Origin: Gammaproteobacteria bacterium
Lineage (GTDB): Bacteria; Pseudomonadota; Gammaproteobacteria; Eutrophobiales; Eutrophobiaceae
Length of the DNA stretch: 64,000 nt
NCBI GenBank assembly: GCA_965116495.1
Contig: OZ220696.1
Location: forward strand, 3,616,001 to 3,680,000
Direction of reading: 5' to 3'
In this document: piece by piece, positions 1-64,000 of the stretch
Layout: the number at the start of each line of letters is the position of its first letter
Position numbering within the stretch: the stretch's first letter is position 1
The notes under the pieces: generated by a model
Database searches by the model: none
What the model saw: only the letters and a program-made list of their open reading frames with translations
Told to the model about the DNA's origin: nothing
Translations under genes and position numbers: made by a program

Positions 1-1
1 T

Positions 2-373
2 GTCACCGTCGAGATACAGGGATTCTTCCCAGAACTTCACGTTGCCGGCCAGGTCAACGTAATTCCCCGCATCGTGATAGACCGCCTCGTCCGCCCGCGC
101 CTGCCAGGTTTCCGTGGTCATTTCAACGGAGCCCTCCAACTCGGACACGCCCTTTTCCAGCAGGTCTATGCGGTCGGCATTGACATAGGTGTCGCCTTGC
201 TCCAACTCGACATCGACCACCGGGCTGTCGGGGATCTGGAACACGACCGGGCAGTACGGCCCGCCAGCCGGCGCCTCCTGCGCCGTAGCCGCGCCCGCCC
301 ACAACAGGATAACCAATAAAATGCCAGGGGTCAGAGTAAAAATGCTGCGGAAATAAATGAGGTCAGACCCCAT
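2..373 (-). CDS. lptD: LPS-assembly protein LptD, N-terminal part (runs off the window start)
   Basis: Manual translation from ATG at 373 gives MGSDLIYFRSIFTLTPGILLVILLWAGAATAQEAP..YCP..DTYVNADRIDLLEKGVSELEGSVEM..QARADEAVY..VDLAGNVKF: signal peptide, a Cys, then an OstA-like beta-jellyroll pattern. Confidence 0.7.
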   Translation of the reverse strand, partial: MGSDLIYFRSIFTLTPGILLVILLWAGAATAQEAPAGGPYCPVVFQIPDSPVVDVELEQGDTYVNADRIDLLEKGVSELEGSVEMTTETWQARADEAVYHDAGNYVDLAGNVKFWEESLYLDGD

Positions 374-390
374 TATTTTCGTCGTTATTT

Positions 391-557
391 TCGTCATTCC
401 GGCGCAAGCCGGAATCCAGTGGAATAGTGGGAAGACAGTACTGGATTCCGGCTTGCGCCGGAATGACGAGATGGACAGGAATGACGAGATGGACAGGAAT
501 GACGAGATGGACAGGAATGACGAGATGGATAGAAATGACGGCATGGACAGGAATGAC
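391..557. repeat. CGTC-type REP pair followed by ~6 tandem 18-bp units (GGAATGACGAGATGGACA)
   Basis: CGTCATTCCGGCGCAAGCCGGAATCCAG and its inverted copy, then tandem partial REP ends. Confidence 0.85.
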
Positions 558-630
558 GTGCCGGATCCTCCGGGGAGGGACTTCAAGTCCGTCCCCGGTT
601 GCTTCGCAAACGCATTCTTCACCGTGCTCA

Positions 631-1197
631 TCACGTCTTCGGCAACGTTACACCTGTCTGGCCCTGGTACTTCCCCTTGCGGTCCCTGTAGGACGTCTCG
701 CACGCCTCGTCGGATTGCAGGAAGATCACCTGGGCGACGCCCTCATTGGCATATATCTTCGCCGGCAGCGGCGAGGTATTGGAAAATTCCAGGGTGACGT
801 GACCCTCCCATTCCGGTTCCAGCGGCGTCACGTTGACGATGATGCCGCAGCGGGCGTAGGTGGACTTGCCCAGGCATATCGTCAGCACATCCCGGGGGAT
901 ACGGAAATACTCGACCGTGCGGGCCAGGGCAAACGAGTTGGGGGGGATGATGCACACGTCCCCGGTGAAGTCCACGAAGCTGTCCTCGTCGAAATTTTTC
1001 GGATCGATGACCGCGGAGTTGATGTTGGTGAATATCTTGAATTCATTCGAGCAGCGGATGTCGTAGCCGTAACTGGAGGTGCCGTAGGATACCAGCGACA
1101 TGGACCCGTTTTGTTTGATCTGCCGGGGCGTAAATGGTTCAATCAGGCCCTGGGTTTCAGCCATCTCGCGGATCCATTTATCGCTCTTTACCGGCAT
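631..1197 (-). CDS. dcd: dCTP deaminase
   Basis: [29 protein letters not shown] and [10 protein letters not shown] motifs. Confidence 0.97.
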
Positions 1198-2289
1198 TCA
1201 GGCGTTCTCGACCACAATCTTGGGGAATTTGCTGCTGAAGTCTTTGGCCCGCAACGACAACCTTGCCGCGGCCTTGCGAGAGATGGCCCGGTAGGTCTCC
1301 GCCAGGGGCGAGTCCGGGGCCATTGCCACGGTCGGCCGGCCGTTGTCCACGCCCTCGCGGATACTCATGTCCAGGGGCAGGGAACCCAGCAGGCCGACGT
1401 CGTACTGCTCGGCCATCTGCATCCCGCCGCCGCTGCCGAAGATGTGTTCCTCGTGGCCGCAGTTGCTGCAGATATGGGTGCTCATGTTCTCCACGATGCC
1501 CAGCACCGGCACCTCGACCTTCTCGAACATCTTCAGTCCCTTGCGCGCATCGAGCAGGGCGATGTCCTGGGGCGTGGTGACGATGATCGCCCCTGATACC
1601 GGGATTTTCTGGCACAGGGTCAACTGGATGTCACCGGTGCCCGGCGGCAGGTCTATGACCAGGTAATCCAGGTCCGACCAGTTGGTATCGCCCAGCAACT
1701 GCTCCAGCGCGGAGGTAACCATGGGGCCGCGCCAGATCATCGGTGTTTCCTCGTTGACGAGGTAGCCGATGGACATGGATTGCAGGTGGTAGCTGACGTT
1801 CGGTTCGATGGATTTGCCGTCATGGCTGTCCGGTTTGGCGCGGCAGCCGAGCATGCGCGGCTGGCTCGGGCCGTAGATGTCCGCATCCAGGATGCCCGTC
1901 TTTGCCCCCTCCGCGTGCAGGGCCAGGGCCAGGTTGACGGCGGTCGTCGACTTGCCCACGCCGCCCTTGCCGGAGGCGACGGCAATCGTGTTCTTGATGT
2001 TGTCTATGGGTTTCACGCCCCGCTGCACGGCGTGTGACCTGATACTGGTGCCGATGTCCAGGTCGATGCCCTGCACCCCCGGGAACTGCCGCAGCCGTTC
2101 CGTGACGGCGTCCCGCAGCGTATCGATGTAACCGTTTGCCGGGTAACCCATTTGCAGGGAAATTCTGATATTATCTCCGTCAATCTGTATATCCTTGACC
2201 ATATCGGCGGAAACGAGGTCTTTTTCCAGGTTGATGTCCTGTACCCCGGCCAGGGCCGTTTTTATCGCATCAGGGCTTGTATTCAGCAT
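1198..2289 (-). CDS. apbC: Fe-S cluster carrier ATPase ApbC/Mrp
   Basis: ASGKGGVGKSTT, DADIYGPS, DLPPGTGD, CSNCG; divergent from metG as is typical. Confidence 0.96.
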   Translation of the reverse strand: MLNTSPDAIKTALAGVQDINLEKDLVSADMVKDIQIDGDNIRISLQMGYPANGYIDTLRDAVTERLRQFPGVQGIDLDIGTSIRSHAVQRGVKPIDNIKNTIAVASGKGGVGKSTTAVNLALALHAEGAKTGILDADIYGPSQPRMLGCRAKPDSHDGKSIEPNVSYHLQSMSIGYLVNEETPMIWRGPMVTSALEQLLGDTNWSDLDYLVIDLPPGTGDIQLTLCQKIPVSGAIIVTTPQDIALLDARKGLKMFEKVEVPVLGIVENMSTHICSNCGHEEHIFGSGGGMQMAEQYDVGLLGSLPLDMSIREGVDNGRPTVAMAPDSPLAETYRAISRKAAARLSLRAKDFSSKFPKIVVENA

Positions 2290-2356
2290 GGGTGCTCGGT
2301 ATGTCGGTTAGCAAACGGACATTTTACATGAAAATTGCCGGTCAAGCCGGACAAAT

Positions 2357-4660
2357 GTGATGACAGCCCGACAACGTAAAATCTTTGTGACGAGCGCACT
2401 GCCTTATGCGAACAGCTCGATCCATATCGGCCACCTGCTGGAGGCGATACAGACGGATATCTGGGTGCGCTTCCAGAAACTGCGCGGCCATGACTGCCTG
2501 TACCTATGCGCCGACGACGCCCACGGCACGCCCATCATGCTGAGCGCGGACAGCCAGGGCATTGACCCGGAACAGTTGATCGCCCGCATCCACGCCGAAC
2601 ACGAGCGTGATTACGCCGGCTTCGAGATCGGTTTCGACAACTTCTACACCACCCATTCCGGGGAAAACCGGGAATTCGCGGAGAATATCTACGCCCGCCT
2701 CAACGCCGCAGGCCATATCAAGCGCCGCACCATCCGCCAGTTCTACGACCCGGTGAAGCAGATGTTCCTGCCGGACCGGTTCATCCGCGGGGAGTGCCCG
2801 TTCTGCCGCGCACCGGACCAGTACGGCGACAGTTGCGAGTCCTGCAACCGCACCTACACGCCCATGGACCTGGTCAACCCGGTATCCTCCGTCTCGGGGG
2901 CCACGCCGGTGGAGAAGGAGTCCGAGCACTATTTCTTCGACCTGCCCGCGTTCGAGACCGTGTTGCAGGACTGGGTCGGCGCCGGGCACTTGCAGCCCGA
3001 GGTCGCCAACAAGCTGGATGAATGGTTCAGCGCCGGGTTGAGGGAATGGGACATCTCCCGGGATGCGCCGTATTTCGGCTTTGAGATCCCCGGCGCGCCG
3101 GGCAAGTATTTCTATGTGTGGGTCGATGCGCCCATGGGCTATTTCGCCAGCCTGAAGAACCTGCTGGACGGGCAGGGGCGGGACGTGGCGGAGTACATCG
3201 ACGCCGGCAGCGACGCCGAGATGTACCATTTCATCGGCAAGGACATCATGTACTTCCATACCCTGTTTTGGCCGGCCCTGCTGCACGGCAGCGGCCACCG
3301 CCTGCCCAGCAACGTGTTCGTGCACGGGTTTCTCACGGCCAACGGCCAGAAAATGTCGAAATCCCGCGGCACCTTCATCAATGCCCGCACCTACCTGGAG
3401 CACCTGGACCCGGAATACCTGCGTTATTATTTCGCCGCGAAGTCGGGCAGCGGCGTGGACGATATCGACCTCAACCTGGAGGATTTCCGCCAGCGCGTGA
3501 ATGCCGACCTGGTCGGCAAGGTGGTCAACTTGGCCAGCCGCTGCGCCGGTTTTATCCGCAAGCGGTTCGGCGGCAGGCTGGCGGCAGACATCCATGACGC
3601 GGCGCTGCTGCAGGAGTTTGCCGGCGCAGGCGAGGCCATCGCTGAGGCCTACGAAGCCAGGGAATACGCCCGCGCGGTGCGCGGGATCATGGCCCTGGCC
3701 GACCGGGCGAACCAGTACATAGACCGGCACAAGCCCTGGGAGATGGCCAGGCAGGACCCCGAATCGGCCGAATTGCAGCAGGTCTGTTCCCTGGGTATCA
3801 ACCTGTTCCGCATACTCATTATCTACCTGAAACCGGTGCTGCCCGGCCTGGCGCAGCGCTCCGAGGCGTTCCTGGGTGTCGACCCGCTGAACTGGGACGA
3901 CCTGGCGGCGCCCCTGCTGGACCACCCGATAAACAAGTTCAAGCCACTCCTCACCCGGGTGGAAAAAGACCGGATCGATGCCGTGGTAGAAGCCAGCAAG
4001 GAAAGCCTGGGGACGGGGGGCGTTGGGGCAGCCGGTGCAGGGCATGGCGGAGCAGGAGATGACGTAGCGGGGGATGACGTGGCAGGCGACACCGCAGCGG
4101 GAAATGACGGAGTAGGGAATGCCGGAGACGCCGCAGCAGGGGATGACGCAACAGGTGGCGCTGCAGCGGGAGATGACGGTGCAGGGGACGCCGCAGCGGA
4201 GGACGCCTCAGCAGGAAATGGCGGAACAGGCGACGTAGAGGTGGGAGACGACACCAATGATACCGGGACCGGAGGTGCCGGGACGGGGGACTCGGCCACC
4301 GTTAACAAATACCTGGTAGAAGATCCGGTTGGCGCGGAAATCTCCTTTGATGAGTTCAGCAGGATGGATCTGCGCGTCGCAAAAATCACTCGCGCCGACT
4401 ACGTTGACGGCGCGGACAAACTGCTGCAACTGACCCTGGACCTGGACGGCGAGACCCGGAACGTATTCGCCGGGATCAAGTCCGCCTACCAGCCGCAAGA
4501 CCTGGTCGGCAGAATGACGGTAATGGTAGCCAACCTCGCCCCCAGGAAAATGCGCTTCGGCGTATCCGAAGGTATGGTGCTGGCCGCCGGCCCCGGCGGC
4601 AAAGAAATCTTCATCCTCACCCCCGACTCAGGCGCAAAACCCGGCATGAAAGTCAAGTGA
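2357..4660 (+). CDS. metG: methionine--tRNA ligase with an expanded Gly/Asp/Ala linker and C-terminal tRNA-binding domain
   Basis: HIGH and KMSKS motifs, Zn knuckle CPFC..CESC, C-terminal Trbp111-like domain. Confidence 0.97.
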
Positions 4661-4854
4661 CCACCTGATTTGGGACACCCATAAATTTCTGGGTTCCGGC
4701 TTACGCCGGAACGACGGGGCGGGGCTAATTTGGGACATCCATAAATTTAGAGACCTTCGATATTTACGATACAGTTTATGGTTGTCCTGAATTAAACGAT
4801 GCTACGATACAATTTATGGGTGTCCCGAATTAAACGACGAAACCCTCCACCGTT

Positions 4855-5433
4855 ATGACTGAGTTTTTCCTCATCCTCCTGGCGGCCTGCCTGGCCAACA
4901 ACCTGATGACCGACCACCTGCTCGGCGTAAGCCCCCTGCTGGCGGCCGCGCAGAAAATTAACGTCGCCGTCGATATGGCAATCGCCGTCACAGGCGTGAC
5001 CACGCTCGTCGCGTTCATTACCTGCCTGCTGGACACCCTGTTCATCACCCCGCTGCACCTGGAAAACTACCGGCTGCTGATCCTGGTGATGACCGTCGTT
5101 TGCGTCTGCCAGGCGTCCCGGATAATTCCGGGCAGGTACCTCCCCCGGCTGTTTGACCGGGACGGCAGGTTCTATCCGCTGTTGCTGATGAATTGCGCGT
5201 TACTGGGCGTCACGCTACTCAACGTGCAGCAGGACACCGGCCTGCTCGGATCGCTGTTTTTCGGCGCCGGCGCCGGCCTGGGCTTCTCCCTGATCCTGCT
5301 GGGCTTCACCGCCATCAACCTGCGCCTGACCGTCACCGACCTGCCCGCCCCGTTCAAAGGCCTCCCCCTGCAAATGGTCACCCTGGGCGTCATCTCCCTG
5401 GCCTTCTCAGGCCTCACCGGCCTGATAGCCTAA
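4855..5433 (+). CDS. rsxA: Rnf/Rsx electron transport complex subunit A
   Basis: NNL...LGVSP, PLLLMNCALLG and LPAPFKGLP motifs; first gene of the rsx cluster. Confidence 0.85.
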   Translation: MTEFFLILLAACLANNLMTDHLLGVSPLLAAAQKINVAVDMAIAVTGVTTLVAFITCLLDTLFITPLHLENYRLLILVMTVVCVCQASRIIPGRYLPRLFDRDGRFYPLLLMNCALLGVTLLNVQQDTGLLGSLFFGAGAGLGFSLILLGFTAINLRLTVTDLPAPFKGLPLQMVTLGVISLAFSGLTGLIA

Positions 5434-5513
5434 TTTGGGACACCCATGAATTTAGAATATTCGTTAATTTATGGGTGTCCCAAATTAGAAGAGTTGCCTT
5501 ATTCGGCGAAGAT

Positions 5514-6038
5514 ATGATGTTGGAATTGATAATTGTTACTCTGGCGCTTTGTTTATTGGCATTGTCAGCGGCCATGTTGTTATCCGAAGCAGGCGAAGCC
5601 AATACACGTGCCGGGGAGGAAGCCGTCACTGCGATAGACGCCCTGCTGCCGCAGACCCAGTGCGGCGACTGCGGCTATCCCGGCTGTCTGCCGTATGCCA
5701 GGGCAATCGTTGAACAGGATGTACCCCTTAATTTATGTACTCCCGGCGGCGCCATCACCGTGAGAAAGCTGGAAAAATTACTGGGCAGGACGTCCTCCCT
5801 GCATAGTGCCCCGGTTACACCTGAAGATACCATCGCCCTGATTGACGAAGACACCTGCATAGGATGCGTGAAGTGCATCCACGCCTGCCCCGTCGATGCC
5901 ATTGCCGGCAGCGCCAAACAACTGCACGCCGTCATCCCGGAATACTGTACCGGTTGCGAACTTTGCCTCCCACCCTGCCCGGTAGACTGCATAACCATGA
6001 TCCCACGGCACCCGGCATCACATCAACAGACCGCATAA
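5514..6038 (+). CDS. rsxB: Rnf/Rsx subunit B (ferredoxin)
   Basis: LLPQTQCGDCGYPGC and two CxxCxxCxxxCP motifs; start placed at ATG 5514 after the intergenic repeat. Confidence 0.92.
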   Translation: MMLELIIVTLALCLLALSAAMLLSEAGEANTRAGEEAVTAIDALLPQTQCGDCGYPGCLPYARAIVEQDVPLNLCTPGGAITVRKLEKLLGRTSSLHSAPVTPEDTIALIDEDTCIGCVKCIHACPVDAIAGSAKQLHAVIPEYCTGCELCLPPCPVDCITMIPRHPASHQQTA

Positions 6039-6240
6039 ACTGAACAAGCTGCCCGCTTCGTTATTTGCGAAGCTTGTCCCTGCGAAAGCAGGGAGCAGAA
6101 ATCCATTAACGAACTAATTTGGGACACCCATAAATTAACGAATTTTCTAAATTCATGGGTGTCCCAAATTAGGTTATATGGGTGTCCTGAATTAGGATAA
6201 TATGGAGTGATATTGGGCTTATTTTCGGAGCGGTGGCGGC

Positions 6241-7737
6241 ATGCGTGAATTACATGATTTCCCGGGCGGGTTGTTGCTGGAGCCGCATAAGGAAGTTACC
6301 GACCAGAAAATGTCCATCCTGCACCCGCTGCCGGAGCGGATGTTCCTGCCCCTGCAGCAGCATATCGGCCAGCCGGCGGAGCCTGCCGTACAAGTCGGTG
6401 ACCGGGTACTGAAAGGCCAGATCATCGCCCGCTCCGGCGGTTATGTCAGCGTCCCCGTCCATGCCAGCACGTCCGGGAAAATAACGGATATCGGCAATTA
6501 TCCGGTCCCGCATCCGACCATCAGCGAAGCGCCGTGCATCGTACTGGAGCCGGACGGAAACGATGCCTGGTTCGATATCAAACCCACCGAGGAATATGAC
6601 CGCACCGAACCGGCGAAATTGCAGGAGTTGATCCGGGATTGCGGCATTGTCGGCCTGGGCGGCGCAGGTTTTCCGGCCCACGTGAAATTGATGGAAGGGA
6701 TTGAGAATGCGGTCGACACATTAATAATAAACGGTGTTGAATGTGAACCGCATATCACCTGCGATGACCGCCTTATCCAGGAAAAGGCCTCCTACGTCGT
6801 ATCCGGCGCGCGCATGATCCGCCATGCCGTGCAGGCCAGGCACTGCGTGATCGCCGTTGAGGATGACATGCAGCTGGCGTACGACGCGCTGGCCGACCTA
6901 GTCGATGACGACCTGGAACTGGTCATGGTGCCCACCCGCTATCCCGCCGGCGGCGAGAAACAGCTCATCAGGACACTGACCGGCAAAGACGTCCCCAGCG
7001 ATGGCCTGCCGATCCACGTCGGCATCGTCATCCACAACGTCGCCACGGCCGCGGCGGTCTACCGCGCCGTCACCCGCGGCGAACCCATCGTCTCGCGCTA
7101 CGTGACGGTGACCGGCAGAGTGGATAACCCCGTCAACCTGCAGGTGCTGATCGGCACGCCGGTCGAGGACTGCCTGGCCACCTGCGGTTACCGGCACAGT
7201 GAGGACAACAAGGTGATCATCGGCGGCCCCATGATGGGTCTGCGCGTCACCAGCCCCAACATGCCGGTGATCAAGACCACCAACTGCATCATTATCGAGG
7301 AAAATGCGCCCGCCTACCCGGAAATGCCCTGCATCCGTTGCGGCGATTGCGCGGATGTCTGCCCGGCCGAACTGCTGCCCCAGCAACTGTACTGGTTCGC
7401 CAAATCCGCCGATTACGACCAGGCCCGCGAGTATCGCCTGGCCGACTGCATAGAATGCGGTTGCTGCGCCTATGTCTGTCCCAGCCGCATACCCCTGGTG
7501 CATTATTACCGTCACGCGAAAGCGCAGATAGGCCTGGAACAACAACGCAGCCATGAAGCCGACCAGGCACGACAGCGCTATACCCGGAAAAACGTACGCG
7601 AGAAGGAGGAAGCAGCAGCCGGGAAAACAGGCAAAACCGGCGCCGGCGCAGACCGGGGACAGGACACCCGGGCAGCGAAAAAGGCCTACGTGGAGGAGGC
7701 GCTGGCCCGGACCCGGACGAAGCGGCAGAACCGGTAA
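6241..7737 (+). CDS. rsxC: Rnf/Rsx subunit C
   Basis: GIVGLGGAGFP, NGVECEP, CIRCGDCADVCP, CIECGCCAYVCP. Confidence 0.95.
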   Translation: MRELHDFPGGLLLEPHKEVTDQKMSILHPLPERMFLPLQQHIGQPAEPAVQVGDRVLKGQIIARSGGYVSVPVHASTSGKITDIGNYPVPHPTISEAPCIVLEPDGNDAWFDIKPTEEYDRTEPAKLQELIRDCGIVGLGGAGFPAHVKLMEGIENAVDTLIINGVECEPHITCDDRLIQEKASYVVSGARMIRHAVQARHCVIAVEDDMQLAYDALADLVDDDLELVMVPTRYPAGGEKQLIRTLTGKDVPSDGLPIHVGIVIHNVATAAAVYRAVTRGEPIVSRYVTVTGRVDNPVNLQVLIGTPVEDCLATCGYRHSEDNKVIIGGPMMGLRVTSPNMPVIKTTNCIIIEENAPAYPEMPCIRCGDCADVCPAELLPQQLYWFAKSADYDQAREYRLADCIECGCCAYVCPSRIPLVHYYRHAKAQIGLEQQRSHEADQARQRYTRKNVREKEEAAAGKTGKTGAGADRGQDTRAAKKAYVEEALARTRTKRQNR

Positions 7738-7930
7738 CCGTCACCACACCGGGTTTGACCTGGAGTCCTGTGTAATTCTGTGTCGCTCCCGGCTACCAAC
7801 TTGCCAGTGCAGGTTCCGGCGACTCTTTAGTTTGGCCGGATTCCTGCTTTCGCAGGAATGACGAAGGTATTATTATCGTAACCCACTGACAGCAGAAAAT
7901 ATCCATTAATGACCAGTGAACCGATGAAAG

Positions 7931-8929
7931 ATGCAAACTGACAGCTCACCTCACCTGCACGATAGCCGGACCGTGGGCGTGGTGATGGCGGACGTATGCA
8001 TCGCGCTGGTCCCGGGGCTGCTCTGCTACGCCTGGTTGTTCGGCCCGGGGGTGTTGCTGCAGTGTATCCTGGCCGTGTCGTTTGCCCTGCTGTTCGAGTT
8101 TGCCGTCCTCAGGCTGCGCGGGCGCAACCCCCGGCCGTTCCTGCGCGACGGCAGCGCCGTGGTCACCGCGCTGCTGTTTGCCGTCAGCATCTCTCCGTCA
8201 GCGCCCTGGTGGGTGTCCCTGTGCGGGATCGCCTTTGCAATCATCATCGCCAAACATGCGTTTGGCGGTATCGGCTACAACCTGTTCAACCCGGCGATGG
8301 CGGGTTATGTATTCGTGCTGGTCTGCTTCCCGGTGCAGATGAATACCTGGCCAGACCTGCCGGCGCAGGGTGTCGGCGCATACCTGGGCAGCATCTTCCC
8401 CATGGCAGGCCGGGAGCTGGACATGCTGAGCGGCGCCACGCCCCTGGATGAACTGAAAACCCGGTTGGAGATGATGAAAATGGTGTCGGAGATCAAGACG
8501 GCCTCGGTATACGGGTATTTCGGCGCCGCCGGCTGGGAATGGATCAATGCCCTGTTCCTGCTGGGCGGCATCTATATGCTGGTGCGCGGTGTCATCAGGT
8601 GGCATATTCCTGTGGCGGTGCTGGCCAGCATGTTCATCGTCAGCGCGGCGTTTTACCTCTACGATGCGGAAACCTACGCCTCCCCGCTGTTCCACCTGTT
8701 CAGCGGCGGCGCCATGCTGTGCGCATTCTTTATCGCCACGGACCCCGTCACCGCGTCCACAACCGGGCGCGGGCGCCTGGTCTACGGCGCCATGATCGGC
8801 GTATTGATCTACCTGATGCGGCAGTGGGGGGCATTCCCGGACGGCGTGGCGTTCGCGGTGCTCCTGGCCAATATCTTCGTCCCGCTGATTGACCTGCTGA
8901 CCCGCCCCAGGGCGTTCGGAGAAACATAA
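7931..8929 (+). CDS. rsxD: Rnf/Rsx subunit D
   Basis: SSPHLH, FNPAM, SGATPL (FMN site), FFIATDP. Confidence 0.95.
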   Translation: MQTDSSPHLHDSRTVGVVMADVCIALVPGLLCYAWLFGPGVLLQCILAVSFALLFEFAVLRLRGRNPRPFLRDGSAVVTALLFAVSISPSAPWWVSLCGIAFAIIIAKHAFGGIGYNLFNPAMAGYVFVLVCFPVQMNTWPDLPAQGVGAYLGSIFPMAGRELDMLSGATPLDELKTRLEMMKMVSEIKTASVYGYFGAAGWEWINALFLLGGIYMLVRGVIRWHIPVAVLASMFIVSAAFYLYDAETYASPLFHLFSGGAMLCAFFIATDPVTASTTGRGRLVYGAMIGVLIYLMRQWGAFPDGVAFAVLLANIFVPLIDLLTRPRAFGET

Positions 8930-9540
8930 TGCCCAACAAGAAAAACCTGCTCCTGAGTACGCTGCCGCTGATGGTCATCTGCTTCGCCGCAGTGCTGGGG
9001 ATTTATGCCCTGGGGCAATTCCTGGAAGATAACATCACCCGCAACCGGCACCTGCCCATCCTCGAGATCGGCGCCGAAGTGTTGCCGCTGGAGCACGATA
9101 ACGACCTGCCCGCAGACAGGCTGAGCGTCGACATGTCCACGTATTTCGGCACCGATACGACAACCGGCGTCTACCGCGCCCGCCTCGGTGGAGAACCCGT
9201 GGGCGTCATATTCAGCCCCGTGCGCGCCAGGGGCTATAACGGCATGATGGAACTGGCCGTAGGCATTCGCTACGACGGGACCCTGGGCGGCGTCAGGGTC
9301 CTGCAGCACCGGGAAACGCAGGGTCTGGGCGACCAGGTCCACCAGGACAATTCACCCTGGATACTGGCCTTCAACGGCCGCTCCCTCGGCAACACCCCCG
9401 AAGACGGCTGGGCAGTAAAACCTGACGGCGGCATCTTCGACCACATCAGCGGCGCCACCTCCAGTCAGCGCGCCGTCCTCCGCGCCGTGGAACAAACCCT
9501 GAAATACTACGCCGCCAACCGTGAAAATCTCTTCATGTAA
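8929..9540 (+). CDS. rsxG: Rnf/Rsx subunit G
   Basis: GYNG, HRETQGLGD, FDHISGATSS FMN-binding motif. Confidence 0.92.
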   Translation: MPNKKNLLLSTLPLMVICFAAVLGIYALGQFLEDNITRNRHLPILEIGAEVLPLEHDNDLPADRLSVDMSTYFGTDTTTGVYRARLGGEPVGVIFSPVRARGYNGMMELAVGIRYDGTLGGVRVLQHRETQGLGDQVHQDNSPWILAFNGRSLGNTPEDGWAVKPDGGIFDHISGATSSQRAVLRAVEQTLKYYAANRENLFM

Positions 9541-9609
9541 TTTGGGACACCCATGAATTACCGATAATCCCAAATTCATGGGTGTCCCAAATTAATATGG
9601 TAGAGTAGG

Positions 9610-10998
9610 ATGATGCGACATTTTCCGGTTTTTCTGGACCTGAACAGGCGCCGTTGTCTTGTGGTCGGTGGTGGTGAGGTGGCTGCGAGCAAGGTGCAGC
9701 AAATGCTCAGGTCGAATGCTGACATACTGGTCGTCGCGCCCTGGGCGGGGGAGGAAATACTGGCGCTGGAGCAGCAGGGGAAGTTAAGACGCGAGGCCAG
9801 GGCGTTTATGCCGGGTGACGTGGTCGGTTGTGCGCTGGTGATCGCTGCCACGGCTGACAAAGAGGTCAACGTCCGGGTTGCCGAGGCCGCCAAGGCGGAC
9901 AACGTGCCGGTCAACGTGGTCGACAATCCTGCCCTGTGCAGTTTCATCATGCCCTCCGTGGTCGACCGGGACCCGGTGCAGATAGCCGTGTCCACGGGCG
10001 GGGCCTCGCCGGTCCTGGCCCGGCTGCTGCGGGTAAAACTGGAAACCCTGATACCGGCAAGCTACGGGCGCCTGGCGACCGTGGTGCGGGAGTTCAGAGG
10101 GCGGGTAAAACAACGCTTCCCGGAATTCAGGCAGCGGCGCCGGTTCTGGGAGAATATCCTGCAGGGGCCGGTGGTCGAGATGCTGTTTGCCGGGCGTGAA
10201 GCCGCAGCCGTACAGGCCCTGGAGGACGAACTCGACAGCGCCGAGCCGACCGACCTCCGGGCCGGCGAAGTTTACCTGGTCGGCGGCGGCCCGGGCGATC
10301 CCGACCTGCTCACGTTCCGCGCCCTGCGCCTGATGCAGCAGGCCGACGTCGTGCTGTACGACCGGCTGGTTGCCCCGGCCATAGTAGAACTGGTCAGGAA
10401 GGAAGCAAAGCGGATCTACGTGGGCAAGCGCAGCGACAGCCATACCGTGCCGCAGTCCGATCTCAACACCATGCTGGTCGAATTGGCGCAACAGGGCAAA
10501 CGCGTGCTGCGCCTGAAGGGCGGCGACCCGTTCGTATTCGGCCGCGGCGGCGAGGAGATCGAGGAGCTGGCCGCGGCCGGCGTCCCGTTCCAGGTCGTGC
10601 CGGGCATCACCGCCGCCGCCGGTTGCGCCTCCTACGCCGGCATCCCGCTGACCCACCGCGATTACGCCCACTCCTGCCTGTTCGTCACCGGCCACCTGCA
10701 GGACGGCAAACTGGCCTTCAACTGGGCGGCCCTGCTGCAACCGAAGCAGACACTGGCCATCTACATGGGGGTCAAGGGGATCGACGTGCTGCAGAATAAC
10801 CTCCTGGAACACGGCATGCGCCCGGACCTGCCCGCCGCCGTCATCCAGCAGGGCACCACGCCGAACCAGAAAGTCTACGTGGGCACGGTGTCCACGCTGG
10901 CAAAAACCGTCGCCGACCAAGAGGTCAAACCCCCGTCAATGATCGTCATCGGCGAGGTGGTGAAACTGCACGATAAGCTGACCTGGTTCCAGAAGTGA
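9610..10998 (+). CDS. cysG: siroheme synthase
   Basis: N-terminal LVVGGGEVA dehydrogenase/chelatase domain plus C-terminal GGGPGDPDLLT and RLKGGDPFVFGRGGEE methyltransferase domain. Confidence 0.96.
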   Translation: MMRHFPVFLDLNRRRCLVVGGGEVAASKVQQMLRSNADILVVAPWAGEEILALEQQGKLRREARAFMPGDVVGCALVIAATADKEVNVRVAEAAKADNVPVNVVDNPALCSFIMPSVVDRDPVQIAVSTGGASPVLARLLRVKLETLIPASYGRLATVVREFRGRVKQRFPEFRQRRRFWENILQGPVVEMLFAGREAAAVQALEDELDSAEPTDLRAGEVYLVGGGPGDPDLLTFRALRLMQQADVVLYDRLVAPAIVELVRKEAKRIYVGKRSDSHTVPQSDLNTMLVELAQQGKRVLRLKGGDPFVFGRGGEEIEELAAAGVPFQVVPGITAAAGCASYAGIPLTHRDYAHSCLFVTGHLQDGKLAFNWAALLQPKQTLAIYMGVKGIDVLQNNLLEHGMRPDLPAAVIQQGTTPNQKVYVGTVSTLAKTVADQEVKPPSMIVIGEVVKLHDKLTWFQK

Positions 10999-11051
10999 AT
11001 TTGGGACACCCATGAATTTGCGAAAATCCCAAATTCATGGGTGTCCCAAAT

Positions 11052-11459
11052 TTACTGCTCTTTTTCCAGGTCCAGTGCGACGGAGTTGATGCAGTAGCGC
11101 AAGCCGGTAGGTTTCGGGCCGTCCGGGAAGACGTGGCCGAGGTGGGCGTCGCAGGCGTTGCACAGTACTTCCGTGCGCAGTCTGCCTAACAGGCTGTAGT
11201 CGTCCTCGGTCTTCACCGCGGCGGCATCTCCGGGCTCGTAAAAGCTGGGCCAGCCCGTGCCGGAGTCAAATTTGGCCCCGGAACTGAACAGGGCCTGGCC
11301 GCAGCAGGCGCAGCGGTACGTGCCCGCGTCCTTGCAGTCATTGTACTTGCCGGTAAAAGGCCGCTCCGTCCCTTTGCGGCGGCATACCTCAAATTGTTCC
11401 GGCGTCAGGTCCTGTTGCCATTCCTGCTCGGATTTGACGACTTTGCTGTTCTCGGACAT
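11052..11459 (-). CDS. msrB: peptide-methionine (R)-S-oxide reductase
   Basis: [32 protein letters not shown]. Confidence 0.97.
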
Positions 11460-11650
11460 ATTGGATCTCCCGTGTTGAGGAGTGCAAGTTTACACATTAA
11501 TAATGTAATAAAGAATAGGTGTCCGCTGGATACCGGCCTGCGCCGGCATGACGGCCACCATTCCTGCGGAAGTAGGAATCCACTGGATACCGGGTCAAGC
11601 CCGGCATGACGGCGGGCGTATTCCCGGCATGACGGCCGGCAGGGTGGGGG

Positions 11651-13090
11651 CTACAATACGGGGGAATTAATCAGGTTATGCGGCGTTGGGGCCGGCGCCG
11701 GGTCGGCTTCTGCCATTGTTTCCTCGTGGGTCAGGTGCATCAACATGGCGTAGTACTTGCGGATGTTTTCCACGAACTTGACCGGTTCATAGCCCCTGGC
11801 GTAGCCGTATCTCGTCTTCGAGTACCACTTGTGGTCGGTCAGCAGGGGTAACGACTTTTTCACGTCGGTCCAGGAATCGGGATCGCCGCCGCTTTTCTGG
11901 GTGATTACCCGGGCGTCCTCGAGATGGCCGAAGCCGACGTTATAGGAGGCCAGGGCGAACCAGGTGCGGTCCGGGTCGGGGATGCGGTCGGGTATCTTGT
12001 CCACCAGGATGGTCAGGTACTTGGCGCCGCCGTAAACGCTCAGCACCGGGTCCAGGCGGTCGCTGATGCCGACCTGCTGCGCCGTCTGCCTGGTCAGCAT
12101 CATCAGCCCGCGCACGCCGGTGGGGGAGCGCGCCGAATTCTTCCAGTGGGACTCCTGGTAGCTGATTGCGGCCAGCAGGCGCCAGTCAAAGCCGAACTCG
12201 TTACCGGCATTCATGAAATAAGGCTTCAGCTCCTGCAGCCGGTCGTTATAGCCGTCGATGAAGCTGCGTGCTTCCACGTAATCGAACTTGTCGGCAAACA
12301 CGTATGCCTGGTCGATCAGGCCGGCCAGTTGGCGCGTGCTCCTGACATGGTCGTAGAACTCCCGGATCGCCCTGATGAGGGAATCATCCTCGGCGGAGCG
12401 CCGCACGGCCCAGCCCAGGGGTTCGGGTTCGGACAGGTCGAAGGCCACCCGAAGCTCCGGCAGGGAGATGCGCGACCAGGCCACCTCGTTGGACCAGGCC
12501 ACGGCGTAGAGGATCTTCCCGTACTCGATCATCTCCAGCAGTTCCAGGTCGTCCTTGTCCTCGTGCGTGACCAGTACCAGGTCCGGGTAGAAGGTCTGCA
12601 GGCGGTCGAGTTCCTCCCGGGTCAGAGCATTGCGGGTCACATGCAGCCGGTGCGGCGCAATCCCCGCCAGCGAGGACGGTCGGATATAACCGTGCCGGTA
12701 CACCACCTGCCGGGTGGCCCATTGAAAGCCGGGGCCGAATGCCAGGGGATCGCCCGGCGCCAGGGACCGGGTCAGCCCGGCTGCCGCGACGTCCGCCTGT
12801 CCCGAGACGAGCAGGTCGGTGATCTCCTCCCTGCTGTCTGCCAGGCTCAGCTTGAAATCGACGCCCAGCCAGCCGGCAAACAGCCTCACCAGTTCGTATT
12901 CCAGGCCGCGTTCCCCTTCCTCAGCGTCGCGCTGGTACGTCATCGGGCCTGATTTTGTCACGACGCGGACTATCCCGGTGTCACGGATCATCTCGATCTG
13001 CGAGCGCTTCTCGGCGCAACCCAGCGTGAACAGGAACGCGGGCAGGGCCAGCCCGGTTAAAATGACGACACGTTGTGCGGCACTAACCAC
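11651..13090 (-). CDS. mltF: membrane-bound lytic murein transglycosylase F
   Basis: Periplasmic binding domain plus SLT domain (YQESHW, GLMMLT, ASYNVG, YGYARGYEP); probable GTG start overlapping the egtD stop. Confidence 0.9.
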   Translation of the reverse strand: MVSAAQRVVILTGLALPAFLFTLGCAEKRSQIEMIRDTGIVRVVTKSGPMTYQRDAEEGERGLEYELVRLFAGWLGVDFKLSLADSREEITDLLVSGQADVAAAGLTRSLAPGDPLAFGPGFQWATRQVVYRHGYIRPSSLAGIAPHRLHVTRNALTREELDRLQTFYPDLVLVTHEDKDDLELLEMIEYGKILYAVAWSNEVAWSRISLPELRVAFDLSEPEPLGWAVRRSAEDDSLIRAIREFYDHVRSTRQLAGLIDQAYVFADKFDYVEARSFIDGYNDRLQELKPYFMNAGNEFGFDWRLLAAISYQESHWKNSARSPTGVRGLMMLTRQTAQQVGISDRLDPVLSVYGGAKYLTILVDKIPDRIPDPDRTWFALASYNVGFGHLEDARVITQKSGGDPDSWTDVKKSLPLLTDHKWYSKTRYGYARGYEPVKFVENIRKYYAMLMHLTHEETMAEADPAPAPTPHNLINSPVL

Positions 13091-14084
13091 TCTGCGCCAG
13101 TACCAGGGAGAAATAGCGGTTGTCCGGCTCAAAATGGCGGATAACCCCGAGCCCGAATTCCTCCAGCAGTGTTTCCAGTTCATCATGGTCAAACTTGTAG
13201 CTCAATTCCGTCAGTATCTGCTCGCCGTGTTCCAGCCGGATGCTCAAATCCAGCCTGCCCAGGGTAATTTCCTGGTCAAGTTCGGATACCAGGTACATCT
13301 CGATTCTGTGCAACTCATTATTATAGACAGCCAAATGGGCGAAATTATCCACGCGGAAGTCCGCGTCCAGTTCCCGGTTGAGCACCTGCAGCACGTTCAG
13401 GTTGAACTCGGCGGTGATGCCCCGGACATCGTTATAGGCGGCATGCAGCACGTCATTGTGTTTTATCCGGTCCGCCCCCAGCAGCAGAAAATCGCCTGGC
13501 TGCATGCGCCGGCGGATGTCGCCTATGAAAGCGCGCACTTCGGGGGGAGTGAAATTGCCGATGGTGCCGCCCAGGAACATGAACAGCCCGGCGCCCGGGT
13601 AGTGCGGCATGTTCGCAAGGCCGGCATGGTAGTCGCCCAGCAACGGCCTGACGTCAAGCCACGTGTAATCAGCCTGCAGCTTGCCGGCCGCCTCCACCAG
13701 CACGGGCTCACAGATGTCAAACGGCGCGTACACGCAGGAATGGCCCTGCCGTTCACAGGCATCGAACAGGTTCGCGGTCTTTTTCGATCTGCCGCTGCCC
13801 AACTCGATCAGGAAATCGGGCCGGGTCAGCGCAATGATCTCGTCACCGTACTGCCGCAACAGCGCATCCTCGGTGCGGGTCGGGTAATACTCGGGCGTGT
13901 CGCAGATGCGGTCGAACAACACCGCCCCCCGCGCATCATAAAAATACTTGGGCGGCAGCGACCGGGGCGGCTCAAGCAGACCCGCCCGGGCATCCTCCTC
14001 CAGCCCCGGCACATGCCAGGCCGGCGCAATCGCCACACACCGCACAGCACCCGAGTATCGCCCGGAACCAGTCATAGTATCCAT
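13083..14084 (-). CDS. egtD: L-histidine N-alpha-methyltransferase
   Basis: LPPKYFYDARG, PEYYPTRTE, IELGSG, TELSYKF; the ORF-track N-terminal extension is repeat-derived. Confidence 0.9.
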   Translation of the reverse strand: MDTMTGSGRYSGAVRCVAIAPAWHVPGLEEDARAGLLEPPRSLPPKYFYDARGAVLFDRICDTPEYYPTRTEDALLRQYGDEIIALTRPDFLIELGSGRSKKTANLFDACERQGHSCVYAPFDICEPVLVEAAGKLQADYTWLDVRPLLGDYHAGLANMPHYPGAGLFMFLGGTIGNFTPPEVRAFIGDIRRRMQPGDFLLLGADRIKHNDVLHAAYNDVRGITAEFNLNVLQVLNRELDADFRVDNFAHLAVYNNELHRIEMYLVSELDQEITLGRLDLSIRLEHGEQILTELSYKFDHDELETLLEEFGLGVIRHFEPDNRYFSLVLAQSG

Positions 14085-14309
14085 CACATAATTGTACCCG
14101 ACTTGAAGAATAAATTTGGGACACCCATAAATTGGCGGAATAATTTGGGACATCCATAAATTTCTGGGTTCCGGCTTGCGCCGGAACGACGGGGTGGGTC
14201 TAATTTGGGACACCCATAAATTGCTATAATTTGTTAATTTATGGGTGTCCCAAATTAGCTGTTATGATAAATTCAATGAGATGGCGACTAAGATAAGTCC
14301 CATCATGAG

Positions 14310-15608
14310 ATGGCGACGCCGACCCCGACCCCAAAGGATATGACCTCCATTTATAGCTTAGTTATATTCCTCCTGCTCTGCGTTGCCCCGTCCATCGCTC
14401 CGGGTAACGATGTATCCGGCATACAACCTCCCGGCCCGGCAGCGCCCGGGCTGGTCCGGTCCATTGCCGGCTACGAAAAACAGATTGCCGAGATGGAGGT
14501 TGCCGAAGGTCCCCATGCAGCCGGGCTCGTCGAGGCCCGCTCCAGCCTGGGGATGCTCTACCAGCAGGCCGGGGACCACGGCCGGGCGGTTACAGTATTG
14601 CGGGACGCCATGCAGTCAGTGCGCGTCAACGAGGGGCTGCACAGCATGAGCCAGGTCGCCTTACTGGAGGCCATCATCGACAGCCGGGTCGCCCTGGGCG
14701 CCAGGGATGCGTTGCGGCGCGACTACGAATACCTGTTCTGGCTGTACCAGCGCAACTACGGCGAGCGTAACGCCGGCCTGGTGCCGGTGATCAAGAAGCT
14801 GGGCCAGTGGTACTTCGACCTCTACAACTTCAGCCCCCCGAATACCACGGTGGAACCCCTGATCGCAGCGGACGACCTGTATGCCAGGGCACTGAAAATC
14901 CTCCCGGAGGATGCGCAGCCCCGGGACCGGGCAGACATCTTATATAAGGTGGCCGTCATCAACCACCATGTCGCCGAGGACGTGCAGGACCCGATGCTGT
15001 CGCACCGGGAGATCCGTGAAGCCATGATCCCGCACGGCCGGAGCAGCCCCTACCTCCACGAAACGGCCGTGCGCCAGTACTACGCCGACCAGAGTTTCTA
15101 CAAGGGCAAGCGCTCACTGAAGCGCATCGTCGAGACCTACGAGAAAACCCTGCCCGACGGCATCATGGACTACGCCCGGGCGCTGGTGTTCATGGGCGAC
15201 TGGCTGACCGTGCAACGCCGGGTACTGGAGGGCGCCCGCCTGTATAGGCAGGCCCTGGCCGCCCTGGAACAGCACGACGCCGACCCGGCGCAGGTGGATG
15301 AACTGTTCGGCGAACCGCAACCCATAGAGCAACTCCCCGTCCCGGGCGAGGCGGAGACGCAAGCCGGCGCCGGCAGCTACTACGTTGACGCCCTGCTCGA
15401 CGTACCCAAATCAGGTTGGCCCACCAACATCAGGATACAGGCCGTCCACCCGCCTGAAGAGACCGCCCTGATCCGCCGCGCCGAACGCGGCATCGCCGCC
15501 ACCCGCTACCGCCCCGCCTACCGCAACGGCCAACCGGCCACCACCACCGACGTCCCCCTGCGCTTCGTCTTCAAGCACAAGGACCAGCCCTCATGGCTCC
15601 ATTTTTGA
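14310..15608 (+). CDS. secreted TPR-like protein with a TonB C-terminal-like domain
   Basis: Signal peptide, helical TPR-like segments, C-terminal RYRPAYRNGQP motif. Confidence 0.55.
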   Translation: MATPTPTPKDMTSIYSLVIFLLLCVAPSIAPGNDVSGIQPPGPAAPGLVRSIAGYEKQIAEMEVAEGPHAAGLVEARSSLGMLYQQAGDHGRAVTVLRDAMQSVRVNEGLHSMSQVALLEAIIDSRVALGARDALRRDYEYLFWLYQRNYGERNAGLVPVIKKLGQWYFDLYNFSPPNTTVEPLIAADDLYARALKILPEDAQPRDRADILYKVAVINHHVAEDVQDPMLSHREIREAMIPHGRSSPYLHETAVRQYYADQSFYKGKRSLKRIVETYEKTLPDGIMDYARALVFMGDWLTVQRRVLEGARLYRQALAALEQHDADPAQVDELFGEPQPIEQLPVPGEAETQAGAGSYYVDALLDVPKSGWPTNIRIQAVHPPEETALIRRAERGIAATRYRPAYRNGQPATTTDVPLRFVFKHKDQPSWLHF

Positions 15609-15927
15609 ACCGCTAAATTTGGGACACCCATAAATTGCTATAATTTGTTAATTTATGGGTGTCCCAAATTAGCCCCGCTCCGTCGTTCCGGCGCAGGCCG
15701 GAACCCAGAACTCCGACGTCGTTCCGGCGCAGGCCGGAACCCAGAACTCCGACGTCGTTCCGGCGCAGGCCGGAACCCAGGAATTCATGGGTGTCCTGAA
15801 TTAACCTGCAGTATGAATTCATAATTCACCTGATAACTGAATAATTACATGATATTTTCACTTATTGACTTCATTTTTCACGTAAAACAGCTATAGTGAC
15901 CGGGAAATGAAGCCAAATACCCCGTTC

Positions 15928-17085
15928 ATGTTCGAAAGACTCATTAAAAAACCGCTGGAATCACGCAAGAGCTTTTTTCTCTTCGGCCCGAGAGGGACCG
16001 GCAAGACCACCTGGTTGAAACACCATCTCCCTGGTGCGCTGTTCATCAACCTGCTGCAATCCGAGTTCTACAACCGCCTGACTGCAAATCCCGGATACCT
16101 CAGGGAACTCATCCCCCCCGGTTACCGGGAACGGGTTATTATCGATGAAGTACAGCGTATCCCTGCGCTGTTGAACGAGGTACACGACCTTATCGAATCA
16201 AGAAACCTGGACTTTGTCCTGACCGGTTCAAGCGCAAGGGCGTTAAGACGGAAGGGTGTCAACCTGTTGGCCGGCCGCGCCCTGACGTATTTCATGCACC
16301 CGTTGACGGTAACCGAGCAACAGGACGCGTTCGACCTGCACAACTCCATACTGCTCGGCCACCTGCCCGCACGGTTCAGCGAGGACGACCCCGGCAAATA
16401 TCTCAAGGACTACGTGCAGACGTACCTGAGGGAAGAAGTCATGCAGGAGGGCCTGACCCGCAACATCGGCCATTTTTCCCGGTTTCTGGAAGCGGCCGGC
16501 TTTTCCCAGGGAGCAACGGTCAATATCAGCGCCGTGGCACGCGAGGCACAGGTCGAGCGCCCGGTCGCAGAGAACTATTTCTCGATACTGGAAGACCTGC
16601 TCATCGCCGTGCGCCTGCCGGTATTCAGCCGGAAAGCGAAAAGAAAACTCATCACACACAGGAAATTTTATTTTTTCGATACCGGCGTGTTCCGGGCGAT
16701 CCGGCCCCTCGGCCCCCTGGACTCCGATGCCGAACTGGACGGTCCCGCTTTGGAAACACTCGTGCTCCAGGAAATCAGGGCGCTGAACGATTACCTGGAA
16801 TGCGATTACCGGCTATATTTCTGGCGCACACGAACCGGCCTGGAAATCGATTTTGTCCTGTACGGGCCGCGCGGCCTGCTGGCCATCGAAGTAAAACGCT
16901 CGCCACAGGTCCAGTTCAAACAAACTCGAGCGTTGCGGGAATTCAAAAAAGATTATCCCCCCGCCAGGTGCTACATATTCTATGGAGGGACTACCCCCCG
17001 GTACATGGAAGACATCACCATCCTGCCCATCGAATACGCCCTGAAAAATCTCGACCGTATACTAACCGACGACCAAGTAATTTAG
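15928..17085 (+). CDS. AAA-family ATPase with a C-terminal DUF4143-type nuclease-like domain
   Basis: GPRGTGKTT, IIDEVQ, LTGSSA, LAGRA, KFYFFDTG, EIDFV..IEVK. Confidence 0.88.
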   Translation: MFERLIKKPLESRKSFFLFGPRGTGKTTWLKHHLPGALFINLLQSEFYNRLTANPGYLRELIPPGYRERVIIDEVQRIPALLNEVHDLIESRNLDFVLTGSSARALRRKGVNLLAGRALTYFMHPLTVTEQQDAFDLHNSILLGHLPARFSEDDPGKYLKDYVQTYLREEVMQEGLTRNIGHFSRFLEAAGFSQGATVNISAVAREAQVERPVAENYFSILEDLLIAVRLPVFSRKAKRKLITHRKFYFFDTGVFRAIRPLGPLDSDAELDGPALETLVLQEIRALNDYLECDYRLYFWRTRTGLEIDFVLYGPRGLLAIEVKRSPQVQFKQTRALREFKKDYPPARCYIFYGGTTPRYMEDITILPIEYALKNLDRILTDDQVI

Positions 17086-17120
17086 GACACCCATATAATG
17101 CTTGCGCTGCCCCACGAAAC

Positions 17121-17348
17121 TCAGGCTTCATCAGCTATGTCAAGGATGGATTTCTCCGACATCCGCCCCTGTTTGATATCATCAAGGCCGGCCAGTACAT
17201 GATTGAGTGTCGTGCCGGCTTCCATATCGTGGCGGATCAGGTCGCGTATATATTCGCTTGGCGTTGCGTAAACGCCGGAGTCGCCCGTTCGACTATCGAC
17301 GAATTTCCGCAGTTCATTTGTCAGGGATAAATTCAAGCTGCTTGCCAT
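17121..17348 (-). CDS. ParD-like ribbon-helix-helix antitoxin (orphan)
   Basis: SLNLSLT..FVD....SGVYATPSEYIRDLIR pattern. Confidence 0.75.
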   Translation of the reverse strand: MASSLNLSLTNELRKFVDSRTGDSGVYATPSEYIRDLIRHDMEAGTTLNHVLAGLDDIKQGRMSEKSILDIADEA

Positions 17349-17542
17349 GGTTTTTTCTCAAGTCATCAACCTGGTAGATATACAGTATAAATCTGATGAC
17401 ATATATCGTCAATATTCGACAACAGATCCAATTTGGGACACCCACAAATTGCTATAATTTGTTAATTTATGGGTGTCCCAAATTAGCCCCGCCCCGTCGT
17501 TCCGGCGCAAGCCGGAACCCAGAAATTCATGAGTGTCCCAAA

Positions 17543-18103
17543 TTACACGCAGTCAAACACCCGCGGCACGAACCCTGCGTCATTAATAATACTGGCGCTG
17601 TTACCGGTGGCCCGGATGACGAGCAAGCCCTGCCGCTCTGCATATAACGCCGAGTCCTGCTCCACCCGCAAATACGCCACCGCACCATAGACCTGCTTGC
17701 CCCGGTATACCGGTTCGTACGCCGTGAATTTATTCAGTTTCTCCAGGAACCGCGTTACATCATCGGCCTTCAGAGTGGTCTTTACCTCCACAACCACCAT
17801 CTGCTCGCCGTTCCCGGCCAGGATGTCGAACTCATAATGCTCGCCATTGCGCCGGCCGCGCACCCGGGGATGCGTAGACTGTACATTGATGCCTCGCGCC
17901 TGCAGCAAGGGAACCAGGTCGCCCTCCACCAGGCTCTCCATCAGCTTGCCCCACTGGCTGGTGAATAAGCCTGCCAGCTTTTTCATCTGCCGGTCGGTCT
18001 GCTTCTGCTGCTTGGATAATTTCCTCTGTTCTTTTGATACCTCGCGCAGGATGGCCCAGATTTCTTCGGGCGTGGCGGGTTGGCGATGCAGTTCCTTTTC
18101 CAT
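17543..18103 (-). CDS. coiled-coil + PD-(D/E)XK nuclease-fold protein (DUF3782-like), copy 4
   Basis: EFDILA..VVVEVKTTL motif; tandem paralog. Confidence 0.75.
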   Translation of the reverse strand: MEKELHRQPATPEEIWAILREVSKEQRKLSKQQKQTDRQMKKLAGLFTSQWGKLMESLVEGDLVPLLQARGINVQSTHPRVRGRRNGEHYEFDILAGNGEQMVVVEVKTTLKADDVTRFLEKLNKFTAYEPVYRGKQVYGAVAYLRVEQDSALYAERQGLLVIRATGNSASIINDAGFVPRVFDCV

Positions 18104-18328
18104 GATGACATTCTCCGTTTCAGTTCAGGTGATGTTTAGAAATAAACAGGATCTGAGTATAGAGCAAATTCACTTTTACACAATACCGGCCACACCCGCT
18201 CCTAAATTTGGGACACCCACAAATTCCTGGGTTCCGGCGCCCCCGTCGTTCCAGCGCAGGCCGGAACCCAGAACTCCGAACGTCGTTCCGGCGCAAGCCG
18301 GAACCCAGAAATTCATGGATGCCCCAAA

Positions 18329-18928
18329 TTACGCGCAGTTAAACACCCGCGGCACAAACCCCGCGTCATTAACAATACTGGCGCTGTTGCCGGTAGCCCG
18401 GATGACGAACAGGCCCTGCCGCTCCGCGTGTACCTGTACGGAGGTGTCCGCCTTGAGGTAAGCTACCGCGCCGTAAATCTTCTTCCCCCGGTAGCCCGGC
18501 GCGTATTCCGTGAACTTGCCCAGCTTCTCAAGAAACTGCGCCACGTCCTCGGCGCGCAGCGTGGTTTTCACCTCCACGACCACCACTTCCTCACCGTTCT
18601 CGGCCAGGATGTCAAATTCGTAGTGCTCACCGTTACGCCGTCCCCGCATGCGGGTATGCGTGTATCGTACGGTAATTCCCCGCGCCTGCAACAGGGGAAC
18701 CAGGTCGCCCTCCACCAGGCTCTCCACCAGCGCCCCCCATTGGCTGGTAAACAAACCCGCCAGTTTTTTCATCTGCCGGTCGGTTTGTTTCATCTGCTGG
18801 TCGGTTTGTTTCTGCCGCTTCCGGATTTTTTCCATATCCAGCGCTGCTTTCTCCTGTTTCTCGGCAATACGATCCAGGGTGGCCCAGACTTTTTCAGGAG
18901 TAGCGGGTTGATGTGATTGGTTTTCCAT
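18329..18928 (-). CDS. coiled-coil + PD-(D/E)XK nuclease-fold protein, copy 3
   Basis: EFDILA..VVVEVKTTL; most divergent C-terminal half. Confidence 0.75.
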   Translation of the reverse strand: MENQSHQPATPEKVWATLDRIAEKQEKAALDMEKIRKRQKQTDQQMKQTDRQMKKLAGLFTSQWGALVESLVEGDLVPLLQARGITVRYTHTRMRGRRNGEHYEFDILAENGEEVVVVEVKTTLRAEDVAQFLEKLGKFTEYAPGYRGKKIYGAVAYLKADTSVQVHAERQGLFVIRATGNSASIVNDAGFVPRVFNCA

Positions 18929-19048
18929 GATGACATTCTCCTTTTCAGTTCAAGTGGTGTTTAGAAATAAACAGGACCTGAGTATAGAGCAAATTCACTT
19001 TTACACAATACCGGCCACACCCGCTCCTAAATTCAGGACACCCACAAA

Positions 19049-19630
19049 TTACGCGCAGTCAAACACCCGCGGCACGAACCCCGCGTCATTAACAATACTG
19101 GCGCTGTTACCGGTGGCCCGGATGACGAACAAGCCCTGCCGCTCTGCATATAACTCCGAGTCCTGCTCCACCCGCAAATACGCCACCGCACCATAGACCT
19201 GCTTGCCCCGGTATACCGGTTCGTACGCCGTGAATTTATTCAGTTTCTCCAGGAACCGCGTTACATCATCGGCCTTCAGAGTGGTCTTCACCTCCACGAC
19301 CACCATCTCCTCGCCGTTCCCGGCCAGGATGTCGAACTCATAATGCTCGCCATTGCGCCGGCCGCGCACCCGAGGATGCGTAGACTGTACCTTGATGCCT
19401 CGCGCCTGCAGCAAGGGAACCAGGTCGCCCTCCACCAGGCTCTCCATCAGCTTGCCCCACTGGCTGGTAAACAAACCTGCCAGCTTTTTCATCTGCCGGT
19501 CGGTTTGCTTCATCTGCCGGTCGGTCTGCTTCTGCTGCTTGGATAATTTCCTCTGTTCTTTTGATACCTCGCGCAGGATGGCCCAGATTTCTTCGGGCGT
19601 GGCGGGTTGGCGATGCAGTTCCTTTTCCAT
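19049..19630 (-). CDS. coiled-coil + PD-(D/E)XK nuclease-fold protein, copy 2
   Basis: Near-identical to copy 4 with one extra QTDRQMK heptad. Confidence 0.75.
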   Translation of the reverse strand: MEKELHRQPATPEEIWAILREVSKEQRKLSKQQKQTDRQMKQTDRQMKKLAGLFTSQWGKLMESLVEGDLVPLLQARGIKVQSTHPRVRGRRNGEHYEFDILAGNGEEMVVVEVKTTLKADDVTRFLEKLNKFTAYEPVYRGKQVYGAVAYLRVEQDSELYAERQGLFVIRATGNSASIVNDAGFVPRVFDCA

Positions 19631-19889
19631 GATGACATTCTCCGTTTCAGTTCAGGTGATGTTTAGAAATAAACAGGACCTGAGTATAGAGCAAATTCAC
19701 TTTTACACAATACCGGCCACACCCGCTCCTAAATTCAGGACACCCATGAATTTCTGGGTTCCGGCTTGCGCCGGAACGACGAGGGCGCCGGAACGACGCG
19801 GGCTGGGCTGATTTGGGACACCCAAAAATTACTTTGCGGGAAGATCAGTGACAGGTTTCAACCTGTCCCAAATTTATGGATGTCCCAAA

Positions 19890-20471
19890 TTACGCGCAGT
19901 CAAACACCCGCGGCACGAACCCCGCGTCATTAACAATACTGGCGCTGTTACCGGTGGCCCGGATGACGAACAAGCCCTGCCGCTCTGCATATAACGCCGA
20001 GTCCTGCTCCACCCGCAAATACGCCACCGCACCATAGACCTGCTTGCCCCGGTATACCGGTTCGTACGCCGTGAATTTATTCAGTTTCTCCAGGAACCGC
20101 GTTACATCATCGGCCTTCAGAGTGGTCTTTACCTCCACAACCACCATCTGCTCGCCGTTCCCGGCCAGGATGTCGAACTCATAATGCTCGCCATTGCGCC
20201 GGCCGCGCACCCGGGGATGCGTAGACTGTACATTGATGCCTCGCGCCTGCAGCAAGGGAACCAGGTCGCCCTCCACCAGGCTCTCCATCAGCTTGCCCCA
20301 CTGGCTGGTGAACAAGCCTGCCAGCTTTTTCATCTGCCGGTCGGTTTGCTTCTGCCGCTTGCGGATTTTTTCCATATCCAGTGTTGCTTTCTCCTGTTTC
20401 TCCGCAATACGGTCCAGGGTGGCCCAGACTTTTTCAGGAGTAGCGGGTTGTTGATATGATTGGTTTTCCAT
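19890..20471 (-). CDS. coiled-coil + PD-(D/E)XK nuclease-fold protein, copy 1
   Basis: N-terminus like copy 3, C-terminus like copy 4. Confidence 0.75.
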   Translation of the reverse strand: MENQSYQQPATPEKVWATLDRIAEKQEKATLDMEKIRKRQKQTDRQMKKLAGLFTSQWGKLMESLVEGDLVPLLQARGINVQSTHPRVRGRRNGEHYEFDILAGNGEQMVVVEVKTTLKADDVTRFLEKLNKFTAYEPVYRGKQVYGAVAYLRVEQDSALYAERQGLFVIRATGNSASIVNDAGFVPRVFDCA

Positions 20472-20749
20472 GATGACATTCTCCTTTCCAACTCAAGTGA
20501 TGTTCAGAAATAACAGGATCTGAGTATAGAGCAAATCAGCCCCAACGTCGCCCTGAATTACCCCGGCCTGCGTCGTACCGGCGCCCCCGTCGTTCCGGCA
20601 CAAGCCGGAACCCAGGAATTTATGGGTGTCCTGAATTAACGGAAGTTGCAACTAAACAACAACACCCACACCCTGATTATTACCCCACTGACTCCCCTCA
20701 AAAACTGTGATATAATCCCTGCCCCATCCGAATACAAAAAACCGCAACA

Positions 20750-20930
20750 AAAACTTGACGACACATAATTTATTTCTTACTATACTGTTGACAAGAATGA
20801 ACAATCCTGACATATTGCGACCATTTTAAGACAAGGAGGAAGCTGGCGGGTCAAATCCATTATAGACCTGCGCGATTATTTTCTATTATGCTGTTGACAT
20901 AGTTAATGAATATCGGCATATTGCAACAAA
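20750..20930 (+). promoter_or_regulatory. tandem sigma70-like promoters upstream of RTX gene 1
   Basis: Two similar units ctgTTGACA-17bp-CATATTgc plus TTGACG-17bp-TACTAT in an AT-rich region. Confidence 0.6.
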
Positions 20931-21125
20931 TCAGCGAAAGTAGTACCATGGTCGGCGAACCATGGGGGGTCCCGGTGACAAGATTTAGTGATTTACTGTT
21001 GACTTGTATCTATAATGAGTGAGATATTTGTGGACAGTGATTATATTTTGTGTAAAAGTGTGTAATAATTAGTAGAAACCAAAGAATTCGTTTACTTCTA
21101 TCTGAAATAACAGGAGAAAAAAGTT

Positions 21126-24100
21126 ATGGCAACTGTAAAAGAGATGATGATGCAAGATGCGGCTGCAAGCATCGAGACCTCATACATGATGGCTGTCGGC
21201 GATACGTTCGAAGGCAACCTAGACGGCCCGGGAGACTCAGACTGGATAGCGATCGAGCTGGAAGCGGGGACGACCTATGTAATCACTCTAATGGGCGCGG
21301 AAGAAGATGGGGCTGCCGATACCGTCCTGACGTTGCGTGATTCCAAGGGCGGCATGATTGCCATGAACGACGACATCAGATCTGTTGGAACGCCGCGAGA
21401 TGCGGCAGACCTCAACTCACAGGTTATGGTTCGAGTTGAACAGGACGGCACCTATTACATCGACGCCAGCAGCTACAACAGGATCCCCGGCGATGACAAT
21501 TCCGGCGATTACATGGTTACTGTCGAGGCGCTGGACCTGCCTGCGGATATCGTAGGTACCAAAGCCTCAGAGAAGATCGACGGCACAGACGCTTCGGAGT
21601 CAATTCATGGTCTGGAAGGAAACGACACGATCAACGGCATGGGCGGCGACGACGAGATAGACGGCGGCGCTGGCAATGACTTTATCACGGGCGGTCCCGG
21701 CGCCGATAAGATCAGTGGCGGTGACAATGCTCCAGATGATGAAGCTACTACTGAGGTAGATGAATCAGCTTTCGGCGACACCATATCCTACGAATATTCG
21801 CCAATGGGTGTCACCATCAACCTGAATGATGGCACGGCCAGGGGCGGCGATGCCGAGGGCGATGAGTTGGGTGACGACATCGAGAACGTGCGCGGTTCTA
21901 TGCATGACGATACACTGACCGGCACGGATGACCCCAGCAATCCTAACAGGTTGTGGGGTTTGGACGGAAACGACGTTCTCACTGGTAGAGAAGGCCCTGA
22001 CATACTCTCCGGCGGCGCCGGTGATGACATGCTGGACGGCGGCGATGAGGACGATACGCTGGAAGGCGGCTATGGCGCGGATACGCTGACCGGTGGTTTG
22101 GGCGCGGATACCGCCTCCTACGCCGGTTCCATGATGGGTGTCACGGTACGGCTGCATTCCGGCCAGGCCATGGGCGGCGATGCCGAGGGCGATATCTGGG
22201 GCGACATGGTAACCGTGCCGTACACCGTAGCGGCTGAGGATCCCGAGGACCCCGATGTGGAAATGGAGGAGACCGTACCGGATATTATCAATCTGACCGG
22301 TTCTCACATGGCCGATATACTGGCCGGCGATAGCAGGCACAACACTATCATGGGCAATGGCGGCGATGACAAGATCTACGGCGGCCCCGGCGGTGGTGAT
22401 GATGTGCTGCACGGCGGTGACGGCAATGACATGGTGTTCGGCGGCAGGGGCGATGACACTCACCGCGGTGGCGCGGGTAATGACACGCTGCATGGCGGCC
22501 CTGGCGCTGACGATTTTTATGGCGGCGCCGGTAATGACATGATCTATGCGGATCTTGATGATGATGTTATTGACGGAGGAAGTAATCCAGAAGGACATCC
22601 ACCGGATATGGACACCGTCTCATTTGCAAGATTGGTGGATATGAACGTTGGAACGAGTGCAGATGACCCATTTACCCTTGGGGCTCGCGCAGAGGATAGA
22701 ACAATACCCGCTGATGTTGATGCAGTAAACATCGAGCGTGTCATCGGTACGGACGAGGATGATTTTATAACCGGTGCAGATGAGTCAGCAGACGATGAAA
22801 ATGACGCAGGGGAAGAAATCGAAGGCGGCGACGGTGGCGATACGCTTGTTGGCGGCGCTGGTGGTGGTGATACCGTCTCCTACGAAAGTTCCGACCGCCG
22901 CGTGCGGGTGGATCTTGGCGATGGCACTGCCACCGGGGAGGCCGGATCGAGCAACTCCGGCGGTCACGCCACGGGGGACACCATCTCCGGTTTTGAGAAT
23001 ATCAAGGGTTCGGCCCATGGCGACGTCCTGACAGCCTTGGCTGGAACGGCTGGTCAGACCGCCGGCAGCACACTCTGGGGTCTCGGCGGTGATGACTCTC
23101 TGGTAGGCGGCCTTGGTAATGACACCATTGAAGGCGGCGCCGGTGCTGATGAGCTGGATGGTGGGCTTACAAGGGCTACAGCAGAGGATGAGACTACAGC
23201 AAATACCCAGGCCAACACCTTGTCCTATGCCGGTTCGGATGCGGGCGTAACGGTGAATCTGGTTACTTCAACCGCATCAGGCGGTCATGCCGAAGGTGAT
23301 GAAATTGAGACCTACGAACTCACGCTCGGTGAGGGAGACGATGAGACGGAAATCGATGTTGCCACCTTCGTAAACGTGACCGGGTCAATGCATAATGACC
23401 GCTTGACCGGTGATATGTTCGGTAACCATCTCACGGGTGGCGCTGGTGACGACCGCTTGAGCGGTGGCGCCGGAGAGGACGTGCTCTCTGGTGGCCCGGG
23501 CGCCGACAGGCTGGATGGTGGAAGTTCGACGCTGGCGGAAGAAGATGACGAGAACACGACAGATGTCAATGAGGCCACGACTCAGCATGAAGACTGGGCA
23601 GCTTATCGCGGCGCTATGGAAGGTGTTACGGTGAACCTGAACACCGGTATGGGCACCGGTGGAGACGCCATGGGTGACACGCTCAGGAATATCGAATTGA
23701 TATGGGGTTCCATGGCCACGGATAGCGGTGATACGTTCATAGCCAGTGAGGGTGCCGACATCATCCACGGAGATGGCGGTAGTGATACCGTGTCTTACGA
23801 AGCATCGAAGCATGGCGTTAACGTTGTATTGGTGGGTAACGGTGATACTACGTTCACTGCGGCTGCTGATACTGATACTCCGGATGACGAGAGTGGTGAC
23901 ACACCGGATATGTTTATCGCTGCAACTAATGAAATTCTTGGTTTTTGGAGAATGGGCGGAAATGATGCATCTGCTACTGGAGAGAGGCCGACGGCTGTTC
24001 AGCGTGCCGATACGGATACAACGACCAAGAGCTACGCTGAAGGTGACGTACTGGCCAGCATCGAAAACGTAACCGGTTCCCGTTCAGCCGACAAGATTAG

Positions 24101-24752
24101 CGGTGATGGTGTTCCCAATGTCATCAAGGGCGGTGGGGGCAATGATGAGTTGGCTGGCGGCGGGCAGAATGACACGCTGTACGGTGGCGCTGGTAATGAT
24201 ACGTTAGGAACAAGGTCTGAAATAGCAGCAGTGGATGTAAATGGAGACGGTGATACTGATGACCCTGGAGAAGCTGCAATAGCTGCGGTTATAGATGATC
24301 CCGGCGATGACACGATGTACGGTGATGCCGGCAATGATGACTTGTTCGGTGGCACTGGTAATGACACCTTGGACGGTGGTACCGGTGATGATGACTTGAC
24401 GGGTGGCAACGGCGTAGACACTTTTGTCTTCGGCCCGGACAACGGAAGTGACGTGATTATCAGCCTTCAAATCGAAGGGACCGCTGCTACCGCAGTTGGA
24501 AATCGTACTGGTAATGGCGATTACATCGATCTCACAGCTTTTGGGATCAGGGCGGGCGATTTGCCCGATCTCCTCAGTGAGCGAGCTGGCAATGTTATCG
24601 TTAACTTGGAAGACTACGGCGGCGGCAGAATTACCATTCAGGGTACGACAATAGACGCATTATCAACTGACGATTTTGCACTTATCCATAATGATACGAA
24701 TAGTGGTCCTGGCGTGGGTGATGGAGGAGCCGATGGTCTGTTCATCCTCTGA
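21126..24752 (+). CDS. RTX calcium-binding surface/secreted protein 1 (PPC-like N-terminal domain)
   Basis: Many GGxGxDxLx nonapeptides, no Sec signal, T1SS-type C-terminus; SD CAGGAG. Confidence 0.9.
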   Translation: MATVKEMMMQDAAASIETSYMMAVGDTFEGNLDGPGDSDWIAIELEAGTTYVITLMGAEEDGAADTVLTLRDSKGGMIAMNDDIRSVGTPRDAADLNSQVMVRVEQDGTYYIDASSYNRIPGDDNSGDYMVTVEALDLPADIVGTKASEKIDGTDASESIHGLEGNDTINGMGGDDEIDGGAGNDFITGGPGADKISGGDNAPDDEATTEVDESAFGDTISYEYSPMGVTINLNDGTARGGDAEGDELGDDIENVRGSMHDDTLTGTDDPSNPNRLWGLDGNDVLTGREGPDILSGGAGDDMLDGGDEDDTLEGGYGADTLTGGLGADTASYAGSMMGVTVRLHSGQAMGGDAEGDIWGDMVTVPYTVAAEDPEDPDVEMEETVPDIINLTGSHMADILAGDSRHNTIMGNGGDDKIYGGPGGGDDVLHGGDGNDMVFGGRGDDTHRGGAGNDTLHGGPGADDFYGGAGNDMIYADLDDDVIDGGSNPEGHPPDMDTVSFARLVDMNVGTSADDPFTLGARAEDRTIPADVDAVNIERVIGTDEDDFITGADESADDENDAGEEIEGGDGGDTLVGGAGGGDTVSYESSDRRVRVDLGDGTATGEAGSSNSGGHATGDTISGFENIKGSAHGDVLTALAGTAGQTAGSTLWGLGGDDSLVGGLGNDTIEGGAGADELDGGLTRATAEDETTANTQANTLSYAGSDAGVTVNLVTSTASGGHAEGDEIETYELTLGEGDDETEIDVATFVNVTGSMHNDRLTGDMFGNHLTGGAGDDRLSGGAGEDVLSGGPGADRLDGGSSTLAEEDDENTTDVNEATTQHEDWAAYRGAMEGVTVNLNTGMGTGGDAMGDTLRNIELIWGSMATDSGDTFIASEGADIIHGDGGSDTVSYEASKHGVNVVLVGNGDTTFTAAADTDTPDDESGDTPDMFIAATNEILGFWRMGGNDASATGERPTAVQRADTDTTTKSYAEGDVLASIENVTGSRSADKISGDGVPNVIKGGGGNDELAGGGQNDTLYGGAGNDTLGTRSEIAAVDVNGDGDTDDPGEAAIAAVIDDPGDDTMYGDAGNDDLFGGTGNDTLDGGTGDDDLTGGNGVDTFVFGPDNGSDVIISLQIEGTAATAVGNRTGNGDYIDLTAFGIRAGDLPDLLSERAGNVIVNLEDYGGGRITIQGTTIDALSTDDFALIHNDTNSGPGVGDGGADGLFIL

Positions 24753-24800
24753 TAGTTGAGAGTAAACCAATCTTCCTGATTTCACGGAAGTAAACGACTA

Positions 24801-24851
24801 CAGGGGCGGTTTAAACGGGGAAACCTGTTTAAACTGGCCCCTGTTTTATTT
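24801..24851 (+). terminator. intrinsic terminator of RTX gene 1
   Basis: CAGGGGC..GTTTAAAC..GTTTAAAC..GCCCCTG hairpin followed by TTTTATTT; conserved after RTX genes 2 and 3. Confidence 0.75.
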
Positions 24852-25252
24852 GTACCCCCCAGTCGTTCCGGGCTTGACCCGGAACCCAGTCATTTACCGA
24901 GTTACCTATGGATTCCGGCGTTCGCCAGAATAACGGGGTAGAGTAATTCAGGACACCCGTAAATTAGATAGCCGTACCTGTAGCCTTCCAGGGTCGGACG
25001 GAAAAAATTGGAGATAAACAATAAAGTATCATGCTTTCATAATTCTAAGTTATTGATTTTATTAGGTAGCGTTTTTGTGATAAAACCGAAAGTATCATAC
25101 TTTGGATTCAATTTAGTTCTAATCTGCTCATTAAACCGAACAAAGAAATCACCCTTGCCTGCACGAGACAACCTGTTCATTACATAAAATAATGAGCAAC
25201 AACGAGTTCACATTTACAAGAAAGCACTCTCTCTGCTACTATTAATCATAAG

Positions 25253-25489
25253 GTGAACAAAATGAGCGCAATAGACCTCTACCAAGTACTACGCGAGATA
25301 CCAAACGTATCCGAAGAACAAGCCAAACAGGCCGTCAGTGGTCTGGAACAACCAAAAGGCATCAATAACATTGAAGAACGCGTCAAAAATACCGAAGAAC
25401 GGCTGATTAAAGTTGAAACCAAAATCAACTACAGCATAGCCCTCCAGATTGGTATATTCCTAACGGCACTAAGTATTGCTTTTGGATAA
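25253..25489 (+). CDS. small coiled-coil protein with C-terminal membrane anchor (DUF1640/CCDC90-like)
   Basis: LYQVLREIP..SEEQAK, a coiled coil and a hydrophobic tail. Confidence 0.6.
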   Translation: MNKMSAIDLYQVLREIPNVSEEQAKQAVSGLEQPKGINNIEERVKNTEERLIKVETKINYSIALQIGIFLTALSIAFG

Positions 25490-25685
25490 CCCCGATACTC
25501 ATCAGCATCATAAGAACATCTTAAAAACCTCTTCCGTTCCCTGCTAACAAGAACTGTTGAGCGTCCAAGTTTATCGTACAAAAGTATGATACTTTCTTGT
25601 AGGTATGATACTTCTTTGTGAATGAACAAAAATCACGCAACGATATTTGTACAAGTCGGAATAAGCATTATGAACGCCTGCTGCG

Positions 25686-25868
25686 CGGTCGCTTGAGAAT
25701 GGTGGTATTTTTCCAATGGACGCCGTCCACCTAGCCCTTGCATCAACGGCTGATGTCGATTTTTTCTGTACCTGCGACGACGAACTTTTAAGAAAAAGCC
25801 TTTTAGTGTCCGATCTTAAGTGTAATGTAGTATCCATTCTTGATCTGGCTGTGGAGATTTTACAATGA
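25686..25868 (+). pseudogene. 5'-truncated PIN-domain (VapC-like) toxin
   Basis: Manual frame gives MDAVHLALASTADVDFFCTCDDELLRK..EILQ*; its stop overlaps the next ATG; the N-terminal half is missing. Confidence 0.65.
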
Positions 25869-26083
25869 GCGCACGTATTCAACCTCTTTCTGAACTGAAC
25901 CAACAGGTAACTGACGCATTGATTCGGGAAGTAGGCGTGGTCGATACCATTCGTTTCCTGAACCAGTACAGAACCGGGTATGGCGATTACACTACAGAGC
26001 GAGAAGGACTGTTTCAGGGCATGACGACGAAGGATATTATCAACGATATCAAAGCTCATCGTAAAGAAAAGGAAGGTAAATAG
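25865..26083 (+). CDS. small putative antitoxin partner of the PIN gene
   Basis: ALIREVGVVDTIRFLNQYRTGYGDYTTER; coupled to the PIN fragment by an ATGA overlap. Confidence 0.6.
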   Translation: MSARIQPLSELNQQVTDALIREVGVVDTIRFLNQYRTGYGDYTTEREGLFQGMTTKDIINDIKAHRKEKEGK

Positions 26084-26245
26084 AAAGAGCAAAAATACCC
26101 AAAGAACACACCCACAAATCCACCCCTTCCGCCATTTCCACGCAAGCGGGAATCCATTTTATATCCAGCCTCATTCTGTCGTTCCGGGCTTGACCCGGAA
26201 CCCAGTCATTTACCGAGTTACCTATGGATTCTGGCGTTATAAGCA

Positions 26246-27556
26246 TTATGAACGCCTGCTGCGCCGGTGCCAAATATCCACGATCAGGGCAATCAGGATC
26301 AAGCCGAATTCGAGTGGGCGCACCCACACCGGATGGGCAAACGGTTCCAGGTTGTAGTTGCCCAGGTTGAGCCCCGTGATATAGGAAAGGAACAGCGCCC
26401 AGGAGGCTGTCCACGCCCAGAAACTGGGATAGACAACGGCGAAGGGCAATAACCAGAGCACATACCAGGGATTGATCACCGGGGCGGCGAACAGGAACAG
26501 ACCGTAAATCCAGTCCCCCCGGGGGATCTCTCCCGGGGTTTCCCGGCGGTAGCGCAGCCAGTAGGCGCTGCCGAGCGCCAGCAGCCCGGCAGCCAGCAGC
26601 AGTTTTGCGTCAGCATCGGGGAGCCATTGTGTCAGCATCCCATACAAGGCCGCGTTGAACTCCCAGGCGCGGGCGAACACAGCCAGGGATGCTGTATCCG
26701 TGCTTCCCTGAAGCAGGAATGGCAGGTACAACAGGGCGAGAACGGCGCCGAACACGAGCCATGCGCGCAGACCTGTGCGCGCCAGGACAAACGGCGCCAG
26801 CAGGAGGGCAAGCATCTTGGCGCCTGCGGCAAGAGCCAGGCAGGCTGCAGCGCTGCAGGCATATTCGCGCCGGCGCAGCAGCACGGCTGCAACGAGCAGG
26901 CAGGCGCCCATGCCGTCCGGATGGGCGGTAAAGGCGATTTCCTTGATAACCAACGGGCACCAGGCGTACAGCAGCACATATCCCGCAGGGGCGGCGGACA
27001 GCAGCAGTCGAATGAGCAGGATATCAAAACCGATGAACAGCAGTTGCAGCGGGACCAGGCTGCCGGCTTTCAGAAAATAGCTCAACAGGAAGGCATATTG
27101 GCTGACAGGCCCGTAGATTGTGGGTAAATCCGGGTAGTTGACCTGGTCCAGGATACGCTGGAACTCGACCGGTACCCCGGGGTCGTTGAAGGAATCCGTC
27201 GGCGCCCAGCCATACGGCGTGCCGGTTTCGGCAAAACGGTATCCGTCCCACAGGTAGCGGAACCAGTCGTCTTCGAACAGGGGCACACCGAACATACCGC
27301 AGCAGCGGAATAATAGCGCCCAGATGATCAGGCGTCCTGCAGGCAGCATCCCGGGCTGATGCCTGAACGCGGCAAACACCACAAGCAGCGGCAGCGTCAC
27401 CCAGCCCAGCAGCAGGAAGAAGCCCGGTAATTCCGGCGCCCAGGCCGTTCCGCGTGAATACCAGGCAAGTGCGGCATAGCCTGTCAGGCACACCAGCCCG
27501 CAAGCGTCTACAACCCTGTTGCGCCCCTGGCTGGTGAGTAAAATATGATCCGGCAC
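26246..27556 (-). CDS. polytopic membrane glycosyltransferase (GT-C fold, GT87-like)
   Basis: FEDDWFRYLWDG, PTIYGP, YAWCPL, INPWY; start uncertain (GTG 27556 assumed). Confidence 0.7.
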   Translation of the reverse strand: MPDHILLTSQGRNRVVDACGLVCLTGYAALAWYSRGTAWAPELPGFFLLLGWVTLPLLVVFAAFRHQPGMLPAGRLIIWALLFRCCGMFGVPLFEDDWFRYLWDGYRFAETGTPYGWAPTDSFNDPGVPVEFQRILDQVNYPDLPTIYGPVSQYAFLLSYFLKAGSLVPLQLLFIGFDILLIRLLLSAAPAGYVLLYAWCPLVIKEIAFTAHPDGMGACLLVAAVLLRRREYACSAAACLALAAGAKMLALLLAPFVLARTGLRAWLVFGAVLALLYLPFLLQGSTDTASLAVFARAWEFNAALYGMLTQWLPDADAKLLLAAGLLALGSAYWLRYRRETPGEIPRGDWIYGLFLFAAPVINPWYVLWLLPFAVVYPSFWAWTASWALFLSYITGLNLGNYNLEPFAHPVWVRPLEFGLILIALIVDIWHRRSRRS

Positions 27557-27660
27557 ACTAGTTTTGTAGTACTCTAAAATTTGTGGGTGTCCCGAACTAC
27601 ATCCTGAACTACATTCGTCCTGAACCACATCCGTCATTCCTGCGGAAGCAGGAATCCAGT

Positions 27661-27809
27661 GGGTTCCGGCTCAAGCCGGAACGACGTGGTGGGCTCCTGC
27701 TCAAGCCGGAACGACGTGGTGGGCTCCTGCTCAAGCCGGAACGACGTGGTGGGCTCCTGCTCAAGCCGGAACGACGTGGTGGGCTCCTGCTCAAGCCGGA
27801 ACGACGTGG
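27661..27809. repeat. ~5 tandem 30-bp REP-derived units (GGGCTCCTGCTCAAGCCGGAACGACGTGGT)
   Basis: Directly visible tandem array with no spacers. Confidence 0.9.
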
Positions 27810-27856
27810 AGCGCTCTGGGTGCGTTCAGGTTCCAGTCGTAGTAGTCGTGGAGTGC

Positions 27857-28684
27857 TCAGGGTGCGTTCAGGTTCCAGTCGTAGTAGTCGTCGAAGCTGT
27901 TGTAGTTACCCAGGGTTTTGGCCAGTTCGGGTTCTGCATATTTCTTCAGGTGGGCAAGCACACCGGTATCGGTGTTGCCGAAATCGACCTTGTACCAGTC
28001 GTAGATGCTGGAAACCACTAACTTATCACCTTGTACCTGCACACCCCGGGGGTGGTTGACGTAGTCCCTGGCCGTCTGCTCCAGCAGCCTCTCAAGATTA
28101 TCGGAGCGGAATGTCTCCGGATGCAGGTTAGGGCAGCCGATGCTGGCGCAGTTCACCGCGTAGTGAATACGCGGGTCTTTCCATATGGGCCGCAGTATGC
28201 CATGTTCTATCTGGTTCAAGGTCAGTTTCTGGCCCTGCAGGGGAAACAGTTCCAGGTTCCAGGGGCCGAAGTCTATGATGCCGCTCTTGATATCCTTGAT
28301 CGAGTCCACCGGGTAGCGCGGGACGATAACGAAAACGGTCAGCGCATTGTAGAGGTTGATCCAGTAGGCCATCTGTTCATCCCTGGAGAAAGTACGCGGG
28401 TCGATACCGGCCAGGCTCTTCAGATAAGAGGACAGAGTCTTGCGGTCCGCCGCATTGGCTTTCAGAGCGCCGTAGTCAAAGCGGTTGACGCCGGAGGGGT
28501 GGCCGGTTTTCAGGTAGGTATCCAGGAGTGCCTGCCAGGGTGAGTGATCAATGACGGTAGTGCTGGCTTCATCGCTCGTATCCCAGCCGGCGATGAGTTC
28601 CGGTTCGGGGGCCGCATTGGCGGGCATCCAGACGGAAACGGCCAGTGCTGCTAAAGCCAGTGCAGATAAAAGGGTTTTATTCAT
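27857..28684 (-). CDS. DUF547 domain secreted protein
   Basis: Signal peptide, AYWINLYNA, DPRIHYAVNCASIGCP, YDWNLN. Confidence 0.88.
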   Translation of the reverse strand: MNKTLLSALALAALAVSVWMPANAAPEPELIAGWDTSDEASTTVIDHSPWQALLDTYLKTGHPSGVNRFDYGALKANAADRKTLSSYLKSLAGIDPRTFSRDEQMAYWINLYNALTVFVIVPRYPVDSIKDIKSGIIDFGPWNLELFPLQGQKLTLNQIEHGILRPIWKDPRIHYAVNCASIGCPNLHPETFRSDNLERLLEQTARDYVNHPRGVQVQGDKLVVSSIYDWYKVDFGNTDTGVLAHLKKYAEPELAKTLGNYNSFDDYYDWNLNAP

Positions 28685-28691
28685 AATTGAG

Positions 28692-29423
28692 TTACCTGTA
28701 TCGATATTGGCAGTATTGCTGCCAGCGGAGTTTGGCGATCATGCACAGGATGCCCGTGCTGGCCGCGACTGCACCCCGCAGGGTGCCGCTGATCTTGGAC
28801 TTGCCGATACGCACCCGGGTATCCACCGGCACCTCGACCGTTTCCAGACCCTGTTGCATTGCCTTGACCTGCATCTCCACGGTCCAGCCGAAGCGGGTAT
28901 CCGCCATATTCAGTGTGGTGAATGCATCATAGCGGATGGCCCGGTACGGACCCAGGTCGGTTATCCGCTGTCCCCACAGGAGCCGGATCAGGGCACAGAT
29001 TATGCGGTTGCCCAGCGCCTGGCCCGGAGATAAGGCGCCGCGCGCCGGACGGCCCAGGGTACGGGAACCGATGGCCAGGTCGGCGCCTGCAGCAATACAA
29101 TCCAGCAGGTTCGTTACCTGCGCTGCATCAAACGCATGGTCGCCGTCAATAAAAACAATAACGTCCGGTCTCTGCAGTGTCTTTATGGCAGCCAGGCAGG
29201 CGCTGCCGTAACCTGCCTGTTGCTCGTGGACCACGCGGGCGCCGGCGTCCCGCGCGCGCAGTGCCGTCATATCGTTGGAACCGTTATCACAGACAACCAG
29301 GTCGTCTACCACCGGCGTATTGTCTGCATTGCGCAAAGACCGCAATTCGCGCACGACCATACCAATGGATTGTTCTTCGTTCAGAGCCGGTATCACTACT
29401 GCGACACTCATGTTGTTATACAT
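28692..29423 (-). CDS. GT2-family glycosyltransferase
   Basis: VVIPALNEE, DNGSND, GYGSAC, FIDGD, TDLGPYRAIR. Confidence 0.9.
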   Translation of the reverse strand: MYNNMSVAVVIPALNEEQSIGMVVRELRSLRNADNTPVVDDLVVCDNGSNDMTALRARDAGARVVHEQQAGYGSACLAAIKTLQRPDVIVFIDGDHAFDAAQVTNLLDCIAAGADLAIGSRTLGRPARGALSPGQALGNRIICALIRLLWGQRITDLGPYRAIRYDAFTTLNMADTRFGWTVEMQVKAMQQGLETVEVPVDTRVRIGKSKISGTLRGAVAASTGILCMIAKLRWQQYCQYRYR

Positions 29424-29473
29424 GCCGTATCAAACCCCGCGCACGGACCTGCCACTGTGATGGGTAAGCGGGC

Positions 29474-30322
29474 TTACTGCCCCCCCGGGTTGTAGATGTC
29501 GAAGGTATACGTGATCGAGCCCAGGATGGCATCGAAATCGGCGGTATTACGGCCGTCCAGGATGCTGAACCAGTTCAGCCCCAGGCTGATCTGGTCGGTC
29601 AGGTTGAACGACCCGCCCACCGCGATGCGGTCGATATCCTCGTCGGTCTCAGGGAAACGGGCCGGGCTGAAGCCGTATCCACCGATGTCCAGGTCGCCGT
29701 CGGACATGGTCTTGTGGTAGCGTGCGGACAGGGCCAGTTTCGGCGATACCAGAAAGTAAGCGGCAGCGTTGAGGAACGTCTCGCCCGGGACATTGCGGTT
29801 GCGTTCCCGGCGTCCGACTTCGCCGGACAATGCAAACCTGTTGTGGAAGATTTTTCCGATGATCAGGGACCCTTCGAAGCCGTCCCCGCCATCGCCGACG
29901 GACCAGGGCATGCCGGTATCGTAATCACCGGCAATAATGCCGGCCACACGCACTGCAACACTGGGCGCGCCGGCCTCGCTGATATCTTCATCGATAACCC
30001 GCCAGGTAAGCCCTATTGTCGTGTCAGTCATCCCGTCGGATTCCATGCCGTTGTCCGCTTCCACCTCGGAGTGGCCGCCCTGAACGTCCAGTGCCACCGA
30101 TTCGGCCAGACCGTAGTTCAGGGTCACCCAGGTCGTATTCTGCTCGATGCCGCCGAACGGGAGACGCCGCCGGTCCTTGCCGCGATAGAACTTCTCTGCA
30201 TCCTGGTATACGTGGGAGACGCTTAAGGAACCGGACCTGGGGACAGGCAACCAAGGCGAACCCTCGCCCCAGACCGGGGTGCTGAGCGATGTGATAAGAA
30301 TGAGTGTAATAAAGTGTCGCAT
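29474..30322 (-). CDS. putative outer-membrane beta-barrel protein
   Basis: Signal peptide MRHFITLILITSL, alternating beta-strand pattern, terminal ITYTF. Confidence 0.55.
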   Translation of the reverse strand: MRHFITLILITSLSTPVWGEGSPWLPVPRSGSLSVSHVYQDAEKFYRGKDRRRLPFGGIEQNTTWVTLNYGLAESVALDVQGGHSEVEADNGMESDGMTDTTIGLTWRVIDEDISEAGAPSVAVRVAGIIAGDYDTGMPWSVGDGGDGFEGSLIIGKIFHNRFALSGEVGRRERNRNVPGETFLNAAAYFLVSPKLALSARYHKTMSDGDLDIGGYGFSPARFPETDEDIDRIAVGGSFNLTDQISLGLNWFSILDGRNTADFDAILGSITYTFDIYNPGGQ

Positions 30323-30342
30323 CAGGGGTCTGCGTACCGGCC

Positions 30343-30762
30343 TCAGCCTTTGATGTTGAAACGCCGGGTCAGGTAATACTGCACCATCTCCTGCTCGTCG
30401 GGACGGCCGGCACAATCGCCGGCGTTTTCACCGGGGCACAACACGCTGATAATGGAGTCGTTTTCCGATTCCTCGAATTTAAGCTCTGCCCGCGTGCGCA
30501 GGCTCTCGACCAGGTCGGCAGCGAGGCTGTTTGATATCTGGTTACGCTTGACAGGGCACTCGGACCGGCTGCAGGCGACCTTCCTGAAGAACGCCACCTT
30601 GCCCTGTTTGTACAACTGGCCGTATTGGCTACCGACACCGCTGCTGCCGGTACTGATGGAACCGGAGGCGAGAGTGGCGGGTGAGAGCAGGGTGACCAGT
30701 GCGCTAAAACAGACAACGACATACAACAGATCTTTTATTGAAGGCTTCAGACAGATCATCAT
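30343..30762 (-). CDS. hypothetical secreted protein with four Cys
   Basis: Signal-peptide-like N-terminus; co-oriented with the downstream cluster. Confidence 0.55.
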   Translation of the reverse strand: MMICLKPSIKDLLYVVVCFSALVTLLSPATLASGSISTGSSGVGSQYGQLYKQGKVAFFRKVACSRSECPVKRNQISNSLAADLVESLRTRAELKFEESENDSIISVLCPGENAGDCAGRPDEQEMVQYYLTRRFNIKG

Positions 30763-30898
30763 TATCCTCTCTCTATAGAGTGAGCATGAACTTAACGAGA
30801 AACTAATGGGTTTATAAATATATCGGGATAGTGAGTCAAGGATTATTTGTTACAGAGGTTTGCGGACAACGTGATTTATGGGTGTCCTGAATTATCAT

Positions 30899-30914
30899 TG
30901 TGAGTTTTATCACA
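30899..30914. promoter_or_regulatory. CRP-type box upstream of tRNA-like copy 1
   Basis: TGTGA-GTTTTA-TCACA; -10 TAAAAT at 30955-30960. Confidence 0.7.
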
Positions 30915-31007
30915 AAAGACGACAGATTTTCTGCAGCAGAAAACGGGAACCGGATAAAATCGACAGGTATAGAAAAACCCGTCCCCCGAGAAGGACGGGT
31001 CGTTTTT

Positions 31008-31109
31008 GCCCGGGTGGTGAAACTGGTAAACACAGGGGACCGTCACTCCCCCGGCCTCTGTAGTACAAGCTACATGCCTTACGGGTTCGAAGCCCGTCCC
31101 GGGCAGCCA
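31008..31109 (+). tRNA. tRNA-like element copy 1: Leu-type body, GUC anticodon, 29-nt variable arm (slightly degenerate)
   Basis: GCCCGGG/CCCGGGC acceptor stem, GTG..GG..CAC D arm, GGGGA-CCGTCAC-TCCCC anticodon arm, ACGGG-TTCGAAG-CCCGT T arm, ends AGCCA. Confidence 0.75.
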
Positions 31110-31120
31110 AAGGCCGTGTC

Positions 31121-31149
31121 AGTATCCTACAGGGATGGAGGGTTGTCAA
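31121..31149 (-). promoter_or_regulatory. sigma70 promoter antisense to tRNA-like copy 1
   Basis: TTGACA-17bp-GATACT on the minus strand. Confidence 0.7.
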
Positions 31150-31729
31150 ACTGTTTTGGGCAACGGGTTTGAACAGGGATGAGCAGGATTTACACTGCGG
31201 GGCACGGGACGGACTCCCGCTTACAACCCTGCCTCGGGGGCCAGGGCAGGCATGCGGGGGCATGCTTGAAGTCCGCTGGATTCCTCTAATTTATGGGTGT
31301 CCCAAATTACCCTTTGCATCCGCCACATGCGTTTGACTGTTGATTCAGGTTCACCTGATTCAGGACACTCAGCACAGAGACACCCATCCCCCTCTGTGCC
31401 CTCTGTGGCAAACAAATAATCGTACCCGATAATAGGTTCAGCAGCCCGGGCGATGTCTTCCGATTACGCCGGGCGCGGCGGTATTCTTTTGCCGAGCATT
31501 TCCAGGGCCGCTCATTGAATACCTTGCAGTACAGGCGCATTGGACAAGACCCGGCGCAGTGGCTGCACAAACGAAGAGCGTATTTACCCGATTCTCAGGC
31601 CCGGGGAACTACCATAGCAGTCACTCCTGCCCTGGAGGCAGAGTAGCTGGTCTGGCTCTACCGTGAGCAGTAATTAGTAAAACCAAAGAATTCGTTTACT
31701 TCTATCTGATATAACAGGAGAAAAAAGTT

Positions 31730-34700
31730 ATGGCAACTGTACAAGAGATGATGCCTGAAGCGGCCCACAGCATCGACACCTCCTACACGATATCTGCTGG
31801 CGATGTGTTCGCAGGCGGAATTACTCGTGGCGATGAAGACTGGATTAAGATCGAGATGAGTGAAGGCAAGCAATACACCATCACTGTCGGGGGCGGTGAG
31901 GGCGGAATGCTGAACGACTCCATCCTCAAGCTGATGGACGGCAAGGGCGGCGTGATCGAGATGAATGACGATACGGACCCCGCCAACGGCAAACTGGGTT
32001 CCGCAATTCACGTTCACCCCGGAGGTACCGGCAGCGGCACGCAGACGTACTATCATCAGTGTCAGCGGCTATAGCGACAATCCGGGCGCAAGTGAATGCC
32101 GGCACCTACACGCTCAGTGTCACAGCGATAGACGTGCTGCCGACCGGCGAGGGTGCGGACATCGAGGGTACGGGTGGCGCCGACAAGCTCACCGGCACGG
32201 CTGATGGCGAGTCCATCGCGGGTCTGGGCGGCAACGACACCATATACGGTGGTGGTGGCGACGACAGCCTGAGCGGTGGCGCAGGTGCTGACTTGCTCAT
32301 GGGCGGTGCGGGCGCCGACACGCTGAGAGGTGGTTCCTCCACGTATGATATTGATGGTGATGGTCCAGGGACAGCAACTGATGAGCACCGGGACACCATA
32401 TCCTACAAGTATTCACCGATGGGTGTCACCATCAACCTGAACGCCGGTACGGCCAGCGGTGGCGATGCCGAGGGTGATGACCTCGGCACGGACATTGAGA
32501 ATGTCATAGGTTCCATGCACGACGACGTGTTGACCGGCACGGATAACGTCAACGTGGGTAACAGTTTGTGGGGTTTGGGCGGAAACGACATTCTCTCCGG
32601 TAGAGAGGGCGAAGACATGCTCTACGGCGGCGCCGGCGATGACATGCTGGACGGCGGCGATGAGAACGATACCCTGGAAGGTGGCTATGGCGCGGATGAG
32701 TTAACCGGTGGTCTGGGCGCGGATACCGCCTCCTACGCCAGTTCCATGATGGGCGTAACGGTACGGCTGCATTCCGGCCAGGCCATGGGCGGCGACGCCG
32801 AAGGCGATACCTGGGGCGACACGGTGACCGTAGAGTACAGCATGCCGGCTGAGGACCCTGAAGATCCCCCTGTTCTAAAGGAGGAGACGGTACCTGATAT
32901 CGTCCACCTGACCGGTTCTCACATGGCCGACATACTGGCCGGCGACAGCAGGGACAACACCATTATGGGTATGGGCGGCGATGACAAGATCTACGGCGGC
33001 CCCGGTGGCGGTGATGACGTGCTGCACGGTGGTGGTGGCGCTGACATGCTGTTCGGCGGTATAGGCGCTGACGATCTCCATGGTGGTGACGGCGATGACA
33101 TGCTGCATGGCGGCCCTGGCGCTGACGATTTTTATGGCGGCGCCGGTAATGACATGATCTATGCGGATCTTGATGATGATGTTATTGACGGAGGAAGTAA
33201 TCCAGCAGGACATCCACCGGATATGGACACCGTCTCATTTGCAAGATTGGTGGATATGAACGTTGGAACGAGTGCAGATGACCCATTTACCCTTGGGGCT
33301 CGCGCAGAGGATAGAACAATACCCGCTGATGTTGATGCAGTAAACATCGAGCGTGTCATCGGTACGGACGAGGATGATTTTATAACCGGTGCAGATGAGT
33401 CAGCAGACGATGAAAATGACGCAGGGGAAGAAATCGAAGGCGGCGACGGTGGCGATACGCTTGTTGGCGGTGTTGGTGGCGGGGATACCGTATCCTATGA
33501 AAGTTCCGACCGGCGCGTGCGGGTGGATCTTGGCGATGGCACTGCCACCGGAGAGGCCGGATCGAGCAACTCCGGCGGTCACGCCACGGGCGACACCATC
33601 TCCGGTTTTGAAGACATCAAGGGTTCGGCCCATGGCGACGTTCTGCAAGGCCTGACTGGGACTGAAACGACGACTGGAACGGTTACTGCGACCGGCAGCA
33701 CGCTATGGGGTCTCGGCGGCGATGACTCCCTGACAGGCGGCTTTGATAATGACACCATTGAAGGCGGTGCCGGCGCTGATGAGGTAGATGGTGGCTTCAC
33801 CGCCAGTACTACCGAGGGAGTAGTGGGTACGAATACCCAAGCTAACACCTTGTCATACGCCGGTTCGGATGCGGGCGTAACGGTGAATCTGGTTACTTCA
33901 ACCGCATCAGGCGGTCATGCCGATGGTGATGAAATTGAAACCTACGAACTCACGCTCAATGAAGGCGGAGATAATGAGACGGAAATCGATGTTGCCACCT
34001 TCGTAAACGTGACCGGGTCAATGCATGATGACCACTTGACCGGTGACATGTTCAATAACCATCTCGCAGGCGGCGCCGGTGATGACAGACTGAGCGGTGG
34101 TGCCGGAGCGGATGTACTTGCTGGTGGCCCGGGGGCCGACAGGCTGGACGGTGGTGAGGATGCGAATGAAAGGAATAACATGGTACCTGATCCTGATGGG
34201 GACGAAGGTGCTATGATGGCTGCTTCAGAAGACTGGGCAGCTTATCGCGGCGCCATGGAAGGTGTTACGGTGAACCTGAACACAGGCAACGGTACGGGTG
34301 GTGACGCCATGGGTGACACGCTCAAGAATGTTGAGTTGGTATGGGGTTCCGCGCATGCTGATACGTTCGTAGCCAGTGAGGGTGCCGACATCATCCACGG
34401 TGATGGTGGCAGTGACACCGTATCCTACGAAGCATCGAAGCATGGGGTTACCGTCAATATGGCGGGTGATAACCCAGTGAACGTTGTTGATACGACCTTC
34501 ACTGCGGCTACTGATACTGATGGTACTCCGGGTAACGAGGATGACACACCGGACATATATAACCCTGCTACTGATGCAATCGTTACGGCATGGAGAGGTG
34601 GTAACTTTACCGAAAGGCCAACCGCTGTCGAGGACTTCGGTACCGATGCAACGAACAAAAGCTACGCCAAAGGCGACGTACTGGCCAGCATTGAGAACAT

Positions 34701-35295
34701 AACCGGTTCCCGTCAGGACGACAACATTACCGGTGATGCCGTTCCCAATACCCTCAAAGGCGGCGCCGGCAATGATGAGTTGAGCGGTGGTGGTCAGAAT
34801 GACAAGCTGTACGGCGAAGCCGGGAACGACGCCCTGAACGGCGATGCAGGTGATGACATGCTCATGGGTGGTGATGGCAATGATGACCTGGACGGTGGTG
34901 AAGGTGCTGACACCCTGAACGGTGGTGCCGGCGATGATGACCTGACCGGTAGCGGCGGCGCTGACACTTTTGTCTTCAGCCCGGGCGACGGAGATGACGT
35001 CATCGTTACGTTCGCTGAGGCAGACGACAAGATTGACCTGAGTGCGTTCGGTCTCGATGCGGATGAATTGAAAGCTGCCATCAGTGTACGTGCCGGTAAT
35101 ACTGTCATCAATCTGAATGATTACGGTGGCGGCACAATCACGCTTCAGGGTACCGATATAGACGTTCTTGAGAAGGGTACAAATGCTGAGGAAAATGAGA
35201 TCGAGACGCTGAGCGTCCGTGTGGATCTCAACAACGATGGTGACTTTGGAGATACAGTTGATGGTGTTGCTGAAGATGGTATCTTCATTATCTGA
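31730..35295 (+). pseudogene. RTX calcium-binding protein 2, frameshifted near 32010-32090 (real or sequencing error)
   Basis: ORFs 31730-32074 and 32059-35295 join into a paralog of 39528-43052; four small insertions relative to that gene. Confidence 0.8.
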
Positions 35296-35349
35296 TCAGC
35301 CGAGGTATTAGTAAACTAATCTTCCTGATTTCACGGAAGTAAACGATCG

Positions 35350-35400
35350 CAGGGGCGGTTTAGACGGGGAAACCTGTCTAAACTGGCCCCTGTTTTATTT
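35350..35400 (+). terminator. intrinsic terminator of RTX gene 2
   Basis: CAGGGGCGGTTTAGAC..GTCTAAACTGGCCCCTG plus TTTTATTT, with compensatory changes relative to the gene 1 copy. Confidence 0.75.
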
Positions 35401-35417
35401 GTACCCTACAGGACCGT

Positions 35418-35446
35418 TTGACAAACCGAAATCCAGTTACGATAAT
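35418..35446 (+). promoter_or_regulatory. sigma70 promoter antisense to tRNA-like copy 2
   Basis: TTGACA-17bp-GATAAT. Confidence 0.72.
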
Positions 35447-35461
35447 CATGACCGGTGCCTT

Positions 35462-35562
35462 TGGTGCCTGGGACGGGACTCGAACCCGTAAGGCTTGTAG
35501 GTTTCGCTGCAAATACCGGGGGAGTGACAATCCCCCGTGTTTACCGATTTCACCACCCGGGC
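35462..35562 (-). tRNA. tRNA-like element copy 2: Leu-type body, GUC anticodon, long variable arm
   Basis: GCCCGGGTGGTGAAATCGGTAAACACG-GGGGA-TTGTCAC-TCCCC-(29 nt)-ACGGG-TTCGAGT-CCCGT-CCCAGGC-ACCA; one C-A mismatch in the acceptor stem. Confidence 0.8.
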
Positions 35563-35570
35563 AAAAACGA

Positions 35571-35598
35571 CCCGTCCCTTTCGAGGGATGGGTTTTTT
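35571..35598 (+). terminator. terminator for the antisense transcript of copy 2
   Basis: CCCGTCCCT-TTCG-AGGGATGGG-TTTTTT. Confidence 0.75.
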
Positions 35599-35655
35599 AA
35601 CGCCCATTGATTGTATAAAACCCCCGTCTTGCGCAAAGCGAAACCTGATCAGATT

Positions 35656-35671
35656 TGTGAGAAAACTCACA
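35656..35671. promoter_or_regulatory. CRP-type box shared by divergent promoters
   Basis: TGTGA-GAAAAC-TCACA; TACAAT (minus, 35610-35615) and TATAAT (plus, 35712-35717) are equidistant from it. Confidence 0.72.
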
Positions 35672-35758
35672 GCCTCCCCAAAAAATATCTCACTCCGCCC
35701 CCTAGGCAGACTATAATCAACCCTGGCGTTTCATCAACAAAGAAGGATACGGGAAAAC

Positions 35759-36055
35759 ATGTCAATGGAATTAATTGCCTTGACAGGTATCGGCGTAACG
35801 GTAATCAGTACCGGCGTTGCACTGGCCGCCCTTATCCTGAATACCCAACGCAACCTGCGAGTGGAGATGCAGGCCCAGCGGGCGGAGACGAAGACAGAAT
35901 TCAAGGCTGTGCGGGAGGACATGCAGGCCCAGCGGGAAGCAATAATCAGCTTACTGGAACGCATGGCGCACCTGGAAGGATTGCTTGAGGGCCTGCGTGA
36001 GGCCATCACCGGCCGGCGCGTGGCTGAAGAAACGGGAAAATACAATACGCGCTGA
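35759..36055 (+). CDS. small N-anchored coiled-coil protein, family A (short)
   Basis: TM N-terminus, EFKAVRED unit, ERMAHLEGLLEG; paralogs at 37970 and 45256. Confidence 0.75.
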   Translation: MSMELIALTGIGVTVISTGVALAALILNTQRNLRVEMQAQRAETKTEFKAVREDMQAQREAIISLLERMAHLEGLLEGLREAITGRRVAEETGKYNTR

Positions 36056-36237
36056 ACAGCGGCGCAACCTCTCGAGTAATCCAGGACACCCTCAGCGCAT
36101 CTACCTAATTTATGGGTGTCCCAAATTACACCGGCCTCCTACGAGGCATCGTCGTTGGGCGTCACGGTGGACCAGAGCAGTGACACTCAGCACAGGACAG
36201 TGGTGACAGGCGGTACGGGCACTGAAGCTGATCCCTT

Positions 36238-36314
36238 TCTGATTTCACGGAAGTAAACGATCGCAGGGGCGGTTCAGACGGGGCAATCCGTTTGGACTGG
36301 CCCCTGTTTTATTT
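36238..36314 (+). terminator. orphan copy of the RTX 3' trailer and terminator
   Basis: CTGATTTCACGGAAGTAAACGATCGCAGGGGC..GCCCCTGTTTTATTT with no upstream RTX gene. Confidence 0.7.
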
Positions 36315-36343
36315 CTGCCTTCCTTTTTGTGATGGGTCGTGTA

Positions 36344-36604
36344 TCAGGAAAAGATCCTGTAGGCAATCGCAAGGATAAAGGGATAAAGGGAAAACACAGC
36401 GAACTTCAAGACCTTCAGTTCGGCGTTCATATCAGAGCGTAGCCCCTGTATGTCCGATTTCAATTCAGTACGCAGTTCCTGCAGGTCGGTTTTCGTTGCC
36501 AGGTTGTCGGTGACAGGCACGACGCCTGCTGCGGCCTTCGCTTTCTCTTCGGACGTTCCGGCTTCCACCAGGGCTTCGTAGATTTCGGCAATCATCATGC
36601 TCAT
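36344..36604 (-). CDS. small coiled-coil protein with C-terminal anchor, family D (DUF1640-like)
   Basis: EIYEALVEAGTSEEKAKAAA, LATKTDL, hydrophobic tail. Confidence 0.75.
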   Translation of the reverse strand: MSMMIAEIYEALVEAGTSEEKAKAAAGVVPVTDNLATKTDLQELRTELKSDIQGLRSDMNAELKVLKFAVFSLYPFILAIAYRIFS

Positions 36605-36687
36605 GCTCTCTCTCCATGTATGTTTATCAGATGTCTATTATATTATCAACGCGGGCAAACGTATTCAAACAGGAGTTCGACGTTTCA

Positions 36688-36703
36688 TGTGAGTTTTGTC
36701 ACA
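36688..36703. promoter_or_regulatory. CRP-type box
   Basis: TGTGA-GTTTTG-TCACA, 19 bp upstream of TTGACG. Confidence 0.68.
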
Positions 36704-36798
36704 AATATCGAAAAAAAAACCGTTGACGGTCTCCATATGTATATTTTACAGTGAGTGTCACTTGAAATTAAGGGAACGGGCGAATCGGGACATACAAC

Positions 36799-37191
36799 AT
36801 GTCTATGGAAATAATAACCATCGTCAGCCTCGGTTTAACGGTAATCACAGTCGGCATCATGCTGGCCGGTCTTATTCTGACTGGTCAGCGCGCCCTTCGG
36901 GCAGAGATGAATGGCCAGCGGGGAGACATCAAGTCCCTGCGGGAAGAAATGCGGTCGGAGTTCAAGGCCGTGCGGGAAGAGTTGCATGCTTACCGGGAGG
37001 AGACCCAGAGAGAATTCAAGGCCGTGCGCGAGGAGATAGGCGGTTTGCGCGAGGAGATAGGCGGTTTGCGCGAACGCATGGCGCATGTAGAAGGACTGCT
37101 TGAGGGCCTGCTGCGTGAAGCCTTCATCGGCAGGCGCGCAGCGCCGGCGGAAGCCGTGGCTGAGGACCCCGGCCCATACGATAAACGCTGA
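36799..37191 (+). CDS. small N-anchored coiled-coil protein, family B
   Basis: TM N-terminus, REEIGGL heptads, ERMAHVEGLLEG..PYDKR. Confidence 0.75.
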   Translation: MSMEIITIVSLGLTVITVGIMLAGLILTGQRALRAEMNGQRGDIKSLREEMRSEFKAVREELHAYREETQREFKAVREEIGGLREEIGGLRERMAHVEGLLEGLLREAFIGRRAAPAEAVAEDPGPYDKR

Positions 37192-37316
37192 CCTGTCCCT
37201 TCCTGCTCATCCCTGTTCCAACCCGTTGCCCAAAACCGATTGACAACGAACCCCGGCCAAGCCATACTGCCCGAACGATTAACTGGAAGTTGTAACAGTA
37301 AAGGAGGTACACCCCA

Positions 37317-37604
37317 ATGATAAATCAGGAAGCCCAACTGAACGGCAGCACGGAAGCCTTTGCCCGCGCCTTTTCCAACCTGGTAAAGGACGCCACCTCA
37401 CACTTGGCCACCAAGGAAGATTTGGACAACGTGGTTGCCAACATGGCCACTAAGGAAGATTTGGACAACGCGGTTGCCAACATGGCTACCAAGGAGGATA
37501 TCAATGAACTGTCAGACCGGATAGACACGACCGACAAGCACATGCAGACCCAGTTTGCCCGACAGGAAGAGAAAATCGCCGACATAGCCCGGAAACTGGA
37601 TTGA
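37317..37604 (+). CDS. small coiled-coil protein, family C (ATKEDL repeats)
   Basis: SD AGGAGG, promoter TTGACA-17bp-CATACT at 37240-37268, three ATKED units. Confidence 0.75.
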   Translation: MINQEAQLNGSTEAFARAFSNLVKDATSHLATKEDLDNVVANMATKEDLDNAVANMATKEDINELSDRIDTTDKHMQTQFARQEEKIADIARKLD

Positions 37605-37969
37605 GCCCGAGGGGCTGATACACCACCCGGGCAAGAACGACCCGTCCCTCTCGGGGGCGGGATTTTTTATGGTAATTCAGGACACTCGCAAATTATCCTG
37701 CCTGCAAGAGGCAGTTTCCCACATACTTGACATGAATGAATGACGGACTGGGTTCCTGCTTTCGTAGGAACGACGGGTCGTGTCAAGAATCTTTCGTACT
37801 TTCTGTCCGACCCTGGAAGGCTACAGGTACGGCTATCTAATTTATGGGTGCCTGAATTACTCTACCCCGTTATAGAGGTTTGCGGACAACGTGATTTATG
37901 GGTGCCCTGAATTACTCTACCCCGTCACGCTGAGGGTGTCCTGGATTACTCGAGAGGTTGCGCCGGTGT

Positions 37970-38407
37970 TCAGCGCGTATTGTATTTTCCTGTTTCTTCA
38001 GCCACGCGCCGGCCGGTGATGGCCTCACGCAGGCCGTCAAGCAATCCTTCCAGGTGCGCCATGCGTTCCAGTAAGCTGATGATTGCTTCCCGCTGGGCCC
38101 GCATGTCCTCTCGCACAGCCTTGAATTCTGTCTTCGTCTCCTCTCGCACAGCCTCGAATTCTGTCTTCGCCTCCTCCCGCTGGGCCTGCATGTCCTCCCG
38201 TACAGCCTCGAATTCTGTCTTCACCTCCGCCCGCTGGGCCCGCATGTCCTCCCGCACAGCCTTGAATTCTGTCTTCGTCTCCGCCCGCTGGGCCCGCATC
38301 TCCACCCGCAGGTTGCGTTGGGTATTCAGGATAAGGGCGGCCAGTGCAACGCCGGTACTGATTACCGTTACGCCGATACCTGTCAAGGTAATTAATTCCA
38401 TTGACAT
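37970..38407 (-). CDS. small N-anchored coiled-coil protein, family A (medium)
   Basis: Same termini as 35759 with four EF(K/E)AVRE units. Confidence 0.75.
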   Translation of the reverse strand: MSMELITLTGIGVTVISTGVALAALILNTQRNLRVEMRAQRAETKTEFKAVREDMRAQRAEVKTEFEAVREDMQAQREEAKTEFEAVREETKTEFKAVREDMRAQREAIISLLERMAHLEGLLDGLREAITGRRVAEETGKYNTR

Positions 38408-38523
38408 GATGTATTTTCCTCAGTCTCCTTGTGTAGTCAGCGCCGGCCTGTTATCCACCGGTTCTGAGTTATCCTTAATATAAAGATACGGTTTGAACCT
38501 GTCCAAACATCTTTTCCCGAGTT

Positions 38524-38539
38524 TGTGGGTTTTATCACA
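38524..38539. promoter_or_regulatory. CRP-type box (one mismatch)
   Basis: TGTGG-GTTTTA-TCACA upstream of a TGGACA-17bp-TATATT promoter on the minus strand. Confidence 0.6.
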
Positions 38540-38667
38540 TGCCACCGCAGGTTAACAATTGAACGGCGTAAACTTGGACACTACCTCCAATTTGTGGGTG
38601 TCCCAAATTACGCCGTGCATCGTGCGACCTGACCCCGGCTTCCCGGTGTTGCAGATTAGGCGCCAGG

Positions 38668-38985
38668 TCAGCGTTTATCGTATGGGCCGGGACCCTCAGC
38701 CACGGCCTCCGCCGGCGCTGCGCGCCTGCCGATGAAGGCTTCACGCAGCAGGCCCTCAAGCAGTCCTTCCACATGCGCCATGCGCTCCCGCAAACCGCCT
38801 ATCTCCTCCCGCACGGCCTTGAATTCTCTCTGGGCCTCCTCCCGGTGAGCATGCAGCTCTCCCCGCAGGGACTGTATGTCTCCCCGCTGGCCATTCATCT
38901 CTGCCCGAAGGGCGCGCTGACCAGTCAGAATAAGACCGGCCAGCGCCACGGCGGTGCTGATGATGGCAATTAATTCCATTGACAT
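38668..38985 (-). CDS. small N-anchored coiled-coil protein, family B (with a family A-type leader and start)
   Basis: MSMELIA start and upstream region match the 35759 gene; the body matches the 44674 gene. Confidence 0.75.
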   Translation of the reverse strand: MSMELIAIISTAVALAGLILTGQRALRAEMNGQRGDIQSLRGELHAHREEAQREFKAVREEIGGLRERMAHVEGLLEGLLREAFIGRRAAPAEAVAEGPGPYDKR

Positions 38986-39072
38986 GTTTTCCCGTATCCT
39001 TCTTTGTTGATGAAACGCCAGAGTCGATTATAGCCTGCCTGGGGGCCGGAGTGAGATATTTTTTGGGGAGGC

Positions 39073-39088
39073 TGTGAGTTTTCTCACA
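39073..39088. promoter_or_regulatory. CRP-type box
   Basis: TGTGA-GTTTTC-TCACA; inverted copy of the 35656 context. Confidence 0.68.
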
Positions 39089-39527
39089 AATCTGATCAGA
39101 TTTCGCTTTGCGGCAGACGGGGGTTTTATACAATCAATGGGCACTAAAAAACCTGGTAATTCAGGACACCCACAAATTATCCTGCCTGCAAGAGGCAGTT
39201 TCCCACATACTTGACATGAATGAATGACGGACTGGGTTCCTGCTTTCGCAGGAACGACGGGTCGTGTCAAGAATCTTTCGCACTTTCTGTCCGACCCTGG
39301 AAAGCTACAGGTACGGCCATCTAATTTATGGGTGTCCTCCCGTCATTCTGGCGAACGCCAGAATCCATAGGTAACTCGGTAAATGACTGGGTTCCGGGTC
39401 AAGCCCGGAACGACTGGGGGGGTACAAATAAAACAGGGGCCAGTCTAAACGGGTTGCCCCGTCTAAACCGCCCCTGTGATCGTTTACTTCCGTGAAATCA
39501 GGAAGATTTTGGTTTTGTTGCCTATGG

Positions 39528-42500
39528 TTATACGATAAAGATACCGTCTGTGGCATCGGTTCCGTCACCTATGCCATCTTCAGCACCATTCGTATCATTA
39601 AGGACAAGTGCTATACCGATTGTAGCTGTCAGTACGGCTATAGTCTGATCCTGAATGGTAATTCTGCCGCCACCGTAGTCTTCCAGGTTAACGACAACAT
39701 TGCCGGCACGCTCGCTGAGGAGGCCTTCCATATCGCCCGGCCTGATCCCGAAAGCCGTGAGGTCGATGTAATCGCCATCGCCGGTACGATTCGTGGCGTC
39801 GCCAGCAGCAGTCGGCGCTAATTCAATGTCGATAATGACGTCGCTTCCGTTGCCCGGGGTGAAGACAAAAGTGTCTATGCCTGTACCACCGGTCAGGTCA
39901 TCATCACCAGCGCCACCATTTATGGTGTCATTACCGGCGCCGCCATTTATGGTGTCATTGCCGGCGTCACCGTACATCATGTCATTGCCTGCGTCAGTAG
40001 CTGCAGCCTCTCCACGATCACTGTTATCGTTGTCGTCATTCAAGTCCGCTTCAGCTCTTTCGCCTATTACATCATTGCCGGCGCCGCCGTGCAGCTTGTC
40101 ATTTCCATCGCCGCCACTAATCCTGTCAGGGCCGCCGCCGCCTTTGATGACATTGGGAGTGGCATCGCCGACAATAACGTCGTCCTGACGGGAACCGGTC
40201 ACGTTCTCAATGCTGGCCAGTACGTCACCTTCGGCGTAGCTCTTGGTCGTTGTCAAAGTATCTGGTTCCTGGACAGCTACCGGCCTCGGAGTATTTGTAC
40301 TACCTCCTCTCCATTCCTCAACAATTGCATCAGTAGCACTGATAAACGCATTATCATCGTCATTGCCCTCAATATCATCGGGGCCGTTGGCATCGAACGT
40401 AGTAGCATCGTTACCAACCAATTCTACAGTCACGCCATGCTTCGATGCTTCGTAGGATACGGTGTCACTGCCGCCATCACCGTGGATGATGTCGGCACCC
40501 TCACTGGCTACGAACGTATCGTCGTGCATAGAGCCCCATATCAATTCGATATTCTTGAGCGTGTCACCCATGGCGTCTCCACCCGTGCCCATGCCGGTGT
40601 TCAGGTTCACCATCACACCGTCCATAGCGCCGCGGTAGGCTGCCCAGTCTTCGTGCTCTACATCAGGGGTATCAGCATTTTCATCATGGTTCCATTTGCT
40701 GCTTCCACCATCCAGCCTGTCAGCACCCGGGCCACCAGCGAGTATGTCCGCTCCGGCGCCACTGCGCAGGTTGTCGTCACCAGCGCCGCCTTCGAGATGG
40801 TTATCGAACCTGTCACCGGTCAAGTGGTCATTATGCATCGACCCGGTCACGTTTACGAAGGTGGAAACATCTATATCTTCGTCATCGTCATCAGTAGTGG
40901 TGCCCTTGTCATCAAGAAACTCGTAGGTCTCAATTTCATCCCCCTGGGCATGACCGCCTGATGCGGTGGAAGTAGCCAGGTTCACTGTGACGCCCGCATC
41001 CGAACTGGCATAGGACAAGGTGTTTACTTGGCTACTTTCATCAACATCGTCTGTATCTTGAGTTACGCCGCCATCCAGCTCATCAGCGCCGGCGCCGCCT
41101 TCCAGGGTGTCATTGCCGTCTTCACCCGTCAGAGTGTCATCGCCGTCGAGACCCCAGAGTATGCTACCTTGGATACCGCCAGTATTAGGATCGGTATCAT
41201 TCGACCGGGCTGTCAGGTTGTCGTCAAAGGCCGAACCCCTGACGTTTTCAAAGCCGGCAATGTCGTCACCTGATGCATGGCCGCCGGAGGCGGTTGCGGT
41301 AGTTGCGTCGAGAGTATCCTCGCCAGCAGCCAAGTCAACCCGCACACCCCTGTCCGAATTCTCATAGGACACAGTATCACCTATGCCAGTACCACCTATA
41401 AGATCGTCCGCCCCATCGCCACCTTCGATGATTTCAGGGGCAGCGTTTGTGCCTGTCAACGTATCATCCTCGTCGGTGCCGATGAGAGTTTCAATAGAAA
41501 CAAAACGAGGAAGACCCAGATTGATATCGACTCCTTCCTTGTTCCTGGCGTAGGAAAGGGTGTCGTTCTCACCCGGCGCATTATCAGTCATCTCGTTAAA
41601 ATCCGTCGTCATCCCATCGTCCGCCATTGCAGCACCGGAAATGGTTCCGCTATCACCTGTGTTCGCCATGTCGTATATCATGTCACTGCCGGCGCCGCCG
41701 TAATAATCGTCATCGCCCGAACCGCCACTCAGCATGTCATTGCCGCCACCGCCATGGAGATCGTCATTGCCTATACCGCCGAACAGCATGTCAGCGCCGC
41801 CACCACCGTGCAGCACGTCATCACCACCGCCGGGGCCGCCGTAGATCTCGTCATCGCCGCCCATACCCATAATGGTGTTGTCCCTGCTGTCGCCGGCCAG
41901 TATGTCGGCCATGTGAGAACCGGTCAGGTGGACGATATCAGGTACCGTCTCCTCCTTTAGAACAGGGGGATCTTCAGGGTCCTCAGCCGGCATGCTGTAC
42001 TCTACGGTCACCGTGTCGCCCCAGGTATCGCCTTCGGCGTCGCCGCCCATGGCCTGGCCGGAATGCAGCCGTACCGTTACGCCCATCATGGAACTGGCGT
42101 AGGAGGCGGTATCCGCGCCCAGACCACCGGTTAACTCATCCGCGCCATAGCCACCTTCCAGGGTATCGTTCTCATCGCCGCCGTCCAGCATGTCATCGCC
42201 GGCGCCGCCGTAGAGCATGTCTTCGCCCTCTCTACCGGAGAGAACGTCGTTTCCGCCCAAACCCCACAATTTGTTACCCACGTTGACGTCATCCGTGCCG
42301 GTAATCGTGTCGTCGTGCATGGAACCTATGACATTCTCGATATCCGTACCGAGGTCATCACCCTCGGCGTCGCCGCCCCTGGCTGTGCCGTCATTCAGGT
42401 TGATGGTCACACCCATCGGGGAATACCTGTAGGTTATGGTGTCCTCACCGAGGCCACCCCTGAGCGTATCGGCGCCCGCACCGCCCATGAGCAGGTCGTT

Positions 42501-43052
42501 ACCGGGGCCACCGCTCAGGCTGTCGTCGCCGCCACCACCGTATATAGTATCATTGCCGCCCAGACCCGCGATGGATTCGCCATCAGCCGTGCCGGTGAGC
42601 TTGTCGGCGCCACCCGTACCCTCGATGTCCGCACCCTCGCCGGTCGGCAGCACGTCTATCGCTGTGACACTGAGCGTGTAGGTGCCGGCATTCACTGCGC
42701 CCGGATTGTCGCTATAGCCGCTGACACTGATGAAGTACGTCTGCGTGCCGCTGCCGGTCTCCGGGGTGAACGTGATTGCGGAACCCAGTTTGCCTTTGGC
42801 GGGGTCCGTATCGTCATTCATCTCGATCACGCCGCCCTTGCCGTCCATCAGCTTGAGGATGGAGTCGTTCAGCGTTCCGCCCTCACCGCCCCCGACAGTG
42901 ATGGTGTATTCCTTGCCCTCACTCATCTCGATCTTAATCCAGTCTTCATCGCCACGAGTAATTTCGCCTGCGAACGTATCGCCGGCAGATATCGTGTAGG
43001 AGGTGTCGATGCTGTGGGCCGCTTCAGGCATCATCTCTTGTACAGTTGCCAT
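39528..43052 (-). CDS. RTX calcium-binding protein 3
   Basis: GGxGxDxLx repeats; paralog of genes 1 and 2; trailer and terminator at 39426-39510. Confidence 0.9.
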   Translation of the reverse strand: MATVQEMMPEAAHSIDTSYTISAGDTFAGEITRGDEDWIKIEMSEGKEYTITVGGGEGGTLNDSILKLMDGKGGVIEMNDDTDPAKGKLGSAITFTPETGSGTQTYFISVSGYSDNPGAVNAGTYTLSVTAIDVLPTGEGADIEGTGGADKLTGTADGESIAGLGGNDTIYGGGGDDSLSGGPGNDLLMGGAGADTLRGGLGEDTITYRYSPMGVTINLNDGTARGGDAEGDDLGTDIENVIGSMHDDTITGTDDVNVGNKLWGLGGNDVLSGREGEDMLYGGAGDDMLDGGDENDTLEGGYGADELTGGLGADTASYASSMMGVTVRLHSGQAMGGDAEGDTWGDTVTVEYSMPAEDPEDPPVLKEETVPDIVHLTGSHMADILAGDSRDNTIMGMGGDDEIYGGPGGGDDVLHGGGGADMLFGGIGNDDLHGGGGNDMLSGGSGDDDYYGGAGSDMIYDMANTGDSGTISGAAMADDGMTTDFNEMTDNAPGENDTLSYARNKEGVDINLGLPRFVSIETLIGTDEDDTLTGTNAAPEIIEGGDGADDLIGGTGIGDTVSYENSDRGVRVDLAAGEDTLDATTATASGGHASGDDIAGFENVRGSAFDDNLTARSNDTDPNTGGIQGSILWGLDGDDTLTGEDGNDTLEGGAGADELDGGVTQDTDDVDESSQVNTLSYASSDAGVTVNLATSTASGGHAQGDEIETYEFLDDKGTTTDDDDEDIDVSTFVNVTGSMHNDHLTGDRFDNHLEGGAGDDNLRSGAGADILAGGPGADRLDGGSSKWNHDENADTPDVEHEDWAAYRGAMDGVMVNLNTGMGTGGDAMGDTLKNIELIWGSMHDDTFVASEGADIIHGDGGSDTVSYEASKHGVTVELVGNDATTFDANGPDDIEGNDDDNAFISATDAIVEEWRGGSTNTPRPVAVQEPDTLTTTKSYAEGDVLASIENVTGSRQDDVIVGDATPNVIKGGGGPDRISGGDGNDKLHGGAGNDVIGERAEADLNDDNDNSDRGEAAATDAGNDMMYGDAGNDTINGGAGNDTINGGAGDDDLTGGTGIDTFVFTPGNGSDVIIDIELAPTAAGDATNRTGDGDYIDLTAFGIRPGDMEGLLSERAGNVVVNLEDYGGGRITIQDQTIAVLTATIGIALVLNDTNGAEDGIGDGTDATDGIFIV

Positions 43053-43223
43053 AACTTTTTTCTCCTGTTATATCAGATAGAAGTAAACGAATTCTTTGGT
43101 TTTACTAATTACCGAGTATTAGAAGCAGCGTGATTGTCAGTAATGCCCCCTTATAATTGGAATACTGCAGGGTTTTCTGCAGCGATAATGTAAAGAACTA
43201 AAATAGCTTTGAGGATATTAATC

Positions 43224-44192
43224 ATGATGAAACCGATCGAAAGGAAGAGCAGTTTTTATGATGACGTGCTTTTTTCGTCACTGTCGAAGAACACCCGCAT
43301 CGCTTATGACAAGGGCTGGTCTTGTTTTCAAGACTACTGTGTGCAGAAAAGCGTAAACCCGATAGCTGCGACGCCTGATCATGTAGCTGATTTCTTTATT
43401 GACATGGGGTCACGCGCCAATACAGCCAATGGGAAAAAGTTATCAATTGGCACGCTTTACCTGTATAGAAGTGCGATAAACAGGCGGTATGTGGAAGCAC
43501 ACAAATCTTCACCCACAAAACACCTGAAGGTGAATGCCGTCCTGAAAGGATTGGCGCGTATGCGCGGCACTGCTCCGCGCCAGGTGCTGGCTTTGCGGGA
43601 GCACCATATCCTGTGTATGTTGGAGCAGTGTGGCGACAGTCTTATCGGTCTGCGCAACGCGGCGATAATTTCGCTTGGTTTCTCGGCTGCCTTGCGCCGG
43701 TCTGAAATATGTGCGCTCCGGATAGACGATATTCAAATCATTTCACCAGGCCATGGAGACGATAACCGTAAGATGCTTGTGCATATCCGAAAATCGAAAA
43801 CGGACCAGACAGGGAAAGGTCAACGCATCGCGGTGCCGGATGGTCAAAGGATAAAACCGATAAAACGCCTGGAAGATTGGCTTCAGTCCTCAGGTATCAC
43901 GCGGGGATTCGTGTTTCAAACGATGGCGCGCGGCGGTAGTTTGCGTGGACGTCCTTTGCATTCTGTGGATATTCCCCGTCTGTTGAAACATTACGCCGAA
44001 ACAATTGGCTTGGACCCTGACGAGGTCTCCGGCCACTCACTGCGAGCAGGCTTTGTGACCAGTGCGGCCGTGCACCATGCGCGGCTCGATAAAATCATGG
44101 AAATTACCCGCCATACAAACCCGGAAATGGTGATGAGATACATTCGGGACGTGGGGTTATTCGATAATCACGCCGGAAAGGATTTTTTGTAG
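43224..44192 (+). CDS. Cre-like tyrosine recombinase/integrase
   Basis: LRRSEI (R), KSKTDQ (K), GHSLRAG (HxxR), RHT (H), RYIR (Y); catalytic set appears intact. Confidence 0.92.
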   Translation: MMKPIERKSSFYDDVLFSSLSKNTRIAYDKGWSCFQDYCVQKSVNPIAATPDHVADFFIDMGSRANTANGKKLSIGTLYLYRSAINRRYVEAHKSSPTKHLKVNAVLKGLARMRGTAPRQVLALREHHILCMLEQCGDSLIGLRNAAIISLGFSAALRRSEICALRIDDIQIISPGHGDDNRKMLVHIRKSKTDQTGKGQRIAVPDGQRIKPIKRLEDWLQSSGITRGFVFQTMARGGSLRGRPLHSVDIPRLLKHYAETIGLDPDEVSGHSLRAGFVTSAAVHHARLDKIMEITRHTNPEMVMRYIRDVGLFDNHAGKDFL

Positions 44193-44329
44193 CGGCAATT
44201 TAGGACACCCATGAATTCCTGGGTTCCGGCTTGCGCCGGAACGACGGGGAGGCAGCAATTTAGGACACCCATAAATTGGCGGTAATTCTGCAACCAGGAT
44301 AACGTAAATTGATGAGTACCCAAAACTGT

Positions 44330-44358
44330 TTGACAACCCCCCATCCCTGTAGGATACT
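44330..44358 (+). promoter_or_regulatory. sigma70 promoter antisense to tRNA-like copy 3
   Basis: TTGACA-17bp-GATACT. Confidence 0.72.
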
Positions 44359-44369
44359 GACATCACCTT

Positions 44370-44470
44370 TGGTGCCCGGGACGGGACTCGAACCCGTAAG
44401 GCATGTAGTTTTGGCTACAGAGGCCGGGGGAGTGGCAATCCCCTGTGTTTACCGATTTCACCACCCGGGC
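44370..44470 (-). tRNA. tRNA-like element copy 3: Leu-type body, GCC anticodon, long variable arm, all stems perfect
   Basis: GCCCGGG-TG-GTGAAATCGGTAAACAC-A-GGGGA-TTGCCAC-TCCCC-CGGCCTCTGTAGCCAAAACTACATGCCTT-ACGGG-TTCGAGT-CCCGT-CCCGGGC-ACCA. Confidence 0.85.
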
Positions 44471-44478
44471 AAAAACGA

Positions 44479-44506
44479 CCCGTCCCTTTCGGGGGACGGG
44501 TTTTTT
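44479..44506 (+). terminator. terminator for the antisense transcript of copy 3
   Basis: CCCGTCCC-TTTCGG-GGGACGGG-TTTTTT. Confidence 0.75.
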
Positions 44507-44563
44507 AATGCCCGTTGATTGTATAAAACCCCCGTCTTGCGCAGCGGAGAATATGCGTCGATT

Positions 44564-44579
44564 TGTGACAAAACTCACA
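44564..44579. promoter_or_regulatory. CRP-type box shared by divergent promoters
   Basis: ATTTGTGA-CAAAAC-TCACAAAT; TACAAT (minus, 44518-44523) and TTGACG-17bp-TATAGT (plus). Confidence 0.72.
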
Positions 44580-44673
44580 AATGTCGGAGAAAAACCCGTT
44601 GACGGTCTCCATGCATATACTTATAGTGAGTGTCACTTGAAATTAAGGGAACGGGCGAATCGGGACATACAAC

Positions 44674-45012
44674 ATGTCTATGGAAATAATAACCATCGTC
44701 AGCCTCGGTTTAACGGTAATCACTGTCGGCATCATGCTGGCCGGTCTTATTCTGACTGGTCAGCGCGCCCTTCGGGCAGAGATGAATGGCCAGCGGGGAG
44801 ACATACAGTCCCTGCGGGGAGAGCTGCATGCTCACCGGGAGGAGGCCCAGAGAGAATTCAAGGCCGTGCGGGAGGAGATAGGCGGTTTGCGGGAACGCAT
44901 GGCGCATGTGGAAGGACTGCTTGAGGGCCTGCTGCGTGAAGCCTTCATCGGCAGGCGCGCAGCGCCGGCGGAAGCCGTGGCTGAGGGTCCCGGCCCATAC
45001 GATAAACGCTGA
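44674..45012 (+). CDS. small N-anchored coiled-coil protein, family B
   Basis: Paralog of 36799 with fewer repeats. Confidence 0.75.
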   Translation: MSMEIITIVSLGLTVITVGIMLAGLILTGQRALRAEMNGQRGDIQSLRGELHAHREEAQREFKAVREEIGGLRERMAHVEGLLEGLLREAFIGRRAAPAEAVAEGPGPYDKR

Positions 45013-45123
45013 CCTGGCGCCTAATCTGCGACACCCGCAACAGCAACCGGCGTAATTTGGGACACCCACAAATTGGAGGTAGTGTCCAAGTTTACGCCGT
45101 TCAATTGTTAACCTGCGGTGGTA

Positions 45124-45139
45124 TGTGACAAAACCCACA
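45124..45139. promoter_or_regulatory. CRP-type box (one mismatch)
   Basis: TGTGA-CAAAAC-CCACA, 18 bp upstream of TGGACA-17bp-TATATT. Confidence 0.6.
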
Positions 45140-45255
45140 AACTCGGGAAAAGATGTTTGGACAGGTTCAAACCGTATCTTTATATTAAGGATAACTCAGA
45201 GCCGGTGGATAACAGGCCGGCGCTGACTACACAAGGAGACTGAGGACAATACATC

Positions 45256-45801
45256 ATGCCAATGGAATTAATTGCCTTGACAGGTATCGGCGTAACGGTA
45301 ATCAGTACCGGCGTTGCACTGGCCGCCCTTATCCTGAATACCCAACGCAACCTGCGGGTGGAGATGCAGGCCCAGCGGGCGGAGGCAAAGACAGAATTCA
45401 AGGCTGTGCGGGAGGAGACGAACGCAGAATTCAAGGCTGTGCGGGAGGACATGCGGGCCCATCGGGAGGAGGTGAAGACAGAATTCAAGGCTATGCGGGA
45501 GGACATACAGGCCCAGCGGGCGGAGGTGAAGACAGAATTCAAGGCTATGCGAGAGGACATGCAGGCCCAGCAGGAGGAGACGAAGACAGAATTCAAGGCT
45601 GTGCGGGAGGACATGCAGGCCCATCGGGCGGAGGTGAAGACAGAATTCAAGGCTATGCGGGAGGAGATGCGGGCCCAGCGGGAGGCAATAATCAGCTTAC
45701 TGGAACGCATGGCGCACCTGGAAGGATTGCTTGAGGGCCTGCGTGAGGCCATCACCGGCCGGCGCGTGGCTGAAGAAACGGGAAAATACAATACGCGCTG
45801 A
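45256..45801 (+). CDS. small N-anchored coiled-coil protein, family A (long)
   Basis: Six EFKA(V/M)RE units. Confidence 0.75.
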   Translation: MPMELIALTGIGVTVISTGVALAALILNTQRNLRVEMQAQRAEAKTEFKAVREETNAEFKAVREDMRAHREEVKTEFKAMREDIQAQRAEVKTEFKAMREDMQAQQEETKTEFKAVREDMQAHRAEVKTEFKAMREEMRAQREAIISLLERMAHLEGLLEGLREAITGRRVAEETGKYNTR

Positions 45802-45976
45802 ACACCGGCGCAACCTCTCGAGTAATCCAGGACACCCTCAGCGCATCTATCTAATTTATGGGTGTCCCAAATTACGCGGTGCTTCGTGCGACCTGACCCC
45901 GGCTTCCCGTATGTATGGAAACCGTCAACGGGTTCTTGCCGGTGGCTGTTGCGGGTGTCGCAGATTAGGCGCCAGG

Positions 45977-46282
45977 TCAGCGTTTATCGTATGGGCCGGG
46001 ACCCTCAGCCACGGCTTCCGCCGGCGCTGCGCGCCTGCCGATGAAGGCTTCACGCAGCAGGCCCTCAAGCAGTCCTTCCACATGCGCCATGCGTTCCCGC
46101 AAACCGCCTATCTCCTCGCGCAAATCGCCTATCTCCTCGCGCACGCTGCCTATCTCCCCGCGCACGCTGCCTATCTCCCCACGCACGCTGCCTATCTCCC
46201 TGCGCAGGCTGTTCTGGCCGTTCAGGATGAGGCCGGCCAGCGCTGTGCTGGCGCTTATGATTGCAATGATCTCCATGGACAT
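45977..46282 (-). CDS. small N-anchored coiled-coil protein, family B variant
   Basis: SD AAGGAG, MSMEIIAII start, EIGSVRG heptads, the same C-terminus as family B. Confidence 0.75.
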   Translation of the reverse strand: MSMEIIAIISASTALAGLILNGQNSLRREIGSVRGEIGSVRGEIGSVREEIGDLREEIGGLRERMAHVEGLLEGLLREAFIGRRAAPAEAVAEGPGPYDKR

Positions 46283-46378
46283 TTTATTTCTCCTTAATCT
46301 CCGGATGCCGTTCAGTAATTCAACTGCTTCCAAGTATGATACATGTATGGGAACTGTCAACGGGTTTTGCCGGGTTTT

Positions 46379-46394
46379 TGTGAGTTTTCTCACA
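46379..46394. promoter_or_regulatory. CRP-type box
   Basis: TGTGA-GTTTTC-TCACA, 18 bp from TTGACA on the minus strand. Confidence 0.68.
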
Positions 46395-46840
46395 AATATG
46401 TCAACCCCAAATGAGCTGCAATAGTTTCCATAATGTCACTTCCGCAAGCGAACCAGCGTATGTCAATAAATCTAAATCTTAGGACACATGAGACCTGACA
46501 GCCAGGTCAACCCCCAGGGACTTCATGACGGCAAGCATGGTTTTCAGCCTCTTTGTTGGCGGTAAAGGCCGATCTAAAAAGTGATATTGCAAGGCTGGAA
46601 GCCAATATGGCTGCAATGGAATCCCCGCTTGTCAAGGGTGAGGTCCTGGCAGATTGTAAGGTAGGGATAGCCGGGATTTCGGCGTTCTCAAACTTTCGCC
46701 CGGTCTTAATCACAGTGATACGATCGCTCATGTGCATTGTGCGACCTGACCCCGTGTTCCTCACTTGGGTTTGGCTGACCCCTTCCATCTGAAATATCCT
46801 GGGGTCGGGGATACCTTACTCCGACCCCTTTTTTTGTGAC

Positions 46841-49800
46841 TTAGGCTGTGAAGAACATGAAGTCGCTTGCGCCCAGGTCAGTTCCGATGCCCAGGAGGGT
46901 GATGGTGGTCGTCTCTCCGTCCTCGTCGGCTAAGGTAATCACGGTATTGTCTCCTTCCCGAGCCTGGACTAAATTGGGTCCGATGTCGGTAATATTTTCG
47001 AAAGCCGTCAGGTCGATCTTGTCACCACCTGTACCGGGAGTGAAGTCCATGATATGGTCGTTCCCATGGCCCGGTTCGAATACGAAAGTGTCCTCGCCGG
47101 GGCCGCCGTCCAGCAGGTCGTTGCCTTCGCCGCCGTTGATGATGTCCTTGTCCTCGCCGCCGTAGATTTCATCGTCGCCTTCGCCGCCGTTGAGGATATC
47201 CCTGCCTTGTTCGCCGTAGATGACGTCATCGCCGCGGCCGCCGTTGATCTCGTTGTTGAAGTGATCACCCATATTGCCGCTGATGGGTTTGGTGTAGAAG
47301 ATGAAGTTGTCCGGGGTCAGGGAACCTTCCACGAAGCCGTTAAGCGTAATCACTCCGCGGTTTGGCAAAATGATCTCGGTATCTGCATCGCTCGCTCCCA
47401 CCGGGTTGATGTCGAGGTCATCCATGGAAGCTATACTTGAAAATGCGCTCAGGTCGATCCTGTCAGCGGCCTCGAAACCGAACACCTCATCACGGCCATC
47501 GCCGCTGGCAAACACGAAGGTATCGCTACCGCCGCCACCCGTGAGCTCGTCCCTGCCCCTGCCGCCGTCGAGCACGTTGTTGTTATCATCGCCAGTCAGT
47601 TCGTCGTCATGGTTCGAGCCGATGATGTTCTCGATACCGGCCAGCATATCGTCTTTGGCGTAATTGTCGGGATTGTCGTAGTCACCACCGGCGTCCTGCG
47701 CGTCCGTGTTAGTCAAATTCACCTCGACCCCTTTCACCGACCTCTCGTAGGAGACGGTGTCCAAGCCACCTATACCGCCGGTAATATTGTGAGCCTCTTT
47801 GCCGGCGATAAACACATCGTCGTGGCGGGAGCCTACATATTGTTCAATACCGTCATAGGTGTCGCCGGCGGCGTCGCCACCGCCGCGGCCGCCGCTCAGG
47901 TCAACCGTTACCCCTTCCGTGGCGCTGGCGTAGGTTGCAATATCCATACCCCCGGAATCCTGCGCGTCGCCATTCAGCTTGTCCGCGCCCGGTCCGCCGT
48001 CCAGGATGTCGTTACCGTCGCCGCCATTCAGCGTGTCGTTGCCTGCGCCGCCTTTGAGCGTATCGATGCCACCTTTGCCTGTCAGGGTGTCGTTGCCGCC
48101 GAGGCCGCGGAGTTCGTTGGGATCATCATCACCGATCAGCGTGTCGCCACTGCGGGAGCCGATGACGTGTTTAAAACCAGTCGCTATGTCGCCTGATGCA
48201 TCGCCACGGCTGACTTTGATGATGTTCAAATTCGTAGTCGTGTCTCCAAAATCGAACCGGTCCATTTCAGCTTCAGATAGAGGTCGCTCGTCTATGTCGC
48301 TCAAGTCTACTGTCACTCCGGAACCGCCTTCATAGGATAAAAAGTCACCAGTAGAGCCTATAAGCCTGTCGCTTCCGGAACCGCCTTCCACTTTACTGGT
48401 GCCGCCACCAGTAATTACATCACTGCCGCTGCCGCCTTTGAGCGTGTCCATACCGGTGCTGCTGCCGCCGCCTGCTATTGTGTCATTGCCTCCACCACCA
48501 TCAATTACGTTAGCTTCCCCGTCACCGGTGAGGTGGTCGTCACGAGAACTGCCGATGAGGTTTTCGAAATTACTATTAGTATCTTCGTCTGCGTAAGTAC
48601 CGGGGCCAACGGCAGATGTATTCAAGACTACAGTAACACCTGTTCTGTAAGCATTACCTGTGGTATCTTGAGTATTATTCTCAGGATCTCTGTCGCGTTG
48701 GGGGGAACCTGCATAAGACAAGGTGTCGCCGTTTTCTTCACCACCTTCGCCACCATCAAGCTCATCAGCACCGGCGCGGCCCTCAATGGTGTCATCCCCG
48801 CCGCCGCCAAAGATTCTGTCAGCATTGCTGCCACCGGTCAGCCGATTGTCGCCCTCGCCACCCAGGATTGTGGTACTTCCTCTTGTACTACCGTCACCTG
48901 CCGGACTATTGTCTGTCAGTTTGACATGGTGATCCGGGCTGAAGATGAAGTTGGCGGCAGTCAGGGCATTGAATCCGGCGGTGTCGGCGATGTTTTCAAT
49001 TGTAACCCGCTGGCTGCCAGACGTGATGACGAGTTCGTTGCTATCAAACTGGTAGTTCAAGTTCAATGTACGGGAGGAGCTGCCGAAGCTCAGCTTGTCG
49101 CCTGCCCCAAAATCTGTAATCGTATCCCTGCCACTGATCACGAAAGTATCCATGCCCCTGCCGCCGGTCATGAAATCGTTTCCGCTGCCACCGATCAAAG
49201 TGTCATTGCCGCCGCCGCCCTGGATTTTGTCATCGCCGCCGCGCCCGTCTATGACATTTGGAGAGCTATTGCCAATGAGTTTGTCGTGGATCTCATCGTC
49301 ATCATCAGTAACGCGCTCATTACTGCCTGAGCGGTTGGAGCCGATGATATTCTCGAAATTATCCAGTGTGTCTCCCTGGGCGTAGTTGTCCTTGCTATCA
49401 CCATCATTGGCATGAATGCCGCCAACTAACGCAGTCGCGCCACCACCGAGAGCGGGCAGAGTCACATCTACGGGTTTTCTGGATCGTTCATAGGAGATTG
49501 TATCAATACCGTCACCGGCGTCGATGTCATCCGCTTCCGGCCCGGCGATGAAGGTATCGTCGTGGGGGGAGCCGATGAAGTTTTCGATGTCGATGAAAGT
49601 GTCGCCGCGGGCGTCGCCCCGGCCGCTACCGTTGCGGATAGTGGTGACGTTGGTGGTCTGATTGACAGAGACGGAGCTTAGATCCACGGTGACGCCTTCC
49701 GTAGCATTCGAGTAAGTTACTGTATCCCCACCAATACCACCGTCCATCGTGTCACCGCCGGGGCCGCCGTCCAGGATATCGTTGCCGCCGTCACCGTTCA

Positions 49801-52441
49801 ATTTGTCGTTGCCGGCGCGTCCTTCCAGTGTGTTGTTGTCGTTGTCCCCGGTCAGGGTGTCCACGTGAGCGGAACCGATGATGTTGTCGAATGTGTTGAA
49901 TGTGACCTTGTCGACGTCGCCATAGCCGTCGTTGCTGGCTCTGATTAAGTCGCTGTTGTTCCCGGTCCCTGCTCTCAGGTCGATAGTTACACCGCCATCG
50001 GAACTCTCGTAAGACAGGGTGTCTACGCCGCCGCCGCCGCCCAGGGTGTCGGCGCCGGCCAGTCCTTCGATGACGTTATTCTGGTCATCACCGGTTAGCT
50101 TATCGTCAAAAGCAGAGCCGATAAGGTTATCAAAATCAGTTACCCTGTCGCCGCGTGCGTCCCCAAAGTTAGCGCTTGAGTTAAGCGTTACTTCGACTTT
50201 GCCAGACGAACTCCGGTAGGAAACAGTGTCCACACCGCCGGAACCGCCGTTCAGCGTGTCGCCGCCAGGACCACCCTCAATAATATTGTCTCCGGCATCA
50301 CCTGTCAGGTTATCTATATCGGGGCTGCCGATGAGGTTTTCAATGTTCTTAAAAAAGTTTGTGGCTGTGGTGTTGCCTCTGTAAGTTACCACGGCGTTTG
50401 CCATTGTCACTGTGACACCGTTTCCATCACCATCTGCGTCATCATCCGAAAAGTCTGCAAAAGACAGCGTATCGCTGTCCTTGGTGCCGTCATCGTTCTC
50501 GCCACCGTCGAACACGCCTGCCGCCATTGTTCTGACTGCCTCTTCAGGCGGCTCTTTCCCGTTGGTAAAATCGAAGTAATCGACGATGATCACATCATTA
50601 CCAGGCCCGCCCTCGTAGCTATCCACGTCGGCGCCGCCGGCGAGGATGTCGTTGCCGCGCGCGCCGTACAGCACGTCGTTGCCGCCGCCGCCGTTCAGGT
50701 TGTCGTCCCGGGGCGTGCCGTGCAGGCGGTCCGGGTCGGGGTCGCCGGTTACGGGCGTGGCGCCATTTCCGCCATCGCCGCCATTTCCGCCGTTGCCACC
50801 ACTTCCGCCGTTGCCGGACCCACTGCCCGTGAATATAAAATCGTCTTCATCCACGCTGCTGACGTTTTCAAGCGTCAACTCGCCCCTGCCGGGCAGTTCA
50901 ATCTCGACGTTGTTGCCCCGTTCGGTGATACTGTCTTCCAGGTCACTGAAGTCGTCAATGCTGGAAATGGTGCTCAGGTCTATCTTGTCTTCACCGGGGG
51001 TGAAGTCTTCGATTACGTCGTCACCATCGCCGGAGCTGAACTTGAATGTATCCGCGCCGAACCCGCCGACCAGGTCGTCGTCACCGGCGCCGCCCTCCAG
51101 TATGTCATCGCCGTCCTCGCCCTCCAGGTCGTCGTTGCCGTTGCCGCCGATCAGTGTGTCGTCGCCGTCGCCGCCTTCCAGGTTGTCATTGTCGTTGCCG
51201 CCATCGATGGTGTCATCGCCGGCGCCGCCGAACAGGTCGTCCCTGCCGTCACCGCCAGACAGGGTGTCATCGTCGCCGTTGCCCTGCAATTCATCGTTAC
51301 CCGCGTCGCCGCTCAGGGTATCTTCGCCGTCGCCGCCTTCCAAGGTGTCGTTGCCGTCGCCGCCTCCCAGGTTGTCATCGCCGTCGCCACCTTCCAGGAG
51401 GTCGTTATGGGGGCCGCCCCTGAGCAGGTCGTTATCGTCGCCGCCGAACAGCCTGTCGTCGCCGCGCCCGCCGTAGAGCTTGTCGTCGCCGTCTTCGCCG
51501 TACAGCCTGTCGTCATTGGTGTTGTCGCCGCCCGGGCCGCCGTACAGCGTATCGTCGCCGTCGCCGCCGCGCAGGGTATTGGCCCGGGCATCGCCGGCCA
51601 GCACGTCGTCCTCGTCGGAACCGGTCAGGTCGATGATGTCCGGGAGCTGTACCGTCACCGACTGTCCGTTATCGGTGTAGGTGAAGGGAACCATACGCCC
51701 GAACGTATCGCCCTGGGCGTCGCCGCGGGCGGCTACCGGCCCGTGCAGACGCACGGTGACGCCGGCGTCAGAACGCGAGTAAGACGCGATATTCCTGCCG
51801 GTCCCGCCGATCAGCACGTCGGCGCCGGGGCCGCCTTCCAGGGTGTCGCCGCCGCTGCCGCCGTCCAGGATATCGTTGCCGCCGCGCCCGTTAATCGTGT
51901 CGCTGCCCCCAAGTCCATAGATGGTTTCTCCCTGCTCGGTGCCGTTCAGTGTCTCACTGGCGTTGGTCCCGGTAATATCAGGTCCGGGAGTCGGGTCGGG
52001 AGTCGGATCGGGTGTCGGGTCAGGTGTCGGTGCTGTCCCGCCGTCGAGGGCAACCGTCAGTTCATAAGCGCCTGAGTTGTCCCTGTTGGGGTTGGTGGAG
52101 TAACTGCTGGCGCTGAGGTAATAGGTGCCGGTGGTTGTCGCGGTATAGGTCAGTTCCGAATCGTAGATTCTTTGTGCCGTATTGATATCGTCGTTCTCGG
52201 CAAGGAGATTTCCCCTGGCATCGTACAGCTCGAGGATGGTGTCTTCCGCCTCGTCCCCTTTGCTTCCGCGGCCTGAAAGATTTATTTTGTAGGTTTGCCC
52301 CCGCTCCAGTTCTATCTCGATCCAGTCTTCATCGGACCTTTCGCTGAGGTTGCCGTTAAACGTATCGCCAACGGCCATGGTGTAGGTGGTTGCGCTACTT
52401 GCCGGTGCATCCCGTGAGGTGCTTTCGTTAACAGTTGCCAT
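46841..52441 (-). CDS. large RTX calcium-binding protein 4 (1866 aa)
   Basis: PPC-like N-terminal domain, PTPD linker, long GGDGDDxL arrays; own promoter TTGACA-17bp-TATATT near 52491-52519. Confidence 0.9.
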   Translation of the reverse strand: MATVNESTSRDAPASSATTYTMAVGDTFNGNLSERSDEDWIEIELERGQTYKINLSGRGSKGDEAEDTILELYDARGNLLAENDDINTAQRIYDSELTYTATTTGTYYLSASSYSTNPNRDNSGAYELTVALDGGTAPTPDPTPDPTPDPTPGPDITGTNASETLNGTEQGETIYGLGGSDTINGRGGNDILDGGSGGDTLEGGPGADVLIGGTGRNIASYSRSDAGVTVRLHGPVAARGDAQGDTFGRMVPFTYTDNGQSVTVQLPDIIDLTGSDEDDVLAGDARANTLRGGDGDDTLYGGPGGDNTNDDRLYGEDGDDKLYGGRGDDRLFGGDDNDLLRGGPHNDLLEGGDGDDNLGGGDGNDTLEGGDGEDTLSGDAGNDELQGNGDDDTLSGGDGRDDLFGGAGDDTIDGGNDNDNLEGGDGDDTLIGGNGNDDLEGEDGDDILEGGAGDDDLVGGFGADTFKFSSGDGDDVIEDFTPGEDKIDLSTISSIDDFSDLEDSITERGNNVEIELPGRGELTLENVSSVDEDDFIFTGSGSGNGGSGGNGGNGGDGGNGATPVTGDPDPDRLHGTPRDDNLNGGGGNDVLYGARGNDILAGGADVDSYEGGPGNDVIIVDYFDFTNGKEPPEEAVRTMAAGVFDGGENDDGTKDSDTLSFADFSDDDADGDGNGVTVTMANAVVTYRGNTTATNFFKNIENLIGSPDIDNLTGDAGDNIIEGGPGGDTLNGGSGGVDTVSYRSSSGKVEVTLNSSANFGDARGDRVTDFDNLIGSAFDDKLTGDDQNNVIEGLAGADTLGGGGGVDTLSYESSDGGVTIDLRAGTGNNSDLIRASNDGYGDVDKVTFNTFDNIIGSAHVDTLTGDNDNNTLEGRAGNDKLNGDGGNDILDGGPGGDTMDGGIGGDTVTYSNATEGVTVDLSSVSVNQTTNVTTIRNGSGRGDARGDTFIDIENFIGSPHDDTFIAGPEADDIDAGDGIDTISYERSRKPVDVTLPALGGGATALVGGIHANDGDSKDNYAQGDTLDNFENIIGSNRSGSNERVTDDDDEIHDKLIGNSSPNVIDGRGGDDKIQGGGGNDTLIGGSGNDFMTGGRGMDTFVISGRDTITDFGAGDKLSFGSSSRTLNLNYQFDSNELVITSGSQRVTIENIADTAGFNALTAANFIFSPDHHVKLTDNSPAGDGSTRGSTTILGGEGDNRLTGGSNADRIFGGGGDDTIEGRAGADELDGGEGGEENGDTLSYAGSPQRDRDPENNTQDTTGNAYRTGVTVVLNTSAVGPGTYADEDTNSNFENLIGSSRDDHLTGDGEANVIDGGGGNDTIAGGGSSTGMDTLKGGSGSDVITGGGTSKVEGGSGSDRLIGSTGDFLSYEGGSGVTVDLSDIDERPLSEAEMDRFDFGDTTTNLNIIKVSRGDASGDIATGFKHVIGSRSGDTLIGDDDPNELRGLGGNDTLTGKGGIDTLKGGAGNDTLNGGDGNDILDGGPGADKLNGDAQDSGGMDIATYASATEGVTVDLSGGRGGGDAAGDTYDGIEQYVGSRHDDVFIAGKEAHNITGGIGGLDTVSYERSVKGVEVNLTNTDAQDAGGDYDNPDNYAKDDMLAGIENIIGSNHDDELTGDDNNNVLDGGRGRDELTGGGGSDTFVFASGDGRDEVFGFEAADRIDLSAFSSIASMDDLDINPVGASDADTEIILPNRGVITLNGFVEGSLTPDNFIFYTKPISGNMGDHFNNEINGGRGDDVIYGEQGRDILNGGEGDDEIYGGEDKDIINGGEGNDLLDGGPGEDTFVFEPGHGNDHIMDFTPGTGGDKIDLTAFENITDIGPNLVQAREGDNTVITLADEDGETTTITLLGIGTDLGASDFMFFTA

Positions 52442-52596
52442 AATCGATGCCTCTTATGTCAAGTTATGGGAAAAACAGTATTATGACAGAAATATAATCA
52501 GAAAGTTCAGTCATGTCAAATGTTTAATAAATATTATTAAGGTTGAGAGTCAGTAGAGTATGTAATTCAGGACACCCATAAATATCTATTGTCATT

Positions 52597-52612
52597 TGTG
52601 ATAAAACTCACA
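52597..52612. promoter_or_regulatory. CRP-type box
   Basis: TGTGA-TAAAAC-TCACA, 18 bp upstream of TTGACA. Confidence 0.68.
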
Positions 52613-52728
52613 AACCCCGGCAAAAATCCGTTGACACTCCCCTTGCATACAACAATACTGACCGGTGTCGCTGGGGGCAGAATTGATTTCGCCCCTGGAA
52701 ATTCGTATCAAAAAAAGGAGTATTGCCC

Positions 52729-53217
52729 ATGCTGGAACATCAAGACAAACTTAACGGCAGCGCAACAGCATTCATCCGCGCGTTTTCCGATCTGATAAAA
52801 GATTCAACCTCACACTTGGCCACCAAGGATGATATCGACACGACCAATAAGAACATGCAGGCGCAGTTTGCCCGACAGGGAGAGAGAATAGGCTCTCTCA
52901 GCAAGGATATCGACACGACCAACAAAAACATGCAGGCGCAGTTTGCCCGGCAGGAAGAGAAAATAGGCTCTCTCAGCGAGGATATCGACACGACCAATAA
53001 GAACATGCAGGCGCAGTTTGCCCGGCAGGAAGAGAGAATGGGCTCTCTCAGCAAGGATATCGACACGACCAATAAGAACATGCAGGCGCAGTTTGCCCGG
53101 CAGGAAGAGAGAATGGGCTCTCTCAGCAAGGATATCGACACGACCAATAAGAACATGCAGGCGCAGTTTGCTCGACAAGAGGGGAAAATCGCCGAAATAG
53201 CCCGGAAACTGGATTGA
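52729..53217 (+). CDS. coiled-coil protein, family C, with five 25-aa (75-bp) repeats
   Basis: DIDTTNKNMQAQFARQ..GSLSK units begin at 52831, 52906, 52981, 53056 and 53131. Confidence 0.78.
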   Translation: MLEHQDKLNGSATAFIRAFSDLIKDSTSHLATKDDIDTTNKNMQAQFARQGERIGSLSKDIDTTNKNMQAQFARQEEKIGSLSEDIDTTNKNMQAQFARQEERMGSLSKDIDTTNKNMQAQFARQEERMGSLSKDIDTTNKNMQAQFARQEGKIAEIARKLD

Positions 53218-53606
53218 TCCCGGGGGGCTGACACACCACCCGGGCAAGAACGACCCGTCCCTCTCAGGACACCCATAAAGCTATCTCTCTGTGATCTCTG
53301 TGGCAAACAAAATCACTGACGCCAATCCGGATGGTAGCTTCGTCCCCTGATCAGCCCGGAGCAATCCAGGACATCCATGAATTACCGGGTTGCCTATGGA
53401 TTCTGGCGTTCGCCAGAATGACGTAATTCAGGACATCCTTAAATTATATTGCCTGCAAAAGGCGGTTACCCACAGTGGGTCCCCACATACACCTACACAC
53501 ATACACCCGCACGCATACATCCGGGGCGGTTCAACTTGACATACCGGGCGTTTCAATTAGAATATTTCGTCAACCTGACACGAAGAAATACCCAAGGAGA
53601 GAGAAT

Positions 53607-53870
53607 ATGAGCATAATGATTGCCGAAGTCTATGAAGCCCTGGTTGAAGCCGGGGCCTGTCCCGGCGTGGTGTTAGCCGGGGTATCCGAAGAAAAAGCGA
53701 AGGCGGCAGCCGGCGCCGTGCCTGCAGAAGACAGGCTGCCGTGAAAATCTGATATTCACCTTATTAAAACTGATATACAAGAGGTCTGGTCTGAACTGAA
53801 ACTGTTGAAATTCGCGGTACTCAGCCTCTATCCGTTTATACTTGCCATCACTTACAGAATATTTTCTTAG
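53607..53870 (+). pseudogene. frameshifted family D coiled-coil gene
   Basis: MSIMIAEVYEALVEAG.. then a shift near 53740 to ..KFAVLSLYPFILAITYRIFS, matching the 36344 gene. Confidence 0.7.
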
Positions 53871-53910
53871 CCCGGAAAAAACCGGACAGGTGACACACCG
53901 GTAATTCCAC

Positions 53911-55653
53911 ATGCAACTACGACTTCCAGGACAATCCGGCCCGTCAGAAGAAACCCAGTTGCAGGCGGCGTTGCGCCGTTGCCGCAAGGGTTTCGTGGGC
54001 GTGACGCTGTTCAGCGCGTTCGCCAACATATTGATGCTGGTGGCGCCGGTGTATATGTTGCAGATGTACGACCGGGTGCTGACCAGCGCCAGCTACGAGA
54101 CCTTGATCGTGCTGACGCTGGTGGCGGTATTCCTGCTGTCCTGCTTCGGCCTGCTGGACTGGGTACGCCAGCGCCTGATGGCGCGCATCGCCCTGTCCCT
54201 GAGCCACGAGGTGCAGGACGACGTGCTGGCCGGCGTGTTCCGCGGCAGCCTGCAGCGTTTCCGCCAGAGCGCGGACCAGCCGGTGCGCGACCTGGACTCG
54301 GTGCGCCAGTTCATTTCCAGTCCCCCTGCGATAGCCTTCTTCGATGCGCCCTGGGCGCCGGTGTTCATCGCCGCCATCTTCCTGATCCATCCCTGGCTCG
54401 GTTTCTTCGCGATATTTGCTGCGTTGTTCATCCTGTTCGTGGCCTTGTTGACCGAATGGACCTCGCGCGGACCGCTGCGCAACGCCTCGGAGCACACCGC
54501 GGAGTCCAACCGGTTTGTGGAGAGCAGCCTGCGCCATGCAGACGTGCTGCAAGCGATGGGCATGTTCGAGGGCTTTCGCCGGCGCTGGCGCGACAAGCAC
54601 GACCGCAGCGTTGCCTTCCAGGCCCGCGGCGGCTCCCGCATCAGCGCGTTGCTGGCCACCTCGAAGTCGGGCCGCCAGATCGTGCAGGTGGGTATACTGG
54701 GCATGGGCGCCTGGCTGGTGCTCAAGCAGCAGATCTCGCCGGGCATGATGATCGCCGCCTCCATTATCCTGGGACGCGCGCTGGCGCCCATCGAACAGGG
54801 CATATCGGCGTGGCGCGGTTTTATGTCCGCCCGCCAGGCCTGGCGCCGGCTCAATAACCTGCTGACGTCCGCGCCGCCGGCAAGGGATGGGGGCGCCACG
54901 AGTCTGCCCCGGCCTACGGGCAAGCTGGAGGTGGAGGGGGTATCCGCGGCGCCGCCCGGGACGACGACACTGGCCTTGAAGCGCGTGAATTTCACCCTGG
55001 AACCGGGTTCTTCTACCGGGCTCATCGGTCCCAGCGGCAGCGGCAAGAGCACCCTGGCCCGCCTGATGGTGGGCGTCTGGTCACCCCAGGGCGGGGTGGT
55101 GCGCCTGGACGGGGCGGCCATCGGCGACTGGCCGAGCGAGAGCCGTTTCCGCCACGTGGGTTACCTGCCCCAGGAGGTGGAACTGTTCGAGGGCACCGTG
55201 GCCGAGAACATAGCCCGCCTGTCGGAACCGGATGATGATGCGGTGCTCGCCGCGGCGCAGCAGTCTGGCAGCCATGACATGGTCATGCGCCTGCCGCAGA
55301 ACTACAACACGCCCATCGCCGCGGGCGGCGCCAACCTGTCAGCCGGGCAGCGCCAGCGCGTGGCCCTGGCGCGGGCCCTGTACGGCGACCCGGCCCTGGT
55401 AATACTGGACGAACCGGACGCAAACCTGGATACCGACGGGGAGGTGGCACTGAGCAACACCTTGCGCGACCTGACCCAGCGCGGCGTCACCACCCTGATG
55501 GTGACCCACAACTTCCGCCTGCTGCGCATGATCGAACACATACTGGTCCTGAAGGAGGGCGTCCTGCTGGAGAGCGGCCCCCGCGACGAGGTCCTGAAAC
55601 GCTTCATGCGCCCGGCCCCCGCCACCGAGAAAAAAGCCCAGGCTGGAAGCTGA
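53911..55653 (+). CDS. type I secretion ABC permease/ATPase (PrtD/RsaD family)
   Basis: YMLQMYDRVL, FFDAPW, GPSGSGKST, LSAGQRQR, ILDEP. Confidence 0.93.
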   Translation: MQLRLPGQSGPSEETQLQAALRRCRKGFVGVTLFSAFANILMLVAPVYMLQMYDRVLTSASYETLIVLTLVAVFLLSCFGLLDWVRQRLMARIALSLSHEVQDDVLAGVFRGSLQRFRQSADQPVRDLDSVRQFISSPPAIAFFDAPWAPVFIAAIFLIHPWLGFFAIFAALFILFVALLTEWTSRGPLRNASEHTAESNRFVESSLRHADVLQAMGMFEGFRRRWRDKHDRSVAFQARGGSRISALLATSKSGRQIVQVGILGMGAWLVLKQQISPGMMIAASIILGRALAPIEQGISAWRGFMSARQAWRRLNNLLTSAPPARDGGATSLPRPTGKLEVEGVSAAPPGTTTLALKRVNFTLEPGSSTGLIGPSGSGKSTLARLMVGVWSPQGGVVRLDGAAIGDWPSESRFRHVGYLPQEVELFEGTVAENIARLSEPDDDAVLAAAQQSGSHDMVMRLPQNYNTPIAAGGANLSAGQRQRVALARALYGDPALVILDEPDANLDTDGEVALSNTLRDLTQRGVTTLMVTHNFRLLRMIEHILVLKEGVLLESGPRDEVLKRFMRPAPATEKKAQAGS

Positions 55654-55654
55654 C

Positions 55655-55860
55655 AACATCGTCATCCCGTCCCATCCGTCGTTCTGTCCGTCGTTCCGGG
55701 CATGACCCGGAACCCACATCGTCATCCCGTCCCGTCCGTCATCCCGCCCCATCCGTCATCCCGCCCCATCCGTCGTTCCGTCCCATCCGTCGTTCTGTCC
55801 CATCCGTCGTTCCGGCGAAAGCCGGAACCCAGAGCGTAGATTCCTGCTCTCGCAGGAATG
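55655..55860. repeat. CGTC-type REP cluster with degenerate tandem CATCCGTC(G/A)T units
   Basis: CGTCGTTCCGGCGAAAGCCGGAACCCAG and partial tandem copies. Confidence 0.75.
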
Positions 55861-55979
55861 ACTATCGTTCGCAAATGACGATCGTCCACAGGAATGACGA
55901 TAGTTCGCAGGAATAGTACATACTTGTCATCATAGCTGTTAGACTATCCGCATTATTTATCAGCAGTACGAGCTAGCTT

Positions 55980-57428
55980 ATGGTTGCAGAAGCAAAACAA
56001 GTTCCACTGGCCCTGTTCACTAAAGTGGCAGGCGAGTGGTTGCAGCGCCTGTCCGGGTACGTCGTCTCCCTTATCCGGGGGCCGAAGGAGGAGGAAGTCG
56101 GGCTGTCCCTGGATGCCTCGGACGAGAAGCAGGAACTGCAGAGGTTACTGAACCGCGACGTGGTCATGCGCCGGGGCATCATCGTGATCGTCATCGCCCT
56201 GGGCGGGTTCCTGGCCTGGGCCACGCTGGCGCCCCTGACCGAGGGCGTGGTGGCCATGGGCACCGTGGTGGTGGACACGGAGCACAAGACCATCCAGCAC
56301 CTGGAGGGTGGCATCGTCGAGAACCTGTACGTGCGCGAGGGCAGCGAGGTCAAGGCCGGCGACGTCCTCGTCGAACTGAGCGAGACCCAGAACCGCGCCC
56401 AGTTGGAGCTGCTGGAGAGCCGCTATTACGGGCGCCTGGCGGAGATCGACCGCCTGAACGCCGAACGCCTGTTGCAGGACGAGATCTCCTTTTCCGACGA
56501 GTTGCTGGCGCTGCGCGACGGCCCGATGATCGCGAAAATCCTGACCGAGCAGGAGAAACTGTTCGAGGTGCGGCGCCGTCAATACCACGGTCAGATCGAG
56601 ATCCTGCGCCACCGTATCGGCCAGCTTGAGGAGCAGGTGCGCGGCCAGGACGCGAGCCGGGAGGCCCTGTTGCGCGAGCAGGCCTTGATCGAGCAGGACC
56701 TGGAAAGCCTGGTTGCCCTGAAGGAACAGCAACTGGTGGACGAGGGTGTGCTCATCGGCCGGCAGCGCGAGTATGAACAGAATGTCGGCAGGCTCGGCAG
56801 CATCGTCGCGGACATTGCCTCGACCCGGGTAAAGATTGGCGAGACCCGCCAGGAGATCCTCCAGATCGAGAACGGCTGGGTTACGGAGGTATCCGACCAG
56901 ATCGCCGCGGCGCAGCAGCAGTGGTTCGAGACCCGCGAGCGCATCAACGCGGTGTCGGACGTGCTGGAGCGTACCACCATCGTGGCGCCCCAGGACGGCA
57001 AGGTCATCGGCCTGTCCGTCCACACCCTGGGCGGGGTGATCCCGCCGGGCAGTGCTATTATGAACATCGTGCCGACTGAAGACCGGCTCATGGTGGAGGG
57101 CCAGGTGCGGCCCCTCGATGTCGATAACGTGTATCCGGGCCAGACTGCCAGGTTACGCTTTTCTGCCTTCAGTTGGCGCACCACGCCGCAGGTTGAAGGC
57201 GCGGTTGATCGAGTCTCACCAGATGCTTTCCGCGACGAGGAGGTAGGCAGCGCCTACTATATCGCCCGGATCGTGGTGTCGGAGGAAGAAATGGCGAAGC
57301 TGGGCGATGTCACCATCGGCCCCGGTATGCCAGTTGACATCATGTTCACCGGCGGTGAACGCACCGCCTGGTCGTACCTATCCGATCCGCTGACAGATAT
57401 CATGGACAAGGCCTTGGTAGAAGAATGA
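55980..57428 (+). CDS. type I secretion membrane fusion protein (HlyD/PrtE family)
   Basis: TM segment, IQHLEGGIV, IVAPQDGKV, PGMPV. Confidence 0.93.
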   Translation: MVAEAKQVPLALFTKVAGEWLQRLSGYVVSLIRGPKEEEVGLSLDASDEKQELQRLLNRDVVMRRGIIVIVIALGGFLAWATLAPLTEGVVAMGTVVVDTEHKTIQHLEGGIVENLYVREGSEVKAGDVLVELSETQNRAQLELLESRYYGRLAEIDRLNAERLLQDEISFSDELLALRDGPMIAKILTEQEKLFEVRRRQYHGQIEILRHRIGQLEEQVRGQDASREALLREQALIEQDLESLVALKEQQLVDEGVLIGRQREYEQNVGRLGSIVADIASTRVKIGETRQEILQIENGWVTEVSDQIAAAQQQWFETRERINAVSDVLERTTIVAPQDGKVIGLSVHTLGGVIPPGSAIMNIVPTEDRLMVEGQVRPLDVDNVYPGQTARLRFSAFSWRTTPQVEGAVDRVSPDAFRDEEVGSAYYIARIVVSEEEMAKLGDVTIGPGMPVDIMFTGGERTAWSYLSDPLTDIMDKALVEE

Positions 57429-58909
57429 ATATTTTTCGTCGTTCCTGCAAGCCCGTCGTTCCGGGCTCATTTCTCGTTCCGGGATCGTTCGTCGTCCCGG
57501 GCTCATTCGTCGTTCCGGGCTCGTTCGCCGTTCCGGGCCTGACCCGGAACCCAGTCCGTCATTCCGGCGAACGCCGGAACCTGGACCATACACTGGATTC
57601 CTGCTTTCGCGGGAATGGCGGGGACTATGCATTCTCTCTTGTCATTCTGCTCCTTTCCCTGTCCCTGTTCCTGGTACAGCCTGCCATCGCCGACGAGACG
57701 ACAGCCGACGCTTACACCTTGTCGCAGGCGTTTCTCGACACCCTGGCGCGGGACGCCCGGGTGCAGGCGGCAGAGAACCGCGTAGCCGAGGCGCGCGAGA
57801 GGCTGGTAGAGGTGAACAGCAGTCGCCGCCCATCGCTTACGGTATCGGGCATCACCGGGTACAGTCATAATCGCAGCGAGGCGCGCTTTACGCAGGTTTA
57901 TGAGGGCGAGACATACCGGGGCAGGCTGAATTTGAACCAGAACCTGTACACCTTCGGCCGTCTGGAAGGCCGCCAGCGCCGCGCTGAGGCAGAGATCGCC
58001 GAGGCGGAGTACGCCTTTGAGGAAGTGCGCCAGGAAGTCCTGGCGGAGGTCGCCCGCGCCTTTTCCGAGCAATTATTCCGGGAACGCATTTACGAGAGCC
58101 GGAACGCCTTCGAGTTGCTGCTGGGCGAACTGGAAGGCACCGCGCGCAGCCGCATCGAGTTGGGCACCCTGGATCGCACCGAATTGTTTGAAGTCCTGCG
58201 CCGCCGTCACCAGGCCAAGGCACTACGTATCGAGGCTCGTTCCCGTTACCGGGTGGCGAAGGCCCAGTTGTCGCGCCTCACCGGGTCGAGCCATGACAGC
58301 CTTGCGCCCACCTCCCTGGCGGGTCTTGAACTGGTGACTCCGGCCAATCTCGAGTATGCGCTGAATCAGGCCGAGAGCCGGTCTCCCTCCCTGCTGCGCG
58401 CGCGCATGCGCCTGGAGGCGGCCGAGGGTGAACTGGATTTCCGCAAGGCCGAACTCTGGCCGACCCTGAGCCTGGAGGTGAACGCCAGCGCCGGCCACTT
58501 CGGGCAGATCGATACCCGCGACATCGTCGGCGGTGTCAACCTGTCGGTACCAATCTATGAAGGCGGTCTCAAACGTTCACAGTTGCGCGGCGCCAAGCTG
58601 GCGGTGGAGACCGCGCGCCGGGAACTGACCGCGGAACGGGAACAGATCGACATCGACGTGCGCTCGAACTGGGACCTGCTGCAGGGACTGATCCTTGCCC
58701 TGCGCGAATTCGAGGGCGCCGTCACGGATATGGAAGAGGTCTTAGAACTGACCGGCAGCAAGCTGGACGTTGGCCGCGCCACCTTTGTGCAACACATCGA
58801 AGCCCGTGAAGACGCCCTGGAAGTCGAGTTCGAACTGCTCAACAGCCACCTGCGCCTGGAAGAAACCCGCATCGCCCTGCTCCGTCTCCTGGCACAGCTC
58901 ACCCCTTGA
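57425..58909 (+). CDS. TolC-family outer membrane protein with a REP-derived N-terminal insert
   Basis: Two OEP repeats (PSLTVS..QNLYTFG; PTLSL..VPIYEGG); ATGA overlap with the MFP gene. Confidence 0.88.
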   Translation: MNIFRRSCKPVVPGSFLVPGSFVVPGSFVVPGSFAVPGLTRNPVRHSGERRNLDHTLDSCFRGNGGDYAFSLVILLLSLSLFLVQPAIADETTADAYTLSQAFLDTLARDARVQAAENRVAEARERLVEVNSSRRPSLTVSGITGYSHNRSEARFTQVYEGETYRGRLNLNQNLYTFGRLEGRQRRAEAEIAEAEYAFEEVRQEVLAEVARAFSEQLFRERIYESRNAFELLLGELEGTARSRIELGTLDRTELFEVLRRRHQAKALRIEARSRYRVAKAQLSRLTGSSHDSLAPTSLAGLELVTPANLEYALNQAESRSPSLLRARMRLEAAEGELDFRKAELWPTLSLEVNASAGHFGQIDTRDIVGGVNLSVPIYEGGLKRSQLRGAKLAVETARRELTAEREQIDIDVRSNWDLLQGLILALREFEGAVTDMEEVLELTGSKLDVGRATFVQHIEAREDALEVEFELLNSHLRLEETRIALLRLLAQLTP

Positions 58910-58914
58910 TATTG

Positions 58915-59030
58915 CCGTTCCAACTTCGTCGTTCCGGCCCAATCCGTCGTTCCGACCAGGTCCGTCGTTCCGGCCCAATCCGTCGTTCCGGCCCAATCCG
59001 TCGTTCCGGGCTTGACCCGGAACCCAGACC
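58915..59030. repeat. tandem 18-bp REP-end units (CGTCGTTCCGGCCCAATC) plus a full REP
   Basis: Directly visible; an inverted REP follows the GIY-YIG gene at 59397-59423. Confidence 0.8.
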
Positions 59031-59105
59031 TCCAAAGGAGCGGTACCTGCACCGCAATGGGGCAGATTTTACATGTATCAGAAACAGGAAAACAAAGGAG
59101 AGCGT

Positions 59106-59396
59106 ATGGAAAAACAACCTTGTGTATATTTACTGGCCAGCAAGCGTAACGGCACATTATATGTAGGTGTCACCTCGAATTTGCCCAAACGGGTCTGGGA
59201 ACACAAATCAAAATTCGTCAAAGGTTTTACCGAGAAGTACAGAGTGGACAAGCTTGTCTGGTATGAGTTACACGGCACGATGGAATCGGCCATTCAGCGT
59301 GAGAAAAATATCAAGAACTGGAAAAGACGCTGGAAGCTGGAAATAATAGAAGCGATGAATCCGGATTGGAAGGATCTATATGAGGAATTGTTTTGA
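59106..59396 (+). CDS. GIY-YIG nuclease family protein flanked by inverted REPs
   Basis: VYLLASKRNGTLYVGVT..RVWEHK..AIQREKNIKNWKRRWK..NPDWKDL. Confidence 0.92.
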   Translation: MEKQPCVYLLASKRNGTLYVGVTSNLPKRVWEHKSKFVKGFTEKYRVDKLVWYELHGTMESAIQREKNIKNWKRRWKLEIIEAMNPDWKDLYEELF

Positions 59397-59474
59397 CTGG
59401 GTTCCGGCTTTCGCCGGAACGACGGACGGGGCAGGCCGGAACGAGGGACGGCTCGGTATGATGGCGACGGTGTA

Positions 59475-60689
59475 TTACTGGGTCCGGGAAAATACCAGGG
59501 TGGCGTTGGTGCCGCCGAAGCCGAAGCTGTTCGACATCACCGTGTTCAGGCCGGCGTTGTCGATTCGTTCCAGGGCGATGGGCAGGCCGTCTGCTTCGCT
59601 GTCCAGTGTTTGAATGTTGGCGGATTCGCAGATGAAATCTTCTTTGAGCATCAGCAGCGTGAAGATGACCTCATTGACACCCGCGGCGCCCAGGCCGTGA
59701 CCTGACAGGGCTTTGGTAGAGCTGATCTCGGGGATGTTGTCCTTGAATACCGTTTTAATTGCGCTGAGTTCCCCGGTGTCCCCGGCCGGTGTGCTGGTGG
59801 CATGGGCGTTGATGTAGTCGACCGGTTCGTCGACGTTTGCCAGCGCCATCTCCATGCAACGTATTGCGCCTTCGCCGGAAGGCTTGACCATGTCGTAGCC
59901 GTCGGAAGTGGCGCCGTATCCCCGGATCTCCCCATAGATCTTCGCATTCCGGTTCATGGCATGTTCATACTCTTCCAGGACCACTATGCCGCCGCCGCCG
60001 GAGATGACGAACCCGTCCCTGGTGGCGTCGAAAGGCCGGGACGCGGTTGCCGGGCTGTCGTTATAACGGGACGAGAGGGCGCCCATACTGTCGAATAACA
60101 GGGTGCCGGTCCAATGAACCTCATCGCCGCCGCCGGCAAATATGATGTCCTGTTTGCCGGACTGGATAAGCTCGCAGGCATTGCCTATGCAGTGGGCACT
60201 GGTGGCGCAGGCGGATCCGATCGAATAATTAATCCCCTTGATCTTATAGGCAACCGCCAGGCAGGCGCTGCCGGTGCTCGACATGACCCTGGGCACCATG
60301 GTCGGCCCGACTTTCCTGGCGCCCCTGTTGCGCAATATGTCTGCCGCGGCGACCATGTTTTCGGTGGACGTGCCGCCGGTACCGACTATCAGGCCCGTGC
60401 GGTGGTGGGATACCTGCTCTTCATCCAGGTTTGCGTCTGAGATTGCATCCCGCATCGCCAGGTAGGCAAATGCGGCCGCATCGCCCATGAAACGCTTCTG
60501 TTTCCTGTCGATCAGTTCATCCAGGTTGAGATGGATGGGGGCGTGGAGGTGGGACCGGAATCCCAGGTCGGCATATTCCTGCGAAAACTCTACGCCACAT
60601 GTGGCCGACTTCAATGCGCCGAGTACTTCCTGCCGGCTGTTTCCTATACTGGATTTAATGCCCAGGCCGGTAATGACTACACGTTTCAA
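59475..60689 (-). CDS. fabB: beta-ketoacyl-ACP synthase I
   Basis: [29 protein letters not shown]; downstream of fabA. Confidence 0.95.
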
Positions 60690-60741
60690 ATTATGCCTCT
60701 CTGAAAAGATTTACTGACGTGGTTGTTGCCCATAAAAAATA

Positions 60742-61251
60742 TCACAGCTGTTGAAATAAGCCCACCCTGAGGTCTTTTGCCGAATAGGTTTCGTTGCCAT
60801 CGACATACATATAGCCGTCTGCGACTCCCATTACCAGGTTGCGCGTCACTACTTTTTTCATATCGATAACGTATTTTACCAGCTTGCAGTCAGGTGTGAC
60901 CTGCCCGGAGAATTTGATTTTGCCTGCTCCCAGCGCTCGTCCGCGACCGGGTGCGCCGGTCCAGCCCAGGTAAAACCCCACCAACTGCCACATCGCGTCA
61001 AGGCCAAGGCAGCCGGGCATAACCGGGTCGCCCTGGAAGTGGCAATCAAAAAACCATAAATGCGGATTAATATCCAGTTCCGCGATGACATACCCCTTGC
61101 CCTTCCTGCCCCCGTTGTCACTGATTTCCGTTATCCGGTCAACCATCAACATGTTGTCCAACGGCAACTGGGCATTGCCTTCTCCGAACAATTCGCCCCG
61201 ACCACAGGCCAACAATTCTTCTTTGGAATACTGACTTTTTCCATTGTGCAT
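60742..61251 (-). CDS. fabA: 3-hydroxydecanoyl-ACP dehydratase/isomerase
   Basis: [25 protein letters not shown]. Confidence 0.97.
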
Positions 61252-61319
61252 AGACCGGACAGTATCTCATGTTTCACGCCAATTTCCTATTACCTCCATT
61301 CCTGCAAAAACATTAATTT

Positions 61320-61420
61320 GGGACAAATATTAATTTGGGACACCCATAAATTAGGAAACATCCTCAATTTGGGACATCCACAAATTAATGTTTTTTTGTA
61401 ATTTATGGATGTCCCAAATT
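61320..61420. repeat. cluster of AATTTGGGACACCCATAAATT-family repeats (representative of >30 copies in the window)
   Basis: Direct and inverted copies; others at about 4668, 5432, 6116, 9539, 10998, 14113, 15616, 17430, 18204, 19811, 44197 and 45055. Confidence 0.85.
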
Positions 61421-61464
61421 GAGGATGTGCTTGACTATTGGTGTGTTGTATTTAGACTTGCGGT

Positions 61465-62673
61465 ATGACTAATAGGCGGCGTAGTGTAGCGGTTAAAATT
61501 GGTCCTGTTGAAGTGGGTGGGGGTGCACCGGTTGTCGTGCAGTCCATGACGAATACGGATACGGCTGATGTCACTGCCACGGTGAAGCAGGTACAGCAAC
61601 TGGCTGCGGCCGGGTCGGAACTGGTGCGTATCACGGTGAATAACGATGATGCGGCGCGCCAGGTGATGCGTATCCGGGAACGGCTGGACGTGCTGGGTTG
61701 CAACGTGCCCTTGATTGGCGATTTCCACTATAACGGCCACCAGTTGCTGACCAGGTACCCGGACTGTGCCGAGGCGCTGGCCAAGTACCGGATCAACCCG
61801 GGCAACGTGGGGTTCGGCAGGAAGCGTGACAGCCAGTTTGCCATCCTGATCGAGAAAGCCATCGAGTACGACAAGCCGATCCGCATCGGCGTGAACTGGG
61901 GTAGCCTGGACCAGGAACTGGCCACCCACATGATGGATAAGAACGCCAGGCTGGCAGAGCCCCTGGACGCCGACAGCGTCATGCAGGAGGCGTTGATCGT
62001 CTCTGCCCTGAACAGCGCGGCGAAGGCGGAGGAGATCGGTCTGCCCAGGGACCGGATCATCCTGTCATGCAAGGTCAGCGGCGTGCAGAAGCTGGTCTCG
62101 GTGTACCGCGACCTGGCCGGGCGTTGTGACTATGCCCTGCACCTCGGCCTGACGGAAGCCGGCATGGGGTCCAAGGGGATTGTTGCCTCCACCGCGGCCC
62201 TCGGCATCCTGCTGCAGGAGGGGATAGGGGATACGATCCGTATTTCCCTGACCCCCGAACCGGGCGGGGACCGGACTACCGAGGTGATCGTTGCCCAGGA
62301 GATCCTGCAGACCATGGGTATGCGCTCATTCACGCCCCTGGTCACTGCCTGCCCCGGTTGCGGCCGCACCACCAGCACCGTTTTCCAAGAACTGGCAGAC
62401 AGTATCCAGGCCTATATCAGGACCCAGATGCCGATCTGGCGTGAGAAATACAAGGGTGTTGAGGAGTTGAACCTGGCGGTGATGGGTTGCGTGGTCAACG
62501 GGCCGGGTGAAAGCAAGCACTCCGACGTCGGTATCAGCCTACCCGGAACCGGTGAAGCGCCGTCTGCGCCGGTCTATGTCGATGGAAAGAAAACAGTGAC
62601 CCTGCGCGGCGACAATATCGCCGGCGAGTTCCAGCGTATTGTGGATGAGTATATTGAAAACCGTTTTGGGTGA
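61465..62673 (+). CDS. ispG: 4-hydroxy-3-methylbut-2-en-1-yl diphosphate synthase
   Basis: [41 protein letters not shown]. Confidence 0.97.
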
Positions 62674-62977
62674 GCCGGGATCGGACAACGCTGGTTAGTG
62701 TGGCAAAGTGTCGCCCGGGGGGCGACTTTTTTTGACTGGATTCCCGCGTGCGCGGGAATAACGCATACAGTTACAGACCGGAATTCGGCTACGCACTGGA
62801 TTCCCGCGTGCGCGGGAACGGCGAATGAAATACAAAAGCCCCACCCGCCTCTCGGGACAGGTGAGGCAAATGCATCAGACAGACTGTACGCAAGTATTGA
62901 CCGGATGTTTCGACCTGCCCCGGATTCCCGCGTGCCGCGGGAATGACGAACGGTGCGAAAATCCGGCCCGCCGGATA

Positions 62978-63331
62978 TCAGTCGCCTTTCAAATGATCCA
63001 TAGCTCTCTGAGCGAAAATACTGAGGGCGCCGGCTAACAGCGCTGTGGCTGCTTGGTCGAGGATGGCGTCGAGGTATCCGCCTACCGCGGGGATAAGCGC
63101 CAACACGCCGTCTCCGTCTCCCATCCCCGCGTCCGGCATCGTCGCTGCAGCAGCGACAGCAAGGGTGATTAACAGGTAAACGGCGGGATCGTCAGCATCG
63201 ACCGCCGTCCAGCCGAAGACCAGGCCGAGGACCACGAGAGCCAGGGGAAGCAGGTCCGATGGTACAGCCCCGGGGGCCAGACCCTCGATGATCGCTGCCA
63301 GCAAGATTAATCCAAAGACAATTCTAGTCAT
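62978..63331 (-). CDS. small multi-pass membrane protein, paralog 2
   Basis: Hydrophobic; clear paralog of 63489-63806; SD GGAGG. Confidence 0.75.
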   Translation of the reverse strand: MTRIVFGLILLAAIIEGLAPGAVPSDLLPLALVVLGLVFGWTAVDADDPAVYLLITLAVAAAATMPDAGMGDGDGVLALIPAVGGYLDAILDQAATALLAGALSIFAQRAMDHLKGD

Positions 63332-63488
63332 ATTTTTTCCCTCCTGCGGATATTATGAGAATGGCATTGTAACAACACAAAAGCCTCACCCGTCCCCCAA
63401 GACGGGTGAGACAAATGCCTGAAGCAGACTGAACAATAGCATTAACCGGAATTTTCGATCTGCCAACGAATGCCCGGCCCGATGGGTA

Positions 63489-63806
63489 TCAGCCTTTCAA
63501 CCGATTCATGGTCCTCGCTACGAGTACGCTGATAACACCAGCATAAAGTGCGGCGCTGACCTGAGCAACGATAGCATCAATGTATCCACCTATCGCGGGA
63601 ATGGCGCCCAGTGCACCCCCTGCTGCTCCTACGGCGATAGCGATTGCCAGGAATGCCACAGGATCTTCCGCATCAACCGCAGTCCAGCCATAGGCAAGGC
63701 CAAGAACAGCAATAGCTAATGGAAGCAGGTTTGATGGAACTGCACCGGGAGCAAGACCCTCGATAAGAGCCGCTAAGGTGATCAATCCAACGATGATTCT
63801 AGTCAT
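63489..63806 (-). CDS. small multi-pass membrane protein, paralog 1
   Basis: MTRII.GLI.LAA.IEGLAPGAVPS shared with the neighbouring gene; SD GGAGG. Confidence 0.75.
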   Translation of the reverse strand: MTRIIVGLITLAALIEGLAPGAVPSNLLPLAIAVLGLAYGWTAVDAEDPVAFLAIAIAVGAAGGALGAIPAIGGYIDAIVAQVSAALYAGVISVLVARTMNRLKG

Positions 63807-64000
63807 ACTTTTTCCCTCCTACAGTTATTATTTCGTGAAGGGCTCACCGTCGAGTGGCCACGCCGGTCCTTGACATGGATACCACGGCAAGCCACCAAAC
63901 AAATATAGCACACAAATAGCGTAAAGGGTCAATAATTATCGGGCTGGCGGCACTATTTTTTCCCGCACCGGGTTTCCCCGGCCGGAACCATCGAGCGGGG

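Follow-up and report, generated by a model that had tools for sequence, protein, structure and literature searches.

The DNA that we analysed, hereafter the window, is a 64,000-nt stretch of contig OZ220696.1 (GCA_965116495.1, positions 3,616,001-3,680,000), and all coordinates given here are positions within it. RTX genes 1-3 each carry a leader ahead of the start codon and a trailer between the stop codon and an intrinsic terminator, and a small gene between genes 2 and 3 carries a trailer of the same kind. The features are as follows.

21076..21125, plus strand: leader of gene 1, with AAACCAA at 21076-21082, the leader core TCGTTTACTTC at 21088-21098, TGAAAT at 21103-21108 and the SD sequence CAGGAGA at 21111-21117; the ATG is at 21126
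21126..24752, plus strand: RTX gene 1, 1208 aa, with a PPC-like N-terminal domain and RTX nonapeptide repeats
24764..24797, plus strand: trailer of gene 1, with AAACCAA at 24764-24770, the anti-SD TCTTCCTG at 24771-24778, ATTTCA at 24779-24784 and the trailer core GAAGTAAACGA at 24787-24797
24801..24851, plus strand: intrinsic terminator of gene 1, with the stem at 24801-24843 and then TTTTATTT at 24844-24851
31680..31729, plus strand: leader of gene 2, with the core at 31692-31702; the ATG is at 31730
31730..35295, plus strand: RTX gene 2, its frame broken into ORFs 31730-32074 and 32059-35295, with indels around 32007-32090 when gene 3 is taken as reference
from 35320, plus strand: trailer of gene 2, with TCTTCCTG at 35320-35327 and the core at 35336-35346
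to 35400, plus strand: terminator of gene 2, with the stem at 35350-35392 and a T-tract up to 35400
35759..36055, plus strand: 98-aa small gene; its product has a hydrophobic helix at the N-terminus and a coiled-coil repeat
36234..36314, plus strand: trailer of the small gene, with a degenerate anti-SD CCTTTCTG at 36234-36241 and the core at 36250-36260
to 36314, plus strand: terminator of the small gene, with the stem at 36264-36306 and a T-tract up to 36314
39476-39426, minus strand: terminator of gene 3, with the stem at 39476-39434 and the T-tract at 39433-39426
39506-39480, minus strand: trailer of gene 3, with TCTTCCTG at 39506-39499 and the core at 39490-39480
39528..43052, minus strand: RTX gene 3, 1174 aa
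43053..43102, minus strand: leader of gene 3, with the core at 43090-43080; SD and ATG end at 43050

Complementary elements at both ends of RTX genes 1-3

The leader core TCGTTTACTTC lies 28-38 nt upstream of the ATG in RTX genes 1-3 (as RNA, 11-12 nt, UCGUUUACUUC, at -38 to -28 from the AUG), and the trailer core GAAGTAAACGA, found between the stop codon and the strong intrinsic terminator, is its exact complement (GAAGUAAACGA in the 3' UTR). A preliminary description of this DNA had placed mutually complementary cores at these positions, and our analysis confirmed them for all three genes, with leader-to-trailer core distances of 3699 (gene 1), 3644 (gene 2) and 3600 nt (gene 3). The 3' arm lies 15-85 nt past the stop codon, directly 5' of the terminator, and the trailer element together with the terminator is short, ~90 nt. 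Directly 5' of the trailer core, a CUUCC(UG) stretch complements the SD sequence CAGGAG, and the leader aligns with the reverse complement of the trailer over ~27 nt, beyond the core. In gene 1, the trailer forms a weak local hairpin of CUUCC with GGAAG, and its core ends 3 nt upstream of the terminator, a ~20-bp stem followed by UUUUAUUU; trailer and terminator together fold at -38.1 kcal/mol (z -6.2). The AAAC(C/T)AA motif described as preceding both arms does so in this genome. Other species retain it ahead of most trailers but not ahead of the leaders.

The leader/trailer complementarity is real and not a product of chance. Allowing at most one mismatch, the 11-mer core matched the window 11 times, seven of them exactly, whereas dinucleotide shuffles (n=100) gave a mean of 0.57 matches and none of the 100 reached 11. 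Moreover, a 21-nt trailer word occurs four times in the 4.34-Mb genome, always within the window. RTX gene 4 had been said to lack both elements, and indeed its flanks pair at the shuffle level (z 0.0) and its sole core match with up to one mismatch is internal, at 50573-50583. For the control genes without the elements, namely gene 4 and ~1200-aa homologues (six in genome G046 and a single one in G042), the 5' and 3' flanks gave z values of -1.1 to +1.1, whereas five canonical pairs gave -4.4 to -5.0.

Distribution and conservation in the genus

Leader and trailer co-occur in the same 17 of the 22 other genomes of the genus, at a spacing of ~3.3-6.3 kb, while in the family's other 33 genera, represented by 103 genomes, neither element rose above the chance level. 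A scan of genome contigs with residues 1-191 of gene 1 returned nine loci in three MAG records, none outside the genus. In a metagenome collection, a search pattern with the core left open proved too loose: its 119 stretches, drawn from 6 of the 64 parts, all lacked a TAAACGA-like middle, so they look like chance matches. With the core likewise left open, TAAACGA stood in 68 of 70 trailers. There are 3-10 element-bearing genes per genome in the RTX paralog family, and the element is present on a second gene family as well.

Across 23 genomes we counted 71 exact trailer cores and 52 exact leader cores, an excess of trailers, and by hand count 48 of the 52 leader cores have a trailer core on the same strand 1.3-6.3 kb downstream. 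To assess conservation we used 43 leader/trailer gene pairs from 18 genomes. Both cores are invariant or nearly so in this set, in which the conserved blocks are TTCGTTTACTTCTA and ACAGGAGA in the leader and CTTCC, TCACGGAAGTAAACGA and the terminator stem in the trailer, and CUUCC is kept in nearly all the RTX trailers; the flanks, the spacers and a 6-9-nt trailer loop vary. The protein N-termini (first 191 residues) are 44-52% identical between species. On this pattern, the cores are under purifying selection across the genus.

The trailer at 36238-36314, announced as an orphan, is present but has an owner, as it lies 190 nt downstream of the 98-aa gene. Trailers follow leaderless small genes in nine cases from four genomes, and in a relative such small membrane/coiled-coil genes form tandem arrays with one trailer each. 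Paired with the local RTX leader, the small-gene trailers reach a predicted -22.5 to -26.6 kcal/mol, and their presence on genes without a leader favours an action in trans. In the variable loop they also agree with the RTX trailers of the genome they come from, so gene conversion rather than selection may maintain them.

Predicted pairing and its interpretation

For gene 1, RNAduplex paired leader and trailer at -27.3 kcal/mol, and 1000 dinucleotide-shuffled trailers gave -9.7 +/- 2.4 kcal/mol (best, -21.1). The predicted duplex of ~25 bp joins the 12-bp core, 6 bp of UGAAAU/AUUUCA and 6 bp of CAGGAG/CUUCCUG and thus covers the SD, as the preliminary description had proposed. In genes 2 and 3 the leader reads TGATAT, which reduces the middle helix to 3 bp and the energy to -24 to -25 kcal/mol. 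When the UTRs were cofolded, the check recommended there, the intermolecular helix and the terminator were both kept in all seven pairs folded. On its own, the leader forms a hairpin, UUCU.UCUG/CAGG.AGAA, at -4.9 kcal/mol (z 0.26), which is no better than shuffles and gives no support for a switch. Boxes resembling a -10 element, 20-30 nt upstream of the leaders, are what suggests that the leader core is transcribed. Rfam 15 matched only two tRNAs in the whole window at the gathering threshold, none over a leader or trailer, and a search of positions 30700-44700 at E <= 0.1 had the same outcome. Hfq and RNase III genes are encoded in this genome.

We then considered what sequence variation says about pairing. 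Since the core is invariant, covariation cannot prove that it pairs, and the covariation anticipated among homologs came down to a single gene-specific change of compensatory appearance: the variant leader of L076, GACACG..., is met by a trailer change, ...CGGTC, and the core-region duplex reaches -19.2 kcal/mol, versus -14.7 with the canonical trailer. Several changes on one side that break pairs also occur (L073, L104 and the CUUCCCG trailers). Outside the core, pairing of the spacer and SD with the 5' part of the trailer reaches -9.1 in group A against -5.9 +/- 2.3 for shuffles, but only -6.0, the shuffle level, in group B (G039, G045, G051), where the anti-SD helix does not exceed chance. 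Moreover, pairing of group B leaders is stronger with the trailers of group A (-8.4) than within their own group (-6.5), which gives no sign of co-evolution and makes SD cover doubtful in that group, in which only a core of 12-13 bp pairs well and ends ~12 nt short of the SD.

Taken together, we hold with moderate confidence that the RTX 3' trailers pair as RNA with the RTX 5' leaders, likely lowering translation. As in icaR, the 3' UTR contains a motif complementary to the message's own SD region (CUUCCUG/CAGGAG plus the 12-bp core) and, as in OppZ and CarZ, the element sits at the mRNA 3' end and shares the intrinsic terminator. By analogy with these systems, the trailer would be an antisense 3'-UTR module that acts in cis, and probably in trans as well, to repress the RTX leaders. 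In such a mechanism the free leader and trailer ends would be weakly folded, and a single-stranded UAAACGA toehold beside the trailer hairpin would seed pairing with the leader UCGUUUA; the duplex would then grow to the ~25 bp predicted in this genome, burying the SD and offering an RNase III-type substrate. The pairing could take place within a single message once its 3' end has been synthesised, as in icaR, and probably also between messages or, as in OppZ/CarZ, through a stable fragment of the 3' UTR that the terminator shields, and any trailer could damp all the RTX leaders in the cell. Two ideas of the preliminary description find a place here. End-to-end pairing of the mRNA over the ribosome-binding site and cross-silencing of paralogs by a 3'-derived RNA are both candidates that fit the strong complementarity of the UTRs, the conserved cores, and the trailers being found on other genes and outnumbering the leaders, although the invariant core gives no covariation.

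A more speculative extension, to which we give a small chance, is that one universal 12-nt 'address' links an entire expanding gene family, such that the summed trailer output of RTX and small-gene messages represses every RTX leader in trans. That would explain why the core of no single copy can drift, and the shared address would amount to RNA-level dosage compensation with cross-talk between two gene families.

The pairing could also be real and opposite in effect, which we consider unlikely. In that case the message would be protected or stabilised, for example by hiding its 5' region from RNase E, or pairing of just the core would open the leader hairpin and raise translation. The short pairing in group B, ending before the SD, would suit such an effect, as would the 3' end of the leader core (CUUCU), which is itself complementary to the SD. 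There is also a precedent in the hbs mRNA of Bacillus subtilis, in which, according to an excerpt of the source (PMC5737220), 5'/3'-UTR pairing couples stability to translation and leaves the SD uncovered. However, the leader hairpin is so weak that core pairing would have little to open, and both the CUUCC kept in nearly all the RTX trailers of the 43 pairs and the duplex crossing the SD in this genome argue against it.

Selection could instead act on the sequence itself, for example via a binding factor, rather than on pairing. Both arms would then be sites for one sequence-specific factor, either a DNA-binding protein reading the 12-bp word in both directions or a third RNA, and complementarity would be a by-product; this, too, seems improbable to us. 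The constancy of the core across the genus exceeds what pairing alone needs, and the conserved letters that flank the cores (..TA in the leader, TCAC.. in the trailer) do not mirror one another. A palindromic motif distinct from the core, ATGCGAT..ATCGCAT, upstream of many leaders, shows that proteins have separate sites in the promoters. The core word, however, is not palindromic, a DNA site right before a terminator has no evident role, and no further copy of the word in the genome marks a regulon; nor would a factor explain why the CUUCC anti-SD is conserved and why both arms lie in UTRs.

Poorer still are the prospects of the arms being a functionless relic of the inverted duplication of a hairpin-bearing element, spread and kept by cassette duplication and gene conversion. 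The ~27-nt alignment of leader and reverse-complemented trailer goes beyond the core, the cassette duplications of genes 1 and 3 extend at least 130 nt past the terminator, and the small-gene trailers are like the RTX trailers of their own genome. But gene conversion explains likeness within a genome and not cores that are constant in 17 species despite divergence of the flanks, the spacers and the proteins.

It is very improbable that the arms are inverted site-specific recombination sites flipping or mobilising each RTX cassette, a proposal of the preliminary description that was weakly refuted: each gene is bounded by inverted repeats and a tyrosine recombinase gene (43209-44192) adjoins gene 3 beside a tRNA-like repeat, but inversion would separate a gene from its promoter, and none of the 23 genomes contained either of two hypothetical junction motifs. 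That phage-type integrase, which adjoins the repeat as island integrases do, is the one recombinase among the 13 scanned ORFs and stands beside gene 3 alone, with none near genes 1 and 2. Contigs of four DNA or unknown-type runs from one study, the only runs that contained positions 20900-24900 and with no RNA run among them, showed no strand-changing joints at 20800-25100; the joints there were 'skip' joints inside the RTX repeats, and the loose ends came from paralogous leaders, those of genes 2 and 3.

Comparison with known systems

Few natural bacterial cases are known in which a 3' UTR pairs with its own 5' UTR, and a full-text literature search, judged by title and abstract, returned no such pairing for RTX or type-I-secreted proteins. 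If true, the pairing proposed here would be the first case found for either. It would also stand out by its many copies and by its constancy throughout a genus of uncultured Gammaproteobacteria, which provides ready-made natural variants for distinguishing cis from trans action, and the ~90-nt length with terminator would permit transfer of the element to a reporter in a laboratory host, so that the organism need not be cultured.

In the hok mRNA of plasmid R1, the 3' arm forms the very end of the message, and 3' trimming removes it and thereby activates the mRNA. Like the fbi of hok, the RTX element consists of complementary 5' and 3' regions of one message and would silence the full-length transcript. 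Unlike it, the RTX 3' arm is followed by an intact terminator hairpin and does not itself form the 3' terminus, so the hok-like fold-back inhibition suggested in the preliminary description is a poor fit. The RTX genes also have neither a Sok-like antisense gene nor a toxin context. With the hbs mRNA, as far as the excerpt of PMC5737220 describes it, the RTX element shares the long-range pairing of the ends of one message.

The icaR mRNA of Staphylococcus aureus has a 3'-UTR UCCCCUG complementary to its own SD region, as presented in an excerpt of PMC3868564. Set against that excerpt, the RTX trailer has a similarly pyrimidine-rich 3'-UTR anti-SD (CUUCCUG), its predicted duplex is of RNase III length, and for both either cis or trans action may apply. 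It differs in that the main RTX helix is the 12-bp core upstream of the SD and not the SD itself, and in that its 3' arm lies directly before the terminator, 15-85 nt past the stop codon, whereas the icaR 3' UTR is long. The RTX element is also multi-copy (3-10 genes per genome in a paralog family, and a second family too), belongs to a Gram-negative lineage and is known here from sequence alone. More generally, distal anti-SD sequences repress over a long range, according to the portion of PMC12697547 at hand.

OppZ and CarZ of Vibrio cholerae are described, in an excerpt of PMC7398697, as autoregulatory sRNAs derived from 3' UTRs. Within the scope of that excerpt, the RTX trailers resemble them in sharing the terminator of the parent message, in being complementary to the parent's translation start region, which would give negative feedback, and in occurring in a genome that encodes Hfq. 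The differences are that RNase E processing and a stable fragment are hypothetical for the RTX element, that, in a unit of one gene, its target would be the leader of that gene itself and not an internal cistron, and that a single invariant seed is common to many paralogous sources and targets.

The RTX genes and their flanking elements

The window carries four RTX-repeat genes:
21126-24752, plus strand: g1, 1208 aa
31730-35295, plus strand: g2, frame broken
43052-39528, minus strand: g3, 1174 aa
52441-46841, minus strand: g4, 1866 aa

We found that g1, g2 and g3 share a leader before the ATG, AAACCAAAGAATTCGTTTACTTCTATCTGA(A/T)ATAACAGGAGAAAAAAGTTATG, holding a core and the Shine-Dalgarno sequence (SD), and a 3' trailer, AAAC(C/T)AA(..)TCTTCCTGATTTCACGGAAGTAAACGA, holding an anti-SD and the complementary core. 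A terminator starts 3 nt past the trailer, with a ~20-bp G+C-rich stem and then TTTTATTT. The 11-mer TCGTTTACTTC and its complement have 7 exact matches in the window, and 11 matches with at most one mismatch compared with 0.57 expected, while all 4 copies of the 21-nt trailer word in the 4.34-Mb genome lie inside the window. As stated in the preliminary description, g4 has neither element, judging by word search and flank pairing.

g2 falls into two ORFs, 114 aa and 1078 aa long (31730-32100); relative to g3, several small indels around 32007-32090 (net +5 nt) shift its frame. The likeness of g1 and g3 continues for at least 130 nt past the terminator (24852-24990; 39425-39300, minus strand), a stretch with small hairpin-rich repeats, ..GTTCCGGGCTTGACCCGGAAC.. 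and ..CAGGACACCC(G/A)TAAATTAGAT.., and the trailer of locus L121 in the congener G055 is interrupted by one more copy of the latter repeat.

The claim that the leaders of g1-g3 are complementary to their own trailers was borne out. RNAduplex gave -27.3 kcal/mol for the g1 leader and trailer, compared with -9.7 ± 2.4 kcal/mol for 1000 dinucleotide shuffles, the best of which reached -21.1. Cofolding of the UTRs, a check proposed in the same description, yielded an intermolecular helix alongside an intact terminator in all seven pairs tried. When flanks were compared with shuffles, five canonical pairs had z values of -4.4 to -5.0 and two further ones, whose trailers lie farther from the stop than the 60-nt test window, about -1.5; control RTX homologues of similar length without the words (six from the congener G046, one from the congener G042, and g4) paired at shuffle level (z -1.1 to +1.1). 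By itself the leader folds weakly (-4.9 kcal/mol, z 0.26) and the trailer forms a modest CUUCC/GGAAG hairpin (-5.7, z -1.6); trailer plus terminator reaches -38.1 (z -6.2). Leader UCGUUUA and trailer UAAACGA are both unpaired in the predicted folds.

Distribution and conservation within the genus

BLAST of each element across 126 genomes of the family gave convincing matches in 17 of the genus's 22 other genomes, an identical set for leader and trailer; five congeners were without them (G036, G038, G042, G044 and G046). Genomes of the other 33 genera gave no convincing match to either element, the best E values there (trailer 0.005, leader 5e-4) belonging to short partial matches. Forty loci fetched from the 17 genomes, together with the three genes of the window, make 43 leader/trailer pairs, a set chosen for having both matches on one strand and a few kb apart. 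Pattern scans of 23 genomes found 71 exact trailer cores versus 52 leader cores (19 versus 9 in the congener G039), and by hand count 48 of the 52 leader cores are followed on their own strand by a trailer core at a distance of 1.3-6.3 kb, the exceptions being G047:1130379, G049:4114732, G057:1961455 and G042:3058720.

The conserved columns (≥90% of the 43 pairs) are TTCGTTTACTTCTA, ACAGGAGA and the start region in the leader, and CTTCC, TCACGGAAGTAAACGA and the terminator stem in the trailer. In the same alignment variation is seen 5' of the leader core, in the spacer that leads to the SD, in the 6-9 nt that separate CTTCC from GGAAG, and in how far the trailer lies from the stop codon. TAAACGA occurs in 68 of 70 trailers when the search pattern leaves the core open. 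Both cores are strongly conserved, and since they are retained while the first 191 residues of the RTX proteins fall to 44-52% identity across the same species, both are under strong purifying selection.

The preliminary description had looked to covariation in homologs. The core gives none because it is invariant; what stands is one locus, L076, where leader (GACACGTTTAC..) and trailer (..GTAAACGGTC) are both variant and the core-region duplex is -19.2 kcal/mol, compared with -14.7 with the canonical trailer. This double change is one event and only suggestive, running counter to several single changes that break pairs (L073, L104, CUUCCCG trailers). For the non-core helix (spacer and SD with the 5' part of the trailer), cognate pairs of most species, the window's included (group A), average -9.1 kcal/mol versus -5.9 ± 2.3 for shuffles, and the 12 pairs of G039, G045 and G051 (group B) average -6.0. 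Since leaders of group B form stronger duplexes with group A trailers (-8.4) than with those of group B (-6.5), the cross-group pairing shows nothing to suggest co-evolution beyond the core, and predicted cover of the SD in group B is doubtful.

The six ~1200-aa RTX homologues of G046 (L133-L138) have quite different 5' and 3' flanks, in which no leader/trailer complementarity was seen, and sit among repeats of type TTTAGCGACGGAAATTTTTCGTCAGGCAA. In other species many RTX leaders are preceded, 30-60 nt upstream of the core (L090-L103 and other loci), by a palindrome-like motif, ATGCGAT(C/T)TA(T/C)CGCAT or TAATGCG..CGCGTAAT, that overlaps a -10-like TAATAA/GATAAT box and may be an operator; it is absent from g2 and g3.

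The fourth trailer, the small genes and the surrounding DNA

A fourth trailer (36234-36314, plus strand), described at first as an orphan at 36238-36314, turned out to lie 190 nt past a 98-aa gene whose product has a hydrophobic helix at its N-terminus and a coiled coil rich in repeats. It is the only trailer on a member of this family within the window:
35759-36055, plus strand: small gene of 98 aa, followed by the trailer
36799-37191, plus strand: small gene
37970-38407, minus strand: small gene
38668-38985, minus strand: small gene
44445-46424: further family member(s)

The family (98-145 aa, N-terminal hydrophobic helix, 18-aa coiled-coil repeats from 54-nt DNA repeats, conserved tail ERMAH(L/V)EGLLEGL) had no Pfam or NCBIfam match above cut-off.

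In G039 such genes form tandem arrays downstream of RTX genes, with a trailer core and terminator 96-114 nt past each, and comparable trailers occur in G055 and G041, making 9 in 4 genomes. They retain CACGGAAGTAAACGA and the terminator, their anti-SD is degenerate (CGTCC, CTTTC, GTGTCC), and pattern scans of 23 genomes found no matching leader. With the local RTX leader they give -22.5 to -26.6 kcal/mol. Their variable loop resembles that of RTX trailers in the same genome, so gene conversion may keep the two alike.

The arms were also proposed to be inverted recombination sites, which should leave hybrid junctions somewhere; this is not supported, as two inversion-junction motifs had no match in 23 genomes and no strand-changing joint was seen on g1 in contigs from 4 DNA runs of a single study. 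The one recombinase among 13 ORFs scanned adjoins g3 beside a tRNA-like repeat, a setting reminiscent of an island integrase.

Two 98-nt Rfam tRNA matches (35465-35562 and 44373-44470, both minus strand; related stretch at 30898-31110) have a ~27-nt extra arm and differ in the anticodon loop (..UUGUCAC.. vs ..UUGCCAC..); ARAGORN called neither. They belong to a 214-nt direct repeat (88% identity) flanking 35.5-44.6 kb, and because this repeat brackets small genes, g3 and a phage-type integrase (43209-44192), the segment looks like an integrated island. Elsewhere, a 30-nt unit (GTGGGCTCCTGCTCAAGCCGGAACGACGTG) is present six times in tandem at 27629-27846, between two minus-strand ORFs, and 17543-20513 has four diverged tandem copies of a ~700-840-nt unit with a common conserved upstream region, each with a ~190-aa minus-strand ORF, one having a weak Hjc-like Pfam match (E 1.7e-4).

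Proposed action of the trailer

We propose that the trailer is an antisense 3'-UTR module aimed at RTX leaders, most likely repressing them. Judging by their unpaired state in the folds, UCGUUUA and UAAACGA could seed a duplex that would melt the trailer hairpin and release CUUCC to pair with the SD; repression would come from masking the stretch that runs from -38 to the SD and from forming an RNase III-type duplex. Genes for Hfq and RNase III are present in the genome. The trailer could act in cis, within one message as soon as the 3' end has been made, and probably also in trans, from one message to another or as a fragment protected by the terminator. Three observations favour trans (cores identical in every paralog, trailers more numerous than leaders, trailers on genes without a leader) and two favour cis (the near one-to-one pairing of leaders and trailers on RTX genes, and the L076 change confined to one gene).

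In a full-text literature search, judged by title and abstract, no paper dealt with an element of this kind in RTX genes. By its predicted function the leader/trailer element would belong to a small class, the bacterial 5'/3'-UTR or 3'-UTR-sRNA feedback elements. Precedents are OppZ and CarZ (PMC7398697), hbs (PMC5737220), long-range anti-SD effects (PMC12697547) and the 5'/3'-UTR pairing of icaR, whose authors likewise left open the choice between cis and trans (PMC3868564).

Follow-up and report, generated by a model that had tools for sequence, protein, structure and literature searches.

A conserved bacterial family of tRNA-Leu(UAA)-like genes with Asp and Gly anticodons and predicted antisense promoters, frequently adjoining RTX genes

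The Gly and Ile anticodons of the nev-tRNAs of nematodes are CCC and UAU. These class II tRNAs derive from tRNA-Leu and carry anticodons of other amino acids, Gly among them; in the part of Hamashima et al. (2012, PMC3333845) used here, those joining a Leu body to a Gly anticodon are charged only with leucine and GGG is decoded as leucine in vitro. They are eukaryotic with Gly and Ile anticodons (PMC3333845), whereas the family described here is bacterial and uses essentially GCC and GUC, and it further differs in its 29-nt variable arm, predicted cis-antisense promoter and terminator, CRP-type operator and linkage to RTX genes. Leucine charging of the nev-tRNAs was obtained in vitro, while that of the present family is a prediction. 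The allo-tRNAs, as portrayed in the consulted portion of Mukai et al. (2017, PMC5389517), are likewise bacterial, with a long variable arm and a mismatch between anticodon and body identity; GUC is among their common anticodons, some are associated with mobile elements or with toxin-antitoxin loci. Their acceptor/T stems are of the 8/4 or 9/3 type, their identity is Ser or Ala, and their anticodons cover 35 codons. The present family, in contrast, combines a canonical 7/5 arrangement with A73 on a Leu-type body and uses, in essence, two anticodons.

ProRSx is the partner synthetase dedicated to tRNA-ProX. This tRNA of Streptomyces and Kitasatospora is also bacterial and chromosomal and pairs a single identity with anticodons that belong to other amino acids, according to the excerpted text of PMC11415595. 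The genome studied here differs in having one LeuRS, one AspRS-type gene set and one GlyQ, and thus no private synthetase; body, anticodons and gene context are all unlike those of tRNA-ProX. In marsupial mitochondria one body bears GCC or GUC, differing at position 35 alone; a single gene yields both forms through RNA editing, and they are charged with Gly and Asp (PMC9976931, in part). In the present family, which has a Leu-type body, the switch lies in the genome and distinguishes paralogues.

Canonical bacterial tRNA-Leu(UAA) shares A73 and the core tertiary nucleotides with the family, whose acceptor stem, GCCCGGG/CCCGGGC, is the same as that of the genome's own tRNA-Leu(UAA) and whose D arm and anticodon stem hardly differ from those of tRNA-Leu(UAA) in Halieaceae genomes; the differences lie in all three anticodon bases, in an extra 5-bp hairpin of the variable arm and in the blindness of ARAGORN to the copies. 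Type I toxin-antitoxin repeats, e.g., ibs/Sib and ldr/Rdl of E. coli, are short, often multi-copy and situated in islands, and a strong promoter there drives an RNA fully complementary to the regulated, potentially harmful product. The present units are also short repeats, often in multiple copies and in islands, with a predicted strong promoter for a fully complementary RNA, but this antisense RNA would oppose a tRNA, not a peptide. The family copies compared have no conserved ORF across the unit, an ATG present in part of them being replaced elsewhere by ACG or ATT or having a stop behind it.

Three members lie in the window, i.e., the whole stretch of 64,000 nucleotides analysed, and were scored with a covariance model built from the three:

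31008-31109, plus strand: copy 1, tRNA-like gene, anticodon GUC, loop CCGUCAC, 3' end AGCCA, 119.2 bits
35462-35562, minus strand: copy 2, tRNA-like gene, anticodon GUC, loop UUGUCAC, 3' end ACCA, 117.7 bits
44370-44470, minus strand: copy 3, tRNA-like gene, anticodon GCC, loop UUGCCAC, 3' end ACCA, 125.6 bits

The cloverleafs, of about 101 nt, are present in the sequence where the initial annotation had placed them, with the loops CCGTCAC, TTGTCAC and TTGCCAC that it gave. The acceptor stem has 7 bp, the anticodon stem 5 bp and the D stem, with its G18G19 loop, 3 bp; a TTCGA T loop and A73 are present, and the 29-nt variable region is composed of 3 bp, an internal loop, 5 bp and a 6-nt loop. 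The annotated stems, variable arm, T arm and A73 hold, as does the encoded ACCA of copies 2 and 3. Small corrections are the mismatch C4-A69 in the acceptor stem of copy 2 and one C-A in its variable arm; copy 1, ending in AGCCA, has C33 instead of U33. Rfam tRNA (RF00005, gathering score 29) matched copy 3 with 55.8 bits and copy 2 with 51.7 bits, and copy 1 was absent from its matches. ARAGORN, expected to report a Leu isotype in conflict with the anticodon, called none of the three. With the three-copy covariance model the self-scores were 118-126 bits, followed in the genome by tRNA-Leu(UAA) with 74.5 bits, the remaining Leu tRNAs with 52-56 bits and Asp with 37 bits, which agrees with the annotated resemblance of the body to tRNA-Leu(UAA). 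This score gap, together with the same 101-nt design in related genomes, places the three copies beyond chance.

The covariance model search of genomes that had been recommended uncovered a genus-wide family with narrow anticodon diversity and covarying stems. Copies scoring at least 99 bits occur in 13 of 23 same-genus genomes and in none of 38 searched genomes of other genera or families. The alignment holds 41 copies, 38 of them distinct, with the anticodons GCC (19), GUC (17), AUC (1) and GCU (1), so that 36 of the 38 carry GCC or GUC; G34 and C36 are each found in 37, position 35 is always a pyrimidine, and an identical variable-arm loop is found with either GCC or GUC across different genomes. 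Base pairing is formed in 99.4% of 1064 pair cells, with double-sided changes at the pairs 5:68, 6:67 and 31:39 in 25 cells, and the covariation score was reached by none of 500 shuffles. RNAalifold returns the same cloverleaf from an input alignment that had been fitted to the model's structure. The fold of the family is under selection. G·U occupies 19 cells at five pairs, three of which are common to 3 to 10 sequences, while the six A·C cells, which would become G·U if read from the opposite strand, are all singletons; since G·U persists only on the tRNA strand, this is the strand selected. Variation is found at positions 16, 17, 20, 59, 60, 32 and 38 and in the variable-arm loop, i.e., where genuine tRNAs vary, and U8, A14, A15, G18, G19, U54, U55, C56 and A58 are invariant.

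Decayed integration-site remnants with no compensatory change, the outcome that the initial annotation had set against its own proposal, are contradicted by the covariation of acceptor and anticodon stems and by the conservation of the family. It is very improbable that the units are att- or attC-like recombination sites or mobile-element remnants that arose from a tRNA-Leu target, were spread by a tyrosine recombinase and have no RNA function. A tyrosine recombinase gene (43209-44192) does lie 178 nt from copy 3, the island has REP-like inserts, one RTX gene is bracketed by inverted copies, and in another genome (G003) ten units form a same-strand array with short cassettes and accompany a Gp49/HTH toxin-antitoxin pair. 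The recombinase, however, has no relative at the other unit loci compared, the viral contigs searched gave no matches to the family, the units are complete tRNAs rather than 3' fragments, and compensatory changes, strand-specific G·U and a restricted anticodon are unexpected for DNA sites.

In the sense direction the unit consists of a TGTGA-N6-TCACA operator, a -10 box, a leader hairpin and the tRNA:

30899-30914, plus strand: copy 1 operator TGTGAGTTTTATCACA, a CRP/FNR-type palindrome (sequence motif)
30955-30960, plus strand: copy 1 predicted sense -10 box TAAAAT, beginning 41 nt past the operator
30977-31000, no strand assigned: copy 1 GC-rich hairpin flanked by an A-run and a T-rich run, leader in sense and terminator-like in antisense
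35570-35593, no strand assigned: copy 2 hairpin
35610-35615, minus strand: copy 2 predicted sense -10 box TACAAT, beginning 41 nt past the operator
35656-35671, minus strand: copy 2 operator, common to the divergent small coiled-coil gene 35759-36055 (plus strand)
44478-44501, no strand assigned: copy 3 hairpin, U-tract directly after it on the plus (antisense) strand
44518-44523, minus strand: copy 3 predicted sense -10 box TACAAT
44564-44579, minus strand: copy 3 operator, common to the divergent coiled-coil gene 44674-45012 (plus strand)

Seven of the 11 such operator sites in the 4.34-Mb genome are in the window. A -10-like hexamer follows the operator edge at +41/42 (18 units) or +22 (6 units) in 24 of the 25 units with an exact operator, and the operator centre would thus be near -61 or -42. 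These are the class I and class II CRP geometries, respectively. On the sense strand the hairpin and T-rich run come after the predicted start site but ahead of the tRNA and could halt transcription before the tRNA is reached; the hairpins of copies 1 and 3 were scored as terminator-like on both strands in a terminator scan. In the 190-nt tandem arrays of genomes G004 and G009 only the first unit has a sense promoter of its own. The leader hairpin as a possible sense terminator and the promoterless downstream units are counted against the explanation that we favour below.

The opposite strand carries a second predicted promoter, reading back across the tRNA into a U-tract terminator:

31121-31149, minus strand: copy 1 predicted antisense promoter TTGACA-17-GATACT
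35418-35446, plus strand: copy 2 predicted antisense promoter TTGACA-17-GATAAT, 11 of 12 consensus positions
44330-44358, plus strand: copy 3 predicted antisense promoter TTGACA-17-GATACT

TTGACA and, after exactly 17 nt, a hexamer of the form [G/A/C]A[T/C]A[A/C]T, in most cases GATAAT or GATACT, are found in 37 of 38 distinct units, and an unbroken run of 5-8 A ahead of the hairpin, the antisense U-tract, in 36. Three unit remnants were also recognised in the window:

37619-37668, plus strand: complement of the first ~10 nt of the tRNA, hairpin and T-run, in terminator position after the gene 37317-37604 (plus strand)
53236-53268, plus strand: similar remnant after the gene 52723-53217 (plus strand), its hairpin cut by a REP-like insert
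39073-39153, plus strand: operator and sense promoter box with no hairpin or tRNA, homology stopping at a REP-like insert

It could be argued that the product is an antisense RNA of ~150 nt, from the consensus promoter over the tRNA complement to the hairpin and U-tract, and the tRNA shape a relic, with the module doubling as an sRNA gene and as a terminator behind RTX and coiled-coil genes. No feature of the unit varies less than the antisense promoter, which is kept in every unit of the tandem arrays, where the first alone keeps a sense promoter; the U-tract is unbroken on the antisense side only, units lie just downstream of an RTX gene coded on the antisense strand in ten places, and the first two remnants occupy terminator positions. 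We nevertheless regard this as quite improbable: G·U persists only on the tRNA strand, the invariant and variable positions form a tRNA-like pattern, the antisense cloverleaf of one clade (L020, L050, L051, L052 and L071) would contain 2-3 C·A mismatches per copy, and the spacing from operator to -10 box is directed towards the tRNA. The restriction of the anticodon would be left with no explanation. The 7-nt complement of the anticodon loop is not enriched in the RTX mRNAs above codon-order shuffles, and the RTX gene of copy 2 has its own long hairpin and T-run before the antisense promoter, as judged by eye and unlisted in the terminator scan.

Neither the anticodon nor the variable arm plays a role in the E. 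coli leucine identity set. The family has A73 (36 of 38 distinct copies, irrespective of anticodon), A15-U48, G18G19, A20a and the D/T-loop contacts, and every published bacterial leucine determinant that is readable from the sequence is kept; by published identity rules the body is therefore predicted to be charged with leucine. The mismatch between anticodon and body claimed by the initial annotation is borne out by this Leu(UAA)-like body with its leucine determinants and by the absence of G73 and U73 from copies 1-3. Across the family G73 occurs in one copy, which carries GCC, and U73 never. CCA is encoded immediately after A73 in only 15 of 38 distinct copies; the 3' ends are heterogeneous, with A, AG, ACA, AAA or ATA ahead of CCA, and some genuine tRNA-Leu(UAA) genes of the genus likewise have no encoded CCA. 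C38, a bacterial Asp determinant in the excerpt of PMC9976931 available, is present in 15 of 17 GUC copies vs. 11 of 19 GCC copies, a weak hint that identity may follow the anticodon. The infrequent CCA, C33 in copy 1 and the C38 skew are also counted against the favoured explanation.

The two RTX genes flanking the copies are as follows:

32059-35295, plus strand: RTX gene, 1078 aa, with copy 1 upstream in the same direction and copy 2 downstream and convergent, GGY+GAY 31.4%
39528-43052, minus strand: RTX gene, 1174 aa, with copy 3 upstream in the same direction, GGY+GAY 31.2%

GCC and GUC read GGY and GAY, i.e., ~31% of the adjacent RTX codons; the share is 29.5-31.4% in four RTX genes vs. 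12.2% in long ORFs genome-wide. Units adjoin RTX genes at 8 of the 14 places with 17-64 kb of context, and RTX repeats are abundant in all 23 genomes of the genus. The initial annotation had overlooked this match to RTX codons, as well as the spread of the family through the genus, its narrow anticodon choice, the predicted antisense promoter and terminator, and the CRP-type operator. The units are likely to act on the GGY/GAY codons of neighbouring RTX genes, and perhaps leucine is inserted there.

These anticodons would suit extra Asp and Gly decoders, the GUC form charged by AspRS and the GCC form by GlyRS, co-induced with the RTX genes to meet GAY/GGY demand. Their exact match to RTX codons, the island operator common to units, RTX and coiled-coil genes, the single canonical gene each for tRNA-Asp(GUC) and tRNA-Gly(GCC), and the G004 and G009 units placed like ordinary tRNA genes among housekeeping genes all favour this. 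In Table 1 of PMC9976931, the part of that source relied on here, GUC copies find their Asp determinants (G10, G34, U35, C36 and, in 15 of 17, C38) and GCC copies their Gly determinants (G1-C72, C2-G71, C35 and C36); the same source names the anticodon as the strongest AspRS determinant in bacteria, and its marsupial body is Asp with GUC and Gly with GCC. We still consider such decoders unlikely, since A73 is kept whatever the anticodon, the sole G73 is on a GCC copy, U73 is missing and pair 3:70 is C-G, vs. G-C in the Gly set. With all leucine determinants intact LeuRS should compete, and a harmless charged tRNA gives no evident need for an antisense promoter in 37 of 38 units.

An uncharged tRNA mimic working through its anticodon arm is a distinctly doubtful option. 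It would be a decoy for AspRS/GlyRS, an anticodon nuclease or a modifier, or a deacylated A-site ligand, which at GAY/GGY codons could signal the RTX translation load, e.g., through RelA. The near-fixed G34 and C36 around a pyrimidine, anticodon loops like those of the genome's tRNA-Asp (CUGUCAC) and tRNA-Gly (UUGCCAA), the heterogeneous 3' end, the oversized yet conserved variable arm and predicted regulated promoters on both strands are consistent with it. However, the whole tRNA core and the acceptor stem are kept with compensatory changes, exceeding the needs of an anticodon-arm decoy, and the leucine identity set, A73 included, is preserved.

Leucine at ~31% of RTX codons, under an operator shared with the RTX genes, looks harmful for an RTX-rich organism and speaks against a leucine reading.

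Our preferred explanation, which we hold tentatively and at somewhat less than even confidence, is a conserved class II tRNA family with a Leu(UAA)-type body, an enlarged variable arm and GUC or GCC anticodons that would be activator-dependent, leucylated, able to read GAY/GGY and restrained by antisense RNA. A CRP/FNR-type factor at TGTGA-N6-TCACA would activate sense transcription and act as well on the island's RTX and small coiled-coil genes; the transcript would be processed to a mature tRNA, leucylated by the single LeuRS and brought to the ribosome at Asp and Gly codons, while the antisense RNA would repress the tRNA through pairing or transcriptional interference. Among tRNAs with a mismatch of anticodon and identity, the family is a new form from bacteria, with a predicted cis-antisense partner. 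On balance, the GAY and GGY codons prevailing in RTX genes would be subject to conditional misincorporation of leucine or to competition.

On re-inspection of the sequence, the three cloverleafs with a tRNA-Leu(UAA)-type body that the initial annotation had described were present at the same coordinates and with the same appearance:

31008-31109, forward strand: copy 1, upstream of the 1078-aa RTX gene (32059-35295) and on the same strand
35462-35562, reverse strand: copy 2, convergent, at the 3' end of the 1078-aa RTX gene
44370-44470, reverse strand: copy 3, upstream of the 1174-aa RTX gene (39528-43052)

All three have a 7-bp acceptor stem, a 3-bp D stem, an 11-nt D loop with G18G19, a 5-bp anticodon stem with a 7-nt loop (CCGUCAC, UUGUCAC and UUGCCAC in copies 1, 2 and 3), a variable region of 29 nt (3 bp, internal loop, 5 bp, 6-nt loop), the T loop UUCGA and A73. 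The 3' end is ACCA in copies 2 and 3 and AGCCA in copy 1; copy 1 has C33, and copy 2 a C4-A69 mismatch. The genome, a single contig of 4.34 Mb, holds a full canonical tRNA set with five tRNA-Leu genes and one gene each for the canonical tRNA-Asp(GUC) and tRNA-Gly(GCC). Standard tRNA finders miss genes such as these: ARAGORN called none of the three copies, and with Rfam RF00005 (gathering score 29) copies 3 and 2 scored 55.8 and 51.7 bits, while copy 1 was not listed by cmscan, yet aligns over its full length with the family model at 119 bits. Single-sequence minimum free energy (MFE) folding of both strands was uninformative, with Z-scores of -0.65 to -2.24; the MFE structure was never a cloverleaf on the sense strand and contained the mirror cloverleaf in two of the three antisense sequences. 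Within the window ARAGORN reported a single tRNA, namely a 93-nt 'tRNA-Gln(ctg)' at 15684-15776 on the reverse strand, which lies inside three tandem 36-nt repeats (GTTCCGGCCTGCGCCGGAACGACG...) and is almost certainly a false positive; similar repeats of 30-36 nt occur at 27629-27846 and 55771-55832.

We derived a covariance model from the window copies and searched it against their own genome and a set of 61 genomes. In the own genome only the three copies reached 118-126 bits; the real tRNA-Leu(UAA) came next with 74.5 bits, ahead of the remaining tRNA-Leu genes (52-56 bits) and tRNA-Asp (37 bits). Within the genus, 13 of 23 genomes had copies of at least 99 bits, but the 14 genomes from the family's other genera and the 24 from the other families of the class had none. 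The initial annotation had looked to such a search for anticodon diversity and covariation, and what emerged is a genus-wide family with a narrow anticodon set and covarying stems. There are 1 to 10 copies per genome, with ten on one strand within 10 kb in genome G003 and head-to-tail arrays of a 190-nt period in genomes G004 and G009. A few contigs of metagenome-assembled genomes (MAGs), some with doubtful taxonomic labels, were gained by a pattern scan that covered one genome for each species, and a metagenome scan gave seven matches. A viral origin was rejected, with no matches in viral contigs. A distant relative of 87 bits with a similar long variable arm (locus L069, 3981-4082, reverse strand) lies on a 63.8-kb contig labelled Cyclobacteriaceae; its loop UUAGGAU can be read as anticodon AGG or as a tRNA-Leu(UAG) loop minus one base. 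It lacks the hairpin and the antisense promoter and was left out of the family.

The family alignment comprises 41 copies, 38 of them distinct, and is fitted to the covariance model, hence biased toward the structure of that model. Within it, 99.4% of 1064 pair cells are paired, and slid registers fall to 32-53%. Both-sided changes occur in 25 cells at three pairs (acceptor 5:68 and 6:67, anticodon-stem 31:39) and the observed covariation score was reached by none of 500 shuffles, which contradicts the scenario, raised in the initial annotation, of decayed remnants without compensatory changes among homologs. RNAalifold run on the same model-fitted alignment returns the same cloverleaf. The G·U cells number 19 at five pairs, three of which are common to 3, 4 and 10 sequences of several genomes, and each of the six A·C cells, which the other strand would show as G·U, occurs in one sequence only. 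The columns that vary are those that vary in real tRNAs (16, 17, 20, 57, 59, 60, 32 and 38, with the variable-arm loop), and U8, A14, G18G19, U54U55C56 and A58 are invariant in the 38 distinct copies, which share the 7/5 cloverleaf. From the pairing, the covariation, the strand-specific wobble and the tRNA-like variable columns we conclude that it is the shape of the tRNA-sense RNA that is being maintained, although the copies are related and the covariation and wobble counts therefore overstate the number of independent events. The family is under clear purifying selection.

Each tRNA-like gene belongs to a larger unit. Approximately 90-110 nt upstream of the tRNA lies a TGTGA-N6-TCACA palindrome, of which 11 exact sites occur in the genome (about 3 expected), seven of them within the window:

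30899, 35656, 36688, 39073, 44564, 46379 and 52597: operator sites, TGTGAGTTTTNTCACA

The extended operator TGTGAGTTTTNTCACA is found in 20 of the 23 genomes of the genus and the reversed control pattern in none; the contexts of three other operator-type sites in the genome were uninformative. Of the 25 units whose palindrome is exact, 24 have a -10-like hexamer, which begins +41/42 (18 of the units) or +22 (6 of them) from the operator edge. With this spacing the centre of the palindrome would lie near -61 or -42, as in the class I and class II geometries, respectively, of CRP/FNR-type activators. The same palindrome also faces divergent genes for small membrane-anchored coiled-coil proteins and, at 52597, a 1866-aa RTX gene, so that TGTGAGTTTTNTCACA looks like the mark of a bidirectional CRP/FNR-type regulon over RTX, coiled-coil and tRNA-like genes. 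There are -10 boxes at equal distance on both sides of it.

The predicted sense transcript would start at a conserved GGGCA and continue through an A-run, a GC hairpin that shows compensatory variants and a T-rich stretch directly into the tRNA at G1. The opposite strand downstream of the tRNA bears, in 37 of the 38 distinct units, a predicted antisense promoter consisting of TTGACA, an unconserved spacer of exactly 17 nt and the hexamer [G/A/C]A[T/C]A[A/C]T, mostly GATAAT or GATACT, and in 36 of 38 the antisense strand has a hairpin followed by 5-8 uninterrupted U, a predicted terminator. A transcript from this promoter, with a predicted start 4-10 nt beyond the tRNA 3' end, would cover the whole tRNA complement and terminate at this hairpin; the two promoters and the terminator are motif-based predictions. 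No RNA data set was listed as containing the region, whose sequence is present in four runs of unspecified kind from one study. An antisense gene built into every copy, together with a recognisable operator, would imply conditional and tightly controlled use. The antisense sRNA or the terminator itself could be the actual product, in line with the recurrence of these signals and with remnants, consisting of the hairpin and about 10 nt of tRNA complement, that are placed as putative terminators after two genes; the wobble pairs, shared on the tRNA strand, point the other way, and we regard this as improbable. Two further candidates were rejected. A type I toxin encoded by a small ORF within the unit would need a start codon that not all copies have, and no ORF is kept across the copies. 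As to the real tRNA-Leu(UAA) as target of the antisense RNA, the real genes keep GCCCGGG while the units shift to GCCCAGG or GCCCAAG, and therefore the two do not co-vary.

The anticodons of the 38 distinct copies are GCC (19), GUC (17), AUC (1) and GCU (1), the last two both on one 3-kb contig; a leucine anticodon (NAG or YAA) occurs in none of them. G34 is kept by 37 of the 38, as is C36, and position 35 alternates between U and C. Both main anticodons are present in most genomes with two or more copies, and an identical variable-arm loop was found with GUC in one genome and with GCC in another; the inner 4 to 5 bases of this loop differ between almost all copies, including those of G003 with near-identical flanks. 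GGY and GAY, the codons for GCC and GUC, make up 29.5-31.4% of the four RTX genes in the window, compared with 12.2% of long ORFs genome-wide and 5-12% of the neighbouring non-RTX genes. Apart from the 3-kb contig, the only anticodons in the family are those matching the Gly and Asp codons typical of RTX repeats, and RTX genes abound in the genus: all 23 genomes have very many such repeats, the per-genome counts being for the most part lower bounds that are not comparable between genomes. The anticodon loop as a 7-nt seed on RTX mRNAs was rejected: it occurred 2, 3 and 9 times, where codon-order shuffles averaged 3.2, 2.6 and 6.8.

According to PMC9976931, E. coli LeuRS requires A73, A15-U48, G18G19, A20a and D/T-loop contacts, and the anticodon and the sequence and fold of the variable arm are dispensable. 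A73 is present in 36 of the 38 distinct copies (G in one, C in one), independently of the anticodon, and the leucine set is invariant by sequence (A15-U48, G18G19, A20a, G18:U55, G19-C56, U54:A58, large variable region). The same paper gives G73, G10, G34, U35, C36 and C38 as determinants of bacterial AspRS and U73, G1-C72, C2-G71, G3-C70, C35 and C36 as those of bacterial GlyRS. The aspartate set is incomplete: the 17 GUC copies have G10, 15 of them have C38 and none has G73. The GCC copies have four of the six glycine determinants (G1-C72, C2-G71, C35, C36), with U73 absent and C-G at 3:70. By the published identity rules, applied to the nucleotides of the units, leucine is the most likely charge; C38 is commoner with GUC (15/17) than with GCC (11/19), a weak hint against it. 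The units could instead be extra Asp and Gly decoders, correctly charged, for RTX synthesis, a use that the codon content of the RTX genes would suit; set against the missing G73 and U73, we consider it unlikely, though not negligible. An uncharged mimic or decoy that works via its anticodon arm would agree with the restricted anticodons and sits poorly with an invariant leucine set, and we find it distinctly unlikely. A private synthetase was rejected: the search gave one LeuRS-type match, three class IIb matches (596, 532 and 462 aa) and one GlyQ, none of them near units. The real tRNA-Leu(UAA) genes of genomes G015 (L098) and G003 (L102) have no encoded CCA after A73, so cleavage and CCA addition must mature such genes in the genus.

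Four RTX genes lie in the window, together with a gene for a type I secretion ABC transporter, seven paralogous small coiled-coil genes and a single tyrosine recombinase. An RTX gene stands beside a unit at 8 of 14 places with 17-64 kb of context (17 kb for 12, 20 kb for 2, and the 64-kb window), or at 15 of 31 when all loci are counted, several of which are duplicates or very short. The units of G004 and G009 lie among housekeeping genes, in the yebC-ruvCAB/nadA interval and in the one that separates rnr from a real tRNA-Leu(CAG) gene with a promoter of its own. In genome G005 a copy (L053, 8303-8397) is cut short at its 5' end by an insert that is also present upstream of the real tRNA-Leu(CAG) gene of the source genome G000 (C1:756222-756520). 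Since an intact unit occupies that position in G004 and G009, one unit may have been lost there in the source genome. The ten-unit array of G003 has an RTX gene on one side and a type I secretion ABC transporter gene on the other, and it includes one cassette (L040, 12053-12668) with a Gp49-like (HigB-type) toxin and an HTH_3 antitoxin. The 313-, 139- and 463-aa genes beside copy 1 match no Pfam or NCBIfam family and are not kept next to other units.

The small coiled-coil proteins (98-181 aa) have an N-terminal membrane helix and 18-aa (54-nt) repeats in varying number, and no Pfam or NCBIfam family matched them:

35759-36055, forward strand: small coiled-coil gene
36799-37191, forward strand: small coiled-coil gene
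37970-38407, reverse strand: small coiled-coil gene
38668-38985, reverse strand: small coiled-coil gene
44674-45012, forward strand: small coiled-coil gene
45256-45801, forward strand: small coiled-coil gene
45977-46393, reverse strand: small coiled-coil gene

The same family adjoins units in G003, G007 and G018. Two more small coiled-coil families are represented at 36344-36604 (reverse strand) and at 37317-37604 and 52723-53217 (both forward strand).

The tyrosine recombinase (43209-44192, forward strand), between copy 3 and its RTX gene, has a Phage_integrase domain and weak Xer-like NCBIfam matches far below cut-off. It invites the view that the units are recombination sites, but it stands beside copy 3 only and BLASTP found no relative in the other loci; a recombinase partnership with an attC or att site was rejected, and we judge recombination sites very improbable. 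Several other repeats mark the window. A palindromic REP/MITE-like element, about 67 nt long and based on AATTTGGGACACCCATAAATT, recurs across it (about 9 copies in 5430-17494 and 61330-61430; inserts at 31275, 39160 and 53265) and breaks two unit remnants. The RTX paralogues share inverted patches of 771, 338 and 243 nt at 95-98% identity (31670-33161 versus 41674-43112; 21777-22546), their proteins being otherwise 64-71% identical, which suggests gene conversion between RTX copies. Four direct repeats of approximately 720-840 nt fill 17523-20319, and at least the last two hold a 193-aa ORF (19049-19630 and 19890-20471, both reverse strand) with a borderline Hjc-type resolvase match (21.7 bits, cut-off 21.1).

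Natural tRNAs whose anticodon contradicts their body are rare, and the nearest precedents of the family are nev-tRNAs, allo-tRNAs and tRNA-ProX. The nev-tRNAs, which are charged with leucine and decode a non-Leu codon as Leu in vitro, share the Leu-derived class II body and the anticodon of another amino acid, but they are nematode and this family is bacterial. tRNA-ProX reportedly has a private synthetase, whereas this family is without a dedicated extra one. Type I toxin-antitoxin systems have a small toxin ORF that is absent here, although an antisense promoter and terminator are predicted, and integron attC or tRNA-borne att sites have a conserved cognate tyrosine recombinase beside them, which this family lacks. 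The allo-tRNAs are defined, in PMC5389517, by a 12-bp acceptor domain (8/4 or 9/3), whereas this family has 7 acceptor and 5 T-stem pairs. No Leu-bodied GUC or GCC tRNAs in bacteria and no tRNA gene with a built-in antisense gene were described in the literature searched, supplements aside.

Our tentative preference, held with less than even confidence, is for a conditionally expressed Leu-type tRNA that would read Asp or Gly codons and be held in check by the antisense RNA of its own unit. Sense transcription would be switched on by a CRP-type activator, the Leu-charged tRNA would act at Asp/Gly codons, and the cis-antisense RNA would counter it. This reading accounts jointly for three features: the tRNA core is conserved, the anticodon is restricted, and a dedicated silencer is needed. 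Against it, misreading a third of RTX codons seems costly, and the sense-strand hairpin might block transcription. In a more specific form, which we think has little chance of being right, the units would be an all-RNA addiction or switch module with the Leu-charged tRNA as toxin and a constitutive cis-antisense RNA as antitoxin, the CRP-type activator tipping the balance. The Asp/Gly codons would then be those that an RTX-laden proteome can least afford to have misread, and the module would be the first toxin-antitoxin-like system with a tRNA as its toxic part and a natural on/off switch of proteome-wide mistranslation. The family offers a bacterial system for three options, namely regulated mistranslation, a dual-identity tRNA scaffold in which a single anticodon base acts as the switch, or a regulator shaped like a tRNA.

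Follow-up and report, generated by a model that had tools for sequence, protein, structure and literature searches.

Multi-copy tRNA-like genes with glycine or aspartate anticodons and a dedicated antisense unit at RTX loci: a candidate antisense-gated, mis-decoding tRNA

A module in which a tRNA-like gene lies on one strand and a predicted antisense transcription unit on the other recurs in one genus of uncultured marine bacteria, in 1 to 10 copies per carrying genome, and three copies lie in the window analyzed here (the whole 64,000-nucleotide stretch of DNA). Sequence comparison establishes the ancestry of the tRNA-like gene in tRNA-Leu, its restriction to GYC anticodons, a conservation pattern typical of tRNAs, an invariant antisense promoter and terminator, and the location of the modules in RTX / type I secretion loci. 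We tentatively read the module, with a probability of roughly 0.4, as an antisense-gated and probably mis-decoding tRNA that would resemble an RNA-RNA toxin-antitoxin pair. That the antisense RNA pairs with the tRNA and silences it appears likely. The original prediction, in which a constitutive antisense RNA silences an activator-induced toxic or mistranslating tRNA, is partly supported.

The module was gathered in 44 copies from 13 of the 23 genomes of the genus and from metagenome contigs. Thirty-four copies, including the three of the window, derive from BLAST and are unbiased with respect to the anticodon; the remaining ten come from scans of genome and metagenome contigs with a search pattern in which G34 and C36 were fixed, and are consequently uninformative on the anticodon. 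As the copies are mutually related, the counts are not independent. Matches in the contig scans were confined to the same clade, the module was absent from all 103 genomes scanned across 33 further genera of the order, and a search of viral contigs returned 0 matches. The features of the window are collected in Table 1, where the stretch 35418-35671, singled out in the original prediction, corresponds exactly to copy 2. The promoter scan behind the table covered 30500-45500 with a reporting threshold of 9 of 12 consensus matches.

Table 1. Copies, truncated copies and remnants of the module in the window
Feature	Coordinates	Strand	Basis or remark
Copy 1 TGTGA-N6-TCACA box, Crp/Fnr-type palindrome	30899..30914	no strand	exact pattern match
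Copy 1 sense -10-like hexamer TAAAAT	30955..30960	+	48.5 bp from its start to box centre
Copy 1 GC hairpin, terminator-like on both strands	30976..31001		scan: + 30977-31000, - 31001-30976
Copy 1 tRNA-Leu-derived tRNA-like gene	31008..31109	+	alignments; anticodon GUC, C at position 33
Copy 1 antisense promoter TTGACA-17-GATACT	31121..31149	-	promoter scan, 10/12 matches
Copy 2 antisense promoter TTGACA-17-GATAAT	35418..35446	+	11/12 matches, top site in 30500-45500
Copy 2 tRNA-like gene, anticodon GUC	35462..35562	-	Rfam RF00005, 51.7 bits at 35465-35562
Copy 2 hairpin (35570-35593) then T6 (35594-35599)	35570..35599	T6 on +	predicted antisense RNA terminator
Copy 2 sense -10-like TACAAT	35610..35615	-	read from sequence; hexamer starts at 35615
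Copy 2 TGTGA-N6-TCACA box	35656..35671	no strand	exact pattern match
Remnant: hairpin and first 12 nt of tRNA-like gene	37621..37671	-	terminator behind gene 37317-37604
Truncated module	39073..39153	+	BLAST and sequence; box and sense -10 remain, GGACACCC repeat element replaces hairpin and tRNA-like gene
Copy 3 antisense promoter TTGACA-17-GATACT	44330..44358	+	promoter scan, 10/12 matches
Copy 3 tRNA-like gene, anticodon GCC	44370..44470	-	Rfam RF00005, 55.8 bits at 44373-44470
Copy 3 hairpin and T-run, terminator-like on both strands	44477..44508		scan: + 44477-44502, - 44501-44478
Copy 3 sense -10-like TACAAT	44518..44523	-	read from sequence; hexamer starts at 44523
Copy 3 TGTGA-N6-TCACA box	44564..44579	no strand	exact pattern match
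Second remnant, hairpin reused as terminator behind another gene	53234-53268

The sense strand bears the marks of a tRNA. At the gathering threshold of the Rfam tRNA family (RF00005, 29 bits), 27 of the 34 BLAST-derived copies pass, with 45-56 bits (25 of the 31 from other genomes), while window copy 1 and six others fall below it. Copy 1, which has one additional G ahead of CCA, is the most degenerate of the three window copies and gives no Rfam tRNA match even at E<=1; copy 2 encodes CCA and has a C4-A69 mismatch in the acceptor stem; copy 3 has an intact cloverleaf, a variable region of 27 nt and an encoded CCA. Across the family A73 is followed immediately by CCA in just 15 of 44 copies. 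Sequence diversity is 0.08 in the tRNA-like body against 0.49 in the flanks, compensatory changes are found at pairs 5-68, 6-67 and 31-39, and the D and T loops vary solely at the usual variable positions 16, 17, 20, 59 and 60. Position 33 is U in 41/44 copies and position 37 is A in 43/44. ARAGORN calls none of the three window copies; its 'tRNA-Gln' call at 15684-15776 is a tandem repeat and falls outside the tRNA-like family.

These data bear on the proposal that the genes are functionless, decaying duplicates of tRNA-Leu that ride with RTX cassettes, the promoter (directed outward) and the hairpin (a shared terminator) serving as mere cassette punctuation. Degeneration is indeed seen in window copy 1, L035 and the second copy of L029, ARAGORN's silence fits decay, and the hairpin alone has been reused as a terminator behind two other genes (the remnants in Table 1). 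Set against this are the low diversity of the body relative to its flanks, the compensatory stem changes, and an anticodon held to GYC over 13 genomes; moreover, the antisense promoter fires into a terminator ~145 nt away and hence is no outward promoter for a downstream gene. The conservation pattern makes the absence of function unlikely, and we regard the proposal as a whole as very improbable.

Anticodon and body do not agree. In the 34 unbiased copies the anticodon is GCC (Gly) 18 times and GUC (Asp) 16 times, and an anticodon-free pattern run over the 23 genus genomes returned GYC in 33/33 matches. By its acceptor stem, A73 and D arm, which agree with the genome's own tRNA-Leu(UAA), the tRNA-like gene is a derivative of that tRNA, with an enlarged variable arm (~13 nt longer than in real tRNA-Leu). 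Over 18 nt the T arm agrees fully with that of real tRNA-Asp(GUC) and not with tRNA-Leu, and all tRNA-like copies have A at positions 13 and 22, where the five real tRNA-Leu genes invariably have G. Neither the tRNA-Leu-derived body nor the exclusive use of GCC or GUC had been part of the original prediction. Taking a tRNA-Leu isoacceptor as a class II body with A73 and a leucine anticodon (NAG or YAA), we rejected that assignment: the body and A73 agree, but all 34 unbiased copies have GCC or GUC, and G13 and G22 have become A. Gene conversion with real tRNA-Leu was likewise rejected, as the acceptor stems of the tRNA-like genes do not track those of the real gene (G003, G004, G009, G020), and so was the idea that the flanks were taken over from the real tRNA-Leu(UAA) locus, since neither a hairpin of this kind nor an antisense promoter lies within 150-200 nt of that gene. 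The anticodon is reportedly not read by LeuRS (PMC11028032), and a tRNA-Leu body with Gly or Asp anticodons makes a mistranslating tRNA a concrete possibility. Nonetheless, the A13/A22 change or the longer variable arm could abolish recognition by LeuRS.

The genomic surroundings would also suit a gentler function. Modules are located in RTX / type I secretion loci, beside giant genes for glycine- and aspartate-rich secreted proteins, an association that the original prediction had missed. As helpers in RTX translation, the tRNAs would carry Gly or Asp as their anticodons dictate and would supplement the single genomic tRNA-Gly(GCC) and tRNA-Asp(GUC) genes during expression of the huge GGxGxD-repeat genes, with the antisense RNA only tuning their level. 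The codons fit: GGY and GAY make up 29.6-31.4% of codons in the window's four RTX genes versus 8.7-15.6% in six other genes, and the match between GCC/GUC and ~31% of neighboring RTX codons is as compatible with a helper tRNA as with a toxin, or more so. So does the position of the modules, since, on the antisense-promoter side, 9 of 23 loci or arrays have the end of an RTX gene no more than ~600 bp away, while only 0.30% of G000 lies equally close behind an RTX frame, and type I secretion genes are found near modules (L021, L024 and L025 among them). The T-stem pairs of a tRNA adjust its EF-Tu affinity to the attached amino acid, and the T arm shared with tRNA-Asp would suit a helper. However, the identity discriminators of Gly and Asp tRNAs are U73 or G73, whereas these genes have A73 on a tRNA-Leu acceptor stem. 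Further, all 23 genus genomes are rich in RTX repeats yet 10 of them lack the module, and G003, with ten copies, is among those with the fewest RTX matches. One would expect a helper tRNA neither to lie behind a terminator nor to face a promoter that exceeds its own in strength, and one would not expect it to keep an antisense promoter in every copy or to need private loops. On balance we consider a helper role distinctly unlikely.

The antisense unit is the most rigidly kept part of the module. As originally predicted, a convergent antisense promoter is present in all three window copies, the scan recovering each and finding every one directed into the tRNA-like gene. Over the family an exact TTGACA, a 17-bp spacer and a -10 of the form NAYAMT occur in 44/44 copies (32 GATAAT, 7 GATACT, 2 GACAAT, 2 CATAAT and 1 AATAAT), although 49% of pairwise positions differ within the spacer; this conservation exceeds chance. 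The GC hairpin and U-run predicted beyond the tRNA 5' end were called by the scan in copies 1 and 3; the hairpin of copy 2 was not called but forms in the fold of its antisense RNA (148 nt, predicted; z = -2.8). The hairpin is found in 44/44 copies and an antisense U-run of 6-8 nt in 41 of the 43 parsed. The predicted antisense RNA, ~145 nt, is complementary to the entire tRNA-like gene, as the two are opposite strands of the same DNA, and so has by construction the complete pairing expected of an RNA-RNA (type VIII-like) toxin-antitoxin. Among the 44 copies we found no intact tRNA-like gene without an antisense promoter; the promoter is retained in L035, where the tRNA-like gene is split by an insertion, and in the degenerate window copy 1, a decay pattern that would be expected of toxin-antitoxin pairs. 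For the sense transcript, too, the hairpin resembles a terminator, being called on both strands in copies 1 and 3, which had gone unremarked in the original prediction.

In light of this rigidity, the antisense RNA might itself be the sole working product: a trans-acting sRNA whose GGC and GAC loops would bind the anticodon loops of real tRNA-Gly(GCC) and tRNA-Asp(GUC) as a sponge or sensor, or would act on other targets, the tRNA shape being a matter of ancestry. The smallest duplicated unit, 190 bp (G009, G004, L044), has its exact ends at the terminator and the -35, so that duplication and perfect conservation both coincide exactly with the antisense transcription unit; within tandem arrays the internal units are devoid of a sense promoter. 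All mismatches in the hairpin are of the A-C type, turning into G-U in the antisense RNA only (9 cells vs 0) and being tolerable solely there, and the antisense RNAs have stable folds (z = -2.0 to -3.2, copy 3 giving -3.2). The anticodon loops of the tRNA-like genes, UUGCCAC, CUGUCAC and variants, copy those of real tRNA-Gly(GCC), UUGCCAA, and tRNA-Asp(GUC), CUGUCAC, and the antisense loops are consequently complementary to the real ones. Yet this complementarity is confined to the 7-nt loop. The conservation of the D and T loops obeys tRNA tertiary-structure rules, which matter to the sense RNA only, G-U cells in the tRNA part favor the sense strand by 16 to 6, and most copies keep a sense -10 at a class I or class II distance from the box. 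No second site for the variable-arm loop or its complement was found near any of the 34 copies besides a 9-mer at 35637, probably a chance match. We judge an exclusively antisense function improbable.

Other uses of the element were considered and rejected. In an antiterminator, hairpin half GGGACGGG would pair with tRNA CCCGTCCC, but no covariation is seen when the hairpin changes (L032, L044). A coding reading was dismissed on inspection, in that frames of 50-74 aa cross the terminator hairpin and variable loops or have their start codons ahead of the predicted 5' end of the transcript, and no small toxic-peptide ORF of the kind that marks the antisense-targeted RNA of a type I toxin-antitoxin was found across the element. 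A riboswitch or T-box leader was set aside because no Rfam family besides tRNA matched and tandem units each have their own promoter.

Control of the sense strand is less uniform. The sense -10 hexamers each start 48.5 bp from the centre of a TGTGA-N6-TCACA box in 3/3 window copies, as had been claimed, and a TATAnAAT-like element is kept in most homologs. Distances in homologs, counted by hand, are 48.5 bp in most copies and 29.5 bp in five (L008, L041, L034, L028, L032); these are the two classical CRP activation positions, class I and class II (centred near -61.5 and -41.5). A TGTGA-N6-TCACA site at a class distance from a -10 with a weak -35 is the geometry of a CRP-dependent promoter, here a predicted one, and the sense promoter is weak enough to fall under the 9-of-12 scan threshold. 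The expectation that homologs would keep both promoters holds throughout for the antisense promoter and hairpin and only in part for the sense side, where box and sense -10 occur together in 35 of 43 parsed copies; the other 8 lack the box, which is also missing inside tandem arrays. Perfect boxes number only 11 in the genome, and 7 of them lie inside the window (4 of those 7 without a tRNA-like gene). The genome has a single cNMP-binding Crp/Fnr-type ORF, of 245 aa, in the 71463-71720 region of G000. The original prediction had overlooked that the box sits equally well ahead of divergent promoters of small-protein genes: the box of copy 2 is also 48.5 bp from a TATAAT at 35712-35717 on the + strand, which precedes a small TM/coiled-coil gene at 35759-36055, and the box of copy 3 is common to a divergent promoter, TTGACG-17-TATAGT, at 44599-44627. 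The box is real and lies at a class I or class II distance from a weak -10, but its designation as a CRP site is uncertain. Moreover, the predicted sense transcript would start ~10 nt ahead of the terminator-like hairpin, and this promoter may therefore never yield the tRNA.

The loops of the tRNA-like gene depart from the constancy of its body. In the ten-copy array of G003, diversity is 0.46 in the variable-arm loop and 0.19-0.21 in the anticodon loop, against 0.01-0.02 in the body and 0.17-0.21 in the flanks, and in the 7 genomes that hold at least 2 copies the loop combinations of all 28 copies are distinct. Over all 44 copies, loop diversity reaches 0.55, near the 0.49 of the flanks, and the variability could reflect a plain lack of constraint.

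Among the 23 genomes the modules are patchy and multi-copy, and they sit among repeat elements, features that would also suit a role of the tRNA-like genes as att sites of neighboring tyrosine recombinases, with the antisense transcript controlling integration or excision. A gene for a Xer-like tyrosine recombinase (43209-44192) stops 180 bp short of the 3' end of copy 3, another adjoins the second copy of L025, and an antisense tRNA-Lys over the att site of the Pseudomonas aeruginosa pKLC102 island has been proposed to control excision (PMC8765398). Nevertheless, a recombinase lies alongside in only 2 of 23 loci, and BLAST of the element against G000 revealed no partial direct repeat of the tRNA-like 3' end of the kind that marks the far end of an integrative island, only remnants of the hairpin plus 5' end. 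An att function would also leave the GYC-only anticodon and the tRNA-type loop conservation unexplained, and we attach very little weight to it.

To return to the antisense-gated tRNA, each copy would then be an RNA module of two strands, with a tRNA on one strand and a near-consensus promoter and terminator on the other. The predicted antisense RNA would be made constitutively, and the sense tRNA would be locked by its weak promoter and by the terminator-like hairpin in the sense direction; it would be made only when a Crp/Fnr-type regulator activates that promoter from the TGTGA-N6-TCACA box, and would further require read-through of the hairpin by RNA polymerase. The freed tRNA, having kept A73 and the Leu-type acceptor and D arms, would still be recognized by LeuRS and might put leucine at GGY and GAY codons, or else jam decoding there, with harm to the cell and to RTX synthesis above all. 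A stable tRNA fold paired with a labile antisense RNA would yield toxin-antitoxin behavior, and the variable anticodon and variable-arm loops might provide the exposed starts of sense-antisense pairing, making each pair private to its own copy.

A bolder version, which we consider somewhat unlikely, makes the tRNA the toxin of an RNA-only toxin-antitoxin or abortive-defense module: a stable, leucine-charged decoder of Gly and Asp codons that a short-lived antisense RNA would keep in check. Were antisense transcription to stop, through cassette loss or phage shut-off, the tRNA would scramble the proteome, and private loops would permit up to ten pairs per genome without cross-protection, the modules thereby stabilizing RTX gene cassettes.

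Should the antisense-gated, mis-decoding tRNA prove to be the correct reading, the tRNA would become a type of toxin, deliberate mis-decoding would be seen to be kept under RNA-only control, and cells or mobile cassettes would have a new way to use the genetic code as a weapon or switch. Even on milder readings (repeat-protein decoders or an anti-tRNA sRNA), a housekeeping tRNA would have been rebuilt with a new anticodon, a longer variable arm and a new T stem, given its own antisense gene and multiplied within one genus. Given that the module is small (~190-330 bp) and self-contained, it is directly testable in E. coli. Natural, mutually distinct sense/antisense tRNA pairs may also be of interest for translation engineering. 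More broadly, ARAGORN fails to detect the tRNA-like genes and the antisense unit would go unreported by any annotation pipeline, so that modules of this kind may escape notice elsewhere.

The original prediction knew of no described system with this layout, and our searches of open-access papers and bioRxiv likewise brought up no account of a tRNA gene to which an antisense gene is dedicated. Close to the module in organization are the RNA-RNA (type VIII) toxin-antitoxin pairs SdsR/RyeA and CreT/CreA and the antisense-controlled type I system hok/sok. In these, as in the module described here, a potentially harmful RNA lies opposite or beside a neutralizing, pairing sRNA; the antitoxin is strongly expressed (a prediction in our case), and the systems are multi-copy and patchy and leave orphan remnants of the antitoxin side. 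In contrast, the candidate toxin here would be a tRNA acting through decoding, neither a peptide mRNA nor a tRNA-sequestering mini-ORF, and the module has no protein partner or ORF. In plasmid replication, CopA/CopT and RNA I/RNA II exemplify antisense control by kissing loops. There too the two exposed loops are variable, as expected if loop pairing sets the specificity of paralogous pairs; for the present module, loop-dependent specificity is suggested by the pattern of diversity.

Antisense tRNAs of Pseudomonas aeruginosa clone C (PMC8765398) likewise complement whole tRNA genes in a gammaproteobacterium, one of them across an island att site. They are transcripts seen by RNA-seq, their partners are ordinary tRNAs, and the available text of that paper reports no dedicated, conserved promoter-terminator unit, whereas the antisense unit here is a conserved gene in its own right with a predicted transcript. 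The tRNAOther of Bacillus cereus (PMC3399842) is also a tRNA-like gene beside an island with a proposed role outside normal decoding, but belongs to another lineage and, as far as the available text describes it, is single-copy and has no antisense partner or anticodon theme. The allo-tRNAs (Mukai et al. 2017, PMC5389517) resemble the tRNA itself, being class II, with a long variable arm and anticodons for other amino acids, and similarly patchy and multi-copy; toxin-antitoxin genes or transposons are reported close to some of them, and certain variants were lethal to E. coli (PMC5389517). Membership in that group, whose members have Ser identity, was rejected, however, as it needs a 12-bp acceptor branch split 8/4 or 9/3 between acceptor and T stem (PMC5389517), whereas the present genes have a canonical acceptor of 7 bp and T stem of 5 bp on a tRNA-Leu(UAA) chassis. 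Antisense RNA is unmentioned in the available text of the allo-tRNA paper (PMC5389517), while the genes described here differ from allo-tRNAs in using two anticodons only and in being tied to RTX loci.

The most constant part of the element is its antisense unit. Copies were gathered in two ways, 34 by BLAST over 41 related genomes with retrieval of the matching regions and 10 more by scanning public contigs, genomic and metagenomic, with a sequence pattern; since this pattern fixed G34 and C36, these 10 are uninformative on the anticodon. All 44 carry an exact TTGACA followed by a spacer of exactly 17 bp, whose sequence differs by 49% between pairs of copies, and a -10 that reads GATAAT in 32, GATACT in 7, GACAAT and CATAAT in 2 each, and AATAAT in 1. 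The hairpin, the predicted end of the antisense RNA, is kept in 44/44; its U-run (the sense A-run before the hairpin) measures 6-8 nt in 41 of the 43 copies that could be parsed, and its mismatches, all A-C in sense orientation, turn into G-U pairs in the antisense RNA alone (9 cells versus 0). The -10 stops 14-20 nt short of the discriminator base, so that the predicted RNA (141-148 nt, fold z-scores -2.0 to -3.2) would span the whole tRNA-like gene. Within the window, where three copies of this ~330-bp element share a mean column identity of 80% in alignment, the original prediction of an antisense promoter at each copy proved exact to the coordinate. All three promoters point into the tRNA-like gene, that of copy 2 being the top site in 15 kb of a promoter scan (11/12 matches), and the GC hairpin with its T-run does lie just past the tRNA 5' end. 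ARAGORN detected none of the three copies; its sole window call, a 93-nt 'tRNA-Gln(CTG)' inside a ~36-bp tandem repeat (cgtcgttccggcgcaggccggaacccagaactccga), is without Rfam support and was rejected as false.

Positions of features in the window and, where named, in related loci
Feature	Position	Sense strand	Remark
Copy 1	30.9-31.15 kb	+	no Rfam match even at E<=1
Copy 2	35.42-35.67 kb	-	Rfam tRNA 51.7 bits, 35465-35562
Copy 3	44.33-44.58 kb	-	Rfam tRNA 55.8 bits, 44373-44470
Antisense promoter, copy 1	31149-31121		TTGACA-17-GATACT
Antisense promoter, copy 2	35418-35446		TTGACA-17-GATAAT
Antisense promoter, copy 3	44330-44358		TTGACA-17-GATACT
Sense -10-like hexamers, copies 1, 2, 3	30955, 35615, 44523
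Boxes of copies 1, 2, 3 (starts)	30899, 35656, 44564		perfect TGTGA-N6-TCACA
Boxes without adjoining tRNA-like gene	36688, 39073, 46379, 52597		perfect TGTGA-N6-TCACA
RTX-repeat giant genes	21126-24752, 32059-35295, 39528-43052, 46841-52441
prtD, hlyD, tolC	53911-58909
Xer-like tyrosine recombinase	43209-44192
Small membrane/coiled-coil genes	35759-36055, 36799-37191, 37970-38407, 38668-38985, 44674-45012
Reused hairpins	37621-37671, 53234-53268
ARAGORN 'tRNA-Gln(CTG)'	15684-15776		false call
Module by tRNA-Leu(CAG), L030 (G004)	2330-2706
Module by tRNA-Leu(CAG), L031 (G009)	1969-2327
Split module, L035 (G005)	2096-2395

In two related genomes (G004, G009) and at a further locus (L044), units of 190 bp follow one another head to tail, with the next unit's U-run directly abutted by a -35, so that the minimal repeated unit is exactly antisense promoter to terminator. 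Duplication of precisely the antisense gene favours a reading in which the antisense RNA is the only working product, which we consider unlikely; the sense strand is likewise selected, in the manner of a tRNA. Diversity between pairs of copies is 0.08 in the tRNA body versus 0.49 in the flanks, G-C and A-U replace one another by two-sided changes at 5-68 and 6-67 of the acceptor stem and at 31-39 of the anticodon stem, and pairing cells of the tRNA part that hold only in sense (G-U) number 16 against 6 only in antisense (A-C). As read from the alignment, the D and T loops vary solely at 16, 17, 20, 59 and 60, the variable positions of ordinary tRNAs; U33 is present in 41 and A37 in 43 of the 44 copies. 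Among the 34 unbiased copies, 18 carry the anticodon GCC and 16 carry GUC, an anticodon-free pattern search in the genus returned G-Y-C in 33/33 matches, and the Rfam tRNA threshold is passed by 27 of the 34 BLAST-derived copies. Displacement of the CCA in most copies (directly after A73 in just 15/44, shifted by 1 nt in 15 and by 3 nt in 11) would speak against easy maturation of the tRNA-like RNA.

The tRNA-like gene evidently descends from the host genome's own tRNA-Leu(UAA), with which it shares the acceptor stem GCCCGGG/CCCGGGC, A73, the CCA and an almost identical D arm. Its anticodon loop has become UUGCCAC or UUGUCAC, resembling real tRNA-Gly(GCC) and tRNA-Asp(GUC) loops, its variable region, 16 nt in the parent, measures ~29 nt and includes a 5-bp hairpin, positions 13 and 22 carry A where the parent has G, and two T-stem pairs are altered. 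The resulting T arm (window 44373-44400) matches the T arm of tRNA-Asp(GUC) (1123384-1123461 in the window's own genome) at all 18 nt, and would be either chimeric or the product of a convergent alteration at two base pairs. At the real tRNA-Leu(UAA) locus there is neither hairpin nor antisense promoter. Loops vary from copy to copy: among the ten copies that one genome, G003, carries within 12 kb, diversity is 0.46 in the variable-arm loop, 0.19-0.21 in the anticodon loop, 0.01-0.02 in the remaining body and 0.17-0.21 in the flanks, and loop combinations are distinct in all 28 copies of the seven genomes with at least two. Over all 44 copies loop diversity (0.55) is no higher than that of the flanks (0.49), and the signal thus reads as unconstrained or diversifying rather than as proof of diversification. 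A search near the copies for a second match to the variable-arm loop found none.

On the sense side, the -10-like hexamers stand where they had been placed, each starting 48.5 bp away from a box centre (TGTGA-N6-TCACA). By hand count, a TATAnAAT-like -10 keeps this distance in most copies, and one of 29.5 bp in L008, L041, L034, L028 and L032, which puts the box near -61.5 or -41.5; both are classical activation positions, and the two spacing classes argue that the box serves the sense promoter. To this extent the proposed activator site, near the class I position, holds up, but the hairpin ahead of the tRNA, divergent promoters and boxes lacking a tRNA weaken it, and the label 'CRP/cAMP' is a guess. 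Read in the sense direction, the hairpin again resembles a terminator (tails of 5-6 U in 8), and a sense-promoter transcript would therefore meet it after ~10 nt, before the tRNA. The box also fronts a divergent TATAAT at 35712, likewise 48.5 bp from the centre, and a divergent TTGACG-17-TATAGT at 44599-44627, both leading into small membrane/coiled-coil protein genes. Perfect boxes number 11 in the genome versus ~3.3 expected by composition, 7 of them in the window, and a single Crp/Fnr-type ORF was found in the genome (71463-71720 region). Because of the tRNA-less boxes, the divergent promoters, the clustering in the window and the single ORF, the box is best read as an operator specific to the island and serving a protein of the Crp/Fnr type, and the set resembles a regulon private to the RTX island. 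That homologs keep both promoters was borne out for the antisense one; the box is present in only 35 of 43 parsed copies, being missing from internal array units and four other copies.

By its gene content the window represents a locus for RTX proteins and type I secretion. An RTX gene ends less than ~600 bp away, on the antisense-promoter side and co-directional with the antisense RNA, in 9 of the 23 loci or arrays compared, those of the window included; just 0.30% of the window's genome is that close behind one of its 22 RTX frames. GGY and GAY, which the anticodons GCC and GUC read, account for 29.6-31.4% of the codons in the window's RTX genes versus 8.7-15.6% in six other genes. This match of anticodons to RTX codon usage and the Asp-type T arm count in favour of a helper tRNA for RTX translation, in our judgement an improbable role. 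The RTX link is not universal, one array lying beside yebC-ruvC in G004 and G009, and of the 23 genomes of the genus all are RTX-rich and only 13 carry the element, in 1-10 copies. All hosts are metagenome-assembled Gammaproteobacteria; the element was found neither in 103 genomes of 33 other genera of the order nor in the viral contigs searched. In G004 and G009, one module each lies between purA and rnr, followed after 150 nt on the same strand by a genuine tRNA-Leu(CAG) gene, which has its own TTGACA-17-TAAAGT promoter. In L035 the D loop is interrupted by a ~165-bp insert with inverted ends, and the antisense promoter TTGACA-17-CATAAT is intact despite the split.

Several other features accompany the modules. 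The small proteins form a family in which a single N-terminal membrane helix is combined with coiled-coil repeats (EFKAVREDM...), with nothing above threshold in Pfam or NCBIfam; each gene is preceded by a box and strong promoter, and relatives adjoin modules in other genomes. The hairpin plus the tRNA-like gene's first 12 nt serve as terminator right behind two genes with ATKEDL-type repeats and similar last codons and 3' ends. A palindromic repeat (core GGACACCCA(T)AAATT / AATTTATGGGTGTCC) occurs at 204 sites in the genome, 100 of them within 3.5-3.8 Mb and 40 in the window (4673-61338, e.g. 15622/15656, 44203, 44263, 39164); it flanks the recombinase gene, stands in place of hairpin and tRNA-like part in a truncated module at 39150, and may be a miniature mobile element or recombination site. 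Four tandem ~190-aa paralogs at 17543-20471 give weak PD-(D/E)XK / Hjc-like matches.

Our main reading, to which we give a probability of about 0.4, is a convergent, toxin-antitoxin-like pair in which a strong antisense gene faces a weakly promoted, doubly locked tRNA, and its RNA would silence a tRNA acting at GGY/GAY codons, most plausibly by mis-decoding them with leucine. The broader proposition of a tRNA under antisense control, whatever its own action, is somewhat better than an even bet. Leucine mis-decoding is favoured because acceptor stem, A73 and D arm remain of the Leu type and LeuRS reportedly does not read the anticodon (PMC11028032), because no copy lacks the antisense promoter and a terminator stands ahead of the tRNA, because split L035 and degenerate window copy 1 retain that promoter, and because the distribution is patchy and multi-copy with loops private to each copy. 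Together, these features look like a toxin-antitoxin pair. RNA-RNA toxin-antitoxin pairs and kissing-loop control offer parallels at the level of function. Searches of the literature brought up no description of a tRNA gene that has a conserved antisense gene to itself. Antisense tRNAs of P. aeruginosa were detected by RNA sequencing and not as dedicated genes (PMC8765398). Allo-tRNAs differ in their 8/4 or 9/3 stems and in that the source mentions no antisense partner, but they likewise combine a mismatch of body and anticodon with a loose tie to toxin-antitoxin loci (PMC5389517).
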